Below, piece after piece: positions 1 to 64,000 of a stretch of 64,000 nucleotides of DNA (within the stretch, counting starts at the first letter, position 1; each line of letters begins with the position of its first letter). The translations under genes and the position numbers were made by a program. The notes below the pieces were generated by a model. That model did not search any database, was not told the DNA's origin, and was given only the letters and a program-made list of their open reading frames with translations. Source of the stretch: an uncultured Clostridia bacterium (GTDB taxonomy: Bacteria > Bacillota > Clostridia > TANB77 > CAG-508); contig CAOXTD010000001.1 in the NCBI GenBank assembly GCA_948560265.1, positions 9,439 through 73,438 of the forward strand. Direction: 5' to 3'.

Positions 1-29
1 AATATTTAAAAAATGTAATAGAAAGTTAA

Positions 30-72
30 AAAAAAGAAAGTAGATACTCTAAAATATCTACTTTCTTTTTAA
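30..72 (-). terminator. Rho-independent terminator downstream of the 91..798 gene (looks bidirectional)
   Basis: 13-bp inverted repeat AAGAAAGTAGATA (34-46) / TATCTACTTTCTT (55-67), with an A-run on the left and a T-run on the right. Confidence 0.6.
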
Positions 73-90
73 ATTGTATACATAATTTAA

Positions 91-798
91 TTATTTTAAT
101 CTTGAAGCAGCTGTATTTACCATAGTAATTAAAGAATTGTACTTAGTTACTTGTGACATTGACTTAAATTCAACTCTGTTGTTTTTAACTTCCCAATTAG
201 ATTTATTTTCTTTTAAGAAATTGAAAACATCATCAATTTTAGATAAGTAGTTATTTACATTATCAATTGTTTTATTCACATCTGTCAATTCACCTTCTAA
301 TTGAATACTGCTTTTAAATAAATCTTTGTATTTTCCAGATAAACTAGCTTCGTCTGCTCTTTTATCTTTATATTCATCTGTAACCATTTCAGCTAGTTTT
401 GTTTTAGCTTCTTCACCTTGTTTTTTTACATCTTCAATTAATTTTTTAGATTCTTTGAATTCAGGTCCATCTTTTTTGTAATTGTCTGCTGATAAGATAT
501 TAGTTAATTTTTCATTTTCGTATTGTTTTGCAATTGAAACAGCAACACCTTGATACTCAACAACGTAGTCTTTTAATGCCTTTTCTACATCAGCATATTT
601 TCCACTTGATTTGATGTCTTCGTCTATTTTTCCAGAAGTATTGATTTTTTCCATTTCTGCACCAATGATAGCTCTTTGAGCAAAGTCATTGACAAACATA
701 AATCCAATTACTCCTATTACTGCGATAACTGCTACAACGATAGCGACAATCACAATGACCTTTTTGTTTTTAGATTTTTTTTCATCCATTTTTTTCAA
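91..798 (-). CDS. Hypothetical membrane-anchored K/E/D-rich protein (235 aa)
   Basis: Long ORF. K-rich N-terminus followed by one hydrophobic helix (VIVIVAIVVAVIAVIGVIGFMFV); the rest is charged and probably helical. A terminator follows. No family recognised. Confidence 0.6.
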   Translation of the reverse strand: MKKMDEKKSKNKKVIVIVAIVVAVIAVIGVIGFMFVNDFAQRAIIGAEMEKINTSGKIDEDIKSSGKYADVEKALKDYVVEYQGVAVSIAKQYENEKLTNILSADNYKKDGPEFKESKKLIEDVKKQGEEAKTKLAEMVTDEYKDKRADEASLSGKYKDLFKSSIQLEGELTDVNKTIDNVNNYLSKIDDVFNFLKENKSNWEVKNNRVEFKSMSQVTKYNSLITMVNTAASRLK

Positions 799-896
799 AC
801 ACTCCTTTTATTTTAATTTGTCGTTTGAGTATAACTCAAACGCATTTAAAGTATATCACTAACTCCTTAAGGATACAAGGGGTTTAAGATAATTTA

Positions 897-1382
897 TTAA
901 TGACTAAAAATATATTGAATACCACCATAAGTTGCAGCAGTAACAGCTAAAACAAGGATTCCAGCAGTAAGTACACCAGCTACAATTGGTGGAATAGCCT
1001 TTTTAGGTGGTAAGTTCAAGAAGTTAGCAATTAAAGAACCAACCCAAGCACCAGTACCAGGAATCGGAATAGCAACAAATAAGAATAAGGCTAAAGCTGT
1101 GTAAGTTTGTAGTCTTTCGTTCTCTTCAATTTTTTTAGTAGCTTTATTGGTAGCCCAGTCAATAATAACTTTAAAAGGTTTCCACCTACCGAAAAAATCA
1201 AATAAAGGACGAATAAACTTTACAATAAAGTAGATAGGAATGATATTTCCTAAAAAGCTACAAATAAAAGCTTCGAAATAAGAAAGTCCCATTCCAACAC
1301 CAATGGGAATAGCCCCTCTAAGTTCTATAATAGGTACCATACCAATGATGAATGTAATTAAATATTTTAAAACAATTGGCAT
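897..1382 (-). CDS. Small integral membrane protein, COG2426 / Sm_multidrug_ex-like (putative small multidrug export protein)
   Basis: 161-aa ORF with about 4 hydrophobic segments. It has the N-terminal motif PIIELRGAIPIG that I associate with Pfam PF06695. Confidence 0.65.
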   Translation of the reverse strand: MPIVLKYLITFIIGMVPIIELRGAIPIGVGMGLSYFEAFICSFLGNIIPIYFIVKFIRPLFDFFGRWKPFKVIIDWATNKATKKIEENERLQTYTALALFLFVAIPIPGTGAWVGSLIANFLNLPPKKAIPPIVAGVLTAGILVLAVTAATYGGIQYIFSH

Positions 1383-1630
1383 TTTTTTGCCTCCTTTTCA
1401 TTTTTCATAAGCCTTATTTTATAATATCAAGCATGCTTTGTCTAGTGATAAGGCAAAAATTAATAAAAACCTTAGGGAATACAACAAAGCACAATAATAT
1501 GACAAAGTGATTGTAATAATTGTCATAAGAAAGACATACAAACTTAACAATTCAAAAAAAATCGATACAAGCCTAGAAAATCCGTAAGAAAAAGCAAAGC
1601 TATTTATTAGAAAAAAGAAGAAAAGTGCGA

Positions 1631-1658
1631 TTGACACGTTTCTTTTTTTATTTATAAT
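1631..1658 (+). promoter_or_regulatory. Sigma-70-type promoter for the surface-protein cluster
   Basis: TTGACA (1631-1636), 16-nt spacer, TATAAT (1653-1658); about 50 nt upstream of the RBS and start at 1709. Confidence 0.5.
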
Positions 1659-1708
1659 ATGATACTAATCGTAAGCTAAAACGAAAATTGGAAAGAAAGG
1701 AGCCAAAA

Positions 1709-3407
1709 TTGGAAAGCAATCAAGTCAAAAAAAGAAAAAGAAGAATTGTTATTGCAGTTCTCATTTGTATTTTTCTTTTATTAGGAAATGTTGCTACCAT
1801 TTTAGCGGCAAATGACGTAGATTTATTAACACCAACAGATGACCAATACTTAGAGTTAAAGGCAGTACAAGCAAAAGATGTCATAGGTCAAAACAAACAA
1901 GTCATTCTGCAGCTGTGGGGGCACAACCTAGAATTTAGACGGATTTGATGTTAGATTTTCCTACTTAAGTACTAAATTACAACCATCGAATATCACAACC
2001 AATATAATAACTAGTGATATCACAGAGTACTTTCAATTTGAACCTCAATTTAATAATGGCTCCTTAGATATATTTGACTTACCATATGATGATAGTCAGA
2101 TTCAAGAAGAGGGTATTCCAAAAGAAGAAGGAGCAAGTATCATTAGGATGATAGGGTCAGTCAACGCGCCTATTACTGGTGAAACAGACCACTTTGTTCT
2201 AAAAGAAGATGGCAAATATTCCTTCAATACAAATGGAGATGTCTTAATTGGAACAATGAGTTTTCAAATGACAGCGGACGAATTTGATAGTTCATGGTTT
2301 AAACTAGTACCTTCAGCAGAATACAACCCAACAAGTGGAATAAAGATTAGTATGACAACTACCAAACGATATGAAGCACAATCTACATTCCGATTTACAG
2401 ATGAGGTAGCGTCAAAAGAAGCCAGTTTAAGTAATTTAGTAGTAAGCACAGGAACAATTGATACAGACAACCCAGACAATTCTACTTATAAAGAATATTC
2501 ATTAACACCAACCTTTGATAAAGATACACTAACATATGAAATCAAATTGTTAGAATACTTAGAGAATATGGATATTACAGCAACGACTTTAGATGGAAAA
2601 GCAACTTTAAAGATAAAAGTTCCAAAAAGAGACGAAAATGGAAATTTAGTTTATCAAGCAGATGGGACAACCATAGAGTATGAAGAAAAAGCAATAGCGG
2701 ATAAAACGCCATTCAATGTTATCTTAAATAAGTTAGGAGAACCAGACACAATTCTAACCATTATTTCAACAGCGGAAGACGGGAAGACGAAAAAGGAATA
2801 TCAACTAACTATTAAAAGACCGTATGCAACTATTAAAGGAAAGGCAATTCTAGCAGATTTTGATGATGAAGGAAAAGTGCAAGATATTTTAGATGTATAT
2901 GGAGTAGAGTTGAATAATAGAGTAGATATCAATTTATACAAACCAAACTTAGCTGAATGGGAATCTATACCAGATATTTATCAAATTATTTACCCAGATC
3001 CATTTACTTATGAAAAATTAGAGAATGTAGCAAAAGAGACATTTATGAGTAGTAAGAACGACGGAACTTTTGAAATACATATCATACCAGGAGAATATGA
3101 CGTCCAAATAACAAGGTTAGGATATTTAGATTATATTTATTCAGATGTAGAGCTGAACGAGGGGGATGTTATAGAAATGGGAGAAATAAGGTTGACAGCA
3201 GGAGACATCAATAGAGATGGTACCATTTCACAAGAGGATATTAACCAAGTAAAACAAGTTATGGATATGTTAAATGACAATGTGGACTTTTTGGAAAATT
3301 ACAATCCGTCACAGATAGGTGTTGTTGCACAAGAGGATTTAAACTATGCAAAACAAAATCAAGATAAAAATCTGACAATTGTATATTTTAATTCTAATCA
3401 TTCTTAA
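1709..3407 (+). pseudogene. Frameshifted (or mis-sequenced) secreted protein with cohesin-like, cadherin-like beta-sandwich, CarboxypepD_reg-like and dockerin-like parts (~565 aa if repaired)
   Basis: RBS AAGGAG (1697-1702) plus TTG at 1709. Signal peptide KKRKRRIVIAVLICIFLLLGNVATILAAN.
The first frame stops at 1946-1948, and the other frame is open from 1932. Skipping one nt at ~1929-1931 gives the continuous reading ...QLWGHNL/NLDGFDVRFSYLSTKLQP...
Cadherin-like signature: ASLSNLVVSTG...YSLTPTFDKDTLTYEIK. CarboxypepD_reg-like: DGTFEIHIIPGEYDVQITRLGYLD. EF-hand/dockerin loop: GDINRDGTISQEDIN (3201-3245). Confidence 0.65.
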
Positions 3408-3442
3408 AAAATAAGAAAAATATATATGTAAGGAGGAAAAAG

Positions 3443-6400
3443 ATGAAAGGAAAGCACGCTAAATCGTTAGCGGTGCCAAAACGAATGCAAACTAGAGATT
3501 TAGACGAAGAAAAGCAATATAGTCAAATCTTAAGTAAAGCTGATGAATTGTTTCGAGAAAAAATATTGCAAGATGCAGAAATCCAAGAACTAATAGAAAA
3601 AACAAAACAAAAGCAATATGAAAAATCGCAGTCAGTCAGTAGAACATCGTTTTTTGGCAGGCTAAGGGAAAAAGCAAAACAAGTGACCAAAAAGCAAGTA
3701 ACAGCTTTTAGTACTTTAATGATTATGATAACGCAAATGTTTTCACCTTATACTGTATTATTAAGCACAGTAAAAGCAGCTGTTGATCCAACAACAGATA
3801 CTTTAATAGCTGTTACAGCGTCACAACCGAAAACTTCTAGTAGTGGGAATAAAATAATTGAAGTAACCTATGCTATCACAGGAGAAAATATTGTATCTGC
3901 AGATTTATCAATAGGTTATGATAGTACAAAAATTAAGCCAGCAAGAAGAGGAACAGGAGCAGCATGTACAGTGACCAAATTAGCAGCGAATAACCCTACC
4001 ACAAGTTGTGCAGAGTTTGGAGATGCATTAAGCTTTTTAGACTTAGACACAGGAGCATTAAATACAACCAATAGTAATATCAGAATTTCAGTATCTTGTC
4101 CAGCAGGAGGAGATAGAGTATTAGATGTAGGAGGACAAGGATATTCACAAGATGACTTAGGAGAAGAAGCATATGGATATAATTATTATTTACCAATTGT
4201 AAAGTTATATTTCCTTTTGGTAGACGAAAGTATTACAGAATTAACACATGATATGCTATATTTCTCAAAGGTATCAGATACATGGCCAACAGGATATAAA
4301 TATATTTACAATAATACTGGTACTAGTGACAGAACTTGTATAGATCCAACAACAGTTTCCTATAATGGATTTGCAGAAGCTAAAAAAGCAGTAAGCAGTA
4401 TAGAAGTAACACAAAATCCAACAGATGTAACTTACAAAAATGGAGATACATTGGACTTTACAGGTGGAACTATCACAATTCACTATGATGATGGTTCTAA
4501 AGATGAAAATGTAAGTATTGCAGATGGAATACAAGATGGAAGTATTACCGTAGATACACAATACGCTTCCAATGGAACCAAAAAGGCAGTTATTACTTAT
4601 TCAGGTAAAACAGCTGAAATTCCATATTATGTTTTATCAGGTGCAAGCTTAAAAACAAATATTACGAAAACTACTTATGATCATGGAGATAACCTAGACT
4701 TTACAGGAGGAGAAGTAGATTTCATCTTTACTAACAGTAGTGGAGCAGAAATCAAAGAGGTTGTGTCTATTCCAACAGGTTTAGGAAATCAAACCATTAC
4801 GACTGATACAACAACAGCAAATGTCAATAAAAATCCGGTAAAATTGACTTGTGAAGGATATACCGTAAATTTACCAATTACAGTCAATGATCCATTAGAT
4901 CATATTACAGTAACACCACCAACAACAGTAACATATGATCATGGTAAAGATATTAGTTTTGCAGGAGGTTCTATCACTACTTATACAAAAAGTGGAGCAA
5001 CAGCAACAATTCCAGCGACAGACCCGGGAATTAGTATATCACCAACAAAGGCTGATATTAATTTGGTAGCAAATCCACAGCCAATAGCAGGCGGATTAAA
5101 TGCAGGACCACAAGACATTACAGTAAGTTATCAAGGAAAAACGGCCAAATATACAATTACAGTTAATGATACAATAGATAATATTGATGTTACTACACAA
5201 CCGACAGCAAAGAATAAATATGGAGAAACGAATCCAAGTTTTGCAGGTTTAATAGTAACAGTTAACACAGCAGGAGGAGCAAGTTTTACAGTTGATCATA
5301 ATTCAGTTAACATTGATAAGAGTTCATACAATGCTAATACACTGAATGAACAACAATTTACAGTAACTTATGGTGGTAAAACAGCGTCAACAAAAGCAAA
5401 ATTAAAATTACAAGACTATATTACAGATATGGTACCAACATTTCCAACGACGGTCTTTGAATATGACACACCAGTTGCTACAATTATCAATGGAGCAACT
5501 TATGTAAAGAAATATGCAAGTGGTGCTACCTCTAGTGCAGAACCAATCACAACAGGAATGGTTAGTGGATATACCCAAAGACCAGCACCAACGTTATTTA
5601 ACAGTTTGCATGAATGTAGTCAAACTATTAACATAAAGTTAACAAGCGGAACCAATTCCTTTGATGAAGTACCAATTACAAAAACACAAGCTATTACGAT
5701 GAAGGACAAAATCACAGGAATTGCCATAGATAACTATCCAAGTACAATGGGATTTGATTATGGAGATGCGTTTGTAGCAACAAATGGTAGAATTAAGACA
5801 GTATATGCTAGTGGAGCAAAGGGAGACACCATATACATGTCAGACCCAAGTGTAAAATTAACACAAACAGATGGCACAACTCCAGTTACCACTCAAGTCG
5901 CAAAATCCAAATTTACAAATGGACAAGCGACAGAAACTGTAAAAGTAACTTACACGAAAGATAGCAAAAATTATACTACTACTTATAACATCACGATTTC
6001 AGACAAAGTAACAGGTATTGCTATTACAACAGATCCAACCAAGGCATTTGAACATGGAGCAGCTTTTGGAGTAGGAAGCGGTAAAATTACAGTAAGTTAT
6101 GCAGTAGCAGATCCACAAATTATTGCAATGTCAGATACAGATGTAATAATTAAGCAATCAAATGGTACAGCCATTAACATGAGCCCAACTACTTATGACG
6201 CAAATCACAAATATACAGAACACTTAAAAGTAGAATATATGGGAGAAACAGCAACTTATGATATTACTATTACAAATGTCATCACAGGAATTACTTTAAA
6301 ACCAAGTCCAAAAACAAGTTATACATACAAAGAGTCAATAACCAATGCAGGAGGAAGTATAGAAATTACAAGAAAGAATGGAACAACTAGCACACTTCCA

Positions 6401-9400
6401 ATTACAGATAGTATGATAACAGGACTTAACACAGATACAGTAGGAACAAGACAAGCTACTGTAACATATACCGAAAATGGTGTAACAAAAACAGTGAAGT
6501 ATAGCTATACAGTAGAAAATTCAGTTACAGGAGTAACCATAACAGCTCCAGGCAAAACAACATATAAACATGGAGAAAGTTTAGCAGCAGGAAGAGTTAC
6601 ATTAACTTATGCAGATGGAACAACAAGCCAAGGAAATTGGTCAGATGTAACTATCACAGATGGTGGAACGGCTATTACAGCGCTTCCAACCCCAACAGAA
6701 GCGGAGTATAAAGCAAGCAGTACACCACATAAGATAAGTAAAACCTTAAAACTAAATTACACCAAAGATGGTGTGACAGCAGCAGAAGTAAGTTATCCAA
6801 TTGAAATTATCAATGATGTAAAATCAATTGCGATGTATCAAGTACCAAAACAAAATTATAGTGTTAATGATCCAATTGATGTTACAGGTGGAGAAATCAT
6901 GGTAACAAGAGCAGTTGGTTCAGAGGCAATAGCAATTACAAAAGAAATGACAAGTGGATTTGATAGCAGTAAAGAATATCCAGACAATTCATTAGTAATT
7001 ACTGTAACTTATACAGAAAACGGTGTAACTCCTGCCCCAACAACGAGTTATACTGCAACTGTAACAGATACAGTATCTAGTATTACAATGGGTAATACAC
7101 CAAAAACAAATTATAAGTACAATGAGCCACTAGATACAACAGGAGGAACTTTAACAATTACGAGAGCAAGTGGAGAAACCAAAACAGTGGATATCACAAA
7201 TGCGATGATAACATCTACATTTGATCCACAAACCTTAGGAGAACAAACTTTAACCGTTACTTATGGAGGAAAAACAACAACTTATACAGTTACAGTCAAA
7301 GACTATGTAACAGGAATTACAGTAACACCAACAGAAGTAGACGGAACTTACAATCAAGAATTAGCAGATTTAATTACAAATAAAAATATTATGTACACAG
7401 TTAACTATGCAAAAGCAGGAGCTTTGAACCCAGAAGTACCTACTGAAAGCATGGTAACAGGATACAACAAAACAGATTTAGGTGATAGAGATATCACAAT
7501 TACTTATACAGATAATGATAGCCAAAGTGCTACAAATGGAGAAACTTTCTCAGCAACTGTAACAGTAAAAACACCAAATGCAATTTCAGGAGCAGTGATT
7601 ACCGCCCCTAACAAGACAATCTACAATGACAGTGAAAACTTAGCAGAAGGAACGATTACTCTAACTTATGCAAACGGAGATACCATTTCAGGAAATTGGT
7701 CAGATGTAACTATCACAAATAGTGATGGAACCCCATACACTATGACTGCAACTGAAGATGAGTATAAAGCAAGTAACCATAAGATAAATAAAACTTTAAA
7801 ACTAAACTATACAAAAGATGGTGTAACAGCAGCAGAAGTTGAATATCCAATTGAAATTATTAATGATATCAAATCTATTGCAGTAAGCACAGTACCAAAA
7901 CAAGATTACAACATTGGAGATACATTAGATGTTACAAATGGAGAAATCCTAGTAACAAGAGCAGTAGGAACAGAGAACATTGCTATAGTAGATACTATGG
8001 TAAGTGGATTTGATACTACAGCAGAACATAAAGATTTAAGCTTAAAAGTAGAATACACAGAAAATGGAATTACAAAAGAAACAAATTACACCATTCAAGT
8101 AAAAGATGATGTAAGTAGTGTAACTTTAAAAACAACTCCAAAAACCGATTATCTATATGGTGAACCATTAGATATTAGTGGAGGAGAATTAGAAATCACA
8201 AGACCAAGTGGAAATGTAACAATCCCATTAACAACAGATATGATAACTTCTACATTTGATCCACAAAATATAGCAGAACAAACAGTAACTATTGAATATG
8301 GTGGATTTACAGTAGAATATCAGGTAAATGTAAAAGACTATATGACAGGAATTGTACTTACACCACCAACCAAAACAGAATATGAATATGGTGAAGCACT
8401 AGATTTAACAGGAGGAACTGTACAAAAAGTAATGGCAAGTGGAGCAGCTACCACCCCAGTAGATTTAAGTGATACCACTCAAGTAACTTTAGGTACTTAT
8501 GACCCAACTAAGGAAGGAGCACAAACCATAACTGTAGAATATGCAGGAGAACAAGCAAGTTTTGCCATTACAGTAGTAGACAATGTTCAAACTATTGCAA
8601 TGGTAGATACTCCAAAACAAAATTATCAATATGGAGAACCATTAGATATTAATGGAGGAACTATATTAGTTACAAGATCAAGTGGAAGAACAGAAACAAT
8701 TAATTTAGACACTAACATGGTAACAGGATTTAATCCTAACCAATTAGGAGAACAAACTTTAACGGTTACCTATAAAGGAGCAACAACAGATTATACCGTA
8801 GAAGTTGAAGATTATGTAACAGATATTGAAATTACAAGACCAAATAAAGAAATTTATAGCTTAGGTGAAGAATTAGACCTAACAGGTGCAACAGTTAAAT
8901 TAGTAATGGCAAGTGGAACAACCACAACCCCAGTAGATATGACTGCTAGCATGATTACAGGATTTGACTCAAGCACAGAAGGTGCAAAACTAATTACAGT
9001 AACCTATCAAGGATTTACAAAAACATTTAGTGTTAGTGTAATGGATAGTGTTAAGGGAATGATTTTAGTAACATTACCAAATAAATTAGATTACTTATAT
9101 GGAGAATCATTAGACTTAACAGGTGGAAGTATAGCGCTTATCAAAGAAAGTGGACAAACTTCACCAATACCAATGACAAAAGATATGGTATCAGGATATT
9201 CCCCAAATATCTTAGGTAACCAAACAATTACAGTAACTTATGAGGAATGTACACAAGAGTTTATCGTAAATGTAAAAGACTTTATTAGTAAATTACAAGT
9301 AAAAGCACCAACAAAAACAAAATATGAATATGGAGAAGATTTAGACTTAACAGGTGGTATTGCAAGTATCCTAATGGCAAGTGGAAAAGTGGTAGAAGAA

Positions 9401-10252
9401 ACCCCATTAACAGCTTCTATGATATCTATATTCAATAATGAACAAGTTGGAAAACAAACCATAGCGGTTACATATCAAGGATTACAAGGAGAATTCCAAG
9501 TAACAGTAGAAGATAAAGTAAAAGGTATCTCTATGAACGAATTACCAAATAAGGTAGAATACGAATATAGAGAAAAACTAGATGTAACTGGTGCAACAAT
9601 TAATGTTGTAAGGTCAAGTGGAACTATTGTAGTGAAAGTGACAAACAAGATGGTATCAGGATTTAACCCTAGAAAATCTGGAAACCAGGTAGTTACAGTA
9701 ACTTATAAAGGAATGAAAACACAATTTGTGGTAATGGTAAATGCACAAGAACAAACAACGTCAGTTATCCCAGTAAGACCAATAAGACCAGTTACACCAC
9801 AAGAACCAGAAAAACCAGTAGAAGAGCCAACACCAGAACCAACACCAACTCCTATTCCAACACCAGAGCCAGAAAAGCCAACGGTAGTATTAGGAGAAAA
9901 GGACGAAAACAATGGCTTAGATAAGAAAACAGTAGCAGCTATTATTGGCGGATTAGGTATTTTATTACTACTTATTTTAGTTGTTATGAGACGTCGTAAT
10001 GTTAAGATTTATGTAGAAGAAGATGGAGAATTCGTATTAGCTGGAACTGAAAAATTAACTAGAAATAATTTAACAATTAACATTGACCAATATTTGGATG
10101 GAGAAACATACCATAGCAAAGTCATGATTTGTTTAAATGATTCTATTTCGGATAAATTAGATGAAGAAGAAATCGAAATCCAACATAGAGGAGAAATTGT
10201 TAAAGAAAAAATCAAATATCTAGGTGAACCAGTAGAAATCACCTTAGAATAG
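3443..10252 (+). CDS. Giant membrane-anchored surface protein (2,269 aa) made of ~21 Big_3-type bacterial Ig-like repeats
   Basis: RBS AAGGAGG plus ATG at 3443. Features in order:
- a charged ~85-aa N-terminus, then a hydrophobic segment (VTAFSTLMIMITQMFSPYTVLLSTV);
- a tentative cohesin-like module (IEVTYAITGENIVSADLSIGYDSTKIKP);
- ~21 repeats of ~80-95 aa with the pattern P.K..Y.YGE.LDLTGG.I.V...SG.....T..M.SGF......G.Q..TVTY.G....F.V.V.D (Pfam Big_3 PF07523-like);
- a Pro-rich linker (PVRPIRPVTPQEPEKPVEEPTPEPTPTPIPTPEPEKP);
- a TM helix (VAAIIGGLGILLLLILVVM) followed by RRRN and an ~85-aa C-terminal tail. Confidence 0.9.
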   Translation: MKGKHAKSLAVPKRMQTRDLDEEKQYSQILSKADELFREKILQDAEIQELIEKTKQKQYEKSQSVSRTSFFGRLREKAKQVTKKQVTAFSTLMIMITQMFSPYTVLLSTVKAAVDPTTDTLIAVTASQPKTSSSGNKIIEVTYAITGENIVSADLSIGYDSTKIKPARRGTGAACTVTKLAANNPTTSCAEFGDALSFLDLDTGALNTTNSNIRISVSCPAGGDRVLDVGGQGYSQDDLGEEAYGYNYYLPIVKLYFLLVDESITELTHDMLYFSKVSDTWPTGYKYIYNNTGTSDRTCIDPTTVSYNGFAEAKKAVSSIEVTQNPTDVTYKNGDTLDFTGGTITIHYDDGSKDENVSIADGIQDGSITVDTQYASNGTKKAVITYSGKTAEIPYYVLSGASLKTNITKTTYDHGDNLDFTGGEVDFIFTNSSGAEIKEVVSIPTGLGNQTITTDTTTANVNKNPVKLTCEGYTVNLPITVNDPLDHITVTPPTTVTYDHGKDISFAGGSITTYTKSGATATIPATDPGISISPTKADINLVANPQPIAGGLNAGPQDITVSYQGKTAKYTITVNDTIDNIDVTTQPTAKNKYGETNPSFAGLIVTVNTAGGASFTVDHNSVNIDKSSYNANTLNEQQFTVTYGGKTASTKAKLKLQDYITDMVPTFPTTVFEYDTPVATIINGATYVKKYASGATSSAEPITTGMVSGYTQRPAPTLFNSLHECSQTINIKLTSGTNSFDEVPITKTQAITMKDKITGIAIDNYPSTMGFDYGDAFVATNGRIKTVYASGAKGDTIYMSDPSVKLTQTDGTTPVTTQVAKSKFTNGQATETVKVTYTKDSKNYTTTYNITISDKVTGIAITTDPTKAFEHGAAFGVGSGKITVSYAVADPQIIAMSDTDVIIKQSNGTAINMSPTTYDANHKYTEHLKVEYMGETATYDITITNVITGITLKPSPKTSYTYKESITNAGGSIEITRKNGTTSTLPITDSMITGLNTDTVGTRQATVTYTENGVTKTVKYSYTVENSVTGVTITAPGKTTYKHGESLAAGRVTLTYADGTTSQGNWSDVTITDGGTAITALPTPTEAEYKASSTPHKISKTLKLNYTKDGVTAAEVSYPIEIINDVKSIAMYQVPKQNYSVNDPIDVTGGEIMVTRAVGSEAIAITKEMTSGFDSSKEYPDNSLVITVTYTENGVTPAPTTSYTATVTDTVSSITMGNTPKTNYKYNEPLDTTGGTLTITRASGETKTVDITNAMITSTFDPQTLGEQTLTVTYGGKTTTYTVTVKDYVTGITVTPTEVDGTYNQELADLITNKNIMYTVNYAKAGALNPEVPTESMVTGYNKTDLGDRDITITYTDNDSQSATNGETFSATVTVKTPNAISGAVITAPNKTIYNDSENLAEGTITLTYANGDTISGNWSDVTITNSDGTPYTMTATEDEYKASNHKINKTLKLNYTKDGVTAAEVEYPIEIINDIKSIAVSTVPKQDYNIGDTLDVTNGEILVTRAVGTENIAIVDTMVSGFDTTAEHKDLSLKVEYTENGITKETNYTIQVKDDVSSVTLKTTPKTDYLYGEPLDISGGELEITRPSGNVTIPLTTDMITSTFDPQNIAEQTVTIEYGGFTVEYQVNVKDYMTGIVLTPPTKTEYEYGEALDLTGGTVQKVMASGAATTPVDLSDTTQVTLGTYDPTKEGAQTITVEYAGEQASFAITVVDNVQTIAMVDTPKQNYQYGEPLDINGGTILVTRSSGRTETINLDTNMVTGFNPNQLGEQTLTVTYKGATTDYTVEVEDYVTDIEITRPNKEIYSLGEELDLTGATVKLVMASGTTTTPVDMTASMITGFDSSTEGAKLITVTYQGFTKTFSVSVMDSVKGMILVTLPNKLDYLYGESLDLTGGSIALIKESGQTSPIPMTKDMVSGYSPNILGNQTITVTYEECTQEFIVNVKDFISKLQVKAPTKTKYEYGEDLDLTGGIASILMASGKVVEETPLTASMISIFNNEQVGKQTIAVTYQGLQGEFQVTVEDKVKGISMNELPNKVEYEYREKLDVTGATINVVRSSGTIVVKVTNKMVSGFNPRKSGNQVVTVTYKGMKTQFVVMVNAQEQTTSVIPVRPIRPVTPQEPEKPVEEPTPEPTPTPIPTPEPEKPTVVLGEKDENNGLDKKTVAAIIGGLGILLLLILVVMRRRNVKIYVEEDGEFVLAGTEKLTRNNLTINIDQYLDGETYHSKVMICLNDSISDKLDEEEIEIQHRGEIVKEKIKYLGEPVEITLE
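4386..9748 (+). repeat. Array of ~21 tandem Big_3-like Ig-domain coding repeats (~240-290 bp each)
   Basis: Counted by eye from the recurring ...TVTY.G....Y.V.V.D(Y/K/N)V.GI... module boundaries in the translation. Confidence 0.8.
6524..8365 (+). repeat. Three-module block duplicated ~1.05-1.06 kb downstream (6524..7330 and 7583..8365)
   Basis: Modules 9-11 (VTGVTITAPGKTTYKHGE...LKLNYTKDGVTAAEVSYPIEIINDVKSIA...DPQTLGEQTLTVTYGGKTTTYTVTVKDYVTGI) align position by position with modules 13-15 (ISGAVITAPNKTIYNDSE...LKLNYTKDGVTAAEVEYPIEIINDIKSIA...DPQNIAEQTVTIEYGGFTVEYQVNVKDYMTGI). Long near-identical nucleotide runs, e.g. 6741-6830 vs 7791-7880. Confidence 0.8.
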
Positions 10253-10836
10253 CCTATAAAATGAGTTAACCCCATTAACTACATGTAATATAGGAATAGA
10301 AGTGAAAAACGCTTAAAAACGAAAATACGAGCTCGAAATTGATACAAGGAAACGTAAATGAATTGTATAAGAAAAATGTCGTGAACTAACAAAATCTAAA
10401 AAAGCGTAGCTTTTAAGATTTTGTAGCATTCACATAACTATCTTCTATGGAAAAATTTTCTTTACAGTCAATTTTTCCTAGAATATAGTTAACTGTACAG
10501 TGAAAAGTAAATAGAAGCAAAGTTGTCAAGCGCGCATACAAAATTTCCGAGTCTCTGACCTAAGCGCGCAGGGCAGAGATAGAGGAAGTTTTGTAGACAA
10601 CTTATGCTATATATATTAAATAAAAGTATTAGAATGTTTAGAGTATTCCAACAAACGGATAGTTGGAGCAACTAAAAATAAATTTTTAAAATAGAATAAA
10701 AAAGACACTGAAATTATAAAAACCTCACAAAAAGGTTTATTAGTCGTGTCGCAAAAAAACAAACTATTATGAATAGTATATTTTTTGACTGCCATATTTG
10801 ACAGTCTATTTGTCGTTGTCTTTTTTTGAAAAAGCA

Positions 10837-10865
10837 TTTACATTTCTAAAACACAATGATAAAAT
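10837..10865 (+). promoter_or_regulatory. Candidate promoter for 10898..11383
   Basis: TTTACA (10837-10842), 17-nt spacer, TGaTAAAAT extended -10 (-10 at 10860-10865). Confidence 0.4.
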
Positions 10866-10897
10866 AAAGAAAAACAAACCAAAGAGGAGTATAAATC

Positions 10898-11383
10898 ATG
10901 GGAAGAAGAAGCAAATCTAGAAGTTTAATCAGTACACAGAGCCTACTCATTATTTTATGCCTTTTGCTAATAGCAGTAGCAGTACATATGCTATTTTCAG
11001 AAGATGACGAAAAAACTGTGGTAGGAGAAGCTAAAGAGCAAACACAAGCACAGAATCAAGAGAAAAATCAAGTACAAAACAAGGCACAAACAGAAAATCA
11101 AACAAAACCTACTACAAATAGCGAAATAAGTAAAAAAGGCGAAGCAAAAGTAGTGCAAAGTGAAAATAGTGCAAACGAAATCAATGAGCAAGAAGCCAGG
11201 AAATTAGCAGCCAAGCAATTCAAAGAATTGGACGAGAAATGGGTAAGAGAAAAAGAGCTAGAAGTATTAGAATTTTCAAGAGCAAATGAATATTATTATT
11301 ATATATCATCAAAAGAAAATACAGTAGAAATCAAAAAAGATGGTGGAAAAATTACTAGAATTAATAGTGTGCCAGTACAATAA
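10898..11383 (+). CDS. Small membrane-anchored protein with a Q/N/E/K-rich linker and a compact C-terminal domain (PepSY-like, tentative)
   Basis: RBS AAGAGGAG plus ATG. N-terminal TM (LLIILCLLLIAVAVHMLF), a low-complexity QAQNQEKNQVQNKAQTENQ stretch, and a C-terminal ~70 aa (EARKLAAKQFKELDEKW...YYYYISSKENTVEIKKDGGKITRIN). A terminator follows. Confidence 0.7.
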   Translation: MGRRSKSRSLISTQSLLIILCLLLIAVAVHMLFSEDDEKTVVGEAKEQTQAQNQEKNQVQNKAQTENQTKPTTNSEISKKGEAKVVQSENSANEINEQEARKLAAKQFKELDEKWVREKELEVLEFSRANEYYYYISSKENTVEIKKDGGKITRINSVPVQ

Positions 11384-11390
11384 ATGGTTA

Positions 11391-11421
11391 GAGATATGCT
11401 TATATTGCATATCTTTTTTTA
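11391..11421 (+). terminator. Rho-independent terminator of 10898..11383
   Basis: AGATATGC (11392-11399) / GCATATCT (11407-11414), followed by a T7 run. Confidence 0.7.
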
Positions 11422-11525
11422 TCATAAAAAATCTCCACTAAAATCACAAACCTAGTATTCCCTAGCAAAACACAAAATAGCCCCCTCATTTGTAACACAA
11501 AAGTAAATAAAATGTCAAAAAAAGC

Positions 11526-11560
11526 ACTTTCTAAGGAGAAAGTGCTTTTTCCGTATATTT
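11526..11560. terminator. Orphan bidirectional-looking hairpin terminator
   Basis: AAAGCACTTTC (11530-11540) / GAAAGTGCTTT (11547-11557), with an A-run before and a T-run after. No ORF is associated with it. Confidence 0.45.
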
Positions 11561-11599
11561 ATCTACTTATATTTATATGTAATATAGAATTTAGTAGTA

Positions 11600-11630
11600 T
11601 TGAAAAAATAAGATAAAAAGCATATATAAT
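11600..11630 (+). promoter_or_regulatory. Candidate promoter of the giant gene
   Basis: TTGAAA (11600-11605), then 17 nt to TATATA or 19 nt to TATAAT (11623-11630). The sequence is AT-rich, so the call is weak. Confidence 0.3.
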
Positions 11631-11658
11631 AATATATTAATTATTTAGCATGGCTTGA

Positions 11659-11841
11659 TTCAAATCTAGCCATATAGCAATTTCTTCACTGAGTTTCACG
11701 TTGTTACGCATTAGTTATTCGTAACGCTCGTTTCTCGCTAACGACTAACGTCAACTTCGGACGCTCCGCTATTTGAGGCTTTACTTCGTAAATCTCAAAT
11801 ACCTTGCTCCATTGCGAAATGCTATATTGTCAAGATTTGAA
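11659..11841. repeat. GC-richer structured insert bounded by ~26-nt imperfect inverted repeats, in the 5' leader of the giant gene
   Basis: Left arm TTCAAATCTAGCCATATAGCAATTTC (11659-11684). Right arm GCGAAATGCTATATTGTCAAGATTTGAA (11814-11841) is its near reverse complement.
Internal hairpins GTTACG..CGTAAC and ATTTGAG..CTCAAAT. Contains ACTAACGTC (11744-11752), the reverse complement of the GACGTTAGT core of the REP-like family. Confidence 0.6.
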
Positions 11842-11889
11842 AGAACAGCAAAATAATAACAAAAAAATACAAATGTGAGGGAAAAACAA

Positions 11890-14800
11890 ATGAAACTAAG
11901 CAAAAAACTAAGGAAGAGACGAAACAAAAAACTATTAACACTCCTTGTGGGAGCAGTAGCGACTACCAGTGTGGTATTAGCAACACAGCTAACAGACTTT
12001 AAAACTCTAACAGAAAATTTATCTAAACTTGGAATGCAAAGAGAAAATAATGCATACCAACTTTTAAGCGATAGTCAAGACACTACCGCTCATTTGCCAA
12101 CCCTCACAGATGAAGCAAAAGAAAATATTGGTGTAGCAGCAGGAAATAACTTTACAGCTGTGCTAAAAGCAGATGGAACTGTATGGACATGGGGTAATAA
12201 CAACTGTGGTCAATTAGGAAATGGAGAAATCCTAAATGCCGCAACCTATGAACTAACACAAGTAATTGGTGTAGGAGGAGAAGGGCATCTAGAAAATATT
12301 AAACAAATTGCAGTAGGAACTAATGAAGTATATGCCTTAACCAAAGACGGAAAAGTAATAGCATGGGGAAGAAATAACTATGCACAACTTGGTAGAGGTG
12401 CCACAGGAAATTCAGGAACACCAGAATATGTACTCACACAAGTAGACATAACAGACGAAGAAGGTAACAAAACAACACAAGATGTACCACTAGAAAATAT
12501 CAAGCAAATCACAGCAGGTGAAAGACATGCCTTAGCCATTGACAATAATGGAAATGTATGGGCATGGGGATTAAACCATGTAGGACAACTAGGATTAAAT
12601 GTAATATCAACTACTTCTAGCAATCCAAATTACAAAAAAGCATATGCAGTTAAAATGCAAAAAGAAGTAGAAGTAACAGATGAAGAAGGAAACATAACAA
12701 CTAAAACGGTAAACCTAGACAATGTAAAACAAGTATCAGCAGGAAATGATTTTTCAGTAATTTTAACCAATGATGGAAAAGTATATTGCACAGGAATTGG
12801 AACATCAGGACAAATTGGAAACAACGCAGCAGTAAATGTCATGATACCAACACAAGTACAAGGTTTAGAAGATGTGGAAAAAATAGATGCAGGAGGATCA
12901 CACACACTTGCATTAAAAAATGACGGAACAGTATGGGCATGGGGACTAAATCGATATGGACAATTAGGAATTAATACAGCAAGTACCTCCAGTAGTAATG
13001 CTTCATACAAGAGAATATATCCAGTACAAGTATTAAAAGCAGCAGGAACACCACTAGAAGATATCACAGAAATTAGTGCTAATTTAGAAACCAGTTATGC
13101 TATTACTAAAACAGGAGAAGCCTTTGGTTGGGGACTAAATACCTCAGGACAAATAGGGGATGGAACAGCAGCTAATAAACTGATAGCAACACAAACCAAG
13201 AAACCAGCAGGAGAATACATCACAGGAACTAAAATGTTATCAACAGGACAAAACACAAATGCCCATTACATCATAGACGAAAAAGGTGACATTTATGGAA
13301 GTGGACTATCTACTTCTTACCAAATGTTAAGTGACAGAGTAACTGCCACAAATGTTGCTACTAGACTAGATGAAAGCTATTTCAAACTAAGCAACAATCA
13401 ATCTTACCTAGAAGTAGGAAACACTTTAAACTTACAAGTAGGCTACTATAACGGACTTAATCTACTAAACAGAAAAGTAGTACCAGGAAATGTAACTTTT
13501 AGAAGTTCAAATGAAGACATTGCCACAGTTAGTGCCAATGGAACCATAACCGCAAAAGCAAAAGGATATGTAACCATTATTGCAGAAGACACCACAAATG
13601 GATATACAACACAAAGTATGATCAATATAGTAGCAAAAGGTGCTACAGCCCTTCCACAAGTAGCTAGTGGAACCTTAGCAACCGTTTATCTAAAAGAAGA
13701 TGGAACCGTTTGGACATCAGGAGATGGTGCAAATGGAATGTTAGGAAATGGTTATACCAAAATTATCAATAAACCAGTACAAGTAAAAATTGGAACAAAT
13801 GAATATTTAACAGATGTTAGAAAAGTAGAAATCGGAACAGAACATGTAATAGCACTTAGAAAAGACGGAACTGTTTGGACTTGGGGACTTGGAACCTCAG
13901 GACAACTAGGAGATGGAGCAAATGCCACAAGATATTATGCCACACAAGTTGTAGACGAAACAGGAGAAGATTATTTACAAAACATCATAGATGTAGCAGC
14001 AGGAATAGACTATTGTTTAGCATTAAAACAAGATGGAACAGTTGTAGGTTGGGGAGTTGGAACCAACCATTCACTAGGAGTTAATAATACTGCCAATAGA
14101 GCTATACCTATCAAAATGCATGACAGCTATAACATTATTCAAGTACAAGGTGGTTCAGACACAAGTACAGTTCTAAAAGCGGACGGAACTGTACAAGCAG
14201 TAGGACTTGGAACTTCAGGACAATTAGGAGATAACACAGCAGCTACCAAAGGAGAGTTAGTATATGCTATTAATGAAACACTAGATGGAAAACTAACAGG
14301 AGTTGTTAGAATTGTCACAGGTAGCCACCACACGATAGCATTAAAAGAAGATAAAACAGCAAGGATATGGGGTTACAACAATTATGGACAAATTGGTATG
14401 AACAATACCACAAACTATAAACATGCCATTCCACTTAAAAACGTTGGAAACACAGATATTATGCAAAACATCAAAGATATAGCAACAGGACCATCAGCTA
14501 CCTATGTATTAGACACACAAGGAAATGTATATGCAGTAGGACTAAACACTACAGGGCAATTATCTATTGGAAATGCCACTACAGTTAAAATATTCACACA
14601 AGCAAAAGACGAAAATGGTGAACCATTAACAGGTGTAGCTACTATTTCTAGTTCAAAAAATACTACTTTTGGCTTTGCTTTTACAGACGGAAGTATTGGC
14701 GTAACAGGACTTGGAACTAGTGGACAACATGGAAATTGGACATTAGCTAGTAGTAATAAAATGACAAGAATACAAGGAGCAATTTTAGATACAGGTAACA

Positions 14801-17800
14801 TTTATGAAACTTATGTCAACGACACTATCAAGTTAAACATTAACATAAAACCGGCATTTAACCTAAATGTAGACTCTGAAAAAACACTACAAATAGGAGA
14901 ACTAACCTATCAATCATTAGATGAAGAAATTGCCACAGTATCTACTGATGGAACTGTCATTGGAATGAAAGAAGGAACTACAGGAATTGTCATAACAGAT
15001 ACTACAAATGAATTAGAAACAACAGCTTATGTCACAGTAGGAAAAAGAGATTTTAGTGATATTCATAAAATAGTAGCAGGAACTAGCCATACAGTATTAC
15101 TAAAACAAGATGGAACAGTTTGGGCATGGGGTGGTAACAATGTAGGACAACTAGGAAATGGAGAAATCTTCGCCAAACAAGCCACACAAGCCACACAAGT
15201 ATTAAACCCAGAAGGAACAGGATATTTAACAGATATAGTAGACATAGCAGCAGGAAACAACTTTACAGTAGCACTAAAAAGAAATGGAACTGTTGTAGCA
15301 TGGGGAGAAAATACCTATGGCCAATTAGGAAACACAAATGGAACAGCAGAAAGACCAATCTATGTTGTAGACATGTATGCAAACCAATTAACAGGTGTAG
15401 TAGATATATCAGCAGCAAGAGATCATGCAGCAGCAGTTAAAGCAGATGGAACAGTTTGGGCATGGGGAAGAAATGACTATGGACAAATTGGAAACAACTC
15501 TACCCTAGCAACTTGTGCTTATGCAGTACAAGTATTAGATGCTACAGGAACAGACTATTTAAAAGACATCAAACAAGTTAGTGTAGGACAAGCCTTTGTA
15601 GCAGCATTAGCAAAAGATGGAACAGTTTGGAGTTGGGGAGCAGGAACCTTAGGACAATTAGGAAATGGAGCAAAAACAACTAAAAAATTACCAGTACAAG
15701 CAACAGGTGTAACAGACGTCAAGAAAATAGTAGCAGGAAATGCAGGAGTTGCTGTATTAAAAGCAGATGGAACAGTTTGGTGTTGGGGTATTAACAGATA
15801 TGGAACCTTAGGATATGGAACTCTAAGCACTAGCAGTAGCAATGCAAACTATTTAAAAACAACACAAATTCAAGTAAAAATAGATGCCAATACTTATCTA
15901 GAAAATGTAGTAGATATTGGTGGAACAATGGAATCTAGATTTGCCTTAACACAAGATGGAATCGTATATGGTTGGGGCTTAAATACAACAGGAGAACTAG
16001 GAGACAGTACAACAACTAATAAAGCTTATGCAACCAAAAACCTTAGAAGGTATAAAGACGAAGTAGAAAAAACAGTTGTCAAACTAAATGAGTCTTCATC
16101 TGGATATACCAATTACATGATCAAAGAAGATGGCAGTATTTTAGCAAATGGTAAAGTTGTCAATGGACAAATTCTAGATGGTGGGTTATACAGTGACGCA
16201 AGAACTTGTGTAGAAGATGTTTTAGCAAGCTACATGGAATTTGCAAACAGAATAGAGTACGTAAAACAAGGAACTACTAAAAAATTAGAAGTAAGAGGTG
16301 TAGAAAACCTAAATGTATTCGCAAAAGCACCAGAACTTGGTAACATAACATGGAAATCTATGAACGAAAATGTAGTTAGCATTGACCAAAATGGAAATAT
16401 CACAGCAAAAGAATTAGGACAAGCAACCATTATTGCAAAAGACGATAAACATGGATACAGAGCACAAGCTACTATCTATGTAACAGCCAACAAAGCAGAA
16501 GCAATCACAGCACCAATGGTAGTACAAGGAACAGGATTTACAGTAGCCTTAAAAGCAGATGGAACAGTTTGGACAACAGGACTAAATAACAATGGGGCAT
16601 TAGGAGATGGAACTACTACAAATAGAGAGAACTTAGAACCAGTCAAAATTGATGAGAATACGAACTTAACCAATGTTGTTAGAATTGCAGCAGGAAATTC
16701 ACATGTATTAGCAGTTACCAAAGACGGTTATGTATATGCTTGGGGACTAAATGGAAATGGACAACTAGGTATTAACTCTACTGCAAAACAAACTTATGCT
16801 CAAAAAGTATTGGACGAAACAGGAGAAAACTATTTACAAAACATCATAGATGTAGCAGCAGGTGGGTTACATAGTATTGCAATTGACAACCAAGGAAATG
16901 TCTATACTTGGGGAAAAGGTGGAAACTACCAATTAGGAAATTATGCTACAGCTAATAAATTAATTCCAGTTAGAGTATGGGACACATATAATGTGGTAAA
17001 AGCAGCAGGAGGAGCAGAATACACTGTTTTACTTCGCGGAGATGGAACAGCACAAGGAACAGGACTAAACACAAATGGTTGGCTAGCAATGGGAGATGCT
17101 ACAACTAGATATACTCCACTAGAAATGGGAAGCAACGCAGAAGGAGCTATTCAAAGAGAAATTTATGATATAACAGCAGGCGCAAACCATACCATTTTCC
17201 TAAAAGAAGATGGAAAAGTATATACAGTAGGACTAAACACTTCAGGACAACTTGCCACAGGAAATGCCACAGCAAGTAATGTACTAGTAGTAGCACAAAC
17301 CAAAAACGAAAAAGGAGAATTAGTTGATCTTGAAAATATCGCAAGTATCAGTTGTGGAGGAGCTACCTCTTTTGCAGTAAGCAAAAATGGAGAAGTATAT
17401 AGCACAGGACTAAACACTTCAGGACAATTAGGATTAGGAAACAAAACATCACCAATCAACACATTTACAAAAGTACTAGACTATCAAGGAGAAAACACAC
17501 TACAAAATGTAACAACAATTGGAAAAGGTGCAGGAAATACTATCAACAGTAGCTATATCACAAAAGATGGAACACTATACACAGCAGGGGATAATACAAA
17601 TGGACAATTAGGAAATGGAACATATATAGCAAGTCAATTACCAGTCATTGTAGGAAATGCAGAACTAAAAGTAGCAAACACTCAAATGAAATTGACAGTA
17701 AATGGAGAAGAACAAATTGCACTAAGCCTAGAATTAGGATTTAATGTTTATGACAACACAAAAGAAGTAGGAACAAACCTTACTTATGAAGCAACAAACC

Positions 17801-20800
17801 CTGAGGTTGTTACTGTAAGCAATACAGGAAAAGTAACAGGAAAAAGATTAGGAACAACCAGAATTAAAATAACAGACAAAACCAATGATTTAGAAAAATA
17901 TGTACCAGTCACTGTATTACACAGCTATGGATATACAGAAAGCAAAGTTAGTTCAGGAATTAACTTCTCAGTAGCCTTAAAAGAAGATGGAAGTGTTTGG
18001 GCATGGGGAGTTGGAACATCAGGAAGATTAGGTAATGGAGCAACTACAAACCAAATTAATGAAGTACCAGTACTAGCACCAAACGGAAAAGACCAACTAA
18101 CAGGAGTAAAAGACATTGCAGTAGGTTATGATAGTGCAATGGCTCTATTAGAAGATGGAACAATGGTAGCTTGGGGAAATAATGGAAGCTATAACCTAGG
18201 AGATGGAACTAACACTGACAGAAGTATCCCAGTTTATGTGGTAGATGCTAATGGAGATAAAATTCAAAACATTACAAAAATTGCAAAAGGAAATGACTTT
18301 AGCTTAGCTTTAACCAAAGATGGTGAAGTATATGCATGGGGCTGGAATGCCTATGGACAACTAGGAAATGGAGGAACCTCTACTACAGTGGTTCCAGCCA
18401 AAGTAAAAGACCAAACAGGAAAAGGAACCTTAAAAGGAATTATCGATGTACAATGTGGTATGCGTTGGTCAATGGCATTAGGAGAAGATGGAACTGTATG
18501 GACTTGGGGATATAATGTAGATGGAGAATTAGGAAATGGAACAACAGACCAAGTTAATGTGCCAAAAATAAGCAAATTGTCAAACATTGACAAATTAGCA
18601 ACATCTGCTTATGCAGCAATGGCAATTGATAAAGATGGACAACTTTGGAGCTGGGGTTGGAATGGCTATGGACAATTAGCAGATGGAACAACAACCAGTA
18701 GACCTACTCCAATCAAACCAAAATTAGACGCCAATACAATTGTAACAGATGTTATTGATGTAGGAACAGCAGGTGGAACACACTACATTTTAGATAGTAA
18801 TTACAAAGTATATGCAGTAGGACAAAATGGACAAGGACAAATAGGAGACAACACAACCACCAACAGAAGCTACTTCACACAAGTAAAAGCAAAATATGGT
18901 GAAACACTAACAGACAAATTTGTTAAAATCAGTAGTTCTGTAGCTAGACCAGACAGCAATACAGATACCTCTACAGCTTACTTAACAAGAGAAGATGGAA
19001 GTATTTTCGGACTTGGTAAAAATTCAAGTTACCAACTATTTGGTAAAAACACAGATGTAATCAAATGTGCAAAACCAATGCAAACCTCTTATTTAGAAAT
19101 CACACAAAGAATAAACAGAATTAAAATAGGAGAAAATACCAAACTAGTTCTTAATATGGAACAAAACTTTAACATATATAGCAAAACACCAGTAACAGGA
19201 AACATTACATGGACCAGTTCTAATGAAAGCATTGTAGCAGTTGACAAAGACGGAAATGTAACAGGACTAAAAGAAGGACAAGCTACCATTACTGCAAAAG
19301 ACGATAAATATGGTTATATCGCAACAGCTATTGTATATGTTACAAGAAACACAGCAAACACCATAACCATACCACAAGTTTCACAAGGACAAAAATTCAC
19401 AATAGTCCTAAAAGCAGATGGAACTGTTTGGGCATCAGGTCAAAACAATGTAGGACAATGTGGTATAGACAGCACAGTTGCTAATATAGGAAAACTAACA
19501 CCAGTTAAAACAGACAAAGGTGCAAACCTAAATAACATTGTCAAAATTGTATCAGGATTAGAATACACACTTGCCTTAACAAAAGACGGAAAAGTATATG
19601 GATGGGGACTCAATAGTAATGGACAACTAGGTATTAACTCCAAAACAAATCAATTTACTGCAACCTATATGCTAGACGAAGAAGGAGAAAATCCAGTAAC
19701 AGATGTTATTGACATTGCAGCAGGGGATTGTTTTAGTACCATTTTAAAATCAAATGGTGAACTATATACAGTAGGAAACGGAACATATAGTCAGTTAGGA
19801 AATGGAACTACCACTACTACTATGGTATTAGGCAAAATGGAAGAAATGCAAAATGTGGTACAAGTTGTTAATGGTGGATACCATACGATTATGCTAAGAG
19901 GAGACCAAACTGTATGGACAGTAGGTAGAAACCGTTATGGAGAAATGGGAATTAATAGCATTAAAGATAGCAGCACAGCAACAGCACAAGGAATTGGAAT
20001 TGCAAGACAAGTTATCAACCAAGACTTAAATGGTGTACTAAAAAATATCACACAAGTCACAGCAGGAGGATACCATAGTGCAGCATTAAGCAATACAAAA
20101 GAAGTATATAGTTGGGGATATGGAGCAGACGGACAATTAGGTACAGGAAAAGCATCAAACTTCTATTATCCACAACCAGTATTATCATATAAACCAACCG
20201 CAGAAGCAGATGAGCAAATTACAGGCATTACTCAAATTGGAAGTTCAGAAAGAAGCATCTTCTTCTTAACAGAAAATAACGAAGTATATGCAACAGGTGA
20301 AAACTCTAATTACCAACTATCACAAGATAATACAACAGATCTATTAAAACCAAGTGGGCTATATGACTACACAGGCGAAAAATACATTGACCAAATCGCA
20401 AATGTACCAACAGCTGCTAAAAATATCTATAACACAGCAGTTATCAAACAAGATGGAACAGTATGGGTATCAGGCTTAGGTGCAAATGGTCAAGTAGGTA
20501 ATGAAGAATTTCAAACAGCCAAGTTATACACTAGAATGGGAATTGCCAAACTACAAGTATCAGACAAAATAGTAACTATTCCACAAGGTGGAACACATAC
20601 CTTAAATGTATCTGTTAACCAAGGATTTAATGTATATGAAGGGCAAACAGATAAAGCAAATAAACTACAATTTACTTCTTCTAACACAAGTATTGCAACT
20701 GTAAGTGAAAACGGAGTTATCACAGCAGTAAAACAAGGAGAAGTAAGAATTACAATTTATGACCCAGAACATGATTGGACAACTAGCTCTATAGTTAAAG

Positions 20801-23800
20801 TAACAAGAGATGCACAAGACAAAGTAAAAGCAGAAGTATCCACTGGTAATGCAGGTATTATCCTAAAAACAGATGGAAGTGTTTGGTCAACAGGTGGCAA
20901 CACCTATGGAGAAAGAGGAGTTGGAGATAAAGCAAAACATTTACAAGAAACTCCAGTGTTAGACCCAAACGGAAAAGATCATTTAACAGATGTTATCAGT
21001 ATATCAGCAGGACAATACTTTAATGCAGCAGTAAAACGTGACGGAAGAGTAGTAACATGGGGACTTAACAATTATGGACAATTAGGAAACAAAACCAATG
21101 TCAATAGTGAAATACCAGTTTATGTATTAGACGCAAATGGTAATCCATTAACAGGAATTATCCAAGTATCTTGTGGATTTGAATTTACAATAGCATTAAA
21201 AGAAGATGGAACAGTTTGGACATGGGGATATAACTACTATGGACAACTAGGAGATAATACAGCAAGCAATAGAAACTATGCAGTACAAGTAAAAGACCGT
21301 TCAGGACTAGGATATTTACAAGGTATTTGCCAAGTTGCCACAAACCGTAATACTACATTTGCTTTGACAGACACAGGAGAAGTTTATTCATGGGGATATA
21401 ACTATGATGGACAATTAGGCGACGGAACTAGAAATACAGGAAGTAGTGCAGGTGGAAGAAGAAAAATCTTACCAGTAAAAGCATTAATCAATGATGTAGC
21501 TAGAATTGTAGGTGGTATGCATTCTACCATAGCACTAAAAAATGATGGAACCATTTGGACATGGGGATTAAATAGATATGGAACCTTAGGATATGGTGCC
21601 TCTTCTACTTCTGATAATAGCAACTATGCAAAAGCAACACCAATGCAAGTTAAGATAGATAGTGCTACGTTCCTAACAAATGTAGTAGAAATCGGAACAG
21701 CACATGAGGCAGATTATGCAATCACAAAGGATGGAAAAGCATATTCTTGGGGATACAACAATGTAGGACAATTAGGTGTAAATAACACTACAAACTATAG
21801 TTATGCCCAATTAGTAAAAAGAATGTATGGAGAACTTCTTACAGATAAAGTTGTTACATTGAACAAAGGTGTTTCAGCATCAACCTGCTATATGATACGA
21901 GAAGACGGAACTATTTTAGGAGTTGGTCATAATGCAACAACACAAAGAATGCTTAGCAACAGGAATGTAAACTTTACAACTGTTCAAGAATTAAGACCAG
22001 ACTTTATGGAAGTAAACCAAAGAATAAGCTATGTAAAACAAGGGGAAACCTTAAAACTTGATGTTCACATTGCTCAAAACTTAAATGCCTTTGCAGGACA
22101 TATCCAATTAGGAAACTTAAGCTATGCATCTTCTAACCCAGAAATTGCAGAAGTATCAAACGACGGAACTGTTACAGCAGTGGGACTAGGAGAAACTACT
22201 ATCACCATAAAAGACCTAGATCATGGATACCAAGCACAAGCAGTGGTATATGTTATCCAAAACAACGAAAAAGCAATTACTATGCCAGATATCTCACAAG
22301 GGGATACTTTTAGTGTCTTCTTAAAAGCAGATGGAACTGTTTGGACAGTAGGATTAAACAGTAACGGACAATGTGGTGATGGAACTACCATCAACCGTTC
22401 AAAACCAGTTAGAGTAAAGATTAACTCTAAAGAATATTTATCAAACATTGTTAAAATATCAGCAGGTGTAGACCATGTAATGGCATTAAGCAAAACAGGT
22501 GAAGTATATACTTGGGGCTTTAATGATGTAGGACAATTAGGTAATGGAAGTACCACAAGGGGAGTATTTGCTAGCAAAATGTTAGACAGCAATGGGCAAA
22601 ATCCAATCAGCAATGTTATTGATATTAACAGTGGATACAAATTCTCTTTAATGTTATTCAATGACGGAACTGTTTGGGGAGTAGGAAGAAATGTTTATGG
22701 AGAATTGGGAATTTTAAATAATGCCAATAAATCTCTACCAGTTCAAATGGACGGAATTGCAAATGCAATAAGAGTACAAGCAAGCTCATCAGGTGCTAGT
22801 ATTCAAATTGCAAACGGAACTGTTTGGACAACAGGATACAACTATTATGGAACACTAGGACAAAATGGAACCAATACAGGATCTTCAGCAGCAGCACAAG
22901 GTAGAAATATACCAAACCCAGTTATCAACAATGCTAGAGACGCAGTTTTAAGAAATGTAGTTAAACTATCTGGTGGTTTACACCAAAATATCGTACTACA
23001 AGAAGATAATACTGTATGGGCATGGGGATATAACAATGTAGGACAATATGGAACAGGAAACACCACAAGCTTTGCTTATCCAGTTAGAGTAAAAACTATG
23101 GGTGTAGACCCAATCGATAAAGTAGTCAATATTGGTACATCAGGATACAACACACTTCTTCAAACAGTAGATGCACAAAACAAAAAGCATACATGGATTT
23201 CAGGATATAACAACAATGGACAATTAGGAAACAACACAACTACAAATGCAACTAGCTTTATTCCACTAAACAACAAAGACAACACAGGAGAAGCAGAAAA
23301 TATAGACATCTTACCAGATGACGCAAGAGGATACCAAACATCAGGTGTTATTGATACTAACGGAACTGTTTGGACAGTAGGATTAAACAATTATGGGCAA
23401 TTAGGTGATGACACAGTTTACAACAGAAAAAATATTGTACAAGTAGGAGAAATTGCATTAAAAGTAGAAGACATCATTTTCACAATGAACCCAAATGACA
23501 CCAAACAAATCAAGGCATATATTGAAGATTCTTTCAATGTGTATATCAAAGAAAACCAAGTAGGAACTTTGAAATTTGAAAGTTTAGATACAGCCATTGC
23601 AGAAGTAAGTGATACAGGAGTAGTAACAGCCAAAGGAATTGGTGATACTTTAATCCGTGTCATTGACACTACTAGAGATATCCAATCAGCAGTATATGTT
23701 AAAGTCATCAAAAAACAAGAGGATATGCAATACGAACCAATGGTAGATGGTGGAAGTAATCATTCAGTTGCCTTAAAAGGTGATGGAACTGTATGGGCAT

Positions 23801-26800
23801 GGGGATATAACAAATATGGACAACTAGGAAATAACACAACTGTTACAACTGAAATGCCAACACAAGTTCTTGGAAAAGACGCAAATGGATTTTTAACAGA
23901 TATCCAAATGATAGCAAGTGGAACAAACCATGTTTTAGCACTAAAAAATGATGGAACTGTATGGGCATGGGGTTACAACAACTATGGACAATTAGGAGAC
24001 AACACTCAAATCACTAGATATACACCAGTACAAGTTCTATCAGAAGACGCAAACAGCCCACTTCAAGACATTATTTATATAGCAGCAGGAACCAACTACT
24101 CAGTAGCAGTTAACAAAAAAGGTGAAGTATGGACTTGGGGACAAAATGATTATGGACAATTAGGTGATGGAACCAAAACTGCAAAATATACACCAGTAAG
24201 AGTAAAAGCTAACCTTTCAGGAATTATCAAAGTAGCTTGTGGTATAAGACATACAGTTGCCCTAAAAGCAGACGGAAGTGTTTATACTTGGGGTGATAAT
24301 GCAAATGGACAATTAAGTGATAACACCAATAGCCAAAGAATAATTCCAGTAAAAGTATTAGAAACAGTAGACACCTATCTATCAGACGCAATTAGTATTT
24401 CAGCATCAAGCTACAGTACACACATCTTAAAATCAAATGGAACAGTTATTAGTAGTGGACTTGGTACATCAGGACAATTAGGAAATAACGGAAAAGTAAA
24501 TACAAAATTACCAGTTACAGCAGTAGGAGTAGGTGGAACAGATACTTTAACACAAATCAGAAATATAAAATCAGGAGCAAACACAACTTATGCTTTAAGA
24601 AAAGATGGAACAGTTGTTGCTTGGGGAATTGGAACAAGTGGAGAATTAGGAAATGAAACCTTTGCTAACTCTTTATTCCCAGTAGAAGTCGTTAACCACA
24701 CGCAAGACGGCATCATGAGCAATATTCTATACATCGGAGCAGGAGCAAACCATGGCTTAGCAGTAGAAGACACAGGATATGTGGAAGTTTGGGGATTAAA
24801 TAACCAAAAACAAGTAGGAGACATTACAATCGCCAAAACAGCACATCCACTCTATATTGGCTCAAAAGTAGTAGCAGTACCTAGCAAAGTAACAATGGAA
24901 ATGGGAGATACACAAGCCTTAAAAGTTTCTATGCAATCCTTCAACCTATTTAGAGCAGAAGAAGATTTGAATAGAAATGTAACTTACCAAAGTTTAAATG
25001 AAACAGTTGCTACTGTTTCAGCAGACGGAGTAATTACAGCAAAAGCAATGGGTGTTACTACTATCGTAGTAAAAGACGGCTTATCTAACAAAGTAACAAC
25101 CGTTGAAGTCAGCGTACTAGAAAATGGGGCAATTGCTACTCCAAAAGTAGTATCAGGAATAAACCACACAGTAGCCTTAAAAGCAGATGGAACTGTATGG
25201 ACATGGGGATATAACCACCATGGACAATTAGGAGATGGAACTACAAAGAGCAGCTATATACCACAAAAAATTGGACTAACAGATGTTATTGACGTAGCAG
25301 CAGGTGACCACTTCTCAATGGCATTAAAGAAAGATGGAACAATTTGGGTATGGGGCGTTAATGATAGAGGACAACTTGCACAAGGAAACACCGTAGAAAG
25401 CCTAACACCTGTACCAGTAAAAGGGGTAAATGGTGATCCATTACCAAAAGCAAAGAAAATTACAGCTTGTAGATTCCAATGGTTAGCCATTTTAGAAACA
25501 GGAGAAGTAGTAGGTTGTGGTTCAAATACAGGTTCTATTCTAGGAGATGGAACAAGTACAGATAAACACTTACCAGTATATATGCTAGACCACACAGGCA
25601 GTGCACATGTTAAGGAAGTAAAAGATATTGGTATAGGACAATGTGAATCTTTCATTGTAAAAGAAGATGGAACAATATGGTCAGTAGGACATAACTGCGC
25701 AGGAGGAATGGGAGTAGGAAACACCTCAGCATATAGCAAAATTAGACAAGTACAAGACACAACAGGAACAGGAGTATTAACAAATATTATTCAAGTATCT
25801 TGTGGCGGTTGGTACAACTTAGCATTAGATGCTAATGGAAATGTATGGGCAATGGGAAGAAACAAAGAAGGAGAGTTAGGAATTAACAATACAACTAACC
25901 AAACTCGTCCACAAAAAGTGTTAGGTGTTAATGGTACTGGATACTTAGAAAATATTGTTAGAATTGAAGCGGGATATTATTCATCATTTGCTATTGACAA
26001 AGCAGGAAATGTCTATGGTTGGGGATATAACAATAATGGACAATTAGGTATTAACAATACCACTACTCAAAAAGTACCAAAACAAGTATTAGCAGGAGCA
26101 ACAGGTGGAAACTTAGATGATGTCATGTTTGTATCTTCTAATGGATACCACACAACTTTCGTTAAATATGACGGAACAGTTTGGACAACAGGATATAATG
26201 GAAATGGAGAACTAGGTAATGATTCAACAGTTAAGAGATTAACAGTAGAATGTATTAGTAATCCAAGACTAGAAGTAGACCAAAAATACTTATTATTTGG
26301 ACCAAACATTGGAGAAACCAAAAAGGTTAATGTCAAAGTCAATAGTGGATTTAACCTATTAACAGACACTGTACCAGCAGGTGCAAACACATATAAGAGC
26401 TTAAATACAAGTATTGCACAAGTAGACCAAAACGGAAATGTAACATCAACAGGAAGCGGAACAACATATATTAAAATCACAAATGATACCTTAGGATTAG
26501 CTACCACTGTAAAAGTAGTTGTACCATATAGAGATGGAATGATAGTTCCTAAAATAGTAGGTGGAGCGAATCATTATGTAGCATTAAAATCAGACGGAAC
26601 AGTTTGGACATGGGGCTATAACGGATATGGACAATTAGGAATTGGTAATACAGAAAAACAATTAGAACCTGTAAAAACCAATATGACAGATGTTATTGAC
26701 ATTGCAGCAGGAACAAATTACACAGCTGTATTAAAAAGAGACGGAACAGTTTGGGTAACAGGACAAAACAACTATGGACAATTAGGACAAAATGATACCG

Positions 26801-29800
26801 CAAACACCACGAACTTTGTTCAAGTAAAATCAGAAAATGGTTTATCACACTTAGAGGGAATTGTAGCTATCACAGCAGTAAACTACCATATGGCAGCCCT
26901 AAAATCAGATGGAACAGTAGTTGCATGGGGATATAACGCTTATGGACAACTTGGTAACAACACTACTACAACAGCCAAATTACCAACAAGAGTAAGACGT
27001 GTTAGTAGCATTATGGACATTGCAGCAGGTGGAAACTTCTTAATCCTATTAGATGCAGACGGAAGTGTTTGGGCAACAGGACATAGCAATTATGGACAAT
27101 TAGGACAAAATAACACTACAGCTAGCAGAATACCAATCAAAATGTTAAACCCAGCAGGTTCAGGAGAAATGACAGGCATTATCAAGATTGGTGCAGGTAG
27201 TAACCACACTGTATTACTTGGCGAAAATGGTAAGGTATATTCAGTAGGATATAATGGATATGGACAATTAGCGATTGGTAACACAACACAAAAGAATTTA
27301 CTAGTAGAAGCCAAAGAAGTAGGTGGAGCAGTTATCACCAATGCAGCAGATATTGTTGCTAAAAACCATACAACCACTATTTTAAGAAAAGACGGAAGTG
27401 TTTACACAGCAGGATATAACGGATATGGTCAAGCAGGAAATGGAACAACAGTAGCTAACAAATACTTCACCAAAATGCTTGGAGAATATGGTGAAGGAGA
27501 TTTCACAAATGTTCTATTAGGTGCACAAACCAATAACACAACAGCTGTTGCCAATAATATTGGTAGTGTTTATACCGCAGGATATAATGCTTATGGACAA
27601 TTAGGAGATAAAACAACCAAAAGTGCTACTTACCTTGTAGGTATTAGCCATACTTCACTAGAAGTAAAAGAACCAATTATGACAATCCAACAAATTGGTA
27701 GTCAAAAACAAATTGAATGTAAGTTAAATTTAGGATTTAACATTTTATACAACAACTTAGAAACTGAAAACTATACTTACAAAGTATTAAACAAAGATAT
27801 TGCAAGTGTTGACCAAAACGGAGTAGTAACTGCTCTTAAATATGGAAGCACCAGTATTGAAATAACCAACCAAGAAACAGGAAATAAAGCAACTGTTATT
27901 CTAAATGTAGTAAGAGACGGAGATATTGCAAACCCTAAAGTAGCAAGCGGTGTAGATTATAATGTAGCCTTAAAATCAGATGGAACTGTTTGGACTTGGG
28001 GATATAACAACTATGGAGAACTAGGACTTGGAGATAATACAAGAAGATTAGAGCCAACCAAAGTAAATATCACAGGTGTTATAGATATTGCAGTAGGAAA
28101 TCACCATACTCTATTACTAAAACAAGATGGAACAGTATGGGCAATGGGACTAAACAATTATGGACAAATTGGAAACAATACTACTACAAATGCGATGTTA
28201 CCAGTTCAAGTACAAGGCTTAGAAAATATCATCAGAATTGAAGCTGGAGCAAACCATTCAATTGCCTTAAAGAGTGACGGAAGAGCTTATGGTTGGGGAT
28301 ATAACGCTTATGGTCAATTAGGTGATAATACAACGACTAGAAGAAGTCTACCAGTAGAAGTTAGAAGAATAAACAACCTAAAAGCCATTTCAGCAGGTAA
28401 CCATTCAACAGCAGCATTAGACACAGACGGAAATGTTTGGGTATGGGGACTAAATACCTCAGGACAATTAGGACTTGGAACAAAAACAAATGTCATTTTA
28501 CCAACCAAATTAACATCTGTTAGTAAAATTGCACAAGTAGAAATGGGTATCAACTATGGTATGGTAGTCACAGAAAATGGAGAAGTATATAGCTTTGGTG
28601 TTAACGATGTAGGACAGCTAGGTATTGGAAATAAAACTAACCAAACTACACCAAAACAAGTATTACAACAAGATAAAACCCCATTAACCAATGTAGAATA
28701 TGTAGCAGCAGGAACAAAGCATGTTTTTGCAAAAACAAAAAATGGTTTAGCATATGGTTGGGGATTAGACACAAGTTCTCAATTAGGAGATGACCAAACC
28801 ACAAACAAACTAAATGCGGTGCCAATTACTTACGCAGGTGGAGCAGATGAAATCACAGAAGTATTAGAAATAGACGCAGGAAATGCACACTCTATCCTTG
28901 TAAGAGAAGATGGAACTGTTTGGACTGTTGGAAAGAATAACTATGGACAATTAGGAGATGAAACCACAGTTAACAAAAAATCTTGGGTATGCATTAGTGA
29001 TATTAGAATTAAAGTCAAAGAAACTTCTATTACCATTTCTTCAGTAGGAGGAAAATACAACTTAAATCCAGTATTAGGAGTAGGCTTTAACCTATTATAT
29101 AACGACGGAGCAGATGGCGATTTTGCCTATGCAAGTAAAGACACAGCTACTGCTGACGTATCAGAAAAAGGTGTTATTACAGGTATAAAACGTGGTAAAA
29201 CCAAAATTGGAATTACAGAAACCAATACAGAAAAAACCATTTATGTAGATGTTTATGTATTAGACGAAAAAGATGTTGCCTTCCCACAAATTGTCACAGG
29301 AGAAAGCACAACCATAGCTCTAAAAGCAGACGGAACTGTTTGGACTTGGGGACAAAATGATAAAGGTCAATTAGGACTTGGAGACAACAAAAATAGAATA
29401 GCACCTACAAAAGTAGAAATTGATAATGTAGTCAAAATTGCAACTAGTGGAAACCACACCTTAGCTTTAAAGAAAGACGGAACTGTTTGGGCTTGGGGAC
29501 AAGGTACAGCAGGACAATTAGGTACAGGACTATTACAAAATTCAAATGTACCAGTACAAGTAAGAGACGAAACAGGTGTCAATGTTCTACAAAACATTAA
29601 AGAAATTGCTACCGCAAACCAATTGTCAATGGTAGTTACCAAAGAAGGAAAAGTATATGCTTGGGGACTTGGAACATCAGGACAAATCGGAAATGGAGCA
29701 AAAAGTAACCAAACAATGCCAACTAAAACTTTAGGACTATCTAATATCACCAAAATTGCAGGTGGAAACTTATCTTGTTATGCTATAACAGATGAAGGTG

Positions 29801-32800
29801 AAGCATATGCATGGGGATATAACAATAGAGGACAATTAGGTGACGGAACTAATACTGTAAGAACACAACCAGTTAAAATACCAAACTTAACAGGAATGAT
29901 AGAAATTTCAGCAGCAAGTACAGATCAAGTAATTGCCCTAAAAGATGATGGAACTGTTTGGGGTTGGGGATATAAAACCCTAGGAGCATTAACAGATGTT
30001 GGTGGCTCTACTCCAAAACAAATTGCAGGAAAAACAAACAGAATGAAAGATATTGCTAGTATTTCAGCAGGATATTATGCAGGACTTGCTATTACAGATG
30101 AAGGAAAAGTCCTAGGTTGGGGAACAAATGGATTTGGCGGACTTGGAAATGGAACAACCACCAATACCGCTATACCAACAAATGTAATGGAAAATAGTAC
30201 AAAAGAACTAGACCAAATCTTTGTTATTGCAATGGGCAAAAACTATAGTGTATATGCGAAAGAAGACGGAAGTGTATGGGCAACAGGTACAAATGAATTC
30301 GGACAATTAGGTAATACTTCAACAGTTACCATTCATACACCAGAAAATATCAGTCAAGACTATATCAGCACAGACAAGTTAGAATTGGTATTCCAAGAAT
30401 TAAATGTAGAACAACCAATTAACGCTACTTATAACCTTGGATTTAACCTATATAACAACACCTCAGATGTAAAATTAACTTATACTTCTGATGATGACAC
30501 AATTGCAGCAGTTGGTGAAAATGGTATGGTAACTTCTAGAAATGTTGGTAAAACCTATATCACTATCCGTGCAGGAGAGTTAGCAAGAAGAGTAGAGGTA
30601 AATGTATTACAACCACAAGAAATAGCAGCAATGGACGCTCAAGGTGGTTTAAGACATACTTTAGCACTCAAAACAAATGGAACTTTATGGGCATTTGGTG
30701 ATAATAGTTATGGTCAATTAGGCTTAGGAACCGTAGAAAGCACAACATACCATAAACCACAAGAAGTAAGATTACCAGAAAACGTAAAAATCACTAAAAT
30801 TGCAGTAGGAAATAACCACAATTTAGCATTAGACACAAATGGAAATGTATATGGCTTTGGACTAAATGCAAATGGACAATTAGGAAATAACGCAAATGCA
30901 AACAGTGGAGAATTAGTCAAAGCAGAAGGATTAACCAATATTGTTAAAATAGCAGCATACAAAAATATTAGTATGGCATTAAACAAAGATGGCGAACTAT
31001 TTGTATGGGGAGAAGGATATTCAAAACAACCTGAAAAGATAGAATTCCACACAAAAATAATTGATATGACAGGAAGAATAATTTTATCAGAACAAGGTAG
31101 TGTATGGAATATGAAAAACCTAAACGAAAAAACTCCAATGCTAACCAATATAGTAGAAATTGCATCAGGTGATAGCCACCATTTAGCTTTAAAAGCAGAT
31201 GGAACAGTGTATGGATTTGGAGCAAACAGCTATGGACAATTAGGTCAAGGAAATACAACAAATGCAGATAAACCAGTTGCTATTGCAAACTTACCAAAAG
31301 CTGAATCAGTAAAAGCAAACCTATATACCTCTTATGTACTAACTACTACAGGGGAAGTGTACAGCTTTGGTAGAAATACAAAATCAAGTTTAGGACAAAA
31401 CAGCAAAGAAACCTATCGTGCAACACCTACTAAGATAGACAGTAGCAAAGTACAAAGAATTTCAGCAGGTCAAAACTTTGGTATTTATGTAGATGATGAA
31501 GGCTTTGTGTACTCTTGGGGTAACAATGACTATGGACAATTAGCACAAGAAGCAAAAGAAATAATTACTCCTAGCGTAATTGGAACAGTTAAAGTACAAA
31601 CAGACAAAGACTATATCACAATCCAAGAGGGAGAAACCAAAGGCATTAGCGCAACTTTAAACAATACATTCAATTTAAGAAAAGATGTTATCGCAAGTGA
31701 CGGATTTACTTTTGAAAGTATGAACACAGGAATTGCTACAACACAAGACATTCGAGTAACAGGTATGAAAGAAGGAATTACTCCTATCGTAATTTCACAC
31801 CCAGCATCAGAACAAAAATCAGCAATTTATGTAGAAGTAGTAAGACCAAACGCAAAATCTGTTATCGACTTAAAAGCAGGAACAGACTTTAACCTAAGTT
31901 TAAAAGCAGACGGAAGTATATGGAGTTGGGGTTCAGGCGCTTATGGAAAACTAGGTGTGGGAAGCCTAGAAAACTATAACGAACCACAACAAATTCCAAC
32001 TACTACAAGAACAAGACAAATTGCAGTAGGTTTAGAACATATTGTAGTCTTATCAGAAAATGCAAAAGCCTATACTGCTGGAAAGAACGGTAATGGACAA
32101 TGTGGAAATGGAACTAGTGTTAATAGCAAAGAACTAGTAGAAGTGTTAAACGAAAATGGAAAACCATTAGAAAACCTTGTTATGATAGCAGCATATGGTA
32201 ATACTACTTACTTATTAGACCATGATGGCATTGTATATGCTTGTGGTGCAGGATATAACAAAGTAGCAACCAAAGTGGCAAACCTTCCAAAAATGGCACA
32301 AATTAGCGGACATTATGGTATCACTATGGATAAGAAAGTGGTTGACCTAAGCACAGGAAATCCAGTAGAAAAACTACAAAACATTATTAAAATTGCACAA
32401 GGCGATAACCATACCTTATTCTTAAGCCAAGACAAAACTGTGTATAGCTTGGGAACTAACACAAATGGTCAAGGCGGAATTGGTACTAAAACCAATATCA
32501 TGACACCTACACAAGTAAAAAACAATGTCGGAACAGGAATTTTAACTACTGTGGTAGATATTGCAGCAGGAAAGAATTTCAGCATGGCAGTTCTAGAAGA
32601 TGGAACAGTTTATACTTGGGGGTCAAATGAAAATAACAAACTAGGAACAGATCAAACAAATGACCAAATCTTACCTAGAAGAAATACCAATATCCAAAAT
32701 GCAATTAAAGTTTCAGCAGGAACCAACCATGCAGCATTTGTAGCAAATGACGGTAGAGTATATGCTTGGGGTAATGGAGAAAATGGAAGCTTGGGTAATG

Positions 32801-35800
32801 GAGTAGACGCAAATTCTATTCTACCAGTATTAGTAGGTTCAGAAGAAGTGGTTGCAGATAACCACCATGTTACACTACATATAGACGAAGAAACCACTTT
32901 AAATGCCAATATCAAATCATTTAACTTAATTAATGATTTAAAATCAGAAGGCTTAACTTATAAGTCAAATAATGCGGAAATTGTTTTAGTAGATAATAAT
33001 GGAAAAGTAACAGGATTAAAAGAAGGTAAAGCCTCTGTTACAGTAACACAAAACGGAACTGACCATCAAGCAATTATTCAAGTAACCGTTTTAAGAAAAA
33101 ATGCAGAAGTTAACCCATTGGTTAAAACGACAAATTCAAGTAATGTAATCCTAAAATCTGACGGAACTGTTTGGACCTATGGTGCAAATGATAACGGAGA
33201 ATTAGGAAATGGAAACAACACAGCTTCTGATAACTTGAACAAAGTAGTATTTAACCCAGAAGTTAAAATCGAAGAAATTGCAGTAGGAGAAAATCATACA
33301 TTAGCATTAGACGAAAACGGCGAAGTATGGGCTTGGGGCTCAAATAGCTATTATCAATTAGGAACATCAGAAATAGCAAATAGTAATCGACCTATCAAAT
33401 TAGAACTAGGAAGTAAAGTTATTAAAATAGTAGCAGGCTACAATAGTTCTTATGCTATCACAGAAGATAACAATTTAATTGCTTGGGGACTAAACCTAGA
33501 TGGACAACTAGGACTAGGAAATAATGATAATAGGTTATTACCTACAAAAGTAAGAACCTTGAAAAATGTATTAGATGTTACAGCAGGAAAATCACATACC
33601 GTTGTAGTAACAACAGATGGAACAGTTTACACAACAGGAAATAATAGCTTTGGTAGTTTAACAGGTGATGACTATAAGAGAAATACCTTCAAACCAGCAA
33701 CAAACTTATCAAACATTGTATATATCTCAGCAGGTGAATATCACAATATAGCACTAAGTACCAAAAATGAAGTATATGTATGGGGATATAACGTATATGG
33801 TCAATTAGGTACAGGAAATACAAGCAATTTAAGTACACCTGTTAAGGTAGATATAGCAAATGCAAAACAAGTTTCAAGTGGAAAATCACATTCTAGTATT
33901 TTAACCAAAGATGGTAAGCTATATAGCACAGGACTAAACAGTTTAGGACAACTAGGAACTACTAGCAAAGACAACCAAGTAACATTTACTTTAGTTGATA
34001 CCATTGATAATGTGTATGGAATAGATACTGGAAACACATATGATATGGCAATTAAAAATGATGGTACTGTATGGGCTTGGGGTGACTATTATCACGGTAC
34101 AACAGCTATTAGAACAAAATCCAATAGTAGAGTACCTACACAAATAGGTATCCAAAACTTCTACCTTGTAGAAAATGATATTGCAGTAAATAAAGACACT
34201 AGCAAGCAATTACAAGTAAATCCACAATTTGAATTTAATGTGTTTGAAAATAATACATTAGAAAACAATTTCAGCTATACTTCATTAAATGAAGAGGTAG
34301 CAACTGTGGACGAAAATGGAAATGTAACAGGTAAAAAAGTAGGAACTACTTGGGTAAAAGTCGCAGAAAATACTAGCAAAGCAGAACAAATTGCTATCAT
34401 TCGAGTAGTAGAACCAGGAAACAAAGTCGCACCAAAAGTAGCAGGAGGAAGTGATTATGCAGTCGTATTAAAAGCAGATGGTAGTGTATGGAGTTTCGGA
34501 TATAACTCAAATGGTCAGCTTGGAGATTCTAGCTTCGTAGCTTCTAAAGTACCAAAAGAAATCAATATCTTAAAATCTTATACAGACATCACAGCAGGGG
34601 ATAACTTTACTTTAATTCTAAAAAATGATGGAACTGTATGGGGTGTAGGAGATAACCAATATGGTCAATTAGGTTTAGGAGATAGAGCATCACGTCAAAC
34701 ACCAACTGTTATTCCAAACCTAGAAAATGTAGTTAAAATTGCAGCAGGAAGCAAACACAGTATAGCTTTAACCAAATATGGAGAAGTCTATACTTGGGGT
34801 GCTAATACCAATGGTAAATTAGGAACTGGAGATACACAAACAAAAGATGTTCCAGTTAAAATAGAAATTCCAGGAGCTAATATTATAGATGTAGCAGCAG
34901 GAGAAGGATATATTGTTTTAGTAGACAGTAATGGAAGCATCTATGTTAGCGGAAAATTAGGAAATATAGATAGTAAAGTTCCAGTATCAGTAAATGGAAT
35001 TACCAATGCTACCAAAGTAGCTGCAGGTAAAGACTTAATCGTACTTACCAAACAAGGAAATGTGGTTAAAGTTGGGGAACAAACCACTACCCTTTATGAT
35101 AAGAAAGATGCAGTAGATATTGCAGCAAAAGGAACCAACTATTTAGTATTGAATAATAGCGGAAAACTATTTGATGGAAACACCAGTAGTAATGGTGAAA
35201 TTGGGGATGTCCTAACAATTGGAAGTGGTATGAATAATACCTACTATATCGCCAATAGCGGTTTAGTTTATGCAGTAGGACCAAACCAATATGGTTCACT
35301 AGGAAATGATACAACTGATTCTTCAGATGTATATACCCTAGTAGGTAAACGTAGTTTTACCGTATCACCAAACAATGTCTTAATGAGCACAAATGATAGC
35401 AAAGATTTAAGTTTAACCTCAGAAAGATATAATGTGTTAAAACAAGATAATAGAACCATTGATGATTTTGATTGGGTTTCTAATGATACAGATATTGTTA
35501 CAGTAGAAGGACCAGCTAAGATAAAAGCAGCAGCAGAAGGTGAAACTACAATTACAGTTACCCAAAAAGATACAGGAGCAAAAGTAGAAATTGTAGTAGT
35601 TGTAGAACCACTAGAAGCACAAAGATTAGAAAAATTAGCGGTAAATGAAGTAGATGCACAAGTATCAGGAAGCATGAAATATGAAGTAACAATTGAAAGT
35701 AATGAAGATACTGGAAGCTTAGTCATTAGCACAAAAGACAAAACAGATAAAATCAGTATTGATGGTGGAACGACTTGGTTTGAAAATGGAAGTCTAACAC

Positions 35801-38800
35801 AGGTGGTTAGCTTACCAACACCAGTAACACAAATTCCAATCAAAGTACAAACCACAAATGGAACTGTATTTGATTACACATTAGATGTTATCAAACAATC
35901 TACCATAACGGCATTAGAAAGCCTAACCGTTAATGGCACAGAAGCAACAGCAACAGGCGGAACTAACTACTCTATTGTAGTAGAAGACGCAGACTTAGCT
36001 ACAGTTAAAGCAGTTACTACACACGAAAAGGCAAAAGTAGGAATTGATAGTAATGAAGTAGCTATACATGAAGCAACTCAAGATTTATCATTAGTAGATA
36101 CTTTAATTAGAACTGTACCAATTAAAGTGATTGCAGAAAGCGGAAAAGAAGTCAACTATGTATTAACCATTTACAAAAAATCAGCAGTAACAGAATTAGA
36201 AAGTGTAACAGTTGATGGAAAAGAAGCAACTAAGAATAATCACTTAAATTACAGTATGGTAGTTGAAAAAGAAACTACAAGTGTAGACATTAAAGCAATA
36301 GCAATATATGATTTAGCAAATGTTAATATCAATAACTTAGGGGCAGAAGTAAAACAAACCACAAGAACAATTACTTTAACAGGAGATGTTACAACTGTTA
36401 AAATAAAAGTTGGAGTTGGTGAAGAAGAAAAAGAATATACTTTAACCATTACAAAAAAGATAGACGGATCAGATTTAGCAGACCTATTTGTCAATGGTGA
36501 AAAAGCTACTAAGATTAGTGATAATCAATATGAAGCAGTTGTTGCAAGTAATAGTCAAACAGCAGAAGTATTGGCAATTGCAGCAGTAAATACAAGTAAT
36601 GTTCAAATTGGAGCTAACTCTCAAGAAGTAGGAAAATCACAAGTCACAGTTGCTACCTTAGAAAATGCTAATATTTACACAATTACCATTACAGACGCAG
36701 AAGATGTAAGCAAAACAGCAACTTATACTTTAACGATTAAGAAACCATCAACAGATAATAGCTTAAAATATATCCGTATTTCTAATAATGAAATATCTAT
36801 AGATGCAACAAGAGAAAACGGAACCGATATTTATAGAGCAAAAATCAATGAGAAATATGAGAACTTAACGATTACAGCTGTTGCAAATTATGAGTTAGCA
36901 GAAGTTGCTATTGAAGCTAACAGCTATCAAGTAAAACAAGACACTTTAGCTTATACATTTAACACAGAAAATGCGACCTTGCAAATTAAGGTAAAACCAC
37001 AAGATGGACAGGAAAAAACTTATACTTTAATTTTAGAAAAACAGTCAAGTGATGTTACCTTAGAATATGTAAAAGTCAATGGGGCAGATGCTGTTAAATC
37101 AGAGGAAAAAGCAGATACTTATGAAATTACATTAACACAAAAAGCAGAAAATGTAAGTGTTGAAGCAAAAACTACTGACAAAGCAGCAGAAGTAGCATTA
37201 AACAATATTGTTTATGAGCTACAAACAATTACAAAACAAATTGCAATGGATGCAAAAGAAATTACAATTAAAATCAATGTAAAAGCAGAAGATGGTACAA
37301 CGAAGACATATGACTTAATCATTCACAGTGTACCAGATAATACAAAATTAACAGAAGTTTCAGTTAATGGAGTGAAGGCAACTCTACAACCATATTCTAA
37401 TAAATATGTAGTAAGAGTACCAAGTAACTTAAGCACTTATGCAGTTACAGCAAAAGCAGAGGACAGCTTAGCAACAGTTAAGATAGACAACTTTGACGCT
37501 ATTTTAGCACAAAGTACACAAAATATTGCAAAAGCTGACCCAGTACCTACAAAAGTGGCAATTGAAGTTACTGCACAGGACAAAGAAAGCAAAGAAACCT
37601 ATGAGTTAGAAATCTACCCAAGAGCACAAGACACAGTTTTAGCTTACTTAAAAGTAGATGAAAGCTTAGTAGAACTATCTCAAGATGGACAATACCATGT
37701 TAAAGTAGCAGGCTCTACACAAAATGTTACAATTGAAGCAAAAACTGGAGATGAGAATGCTACTGTGGGAGTAGATGCAGCAGGAACAGCCAATATTGTA
37801 ACAACAGTAGGAACTTTAACAGGAGATGTTACTGTATTTGATATTATTGTTACCGCAGAGGATGGAAACACAAAAACTTATAAGCTAAATGTAGAAAAAC
37901 TATCTAGTGATACCAGCTTAGTAGGAATTTATGTGGACGGAATTGAGGTAAACCCTGTGGATGGAAAATATGTAGCAAAAATTGGAAACAATAGTACAGC
38001 TATTGTAAAAGCAATTGCTACTAACCCAGAAGCAAAGGTATCTGTAGACGGAAACACAGATGCATTAAAGGAAAATCAAAATACAATAGATGTTAATGAA
38101 GAAGAAAAAACAATAGAAATTACAGTAACTGCAGAAGATGGTACAAAGAAAATTTATCCACTTACTTTACAAAGAAATTCTACAGATAATACCTTGTTAT
38201 CTATTTCCGGAAAAGATGTATCACAAGATAATGTGGTTCAAACTTCTGAAAATACTTACCAAATGATAGTATCTAATGAATTAACAACTCTAGAGCTAAC
38301 AGCTGTAACTTCAAGTAAAGTAGCAGAAGTAAAAATTGAAAATAACAATTATGAAGTAAATACACAAACAAAAGAAGTTGCTTTACCAAATGATACCAAT
38401 ACAGTTGTTATCACAGTAAAAGCAGAAAGTGGAGAAGAAAAAACTTACACACTAACCATTATTAAGAAATATATTTTAACTTTAGATCAGATTACAGTAG
38501 ATGGCATAGTAGCTGAAAAGCAAGAAGATGGAACCTATATTGCATGGGTAGACCCTACTAATACACAAAGCCAAGTAGTTGTAACACCAACTTCAAGTAA
38601 GGTACAGGTAAAAGTGGGAGAAACCATAGATAATATTGGAACTACTACTTACACAGTTACTACAACAGAAGATGAAACAATTAGTAAAATAATTGTAAAA
38701 TCACCAATTGAAGAAGATCAAGTAGAATATACTTTGAAGATTATGAAAAAATCTCAAGATACTACACTTGAATATGTCAAAGTGGACAGTCAAGTAGGAA

Positions 38801-41800
38801 CAGAAGAAGAGGATGGAAGTTATACAGTTAAAGTGCCAGTACAAGATGATAGTTACAAAATGGAAGTAAAAGCTTCTAACCAATATGCTCAAGTTAAAAT
38901 TGAAGATAACGCATTTGCATTGGGAACAGATAGTTATACTTTAGATTTAACAGGAGTAAATGGTAAAACGGTAACAGTTACAGTAAAGGCACAAGACGGA
39001 ACAGAGAAGGTATATACAGTAAATGTACAAAAAGTATCTAGTGATAATACACTTCAAACCGTTAAAGTAAACAATGTAGAAATTACAGAACAAGACGGAA
39101 TTTATAGGGCATTTATCAAAGAAGATGTCACAAATGCTAACTTGTATGTAGAAACTACTCATAGTGGAGCTACTATCAAGTTAGGAGAAGATGACGAAAA
39201 AGTACATACTGTTACAAAAGATATTACAATGGATCAATCAGAAAAAACAATTGCAATGAAGGTAACAGCAGAAGACGGAAGTGTAAAACAATATACTATT
39301 ATCATTGCAAAAGAATCTTCAGATATTGAAATCCAAAGTGTTAAAGTGGATAACAAAGGTGCTATTGTGGTAGATGAAGAAACTTACTATATTACAGCAA
39401 CACCTGGAGCAACAGAAGCTCAAGTTGAAGTAATTGCAGCAAATCAATATGCTTTTGTACAAATTAACGGAAGTGAAAAACAAGTTGGTCAAAACACTGT
39501 TACAGTACCTTTACCAGCAAGTACAAAAGTAGTAGCTGTACCAATTGTCATCACAGCACAAAACGGAAAAAATAGTAAAACATATACTTTAAATATTGAG
39601 CAAGTATCCAATAATACGAATATCACCAAAGTAACTGTCAATGGAAAAGAAGTTGCAACCTATGATGAAGAAACAAAAACTTATACTCATATTGTGGACT
39701 ATTCAGTAGACGAAGCAGTAGTTACTGCTGAAACAGAAAATGCGGAAGCAACAGTTAGAATAGAAGCAGGAGCATTTAGTAAACATATAGCAACAGAAAC
39801 TGTATCAACAGCAGGAGAAATCAATGATATCACCATTACGGTCGTAGCAGAAGATGGAACAACAGAAAACAGGAAATTAGTCATCAAGAAATTATCACAA
39901 GATGCGTCTATCTTAAAACTATTTGTCAATGAAGTAGATATTGTTGCAAATGCTGATGGAAGCTATACAGCAGAAGTGCTAGAAAGTTTATCAAAAGCAA
40001 CTGTAAGAGTTAAAACCACAAATAAGGATGCTCAAATCTGGTTAGATGGAGAAGCCTTAGAAAATAAGGGAGAAGGAACAAAAGAATACAGTATAGCAGG
40101 TACTAGAAAGATAACTGTTCCAATTAAAATCATAGCAGAAGATGGTGTTACAACAAATGAAACTACTTTGACAATTAACATTGTTTCAGACAACAAGAAC
40201 TTAGAATATGTTAAAGTAAATGGGGCAGTTGTAACAGAGTATGATGAAGAAACAAATACCTATAAGGCATTTATACCAGCAACTAGTACATCAGCTGCTA
40301 TTGAAGCAAAAGCAATTAGCCCTTATGCAACCTTAAACATTGACGGAAATGCAGGAACGCAAGTAATTACTTATACAGCCACAACAGAGGAAGATATTAC
40401 TTATGTTTATGTAGATGTCATTGCAGAAGATGATAGTGTTAAAACCTATACAATTGCAATGCAAAAACAATCAACAGATAATACCTTAAAAGATTTATAC
40501 AAAGATGGTACACAAGTAGAACCACAAGAAGATGAAAACTATATAATTGATGTACCAGAAGAAACAAAAGAGGTAAGTCTAAAAGCAATTGCAAATAACG
40601 AATTTGCCACAGTAGCAATTGGTAACGAAACAGCAGAAGTAAAAGAAACCACTAAGACAGTTACCTTAGGTGCAGGCAAAACAACAGTGGTTAATATTAC
40701 TGTAACAGCACAAGATCAATCACAAAGAGTTTATACAGTAACAATTAACAAAGTATCTGCGAATAATCATGTAGAGTATGTCAAAGTAAATTCAAATATA
40801 GTCACAGACTATGATAGTGAAACTAAGACTTATGAAGCATTTATTCCAGTAGGTAGTACAAGTGCTGCTCTAGAAATTCAAACTGAAAATGCTTATGCAA
40901 CAGTTGAAGTGCTAGATACAAGTGTAGTACACAATATAAAAGTTACACAAACAATAGAAGAGGAAGAAACTTTAATACCAGTAATTGTAACAAGTGAAAC
41001 TGGGGTGGACGAAACTTACTACATCAAGTTAACCAGAATTTCAACAGACAATACGATAAAAGAAATCTATGTGAATGGAACTTTAATTACAAAAGATGAA
41101 GATGGAAACTATATCGCAGAAGTCGCAGAAAATAGTGTGGATGCTCTTGTCAAAGTGGTAGCAAACAACAAATACGCAAATGTCCAAATAGCTAATGGGG
41201 AAGCTAAAGTGGAAGTGAGCGAGGAAACTGTAACGTTATCTACTGATAAGATTACCAATGTATCGATTACTGTTACTTCACAAAGTGGAGCGGTTGCAAA
41301 TGAAACATTAGTGATTAAGAAAGTATCTGATGATACAGGAATTAATACAGTATTAGTTAATAACATTGAATGTAAAAATTATGATGAGAAGACTAAGACT
41401 TATACCGCCTATATTGGAGCAGATATAGAAGAATCTGAAGTAGCCGTTATGGCAAATAGCCAAGGTGCTCAAGTTACAATTGAAGATGTAACAGGAACAG
41501 GAAATGCAAGTAAAACAGTTGCAACTACAGCACAAACTACTAAGTTAGCAGTTACTATTACATCTGAAACAGGAAAAACTGCAAAATATACGATCAACAT
41601 TGTAAAAGAATCTGCAGATGCGACAGTAGAGCTAGTGAAAGTAAATGACAAAGAAGTACAAGCACCTTATGATGTAACCATTAAGAAATTAGATACAAAA
41701 GCAAAAATCTATGTAAAAGCAACAAATGGAAATGCTACTGTAAAAATAGGGGATGAAGTAGCTGAAAAAGGAAGCAGCGAGGTAACTCTAACTATTCCAC

Positions 41801-43221
41801 TAGAGCAAGATGTGATTGTTGTACCAGTTGTTGTAACTGCTCAAAATGGTATTGCAAAAGAAACCTATAACATTACTTTAAGAAGAGTTAGCAATAATAC
41901 AGGAATTAAACAAATACTAGTCAATGGGGAAGACGTGGATTTAACAACATTTGAACACATTGTGAAAAATGTAAATGAATCAAGTATTGTGATTATTCCA
42001 GAGGATGAAAATGCAACCGTTAAGTTAGATAGTACAGATTCTAGTACAAATGATAACACTTGGAAAGTGGCTACTTCTACAACTACTATTAGGGGAATTA
42101 CAGTAACAGCACCAGATGGAACTGAAAAAGAATACACACTTACTTTAATGAAAAAGGTAACAATTTCAGGAACTATCACAGATGAAAACATTATGGATAA
42201 ACATATTGCAAAAGTCTTTGTTTACCAAACAGATGACACAAGAAAAGAAAGTACCAAAACAGATTTGAACGGTATTGAACTAGATGAAACAAATGGAACA
42301 GTTCAAACTGATATTAGGGAAATTATTGCAGAGGTAGAAACAGAGCCAGATGGAAGTTATGAAATCGTGTTAGAACCAGGAGAGTATGATGTGGTATTCG
42401 TAAAACCAGGATATTTAACACATAGAATTACTCATATTGATATTTCTAAAGGAAAAGGTGCAGAATTAGAAACTGTAAAAATGTTAGCTGGTGATGTTGT
42501 TGAAACAGGCGAAATTGAATTAGACGACTTAGTAAGTATCAACGAACAATATGGTTTAACAGTAAGTTATGCAGATGGCGTAAATGACGCAAATGTAAAA
42601 TATGACTTTAATGGTGATGGTATCGTAGATAGCAAAGATAGAAATATCTTAAAGAAAAACTACGGTAAAAAAGCAAAAACAGTAAAATGGGTTGATCCAG
42701 ACGAAGTAGCAAAACAAGAAGCGGCAAAAGCAGCAAGAAAAGCTACAGCAAATGTAAGCAGTGAGACTAGGGGAACTTCTGCTTATGAAGGACAATTCGT
42801 ATTACCACTAAATAGCAAATACACCATTACATCAAACTATGGGGACAGATTTGGACCTATTACACAAGATAATGAAAAACACACAGGAATTGATATTGCA
42901 GGAGAACATCATGCAGAGGTATTAAGTGTTGCTGATGGGGAAGTAACATGGGCAGGCGTACAAAATGGTTATGGTAACTGTATTGAAGTGAAACATATTG
43001 TTAATGGGGAAACAATATACAGCTTCTATGCACACTTATCAGAAATCAAAGTACAAGTCGGAGATAAAGTAGTACAAGGCCAAGTAATTGCTTTAGAAGG
43101 TGGAGATCCAAACACTGACCCTAATCCGGGGGACAGCACAGGACACCACTTACACTTCGAGATGAGAACCAACTCTGGTTATGGAAATGATGTAGACCCA
43201 AGCAAGTATATTAATTTCTAA
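11890..43221 (+). CDS. Giant secreted/anchored multi-propeller protein (~10,443 aa; 10,448 aa if the GTG at 11875 is used) with a C-terminal M23 peptidase
   Basis: Uninterrupted reading frame of ~31.3 kb. GAGGG RBS 8 nt before the ATG at 11890. N-terminal signal/anchor MKLSKKLRKRRNKKLLTLLVGAVATTSVVLATQ.
Module order: 17 x (7 RCC1 repeats + Big_2), 23 cadherin-like repeats, CarboxypepD_reg-like, dockerin-like, M23. A terminator lies at 43346-43375. Confidence 0.92.
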   Translation: MKLSKKLRKRRNKKLLTLLVGAVATTSVVLATQLTDFKTLTENLSKLGMQRENNAYQLLSDSQDTTAHLPTLTDEAKENIGVAAGNNFTAVLKADGTVWTWGNNNCGQLGNGEILNAATYELTQVIGVGGEGHLENIKQIAVGTNEVYALTKDGKVIAWGRNNYAQLGRGATGNSGTPEYVLTQVDITDEEGNKTTQDVPLENIKQITAGERHALAIDNNGNVWAWGLNHVGQLGLNVISTTSSNPNYKKAYAVKMQKEVEVTDEEGNITTKTVNLDNVKQVSAGNDFSVILTNDGKVYCTGIGTSGQIGNNAAVNVMIPTQVQGLEDVEKIDAGGSHTLALKNDGTVWAWGLNRYGQLGINTASTSSSNASYKRIYPVQVLKAAGTPLEDITEISANLETSYAITKTGEAFGWGLNTSGQIGDGTAANKLIATQTKKPAGEYITGTKMLSTGQNTNAHYIIDEKGDIYGSGLSTSYQMLSDRVTATNVATRLDESYFKLSNNQSYLEVGNTLNLQVGYYNGLNLLNRKVVPGNVTFRSSNEDIATVSANGTITAKAKGYVTIIAEDTTNGYTTQSMINIVAKGATALPQVASGTLATVYLKEDGTVWTSGDGANGMLGNGYTKIINKPVQVKIGTNEYLTDVRKVEIGTEHVIALRKDGTVWTWGLGTSGQLGDGANATRYYATQVVDETGEDYLQNIIDVAAGIDYCLALKQDGTVVGWGVGTNHSLGVNNTANRAIPIKMHDSYNIIQVQGGSDTSTVLKADGTVQAVGLGTSGQLGDNTAATKGELVYAINETLDGKLTGVVRIVTGSHHTIALKEDKTARIWGYNNYGQIGMNNTTNYKHAIPLKNVGNTDIMQNIKDIATGPSATYVLDTQGNVYAVGLNTTGQLSIGNATTVKIFTQAKDENGEPLTGVATISSSKNTTFGFAFTDGSIGVTGLGTSGQHGNWTLASSNKMTRIQGAILDTGNIYETYVNDTIKLNINIKPAFNLNVDSEKTLQIGELTYQSLDEEIATVSTDGTVIGMKEGTTGIVITDTTNELETTAYVTVGKRDFSDIHKIVAGTSHTVLLKQDGTVWAWGGNNVGQLGNGEIFAKQATQATQVLNPEGTGYLTDIVDIAAGNNFTVALKRNGTVVAWGENTYGQLGNTNGTAERPIYVVDMYANQLTGVVDISAARDHAAAVKADGTVWAWGRNDYGQIGNNSTLATCAYAVQVLDATGTDYLKDIKQVSVGQAFVAALAKDGTVWSWGAGTLGQLGNGAKTTKKLPVQATGVTDVKKIVAGNAGVAVLKADGTVWCWGINRYGTLGYGTLSTSSSNANYLKTTQIQVKIDANTYLENVVDIGGTMESRFALTQDGIVYGWGLNTTGELGDSTTTNKAYATKNLRRYKDEVEKTVVKLNESSSGYTNYMIKEDGSILANGKVVNGQILDGGLYSDARTCVEDVLASYMEFANRIEYVKQGTTKKLEVRGVENLNVFAKAPELGNITWKSMNENVVSIDQNGNITAKELGQATIIAKDDKHGYRAQATIYVTANKAEAITAPMVVQGTGFTVALKADGTVWTTGLNNNGALGDGTTTNRENLEPVKIDENTNLTNVVRIAAGNSHVLAVTKDGYVYAWGLNGNGQLGINSTAKQTYAQKVLDETGENYLQNIIDVAAGGLHSIAIDNQGNVYTWGKGGNYQLGNYATANKLIPVRVWDTYNVVKAAGGAEYTVLLRGDGTAQGTGLNTNGWLAMGDATTRYTPLEMGSNAEGAIQREIYDITAGANHTIFLKEDGKVYTVGLNTSGQLATGNATASNVLVVAQTKNEKGELVDLENIASISCGGATSFAVSKNGEVYSTGLNTSGQLGLGNKTSPINTFTKVLDYQGENTLQNVTTIGKGAGNTINSSYITKDGTLYTAGDNTNGQLGNGTYIASQLPVIVGNAELKVANTQMKLTVNGEEQIALSLELGFNVYDNTKEVGTNLTYEATNPEVVTVSNTGKVTGKRLGTTRIKITDKTNDLEKYVPVTVLHSYGYTESKVSSGINFSVALKEDGSVWAWGVGTSGRLGNGATTNQINEVPVLAPNGKDQLTGVKDIAVGYDSAMALLEDGTMVAWGNNGSYNLGDGTNTDRSIPVYVVDANGDKIQNITKIAKGNDFSLALTKDGEVYAWGWNAYGQLGNGGTSTTVVPAKVKDQTGKGTLKGIIDVQCGMRWSMALGEDGTVWTWGYNVDGELGNGTTDQVNVPKISKLSNIDKLATSAYAAMAIDKDGQLWSWGWNGYGQLADGTTTSRPTPIKPKLDANTIVTDVIDVGTAGGTHYILDSNYKVYAVGQNGQGQIGDNTTTNRSYFTQVKAKYGETLTDKFVKISSSVARPDSNTDTSTAYLTREDGSIFGLGKNSSYQLFGKNTDVIKCAKPMQTSYLEITQRINRIKIGENTKLVLNMEQNFNIYSKTPVTGNITWTSSNESIVAVDKDGNVTGLKEGQATITAKDDKYGYIATAIVYVTRNTANTITIPQVSQGQKFTIVLKADGTVWASGQNNVGQCGIDSTVANIGKLTPVKTDKGANLNNIVKIVSGLEYTLALTKDGKVYGWGLNSNGQLGINSKTNQFTATYMLDEEGENPVTDVIDIAAGDCFSTILKSNGELYTVGNGTYSQLGNGTTTTTMVLGKMEEMQNVVQVVNGGYHTIMLRGDQTVWTVGRNRYGEMGINSIKDSSTATAQGIGIARQVINQDLNGVLKNITQVTAGGYHSAALSNTKEVYSWGYGADGQLGTGKASNFYYPQPVLSYKPTAEADEQITGITQIGSSERSIFFLTENNEVYATGENSNYQLSQDNTTDLLKPSGLYDYTGEKYIDQIANVPTAAKNIYNTAVIKQDGTVWVSGLGANGQVGNEEFQTAKLYTRMGIAKLQVSDKIVTIPQGGTHTLNVSVNQGFNVYEGQTDKANKLQFTSSNTSIATVSENGVITAVKQGEVRITIYDPEHDWTTSSIVKVTRDAQDKVKAEVSTGNAGIILKTDGSVWSTGGNTYGERGVGDKAKHLQETPVLDPNGKDHLTDVISISAGQYFNAAVKRDGRVVTWGLNNYGQLGNKTNVNSEIPVYVLDANGNPLTGIIQVSCGFEFTIALKEDGTVWTWGYNYYGQLGDNTASNRNYAVQVKDRSGLGYLQGICQVATNRNTTFALTDTGEVYSWGYNYDGQLGDGTRNTGSSAGGRRKILPVKALINDVARIVGGMHSTIALKNDGTIWTWGLNRYGTLGYGASSTSDNSNYAKATPMQVKIDSATFLTNVVEIGTAHEADYAITKDGKAYSWGYNNVGQLGVNNTTNYSYAQLVKRMYGELLTDKVVTLNKGVSASTCYMIREDGTILGVGHNATTQRMLSNRNVNFTTVQELRPDFMEVNQRISYVKQGETLKLDVHIAQNLNAFAGHIQLGNLSYASSNPEIAEVSNDGTVTAVGLGETTITIKDLDHGYQAQAVVYVIQNNEKAITMPDISQGDTFSVFLKADGTVWTVGLNSNGQCGDGTTINRSKPVRVKINSKEYLSNIVKISAGVDHVMALSKTGEVYTWGFNDVGQLGNGSTTRGVFASKMLDSNGQNPISNVIDINSGYKFSLMLFNDGTVWGVGRNVYGELGILNNANKSLPVQMDGIANAIRVQASSSGASIQIANGTVWTTGYNYYGTLGQNGTNTGSSAAAQGRNIPNPVINNARDAVLRNVVKLSGGLHQNIVLQEDNTVWAWGYNNVGQYGTGNTTSFAYPVRVKTMGVDPIDKVVNIGTSGYNTLLQTVDAQNKKHTWISGYNNNGQLGNNTTTNATSFIPLNNKDNTGEAENIDILPDDARGYQTSGVIDTNGTVWTVGLNNYGQLGDDTVYNRKNIVQVGEIALKVEDIIFTMNPNDTKQIKAYIEDSFNVYIKENQVGTLKFESLDTAIAEVSDTGVVTAKGIGDTLIRVIDTTRDIQSAVYVKVIKKQEDMQYEPMVDGGSNHSVALKGDGTVWAWGYNKYGQLGNNTTVTTEMPTQVLGKDANGFLTDIQMIASGTNHVLALKNDGTVWAWGYNNYGQLGDNTQITRYTPVQVLSEDANSPLQDIIYIAAGTNYSVAVNKKGEVWTWGQNDYGQLGDGTKTAKYTPVRVKANLSGIIKVACGIRHTVALKADGSVYTWGDNANGQLSDNTNSQRIIPVKVLETVDTYLSDAISISASSYSTHILKSNGTVISSGLGTSGQLGNNGKVNTKLPVTAVGVGGTDTLTQIRNIKSGANTTYALRKDGTVVAWGIGTSGELGNETFANSLFPVEVVNHTQDGIMSNILYIGAGANHGLAVEDTGYVEVWGLNNQKQVGDITIAKTAHPLYIGSKVVAVPSKVTMEMGDTQALKVSMQSFNLFRAEEDLNRNVTYQSLNETVATVSADGVITAKAMGVTTIVVKDGLSNKVTTVEVSVLENGAIATPKVVSGINHTVALKADGTVWTWGYNHHGQLGDGTTKSSYIPQKIGLTDVIDVAAGDHFSMALKKDGTIWVWGVNDRGQLAQGNTVESLTPVPVKGVNGDPLPKAKKITACRFQWLAILETGEVVGCGSNTGSILGDGTSTDKHLPVYMLDHTGSAHVKEVKDIGIGQCESFIVKEDGTIWSVGHNCAGGMGVGNTSAYSKIRQVQDTTGTGVLTNIIQVSCGGWYNLALDANGNVWAMGRNKEGELGINNTTNQTRPQKVLGVNGTGYLENIVRIEAGYYSSFAIDKAGNVYGWGYNNNGQLGINNTTTQKVPKQVLAGATGGNLDDVMFVSSNGYHTTFVKYDGTVWTTGYNGNGELGNDSTVKRLTVECISNPRLEVDQKYLLFGPNIGETKKVNVKVNSGFNLLTDTVPAGANTYKSLNTSIAQVDQNGNVTSTGSGTTYIKITNDTLGLATTVKVVVPYRDGMIVPKIVGGANHYVALKSDGTVWTWGYNGYGQLGIGNTEKQLEPVKTNMTDVIDIAAGTNYTAVLKRDGTVWVTGQNNYGQLGQNDTANTTNFVQVKSENGLSHLEGIVAITAVNYHMAALKSDGTVVAWGYNAYGQLGNNTTTTAKLPTRVRRVSSIMDIAAGGNFLILLDADGSVWATGHSNYGQLGQNNTTASRIPIKMLNPAGSGEMTGIIKIGAGSNHTVLLGENGKVYSVGYNGYGQLAIGNTTQKNLLVEAKEVGGAVITNAADIVAKNHTTTILRKDGSVYTAGYNGYGQAGNGTTVANKYFTKMLGEYGEGDFTNVLLGAQTNNTTAVANNIGSVYTAGYNAYGQLGDKTTKSATYLVGISHTSLEVKEPIMTIQQIGSQKQIECKLNLGFNILYNNLETENYTYKVLNKDIASVDQNGVVTALKYGSTSIEITNQETGNKATVILNVVRDGDIANPKVASGVDYNVALKSDGTVWTWGYNNYGELGLGDNTRRLEPTKVNITGVIDIAVGNHHTLLLKQDGTVWAMGLNNYGQIGNNTTTNAMLPVQVQGLENIIRIEAGANHSIALKSDGRAYGWGYNAYGQLGDNTTTRRSLPVEVRRINNLKAISAGNHSTAALDTDGNVWVWGLNTSGQLGLGTKTNVILPTKLTSVSKIAQVEMGINYGMVVTENGEVYSFGVNDVGQLGIGNKTNQTTPKQVLQQDKTPLTNVEYVAAGTKHVFAKTKNGLAYGWGLDTSSQLGDDQTTNKLNAVPITYAGGADEITEVLEIDAGNAHSILVREDGTVWTVGKNNYGQLGDETTVNKKSWVCISDIRIKVKETSITISSVGGKYNLNPVLGVGFNLLYNDGADGDFAYASKDTATADVSEKGVITGIKRGKTKIGITETNTEKTIYVDVYVLDEKDVAFPQIVTGESTTIALKADGTVWTWGQNDKGQLGLGDNKNRIAPTKVEIDNVVKIATSGNHTLALKKDGTVWAWGQGTAGQLGTGLLQNSNVPVQVRDETGVNVLQNIKEIATANQLSMVVTKEGKVYAWGLGTSGQIGNGAKSNQTMPTKTLGLSNITKIAGGNLSCYAITDEGEAYAWGYNNRGQLGDGTNTVRTQPVKIPNLTGMIEISAASTDQVIALKDDGTVWGWGYKTLGALTDVGGSTPKQIAGKTNRMKDIASISAGYYAGLAITDEGKVLGWGTNGFGGLGNGTTTNTAIPTNVMENSTKELDQIFVIAMGKNYSVYAKEDGSVWATGTNEFGQLGNTSTVTIHTPENISQDYISTDKLELVFQELNVEQPINATYNLGFNLYNNTSDVKLTYTSDDDTIAAVGENGMVTSRNVGKTYITIRAGELARRVEVNVLQPQEIAAMDAQGGLRHTLALKTNGTLWAFGDNSYGQLGLGTVESTTYHKPQEVRLPENVKITKIAVGNNHNLALDTNGNVYGFGLNANGQLGNNANANSGELVKAEGLTNIVKIAAYKNISMALNKDGELFVWGEGYSKQPEKIEFHTKIIDMTGRIILSEQGSVWNMKNLNEKTPMLTNIVEIASGDSHHLALKADGTVYGFGANSYGQLGQGNTTNADKPVAIANLPKAESVKANLYTSYVLTTTGEVYSFGRNTKSSLGQNSKETYRATPTKIDSSKVQRISAGQNFGIYVDDEGFVYSWGNNDYGQLAQEAKEIITPSVIGTVKVQTDKDYITIQEGETKGISATLNNTFNLRKDVIASDGFTFESMNTGIATTQDIRVTGMKEGITPIVISHPASEQKSAIYVEVVRPNAKSVIDLKAGTDFNLSLKADGSIWSWGSGAYGKLGVGSLENYNEPQQIPTTTRTRQIAVGLEHIVVLSENAKAYTAGKNGNGQCGNGTSVNSKELVEVLNENGKPLENLVMIAAYGNTTYLLDHDGIVYACGAGYNKVATKVANLPKMAQISGHYGITMDKKVVDLSTGNPVEKLQNIIKIAQGDNHTLFLSQDKTVYSLGTNTNGQGGIGTKTNIMTPTQVKNNVGTGILTTVVDIAAGKNFSMAVLEDGTVYTWGSNENNKLGTDQTNDQILPRRNTNIQNAIKVSAGTNHAAFVANDGRVYAWGNGENGSLGNGVDANSILPVLVGSEEVVADNHHVTLHIDEETTLNANIKSFNLINDLKSEGLTYKSNNAEIVLVDNNGKVTGLKEGKASVTVTQNGTDHQAIIQVTVLRKNAEVNPLVKTTNSSNVILKSDGTVWTYGANDNGELGNGNNTASDNLNKVVFNPEVKIEEIAVGENHTLALDENGEVWAWGSNSYYQLGTSEIANSNRPIKLELGSKVIKIVAGYNSSYAITEDNNLIAWGLNLDGQLGLGNNDNRLLPTKVRTLKNVLDVTAGKSHTVVVTTDGTVYTTGNNSFGSLTGDDYKRNTFKPATNLSNIVYISAGEYHNIALSTKNEVYVWGYNVYGQLGTGNTSNLSTPVKVDIANAKQVSSGKSHSSILTKDGKLYSTGLNSLGQLGTTSKDNQVTFTLVDTIDNVYGIDTGNTYDMAIKNDGTVWAWGDYYHGTTAIRTKSNSRVPTQIGIQNFYLVENDIAVNKDTSKQLQVNPQFEFNVFENNTLENNFSYTSLNEEVATVDENGNVTGKKVGTTWVKVAENTSKAEQIAIIRVVEPGNKVAPKVAGGSDYAVVLKADGSVWSFGYNSNGQLGDSSFVASKVPKEINILKSYTDITAGDNFTLILKNDGTVWGVGDNQYGQLGLGDRASRQTPTVIPNLENVVKIAAGSKHSIALTKYGEVYTWGANTNGKLGTGDTQTKDVPVKIEIPGANIIDVAAGEGYIVLVDSNGSIYVSGKLGNIDSKVPVSVNGITNATKVAAGKDLIVLTKQGNVVKVGEQTTTLYDKKDAVDIAAKGTNYLVLNNSGKLFDGNTSSNGEIGDVLTIGSGMNNTYYIANSGLVYAVGPNQYGSLGNDTTDSSDVYTLVGKRSFTVSPNNVLMSTNDSKDLSLTSERYNVLKQDNRTIDDFDWVSNDTDIVTVEGPAKIKAAAEGETTITVTQKDTGAKVEIVVVVEPLEAQRLEKLAVNEVDAQVSGSMKYEVTIESNEDTGSLVISTKDKTDKISIDGGTTWFENGSLTQVVSLPTPVTQIPIKVQTTNGTVFDYTLDVIKQSTITALESLTVNGTEATATGGTNYSIVVEDADLATVKAVTTHEKAKVGIDSNEVAIHEATQDLSLVDTLIRTVPIKVIAESGKEVNYVLTIYKKSAVTELESVTVDGKEATKNNHLNYSMVVEKETTSVDIKAIAIYDLANVNINNLGAEVKQTTRTITLTGDVTTVKIKVGVGEEEKEYTLTITKKIDGSDLADLFVNGEKATKISDNQYEAVVASNSQTAEVLAIAAVNTSNVQIGANSQEVGKSQVTVATLENANIYTITITDAEDVSKTATYTLTIKKPSTDNSLKYIRISNNEISIDATRENGTDIYRAKINEKYENLTITAVANYELAEVAIEANSYQVKQDTLAYTFNTENATLQIKVKPQDGQEKTYTLILEKQSSDVTLEYVKVNGADAVKSEEKADTYEITLTQKAENVSVEAKTTDKAAEVALNNIVYELQTITKQIAMDAKEITIKINVKAEDGTTKTYDLIIHSVPDNTKLTEVSVNGVKATLQPYSNKYVVRVPSNLSTYAVTAKAEDSLATVKIDNFDAILAQSTQNIAKADPVPTKVAIEVTAQDKESKETYELEIYPRAQDTVLAYLKVDESLVELSQDGQYHVKVAGSTQNVTIEAKTGDENATVGVDAAGTANIVTTVGTLTGDVTVFDIIVTAEDGNTKTYKLNVEKLSSDTSLVGIYVDGIEVNPVDGKYVAKIGNNSTAIVKAIATNPEAKVSVDGNTDALKENQNTIDVNEEEKTIEITVTAEDGTKKIYPLTLQRNSTDNTLLSISGKDVSQDNVVQTSENTYQMIVSNELTTLELTAVTSSKVAEVKIENNNYEVNTQTKEVALPNDTNTVVITVKAESGEEKTYTLTIIKKYILTLDQITVDGIVAEKQEDGTYIAWVDPTNTQSQVVVTPTSSKVQVKVGETIDNIGTTTYTVTTTEDETISKIIVKSPIEEDQVEYTLKIMKKSQDTTLEYVKVDSQVGTEEEDGSYTVKVPVQDDSYKMEVKASNQYAQVKIEDNAFALGTDSYTLDLTGVNGKTVTVTVKAQDGTEKVYTVNVQKVSSDNTLQTVKVNNVEITEQDGIYRAFIKEDVTNANLYVETTHSGATIKLGEDDEKVHTVTKDITMDQSEKTIAMKVTAEDGSVKQYTIIIAKESSDIEIQSVKVDNKGAIVVDEETYYITATPGATEAQVEVIAANQYAFVQINGSEKQVGQNTVTVPLPASTKVVAVPIVITAQNGKNSKTYTLNIEQVSNNTNITKVTVNGKEVATYDEETKTYTHIVDYSVDEAVVTAETENAEATVRIEAGAFSKHIATETVSTAGEINDITITVVAEDGTTENRKLVIKKLSQDASILKLFVNEVDIVANADGSYTAEVLESLSKATVRVKTTNKDAQIWLDGEALENKGEGTKEYSIAGTRKITVPIKIIAEDGVTTNETTLTINIVSDNKNLEYVKVNGAVVTEYDEETNTYKAFIPATSTSAAIEAKAISPYATLNIDGNAGTQVITYTATTEEDITYVYVDVIAEDDSVKTYTIAMQKQSTDNTLKDLYKDGTQVEPQEDENYIIDVPEETKEVSLKAIANNEFATVAIGNETAEVKETTKTVTLGAGKTTVVNITVTAQDQSQRVYTVTINKVSANNHVEYVKVNSNIVTDYDSETKTYEAFIPVGSTSAALEIQTENAYATVEVLDTSVVHNIKVTQTIEEEETLIPVIVTSETGVDETYYIKLTRISTDNTIKEIYVNGTLITKDEDGNYIAEVAENSVDALVKVVANNKYANVQIANGEAKVEVSEETVTLSTDKITNVSITVTSQSGAVANETLVIKKVSDDTGINTVLVNNIECKNYDEKTKTYTAYIGADIEESEVAVMANSQGAQVTIEDVTGTGNASKTVATTAQTTKLAVTITSETGKTAKYTINIVKESADATVELVKVNDKEVQAPYDVTIKKLDTKAKIYVKATNGNATVKIGDEVAEKGSSEVTLTIPLEQDVIVVPVVVTAQNGIAKETYNITLRRVSNNTGIKQILVNGEDVDLTTFEHIVKNVNESSIVIIPEDENATVKLDSTDSSTNDNTWKVATSTTTIRGITVTAPDGTEKEYTLTLMKKVTISGTITDENIMDKHIAKVFVYQTDDTRKESTKTDLNGIELDETNGTVQTDIREIIAEVETEPDGSYEIVLEPGEYDVVFVKPGYLTHRITHIDISKGKGAELETVKMLAGDVVETGEIELDDLVSINEQYGLTVSYADGVNDANVKYDFNGDGIVDSKDRNILKKNYGKKAKTVKWVDPDEVAKQEAAKAARKATANVSSETRGTSAYEGQFVLPLNSKYTITSNYGDRFGPITQDNEKHTGIDIAGEHHAEVLSVADGEVTWAGVQNGYGNCIEVKHIVNGETIYSFYAHLSEIKVQVGDKVVQGQVIALEGGDPNTDPNPGDSTGHHLHFEMRTNSGYGNDVDPSKYINF
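12124..35610 (+). repeat. 17 tandem supermodules, each an RCC1-type beta-propeller followed by a Big_2 Ig-like domain (unit 1.2-1.46 kb)
   Basis: The RCC1 signature recurs (e.g. AAGNNFTAVLKADGTVWTWGNNNCGQLGNG). I counted seven blades in each of the two modules I dissected (1 and 14).
Big_2 domains recognised by ...N.(D/E)IATVS..G.VTA...G...I....; their centres lie near 13530, 14935, 16380, 17800, 19240, 20700, 22155, 23605, 25015, 26425, 27810, 29160, 30510, 31745, 32990, 34310 and 35505. Confidence 0.85.
35611..42156 (+). repeat. 23 tandem cadherin-like beta-sandwich (Pfam PF12733-like) coding repeats (~285 bp each)
   Basis: Each ~95-aa unit begins (S/T)..L..(I/L/V).V(N/D)G and ends ...(T/E)Y.L.I.K.S. 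Examples of unit endings: DYTLDVIKQS, NYVLTIYKKS, TYTLTIKKPS ... EYTLTLMKKVT. Counted by eye. Confidence 0.75.
42157..42672 (+). other. CarboxypepD_reg-like beta-sandwich plus dockerin-like EF-hand pair (domain region of the giant CDS)
   Basis: ISGTITDE...PDGSYEIVLEPGEYDVVFVKPGYLTHRI matches the carboxypeptidase-regulatory-like fold signature. One degenerate loop (GDVVETGEIELDDLVSI) and one canonical Ca-binding loop (DFNGDGIVDSKDRNILKKNYG, 42601-42672). Confidence 0.6.
42796..43218 (+). other. M23/LytM metallopeptidase domain (C-terminus of the giant CDS), catalytic motifs intact
   Basis: HxxxD as HTGIDI (42881-42898), YAHL, and HxH as GHHLHFEM (43141-43164). Flanking ...GYGNCIEVKH...GDKVVQGQVIALEG... 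is typical of Peptidase_M23 (PF01551). Confidence 0.85.
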
Positions 43222-43222
43222 C

Positions 43223-43339
43223 ATGTCGCAGTGGGGACGTTAAGTCAGCTGTGTGAAGCGAAGCGAACTACAGATGATTTATGCGATTGAGCATAGCGAA
43301 ATGTATAGTTAGTGCAATATCTGTCCCCCAATACGACAT
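43223..43339. repeat. REP-like palindromic element, copy A (starts 2 nt after the giant-gene stop)
   Basis: Left arm ATGTCGCAGTGGGGACGTTAAGTCAGC. Right arm CTGTCCCCCAATACGACAT is its imperfect reverse complement. Shares the GGGGACGTTA core with the copies at 56256, 59235 and 62599. Confidence 0.6.
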
Positions 43340-43345
43340 TTTTGC

Positions 43346-64000: not shown

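Follow-up and report, generated by a model that had tools for sequence, protein, structure and literature searches.

An intact 31-kb gene of a mouse-gut Clostridia bacterium encodes a predicted extracellular fibre of 17 RCC1-type propellers ending in a dockerin and an M23 peptidase domain

The window analysed here, a stretch of 64,000 nt from an uncultured Clostridia bacterium, carries one reading frame of more than 31 kb, and the questions raised by this locus are whether so long a gene is real, what its product is built of, and which of its ends would face the cell. Proteins of more than 10,000 aa are rare. In an ORF scan, the frame was found to run uninterrupted from a GTG at 11875 to 43221 on the forward strand (10,448 codons), with zero internal stops; at the given base composition such a run has a probability of about 10^-336, and the only other-frame ORFs of at least 150 aa inside it are of 168 and 195 aa. 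An earlier sequence-only reading of this DNA, which described a frame without a stop for about 31.3 kb, a product of about 10,440 aa and other-frame ORFs all below 200 codons, was thereby confirmed. The best start, read from the sequence, is an ATG at 11890 with a GAGGG 8 nt upstream, yielding a product of 10,443 aa and a predicted mass of about 1.1 MDa; the same start was picked by the gene callers in four independent assemblies. The features at the 5' end are as follows.

10898..11383 (+): small membrane-anchored protein of 161 aa, whose gene directly precedes the giant one in other assemblies as well
11390..11550 (+): two terminator-like hairpins from a hairpin scan, at 11390-11416 and (bidirectional) at 11519-11550
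11827-11854 (+): candidate promoter TTGTCA-16-CAAAAT, a weak 9/12 match to the consensus, not above shuffled background
11878-11882 (+): ribosome-binding site GAGGG, read off the sequence
11890..43221 (+): giant gene, 10,443 codons plus stop; alternative GTG start at 11875

Since the two hairpins lie between the 161-aa ORF and the giant gene (three terminator-like hairpins were found in all, against 0.6 expected), the latter looks like a transcription unit of its own. An Rfam scan of the window returned nothing at gathering score.

The giant ORF is a genuine, intact and selectively maintained gene. A product of exactly 10,443 aa was called in the four assemblies, which derive from different samples and different assemblers, and the window is identical to L025 and L027 over the final 8.4 kb of the gene. 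Comparison with three related MAGs gave a dN/dS of 0.13-0.16 over about 3,780 codons, with purifying selection on every segment except the linker described below, and colinearity of the gene extends to a human-gut orthologue that is only 58% identical. Misassembly (of the repeat array, say, by collapse or inflation) or decay into a pseudogene might be suggested by at least one probable consensus error in the window (a 1-nt deletion in rpoC) and by several fragmented MAG versions of the gene, but the fragmented versions fall at contig ends or N-gaps, the length is the same in all four assemblies, every domain class is under purifying selection and the repeats are too diverged for collapse, so that this explanation is already effectively refuted. 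The protein repeats are 15-45% identical (modules 25-45%), exact DNA repeats reach 32 bp at most, and TRF found no tandem DNA repeats in either the giant gene or the neighbouring Big_3 gene. This copy comes from the gut of a laboratory mouse; the bacterium is low-GC, and its RpoB is 91% identical to that of 'Clostridium sp. CAG:567'. Contig L001, considered as a locus lacking the giant gene, was rejected: directly behind the terminator at 11433 its sequence becomes unrelated and richer in GC, and it is most likely a chimeric join.

The product was divided into the following segments, all on the same strand.

11890..11985 (+): signal peptide, aa 1-32 (n-region basic; h-region LLTLLVGAVATTSVVLA; probable signal peptidase I site, VLA|TQ)
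12115..30606 (+): modules M1-M13 (seven-blade RCC1 propeller and Big_2 in each); variable, expandable N-terminal part
30607..35604 (+): modules M14-M17, propeller plus Big_2, shorter and with degenerate blades; a core whose order distant homologues preserve
35635..42159 (+): presumed stalk, aa 7916-10090, of 23 cadherin-like beta sandwiches in tandem (Pfam and a self-built HMM)
42160..42489 (+): X-module, aa 10091-10200, CarboxypepD_reg-like and folded as an Ig/transthyretin-like sandwich (Pfam and structure matches)
42490..42675 (+): dockerin, aa 10201-10262, first loop degenerate (GDVVETGEIELDD), second canonical (DFNGDGIVDSKD)
42676..42789 (+): linker with a predicted helix (180-199 of the AF2 model)
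42790..43218 (+): M23 (LytM-type) zinc metallopeptidase domain

By its sequence, the N-terminus resembles a Sec signal peptide of the cleavable kind. Residues 14-34 form the sole hydrophobic segment of the entire protein (the only 19-mer above 1.6) and are followed by a site of the A-x-A type; the homologues share this type of N-terminus, all with small residues at -1 and -3 after the h-region. The sequence-only reading had left the choice between a signal peptide and a signal anchor; the likely cleavage site and the lone hydrophobic segment favour the former and make the anchor less likely.

In the Pfam scans, the propeller families WD40_RLD, RCC1 and RCC1_2 were matched at E=0 and Big_2 at 1e-60. 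WD40_RLD (PF25390) scored 2650 and 1747 bits over 20 and 12 stretches, with profile coverage of, for example, 25-360 of 363 positions, and gathering-score matches to the RCC1-like propeller families (PF25390/PF00415/PF13540) extend over a whole seven-repeat propeller; Big_2 (PF02368), at 201.7 and 77.3 bits, is also above its gathering score. The best PDB sequence matches of the propeller are UVR8 (E=6e-59) and HERC2. Domain numbers were obtained with iterated HMMs built on the protein itself. These detect exactly 17 Big_2 domains, one behind each propeller and spaced by 399-487 aa (1.2-1.46 kb), and 115 blades, seven per module in 14 of the 17 modules, six in modules 14 and 15 and five in module 17. 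The gaps in these three modules are sized as missing blades and fit degenerate ones; the profile matches thus point to seven blades per propeller. Modules M1-M8 display an alternating two-module pattern. Homologues retain M14-M17 (dN/dS 0.10-0.18), the stalk, the X-module-dockerin and the M23 domain, while the number of N-terminal propellers varies from about 8 to 17; variation of this kind had been raised as something to look for among related genomes. In NCBIfam, neither the modules nor the stalk nor the neighbour proteins could be assigned to a family, and no carbohydrate-binding or mucin-binding domain was detected in the giant protein.

The stalk matches Cadherin-like (PF12733) at 9e-82, with 270 and 85 bits, above gathering score. 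The self-built HMM counts exactly 23 copies of about 87-90 aa each, and their dN/dS is 0.12-0.14. Stalk, X-module-dockerin and M23 domain together account for about 25% of the protein. All items listed by the sequence-only reading were found where it had placed them, namely 17 units of 1.2-1.46 kb with RCC1 blades (seven in each of the two units it had dissected) and a Big_2 domain, then 23 cadherin-like repeats, and then CarboxypepD_reg-like, dockerin-like and M23 domains in that order, at 45.1, 17.1 (below cutoff) and 82.8 bits.

X-module-dockerin (XDoc) dyads tether scaffoldins to cell-surface anchors, and by sequence and model the CarboxypepD_reg-like domain and the dockerin match such a dyad, of the type II found in cellulosomal scaffoldins. 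The CarboxypepD_reg score is above cutoff when the region is scanned alone. The Dockerin_1 score lies under the cutoff of 22.9, although the match spans positions 2-54 of the 57 of the profile and many homologues have a precomputed PF00404 match; the calcium-loop residues D149, N151, D153 and D160 are invariant in 59 homologues, and the dN/dS of the dockerin, 0.056, is the lowest of all segments. A phmmer search of the PDB retrieved 4wi0_B and 4u3s_B (the XDoc of ScaA) at E=1e-5 with both X-module and dockerin covered. An AF2 model of the dyad (pLDDT about 90), in which the Ig-like X-module appears packed directly N-terminal to the dockerin, was matched by Foldseek to the type II XDoc chains 4u3s_B, 5g5d_B and 2b59_B (E about 7e-8, TM 0.62-0.66). 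Standalone XDoc-M23 proteins among the matches to the C-terminal 444 aa were discarded, as none has a signal peptide and all are fragments, called where a contig begins or behind an N-gap. The Cadherin-like-XDoc-M23 cassette also ends other large proteins in related contigs, for instance a 2,683-aa ALK_LTK_GRD protein in L007.

The linker that follows evolves nearly neutrally (dN/dS about 1 against L012). In the M23 domain (PF01551), the motifs HTGID (H10331, D10335), YAHLS from 10380 (H10382) and HLH (H10420, H10422) supply the HxxxD and HxH zinc ligands and the catalytic histidine, and these catalytic residues are nearly invariant in 59 homologues. PDB matches include 9gy1, 3slu, LytM and lysostaphin, and in Foldseek the model superimposes on LytM with an rmsd of 1.7 Å. 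The active site is, as judged from sequence and model, complete, and cleavage of peptidoglycan is predicted. The domain reaches no NCBIfam equivalog (best Pgp3, 74.7 bits against a cutoff of 300), and its nearest PDB and NCBIfam neighbours are of the MepM, ShyA and Csd3/Pgp3 types. DD-endopeptidases with housekeeping roles are numerous among M23 enzymes.

Two further genes on this side of the giant one, both upstream, are of interest.

2148..3407 (+): 419-aa protein of Cadherin-like, X-module and dockerin (Dockerin_1 25.3 bits, above cutoff)
3443..10252 (+): 2,269-aa surface protein with a hydrophobic N-terminal segment, a beta domain at aa ~115-310, 11 Big_3 domains, a Pro/Thr linker, a C-terminal TM segment and a tail

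The 419-aa protein thus has the C-terminal cassette of the giant type without the M23 domain, and has no signal peptide at its sole possible start. The 2,269-aa neighbour is a candidate for a cohesin-bearing anchor of the giant protein. Pfam, PDB phmmer and profile searches for a cohesin in its N-terminal domain, which has only 3 homologues, were negative; the AF2 model of this domain was poor (pLDDT 40), and cohesins made up 6 of the 21 top Foldseek matches obtained with it, all at E>0.1 and none significant. The giant gene and these neighbours belong to one variable (accessory) island that close relatives are without, and no conserved ORF was found downstream of the giant gene across nine loci. 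The other genes identified nearby are chromosomal (SDR, hydrolase, Bax1-I, CAP, rpoB/rpoC), and a prophage or tail-fibre origin was set aside on this ground. As the window carries a sortase gene, the bacterium is taken to be a monoderm.

This architecture is naturally read as that of a multivalent fibre of great length outside the cell, as had been proposed from the sequence alone. The same proposal had the fibre anchored to the cell and carrying an enzymatic tip; its polarity was probably reversed, with a signal peptide that is likely cleavable and a probable tether in the C-terminal XDoc. Because the XDoc matches the scaffoldin type and no segment is under stronger constraint than the dockerin, the C-terminus would more probably be the end at which the fibre is tethered, with the M23 domain at this base, than an enzymatic tip. 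The protein has no LPXTG motif. Conservation of the core towards the C-terminus, together with variation among the N-terminal modules, fits an N-terminus that lies distally and can adapt in what it binds.

The explanation towards which we lean, with modest confidence, is that the product is a Sec-exported giant adhesin of the fibrillar kind, tethered by its dockerin and carrying an endopeptidase for peptidoglycan. Its signal peptide would be removed on export, and the XDoc would dock the C-terminus to a cohesin-type partner at the cell surface, the candidate being the 2,269-aa Big_3 protein of the adjacent gene, which is itself membrane-anchored. The cadherin-like array would serve as the stalk, from which the diversified propellers might reach outward by about 0.2 µm as a multivalent binding platform for the surfaces of other cells or for host glycans. 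The M23 domain, near the base on a flexible linker, could then cut peptidoglycan cross-links, either in the producer's wall at the anchoring site or in the wall of a contacted cell. Several observations speak against this explanation: the Pfam and PDB sequence searches of the neighbour's N-terminal domain yielded no cohesin, an M23 domain at the base lies about 200 nm from a target bound by the propellers, a poor fit to attack unless the fibre is flexible or released, and the dockerin is below its gathering score with a degenerate first calcium loop.

The same position of the M23 domain beside the tether is what would be expected if the enzyme acted on the producer's own wall only, in anchoring, display remodelling or daughter-cell separation, and the fibre were a host- or matrix-directed adhesin or a component of a cell coat. 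This possibility, which we entertain tentatively, is in keeping with the housekeeping DD-endopeptidases among M23 enzymes and the neighbours named above, with the Big_2 and cadherin-like arrays typical of the adhesin stalks of gut commensals, and with the lack of an immunity gene. It provides no known reason for the family-wide fusion of an autolysin to a 10,000-aa fibre, and a host-directed adhesin sits awkwardly with the failure to detect any carbohydrate- or mucin-binding domain.

Should the N-terminal segment instead stay uncleaved as a signal anchor in the producer's membrane, XDoc and M23 would form a distal tip that docks on or lyses a target about 0.2 µm away. The segment is indeed long and follows a very basic n-region, and this arrangement would place an enzyme with strictly conserved catalytic residues where the target cell is. 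In a monoderm, however, a propeller starting about 45 residues past the anchor would sit under the wall; moreover, all homologues have the small residues at -1/-3, the dyads matched here (PDB 2b59, 4u3s, 5g5d) are known scaffoldin tethers, and the N-terminus is the variable end. We therefore consider this arrangement unlikely.

A contact-dependent antibacterial or predatory weapon, whose propellers capture bacteria and whose M23 domain lyses their wall, in the manner proposed for giant proteins of Omnitrophota and speculated on for gut Clostridia, also seems rather improbable to us. Its appeal lies in the intact and conserved active site, in the presence of the cassette on other large proteins such as the ALK_LTK_GRD protein of L007, in the location of the gene in an accessory island, and in the adhesion or predation roles suggested by West-Roberts et al. 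(bioRxiv 10.1101/2023.11.21.568195). These are set against the lack of a conserved downstream ORF that could act as an immunity gene, a C-terminal domain that is not polymorphic but always M23, and the XDoc tether, which puts the enzyme at the base of the fibre. A bolder version, to which we give little credence, would see here a non-cellulosomal cohesin-dockerin system in which the 2,269-aa anchor displays an expandable propeller fibre with an active M23 enzyme, enabling a Clostridia bacterium with a small genome to seize other bacteria and breach their walls; this would be the Gram-positive counterpart of the epibiotic predation by means of giant proteins that has been put forward for Omnitrophota.

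A polymorphic toxin system was rejected, as the C-terminus is M23 in all relatives and the nine loci share no downstream ORF; in the review of such systems the lone 'RCC1' is a virus strain name, and M23 and dockerin are absent. A cellulosome component was likewise rejected, since Pfam scans of the giant protein found no GH, CBM or cohesin family.

Multi-propeller RCC1 proteins abound in metagenomes, and this giant joins a noted but uncharacterised class. In a protein database search, 33,682 cluster representatives matched one module at E<=1e-30, many of them with 40-88 blades, and at least 8 of these share the exact architecture. RCC1-type giant genes of gut Clostridia have been described in a 2023 preprint (West-Roberts et al. 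2023, bioRxiv 10.1101/2023.11.21.568195, section 12). The sequence-only reading, which ranked the locus as the best candidate here for a novel biological system, therefore overstated its novelty; its remark that no characterised protein strings together so many propellers held, in that this analysis came upon no protein with so many RCC1 propellers that has been characterised by experiment. To our knowledge, no experimental work exists on any RCC1-type giant from gut bacteria.

Like the giants of West-Roberts et al., the protein is a huge, predicted extracellular, RCC1-dominated product of gut Clostridia (human, mouse and rabbit gut) whose mature part has no membrane-spanning anchor. Theirs belong to Oscillospiraceae and consist of a single repeating domain throughout, whereas the present one, from a lineage near 'Clostridium sp. 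CAG:567', is a composite of propeller plus Big_2, stalk, XDoc and M23. New with respect to the literature examined are the cassette of a predicted XDoc tether and an M23 domain, the conserved four-module core with an array expanding over about 8-17 propellers, and the candidate anchor gene next to it. This copy is also unusually well validated, with the same length in four assemblies and all domain classes under purifying selection, and its source, the laboratory-mouse gut, makes transcript, peptide and imaging tests feasible. If found, a cohesin partner and the M23 substrate would reveal how a monoderm bacterium displays a megadalton fibre, and whether, in the gut, fibres of this kind are used to adhere, to remodel the wall or to attack other bacteria.

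With the fibrillar adhesins of Gram-positive bacteria (Monzon/Bateman, PMC9210967; RCC1 is absent from the text of that paper) the giant shares a signal peptide, an Ig-like stalk array (Big_2, cadherin-like) and, in the polarity favoured here, a functional region at the distal N-terminus with attachment through the C-terminus. It differs in having no LPXTG, SLH or CWB anchor (no Pfam match to SLH or CWB was obtained), attachment by the dockerin being proposed instead; in a 'head' of 17 propellers, where the typical head is one adhesive domain; in an enzyme fused at the base; and in a size several-fold that of typical members. As in the type II XDoc scaffoldins (C. thermocellum CipA, 2B59/5G5D; A. 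cellulolyticus ScaA, 4U3S/4WI0), an X-module and then a dockerin stand towards the C-terminus of a modular extracellular protein of great length, but cohesins, CBMs and glycoside hydrolases are missing, the first calcium loop is degenerate and an M23 domain comes after the dockerin. The M23/LytM endopeptidases (LytM, lysostaphin, ShyA, MepM, NMB0315, StM23) have the same fold and the full HxxxD...H...HxH set; the giant's domain is far below the curated NCBIfam cutoffs and is fused to a 10,300-aa non-catalytic fibre. The seven-blade RCC1 propeller, lastly, is common to UVR8, HERC1/2, RCC1, bacterial BLIP-II and the Legionella RCC1 effectors. These carry 1-3 propellers and are intracellular proteins or small secreted inhibitors or effectors, whereas the giant has 17 diverged propellers in one predicted extracellular chain, with a Big_2 domain behind each.

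The giant gene occupies a single open frame at 11875..43221 on the forward strand (10,448 codons counted from a GTG), whose translation was examined for stops and contains none, as the sequence-only reading of one giant ORF had it. An ATG at 11890, with a GAGGG eight bases 5' of it, yields a product of 10,443 aa. At a stop-codon probability of 0.071 per random codon (local base composition) a frame this long has a probability of about 10^-336; only two antisense ORFs of at least 150 aa (168 and 195 aa) lie within it. Pfam detected WD40_RLD, RCC1 and RCC1_2 (all E = 0), Big_2 (1e-60), Cadherin-like (9e-82), Peptidase_M23 (82.8 bits) and, when its region was scanned alone, CarboxypepD_reg (45.1 bits, over cutoff). 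Repeats were counted with profile HMMs iterated from the protein's own sequence, giving exactly 17 Big_2 domains spaced 399-487 aa, 115 RCC1 blades and exactly 23 cadherin-like repeats (the stalk, aa 7916-10090). Seven blades were found in 14 of the 17 propeller-Big_2 modules (M1-M17 from the N-terminus); modules 14 and 15 showed six each and module 17 showed five, and the gaps left in these three match the absent blades in size. Each item of the domain inventory proposed earlier was thereby recovered; the dockerin fell under the Pfam cutoff (Dockerin_1, 17.1 bits against 22.9) but was matched in PDB sequence and structure searches, as part of an X-module-dockerin (XDoc) dyad.

The giant ORF is a real gene, neither an assembly product nor a pseudogene; both alternatives are ruled out by identical lengths across assemblies, diverged repeats and low dN/dS. 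Pairwise amino-acid identity is 25-45% among the 17 modules and 15-43% among the 23 stalk repeats, no exact DNA repeat in the 31-kb ORF is longer than the maximum of 32 bp, and Tandem Repeats Finder reported zero repeats in it, so that neither collapse nor inflation during assembly is possible. Independent loci were collected by a look-up of the neighbouring SDR protein, which returned contigs of various assemblers from various mouse-gut samples. The product upstream of the SDR gene is exactly 10,443 aa in four of these (L027, a 65-kb megahit assembly, and L029, L032 and L034 from SPAdes). Two of the four represent a strain whose DNA differs by about 1.4%; shorter gene calls fall where a contig ends or a scaffold has a gap. 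Three related MAGs (C-terminal identity 92-99%) are colinear with the giant gene over its last ~3,780 codons, without any indel of repeat size and at a dN/dS of 0.13-0.16, and a human-gut orthologue of 58% identity is likewise colinear. Compared with contig L012, dN/dS was 0.10-0.18 in the propeller modules, 0.12-0.14 in the stalk, 0.10 in the X-module, 0.056 in the dockerin and 0.21 in M23, approaching 1 only in the 38-residue linker.

The C-terminus (aa 10091-10443) was used to search PDB sequences. Matches included the M23 enzymes StM23, NMB0315, ShyA, LytM and lysostaphin, as well as the Acetivibrio cellulolyticus ScaA X-module-dockerin chains 4wi0_B and 4u3s_B (E = 1e-5), whose alignment extends over the dockerin as well as the CarboxypepD_reg-like domain. 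AlphaFold2, given 59 homologues, produced a model with a mean pLDDT of 90. In Foldseek searches against the PDB its M23 part resembled M23 domains (LytM, rmsd 1.7 A), and a separate match was obtained to XDoc chains from three type II cohesin-XDoc complexes (4u3s_B, 5g5d_B and 2b59_B; E ~7e-8, TM 0.62-0.66). Because the sequence alignment and the structural matches both span the two parts, the CarboxypepD_reg-like domain and dockerin-like segment are assigned, on alignment and model, as an XDoc dyad. Such dyads tether cellulosomal scaffoldins (CipA, ScaA) to anchoring proteins on the cell surface. Residues D149, N151, D153 and D160 of the second Ca loop are invariant among the 59 homologues, and the M23 residues H241, D245, H292, H330 and H332 nearly so (model numbering). 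Activity is predicted for the M23 enzyme; the domain comes near no NCBIfam equivalog from which a bond specificity could be read. Its motifs in the giant protein are:

10331, HTGID
10380, YAHLS
10420, HLH

The sole hydrophobic stretch of the protein (aa 14-34) is preceded by a strongly basic n-region and closes with VLA|TQ, and homologues share this layout, with small residues at -1/-3; the N-terminus is thus probably a cleaved Sec signal peptide. No LPXTG motif was found, and Pfam scans returned no SLH or CWB domain. As the only hydrophobic stretch is the probable signal peptide and these anchors are missing, the C-terminal XDoc is most likely the attachment point. The fibre would then be held through its C-terminus, with M23 near the base and the propeller array pointing away from it. 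Of the cell-anchored fibre with an enzymatic tip proposed earlier, the fibre stands, while the polarity of the tip is probably reversed in view of the C-terminal XDoc and signal-peptide-like N-terminus. Its extended length, 17 propellers with their Ig domains plus 23 Ig-like domains, would be roughly 0.2 um, a figure estimated from typical domain sizes rather than computed.

The adjacent gene, a candidate anchor gene, encodes a 2,269-aa protein built as an anchor would be (a ~200-aa beta-rich N-terminal domain, 11 Big_3 domains, a Pro/Thr linker and a C-terminal TM segment). Its N-terminal domain has three homologues only and gave a poor structure model (pLDDT 40); Pfam and PDB sequence searches detected no cohesin in it, and cohesins were six of the 21 best Foldseek matches of that model, all at E > 0.1. 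This Big_3 stalk protein (3443-10252) is length-polymorphic between strains 98-99% identical in DNA, with 2,616 aa in L001 (11296-19146), an in-frame difference of ~347 aa, whereas the giant gene encodes exactly 10,443 aa across strains. Upstream lies a 419-aa protein (2148-3407), identical across many mouse-gut assemblies, with the same Cadherin-like-X-dockerin cassette as the giant protein, Dockerin_1 over cutoff, but no M23. It lacks a signal peptide at its only possible start; it may be what is left of a larger paralogue, or a partner made in the cytoplasm.

Several roles for M23 remain. Near the base, it may act on the producer's own wall, in anchoring, display or separation. Alternatively, it may attack cells held in contact; a classical toxin system is disfavoured, since no immunity-type ORF is conserved downstream of the giant gene at nine loci and the family's C-terminal domain is non-polymorphic. 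The distal-tip geometry, with M23 at the far end, also remains, against the polarity suggested by the XDoc.

At E <= 1e-30 a single 475-aa module retrieved 33,682 cluster representatives; among the best matches, many have 40-88 blades in 2,500-7,200 aa and clearly belong to different lineages. The full architecture was found in eight representatives (P0124, P0128, P0138, P0154, P0158, P0159, P0161 and P0215). Module number does vary, as the sequence-only reading had asked: these carry 7-11 modules delimited by Big_2, against 17 here, and 14-24 stalk repeats. Two metagenome scaffolds encode relatives, one at least 5,700 aa long and the other ~12,600 aa, each broken solely by an N-gap. In four of five mapped homologues the last four modules correspond to M14-M17 in order, while the N-terminal modules were duplicated separately in each lineage and differ in number. 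Among M1-M8 (12115-23706), the odd modules share 32-45% identity and the even ones 32-39%, against 26-33% between the sets, which indicates that the array grew by duplication of a two-module unit. Base and stalk are conserved, and the distal propeller array is the evolvable part. The Cadherin-like-M23 cassette also terminates other large proteins, among them a 2,683-aa glycine-rich ALK_LTK_GRD protein that adjoins a giant homologue in L007 (12128-21452). In a rabbit MAG (L014, downstream of 11311) the next gene is again of the giant type and has a similar signal peptide; this suggests that paralogous fibres with different heads occur in clusters.

RCC1-type giant genes of gut Clostridia have already been reported, together with further Clostridia proteins of 10,000-30,000 aa, dockerin repeats included, with adhesion and predation as speculated roles (West-Roberts et al. 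2023, bioRxiv 10.1101/2023.11.21.568195, section 12); no experimental study of such proteins was found in the literature. The giant protein shares habitat, taxon level and dominant repeat with the RCC1-type class, but its stalk-XDoc-M23 end departs from the 'single repeating domain' described there. It also resembles Gram-positive fibrillar adhesins (PMC9210967), without their anchors. Given the abundance of module matches, the same-architecture representatives and this published class, the earlier claim of novelty was overstated: the protein is a well-validated member of a known, uncharacterised class, and what is added here is that its C-terminus is recognised as an XDoc tether, that a conserved core carries an expandable head, and that a neighbouring gene is a candidate anchor.

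The flanks of the gene are chromosomal (rpoB at 48810, then rpoC, with a sortase further on). Terminator-like hairpins at 11390-11416 and 11519-11550 part it from an upstream 161-aa ORF, so its transcription probably starts from a separate promoter. For RpoB, identity is 99% with uncultured mouse-gut sequences and 91% with 'Clostridium sp. CAG:567'; close orthologues of the giant protein come from mouse genomes titled 'uncultured Clostridia bacterium', more distant ones from human and rabbit, with two paralogues in the rabbit MAG. The region was compared with contigs L035-L038. In the CAG:567-like human relatives only a few kb separate rpoB from the following gene:

897-1382, conserved Sm_multidrug_ex gene

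That interval holds no giant gene, Big_3 protein or other intervening gene in these relatives, the missing block comprising the 419-aa, 2,269-aa, 161-aa, giant, SDR, hydrolase, Bax1-I and CAP genes; another, more distant relative has a type I CRISPR-Cas locus at this position. Hence a variable island precedes rpoBC, spanning the ~47 kb from 1.4 to 48.8 kb.

In the closely related MAG MGBC162590 (L024, 1-6715), a 2,424-aa MucBP/Cna_B surface protein and a sigma-70_r2/zf-HC2 anti-sigma pair, absent from the window, are encoded between the end of the giant gene and the alpha/beta-hydrolase gene. Contig ERR675670_1441 (L001; 20328-21260) departs from the window directly past the terminator at 11433 into unrelated, higher-GC sequence whose translation, on the opposite strand, looks discoidin-like by eye; it was set aside as a strain without the giant gene, being most likely a chimeric assembly join. 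In the window rpoC is split at 53131 into ORFs 52708-53247 and 53217-56243 by a 1-nt deletion (GGAACAAGTG -> GGAACAGTG). This is probably a consensus error; RpoC is intact (1,178 aa) in L025 and L027, two independent assemblies otherwise identical to the window.

The 1.6 kb between the giant and SDR genes (43222-44811) has no ORF of at least 71 aa. A ~330-370-bp unit occurs there in three diverged copies, which carry TATGCTATAAT-type -10 boxes and arms of the form TGCCTCC...GGAGGCA, together with:

44394-44422, forward strand, perfect sigma-70 consensus promoter

In Rfam the units matched only RsaJ, far under threshold. They recur in differing copy numbers in related MAGs (L009-L012); sRNA genes and repeated regulatory elements are possible identities.

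Follow-up and report, generated by a model that had tools for sequence, protein, structure and literature searches.

In an uncultured Clostridia bacterium from the mouse gut, a giant surface protein ends in a domain of the M23 peptidoglycan endopeptidase type, which raises the questions of where this enzyme is placed relative to the producing cell and on whose wall it may act. Within the window, the stretch of 64,000 nucleotides analysed here, the protein is encoded by one continuous open reading frame that occupies the following positions.

11875/11890..43221, giant gene, ending in the tail considered here (42157-43218, the final 354 codons of the frame, without interruption)

Translation likely starts at ATG 11890, 8 nt downstream of a GAGGG ribosome-binding site. 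The product then comprises 10,443 aa, and an independent contig from mouse gut (L003) carries a gene call of identical length.

The presence of an intact M23 domain at the C-terminal end, proposed in a sequence-only reading of this DNA, was borne out by the Pfam profile Peptidase_M23, which matches the very C-terminus of the protein with 83.7 bits (E 1.1e-23; gathering cut-off 28.7) over profile positions 2-91 of 96, and by the presence of all three characteristic motifs (HTGID, YAHL and HHLHFE), located as follows.

42880-42897, HTGIDI motif of the M23 domain
43027-43041, YAHLS motif of the M23 domain
43141-43164, GHHLHFEM motif of the M23 domain

In an alignment of 120 homologues, His242 and Asp246 (HxxxD) and His293 (YAHL) are invariant and His331 and His333 (HxH) are at least 90% conserved. 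Comparison with close relatives yielded dN/dS values of 0.05-0.34 for the X-dockerin (X-Doc) part described below and the M23 part alike; the C-terminal tail, with omega of about 0.2-0.3, is under purifying selection. An AlphaFold2 model of the tail displays a mean pLDDT of 90.4, and its M23 part matches ShyA, NMB0315, LytM and lysostaphin with E values of 1e-10 to 1e-7, superposing on LytM with an rmsd of 1.3-1.6 Å. The last domain of the giant secreted protein is apparently an active peptidoglycan endopeptidase.

The modules described earlier as preceding the M23 domain, a CarboxypepD_reg-like sandwich and a dockerin-like loop, do occur there, both with sub-threshold Pfam scores: the sandwich reaches 27 bits (cut-off 32.3) and Dockerin_1 17.9 bits (cut-off 22.9), although the latter match spans profile positions 2-54 of 57. 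Precomputed matches to PF00404 and PF13620 are found in many homologues. In the model (pLDDT about 90), the sandwich and the dockerin-like loop together fold like the type II X-dockerin modules that serve in anchoring, and the module directly before M23 looks like an anchoring X-dockerin. The K/A/E-rich linker noted previously also exists; it is predicted to be helical at model residues 181-200 and is followed by a short low-confidence stretch (residues 202-207).

A matching cohesin for this X-dockerin is encoded next to the giant gene.

3443..10252, cohesin gene, 1.6 kb upstream of the giant gene

Its product combines a signal peptide and a type II-like cohesin with an Ig-like stalk, a transmembrane helix and a cytoplasmic tail; the cohesin lies at the distal end of a stalk of ~2,000 residues, beyond the wall of the producer.

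The sequence-only reading had assumed that the giant is held at its N-terminus, leaving the lytic domain ~10,000 residues from the producer. The N-terminus carries a Sec-type signal that looks cleavable, with VLA|TQ as its (-3,-1) signal-peptidase site; the pattern is also seen in the homologues L094 (SLA|V) and L033 (TLA|V). Given such a signal, the lack of an LPXTG motif at the C-terminus, the X-dockerin-like fold and the adjacent membrane-anchored cohesin, the C-terminal region is the likely attachment point; the premise of N-terminal holding is not supported, and with it the remote placement of the enzyme. Most likely, the giant fibre would be hung by its C-terminal part, through the X-dockerin, on the cohesin of its neighbour. 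The M23 domain would then be placed at a hub atop the cohesin stalk, not 10,000 residues away from the cell, and its probable position is the tether, not a distant free end.

X-Doc–M23 tails end very large proteins at about 66 loci, which come from many uncultured Clostridia of the gut; one genome can contain as many as five copies. Recurrent neighbours of these loci are a PepSY-like membrane protein and a CAP/YkwD protein. A variable toxin tip is absent, and so is a fem-like immunity gene of the kind suggested by the earlier reading.

The nearest free-standing M23 relatives, which belong either to conjugation clusters of Gram-positive bacteria or to a two-gene unit on the chromosome, act in the context of the producer's own envelope. 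That wall hydrolases carried by dockerins may serve as weapons has already been proposed in print (PMC6487960, PMC6403190). Since the cohesin to which the giant would be tethered lies at the distal end of its long stalk, outside the producer's wall, action of the M23 enzyme on the wall of another cell is possible.

The 10,443-residue giant protein ends in a module that resembles the X-dockerin dyads of cellulosomal scaffoldins, followed after a short linker by an intact M23 domain, and a membrane-anchored protein carrying a type II-like cohesin at its N-terminus is encoded next door. We propose that these parts form a non-cellulolytic cohesin–dockerin surface assembly that displays a peptidoglycan endopeptidase, a reading to which we give a probability of about 0.45 on sequence and model grounds; the anatomy (genes, modules and spread of the cassette) is much firmer than the function. 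The features concerned are the following.

1688..3407, +, adaptor-like gene: signal peptide, cohesin-like domain, Cadherin-like domain, X module and dockerin, with a frameshift at ~1935-1948
3443..10252, +, candidate anchoring protein (the stalk), 2,269 aa, recognized from Pfam Big_3, sequence, profile and fold
10898..11383, +, small membrane-anchored protein with a C-terminal PepSY-like domain, a recurrent neighbour of X-Doc–M23 giants
11890..43221, +, giant gene, coding for 10,443 aa when read from the ATG at 11890, with the open frame extending back to a GTG at 11875
11890..11985, +, predicted Sec-type signal MKLSKKLRKRRNKKLLTLLVGAVATTSVVLA/TQ (the slash marks the cleavage site), residues 1 to ~32, from sequence layout
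12142..35590, +, RCC1-like beta-propeller array with Big_2/Ig-like spacers, residues ~85-7,900
35965..42156, +, ~22 tandem Cadherin-like beta-sandwich repeats, residues ~8,026-10,089
42157..42486, +, X module, residues 10,090-10,199, a CarboxypepD_reg-like sandwich (PF13620)
42487..42690, +, dockerin, residues 10,200-10,267, from Dockerin_1 and fold match
42691..42795, +, K/A/E-rich linker of ~35-40 residues, predicted helix and then flexible
42796..43218, +, Peptidase M23 catalytic domain, residues 10,303-10,443, from Pfam
47528..48070, +, secreted CAP/YkwD-family protein (Pfam CAP, E = 4.6e-17)

The start codon of the giant gene is preceded, 8 nt upstream, by a GAGGG ribosome-binding site, and an independent contig from a mouse-gut metagenome (L003) has a gene call of identical length. 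The X module, dockerin, linker and M23 domain, here called the X-Doc–M23 tail, occupy the final 354 codons of the single ORF 11875..43221 (+). The propeller array was delineated from Pfam WD40_RLD, RCC1, RCC1_2 and Big_2 matches together with a self-search using the first propeller, and the Cadherin-like region is matched by PF12733 in 14 stretches and by self-search in 21 units. With its length of more than 10,000 aa, its dominant RCC1 propellers, its gut Clostridia host and the lack of a membrane anchor, the protein fits the class of RCC1-type giants, which have been reported from gut-metagenome Clostridia of mouse, human and rabbit as RCC1-dominated proteins of more than 10,000 aa that lack a membrane anchor and whose predicted location is extracellular (West-Roberts et al., 2023, bioRxiv 10.1101/2023.11.21.568195). 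Those giants were described as built from a single repeating domain type and as belonging to Oscillospiraceae (bioRxiv 10.1101/2023.11.21.568195), whereas the present one, from a window of 33.7% G+C, adds ~22 cadherin-like repeats, an X-dockerin, an M23 domain and an adjacent cohesin partner; a single domain type throughout does not describe it, because its C-terminal quarter consists of cadherin-like repeats, X-dockerin and M23. The term 'M23' does not occur in the text of West-Roberts et al. (2023).

The sequence-only reading had described an intact M23 peptidoglycan endopeptidase at the C-terminus behind a K/A/E-rich linker, and both are borne out. Pfam Peptidase_M23 (PF01551) matches with 83.7 bits against a cut-off of 28.7 (E = 1.1e-23); HTGID lies at 42880-42894, the histidine of YAHL at 43033-43035 and HLH at 43147-43155, with HHLHFE intact, and the zinc ligands (HxxxD and the second His of HxH) and the two catalytic histidines are all present. 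Across 120 aligned homologues there is no variation in the HxxxD residues and the YAHL histidine, and conservation of the HxH residues is 90% or higher. An AlphaFold2 model of the last 354 residues has a pLDDT of 90.4, with values above 90 over the M23 domain, a helical stretch in the linker (H181-200) and low pLDDT at 202-207, where the linker is predicted to be flexible. Foldseek aligned the modelled M23 domain with LytM at an rmsd of 1.3-1.6 Å and with ShyA/NMB0315 at E ~1e-10; the domain shares with peptidase family M23 the HxxxD and HxH motifs, the extra catalytic His and the fold, at an rmsd of 1.3-2.7 Å. Relative to four close relatives, dN/dS is 0.05-0.34 in the X-Doc part and the M23 part alike, with omega at about 0.2-0.3 for the tail, a sign of purifying selection. 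Judged from sequence and model, the domain is very probably an active peptidoglycan endopeptidase.

The comparison with lysostaphin-type and LytM-type enzymes, which had been suggested as a phylogenetic one and was carried out as sequence and fold searches, places the domain nearer to mDAP-type DD-endopeptidases (E = 1e-14) than to lysostaphin (E = 1e-8). Its closest sequence relatives of solved structure are NMB0315, the gonococcal M23 enzyme, StM23 and Csd3 (E = 1e-14 to 1e-11), LytM and ShyA also being among the best, and its best NCBIfam matches are Pgp3 and MepM; because of these affinities, a DD-endopeptidase-like specificity is predicted. In contrast to LytM, lysostaphin, zoocin A and the MepM/ShyA/NMB0315/Csd3 enzymes, the giant has no SH3b, LysM or other wall-targeting domain, and targeting of its M23 domain would come from the dockerin and the 10,000-residue fibre.

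The module preceding the enzyme was recognized mainly by its fold. On the X module PF13620 scores 27 bits, below its Pfam cut-off, and Dockerin_1 reaches 17.9 bits on the giant against a cut-off of 22.9, covering profile positions 2-54 of 57; the first dockerin loop, DVVETGEIELDD, is degenerate and the second, DFNGDGIVDSKD, is a canonical calcium loop. Many homologues carry PF00404 matches, and PF13620 matches are found in homologues too. In the AlphaFold2 model, the beta-sandwich X module is packed on the dockerin in a way that resembles solved X-Doc structures, and Foldseek retrieved X-Doc chains of CipA (5g5d_B, 2b59_B, 4fl4_C and 3kcp_A) and of ScaA (4wi0_B and 4u3s_B) over 185-193 columns, with E values of 1e-8 to 8e-8 and, for four stand-alone X-Doc chains, TM scores (target) of 0.62-0.66. 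In cellulosomes, X-Doc dyads are the means by which the primary scaffoldin attaches to anchoring scaffoldins bound to the cell. By the fold of its model, the module in front of the M23 domain is an anchoring-type X-dockerin, which upholds the dockerin-like calcium loop and CarboxypepD_reg sandwich seen earlier as far as the fold is concerned, with the sub-threshold Pfam scores and the degenerate first loop standing against it.

The candidate partner of this X-dockerin is the stalk. It starts with a signal peptide that has a long n-region (..STVKA/AVDP) and a cohesin-like domain of ~200 aa (~3779-4366), and continues with at least nine Big_3 Ig-like domains, a P/T/E-rich linker, a transmembrane helix, an RRR stop-transfer signal and a cytoplasmic tail of ~85 aa. 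Pfam Cohesin did not match the N-terminal region even at E values up to 10, phmmer with the cohesin-like region against the PDB returned only noise, and a five-sequence profile of the same region found no match in the PDB. A word-index homologue search with this region yielded only three relatives; a full HMMER scan of 1.84 billion representatives yielded 23, each of them the N-terminal domain of a large Big_3 protein in which the signal-peptidase site [VA]-x-A/A is conserved. A 13-member family profile matched type II cohesins, namely ScaC and A. cellulolyticus ScaB, with E values of 1e-4 to 2e-2 (3l8q, E = 1e-4; 4u3s_A, E = 9e-4), and three of the 13 members match Pfam Cohesin (PF00963), the best with E = 2e-4. 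The AlphaFold2 model of the domain (pLDDT 72, pTM 0.74) drew cohesins at all Foldseek ranks from 1 to 44, type II first, with E = 3e-6 and TM scores of 0.5-0.6. Judged by fold, in a model of moderate confidence that shows the cohesin jelly-roll, the N-terminal domain of the stalk is very probably a type II-like cohesin. The tail of the giant and the head of the stalk match the two chains of one solved complex, 4u3s (chains B and A, respectively); their fold classes and the adjacency of their genes suggest that the two would pair.

The adaptor-like gene upstream of the stalk combines both binding modules, with Dockerin_1 at 24.7 bits, above the cut-off of 22.9, and a cohesin HMM match at E = 9.5e-18; its cohesin-like domain spans ~1800-2400. 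The order adaptor, cohesin stalk, small PepSY-like gene and start of a large gene repeats in another species (L094), and cohesin-like genes flank X-Doc–M23 genes at three further loci (L026, L054 and L069). A cohesin-like gene is visible in only four of ~60 loci, a count that is weak in both directions because the upstream flanks are mostly occupied by the giant gene itself. Between the small PepSY-like gene and the giant gene there are terminator-like hairpins, so that the cluster is not one obvious operon.

The adaptor gene carries a +1 frameshift at the same codon in four species: at ~1935-1948 in the window, ~1890-1905 in L094, ~12.3-12.5 kb in L026 and ~11.7-11.8 kb in L054. The break reads ...EF[RKQ]R[IN]-stop in the 0 frame and GFDVRF... 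in the +1 frame, and the nucleotide motif TTT-NAR-CGG-ATT-TGA-TG is shared by the window, L094 and L054; L026 lies outside the aligned nucleotide range and reads KRN-stop at the protein level. In two adaptor homologues (P0143 and that of L069) the reading frame is intact. The rare CGG followed by UGA recalls the prfB +1 site, and the break could reflect programmed frameshifting or recurrent inactivation. Elsewhere in the window, rpoC (52708-56243) is split by a frameshift near 53130-53150 into overlapping ORFs of 179 aa and 1,008 aa, which, since rpoC is essential, is probably an indel error in the record; isolated frameshifts in the window may consequently be artefacts.

Two other neighbours recur with the cassette. 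A member of the family of the small PepSY-like protein adjoins the X-Doc–M23 giant gene in at least ten loci, and the family has a conserved C-terminal pattern, ...KQFKELGE...YYYISSKENT.EI...G.ITRINS.PV; one of 11 members matches PepSY (E = 8.9e-6), there is a weak NCBIfam match to the metalloprotease chaperone CpaB (E = 3.8e-4), and the family profile gave no meaningful match in the PDB. From these sequence resemblances it is possible that it acts as a chaperone or inhibitor of the M23 domain. The CAP/YkwD protein, which scores 134 bits with TIGR02909 (cut-off 171), is the most conserved downstream neighbour: 14 of 58 loci have it in the same orientation no more than ~5.6 kb away, and nine of these 14 have it at 130-1,256 bp from the giant, often 130-600 bp past its stop codon. 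It is the second candidate regulator.

The 1.6 kb that follow the giant gene (43222-44811) hold no convincing ORF and no Rfam match. A perfect sigma-70-like promoter lies within this gap, at 44394-44422, and the gap varies from 432 to 1,650 bp between close relatives. At 58461-60560, a sortase gene is followed by a gene for a DUF6273 protein with a prepilin-type-looking N-terminus (KGQKG/ITLVALVV...), a pair that is probably an unrelated surface-structure locus. The window as a whole is a low-G+C (33.7%) chromosomal stretch with rpoB, rpoC, gdpP, sortase, ribosomal protein L9, dnaB and tilS; phage or mobile-element origin was rejected in view of rpoB, rpoC, gdpP, L9, dnaB and tilS. No RNA family was found in the window by Rfam at gathering thresholds, nor any tRNA, and no genes of a type IV secretion system (T4SS) were found in it.

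The tail is widespread. When one genome was scanned for each GTDB species, 330 relatives emerged, and the full X-Doc–M23 tail is present in ~66 of the best 78 loci, in uncultured gut Clostridia of mouse, human, rabbit, goat and water deer; the human-gut sources comprise UMGS, HGM and Hadza genomes and Clostridium sp. CAG:440 and CAG:343. The closest public relatives, 91-99% identical in the tail, are from uncultured mouse-gut Clostridia MAGs (loci L012-L015). At 39 loci the fetched DNA runs out 3,333 codons upstream before the reading frame does, and the complete proteins measure 1,800-3,560 aa. The fibres that bear the tail are of different types, RCC1 with Big_2 or an ALK/LTK glycine-rich domain with 16 Cadherin-like repeats. 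One rabbit-gut MAG has five copies of the cassette (L039, L040, L049, L059 and L064) and one 82-kb contig has three. Several large genes with the tail occur together, sometimes in tandem (L001, at 12128-21452; L042/L054/L079).

Every large relative among the best 78 loci has the X-Doc together with M23, and the relatives that match the M23 part only are stand-alone proteins of ~220 aa. The closest of these, which are membrane-anchored, are 52-60% identical in the M23 domain. Two (P0074 in L007 and P0076 in L093) are encoded directly after a VirB4-like ATPase in Gram-positive T4SS clusters, and others sit in a conserved chromosomal two-gene unit; as these contexts are mixed, the neighbourhood of the stand-alone enzymes does not settle whether the target is self or non-self.

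As to how the giant is held, its N-terminus has a strongly basic n-region, a 17-residue hydrophobic segment and small residues at positions -3 and -1 (VLA/TQ), with SLA/V in L094 and TLA/V in L033, and the same n-h-c layout with an xLA/ site is found in the homologues of L033, L094 and L026; from this layout we infer that the signal peptide is cleavable. No sorting signal consisting of LPXTG, a hydrophobic segment and a charged tail is present at the C-terminus, where the protein ends in M23, and the only LPxTG-like string in the giant is an internal LPVTA at residue 4212, counted from the GTG at 11875. Sortase anchoring was rejected on account of the missing sorting signal and of the 15 kb that separate the giant from the sortase gene (58461-59234). 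Hanging by the C-terminus is best supported, because LPXTG is absent, the (-3,-1) site is conserved and RCC1 giants have been described without membrane anchors, and tethering through the C-terminal X-dockerin is probable.

The assembly that we propose, whose geometry and M23 substrate are deduced from these elements, would be built as follows. The giant would be exported by Sec, its signal peptide cleaved, and the protein kept on the cell by its X-dockerin, which would bind the type II-like cohesin at the outer end of the stalk, the Ig-like membrane-anchored protein of 2,269 aa, either directly or through the adaptor with its own cohesin and X-Doc. The RCC1 and cadherin-like array of ~10,000 residues would then be the free, outward-reaching part. 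Since the M23 domain lies ~40 residues beyond the dockerin, it would be located at the hub, atop the stalk and outside the wall of the producer, where, as a zinc endopeptidase of the MepM/ShyA/NMB0315 type, it may cut peptide cross-links in walls brought by the fibre, most likely those of other bacteria or shed wall material.

The sequence-only reading had the opposite topology, with the giant held at its N-terminus and the M23 domain ~10,000 residues away, acting on the wall of another cell. In full, this would mean an uncleaved N-terminal signal-anchor and a free distal tip, made of the M23 domain and a dockerin that binds something on the target, which lyses or grips neighbouring cells. The 17-residue hydrophobic segment after a basic n-region could indeed be a signal-anchor, the enzyme is intact, and a role in attack has been suggested for wall hydrolases that carry dockerins (PMC6487960, PMC6403190). 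This topology is nevertheless opposed by the small-residue (-3,-1) site that follows the h-region in the window (VLA/TQ) and in homologues, by the description of Clostridia RCC1 giants without transmembrane anchors (West-Roberts et al., 2023), by the X-Doc fold, an anchoring device in every solved case matched, and by the matching cohesin on a membrane stalk encoded next door; we regard it as very improbable. Should the signal act as a permanent anchor, the giant would be fastened by its N-terminus as well as by its X-dockerin. What persists from the earlier reading is that, even with C-terminal tethering, the enzyme would be displayed beyond the producer's own wall. Very improbable too is a mainly non-lytic role, in which the M23 domain would bind or process peptidoglycan or peptides as an adhesin for the walls of other bacteria, a muropeptide scavenger or a protease acting on proteins such as Gly-rich linkers. 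M23 domains are reused as non-lytic binders and activators, EnvC, NlpD, SpoIIQ and DipM being among the matches, and the remainder of the giant consists of binding-type repeats, but all metal ligands are kept across the 120 homologues, under purifying selection. To our knowledge, non-catalytic LytM domains have lost their metal ligands.

As to whose wall is cut, a target other than the producer's own wall, which we favour tentatively and at somewhat less than even odds, is suggested by the position atop a long stalk, by the binding-type fibre and by the published idea of dockerin-borne attack hydrolases. A polymorphic-toxin or contact-dependent-inhibition type was rejected, given the conserved tail and the lack of an immunity-type neighbour: the X-Doc–M23 giants have no variable toxin tip, for it is the stalks that vary and the tail that is conserved, in ~66 loci; directly downstream of X-Doc–M23 genes no small ORF of immunity type was found to be conserved, and a fem-like immunity gene, for which a search had been suggested, was not found in the window. 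The polymorphic-toxin survey paper mentions neither M23 nor dockerin. The same absence of a toxin tip and of an immunity-type gene agrees with a role on the producer's own wall, in which the X-Doc would hold the enzyme at the assembly site and M23 would cut peptidoglycan locally, for passage or insertion of large folded proteins and of the stalk complex or for separation of fibre-joined daughter cells, much as Gram-positive conjugation, flagellar and secretion machines have wall hydrolases of their own. Further points in its favour are that the closest stand-alone M23 proteins (~220 aa) are membrane-anchored and serve the producer's own envelope, two following a VirB4-like ATPase in T4SS clusters and others lying in a two-gene unit, and that the cassette ends many large proteins, up to five per genome, a pattern closer to that of a general module for export or anchoring than to that of a specialized weapon. 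However, the M23 domain is the last part to leave the Sec channel and, unless acting in trans, cannot clear a way through the wall for the 10,000 residues that precede it; moreover, the cohesin is at the distal tip of a stalk of ~2,000 residues, beyond the wall, and the own-wall relatives are built as a short transmembrane segment and linker, not with a dockerin. On balance a self-wall role seems unlikely. A bolder form of the external target, and a quite unlikely one, is a cellulosome-like bacteriolytic or adhesive machine, in which several giant fibres per cell, with RCC1, cadherin-like or glycine-rich stalks, would each sit, plugged in through a mechanically strong X-dockerin, on cohesin-tipped membrane stalks with M23 at each plug, and captured cells would be cut open or fused to the producer; it would imply a contact-dependent predatory or episymbiotic lifestyle, with the PepSY-like and/or CAP/YkwD protein as a self-protection factor.

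Among known systems, the type II cohesin/X-dockerin pairs (C. thermocellum CipA with SdbA/ScaC and A. cellulolyticus ScaA with ScaB; 2b59, 5g5d and 4u3s) offer the named comparison for the proposed assembly. As in cellulosome scaffoldins, an X module and a dockerin are found near the C-terminus of a very large secreted protein, and, as in cellulosome anchoring, a type II-like cohesin is present on a separate cell-anchored protein encoded nearby, the pairing being predicted for the giant. On the other hand, the giant system lacks glycoside hydrolases and CBMs, and its docked protein is an RCC1/cadherin-like giant; its X-Doc precedes a catalytic M23 domain instead of ending the protein, and has a degenerate first calcium loop; and its stalk uses a transmembrane helix and cytoplasmic tail, not SLH domains or sortase. 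Dockerin-bearing wall hydrolases of rumen cellulosomes, for which a use in defence or attack has been proposed (Bensoussan et al., 2017, PMC6487960; reviewed in PMC6403190), likewise join a peptidoglycan-degrading module to a dockerin (PMC6487960), but they are ordinary-sized lysozymes and D-Ala-D-Ala carboxypeptidases with enzyme-type dockerins on cellulosomes (PMC6487960, PMC6403190), whereas the M23 domain of the giant follows an anchoring-type X-Doc on a non-enzymatic giant fibre. The hydrolases of Gram-positive conjugative T4SSs open the wall locally for a large machine, and some of the nearest stand-alone M23 proteins follow a VirB4-like ATPase; those proteins, however, are of ~220-235 aa with an N-terminal membrane anchor, and the window has no T4SS genes. 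Taken singly, the components all come from known families (M23, X-Doc/cohesin and gut-Clostridia RCC1 giants). What is new is the combination: an anchoring X-Doc followed by a predicted active M23 domain as the conserved end of giant non-enzymatic fibres, with a transmembrane-anchored cohesin stalk alongside. The combination of X-Doc, M23 and cohesin stalk was not found in the searchable literature.

RCC1 giants are among the largest bacterial gene products of mammalian gut metagenomes. If the proposed assembly is correct, docking of an X-dockerin on a neighbouring cohesin stalk would be an attachment mechanism for them, and the M23 wall endopeptidase would be the only catalytic activity that they carry. 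The X-Doc–linker–M23 cassette would mark a class of proteins across the gut Clostridia of mouse, human, rabbit and ruminants, and cohesin–dockerin assembly would extend from polysaccharide degradation to a wall-cutting enzyme on fibres hundreds of nanometres long. The parts of the proposal are of testable size, with an X-Doc of ~180 aa, a cohesin of ~200 aa, an M23 domain of ~140 aa and two candidate regulators, and contact-dependent lysis by surface fibres of Gram-positive gut commensals would thereby become experimentally approachable.
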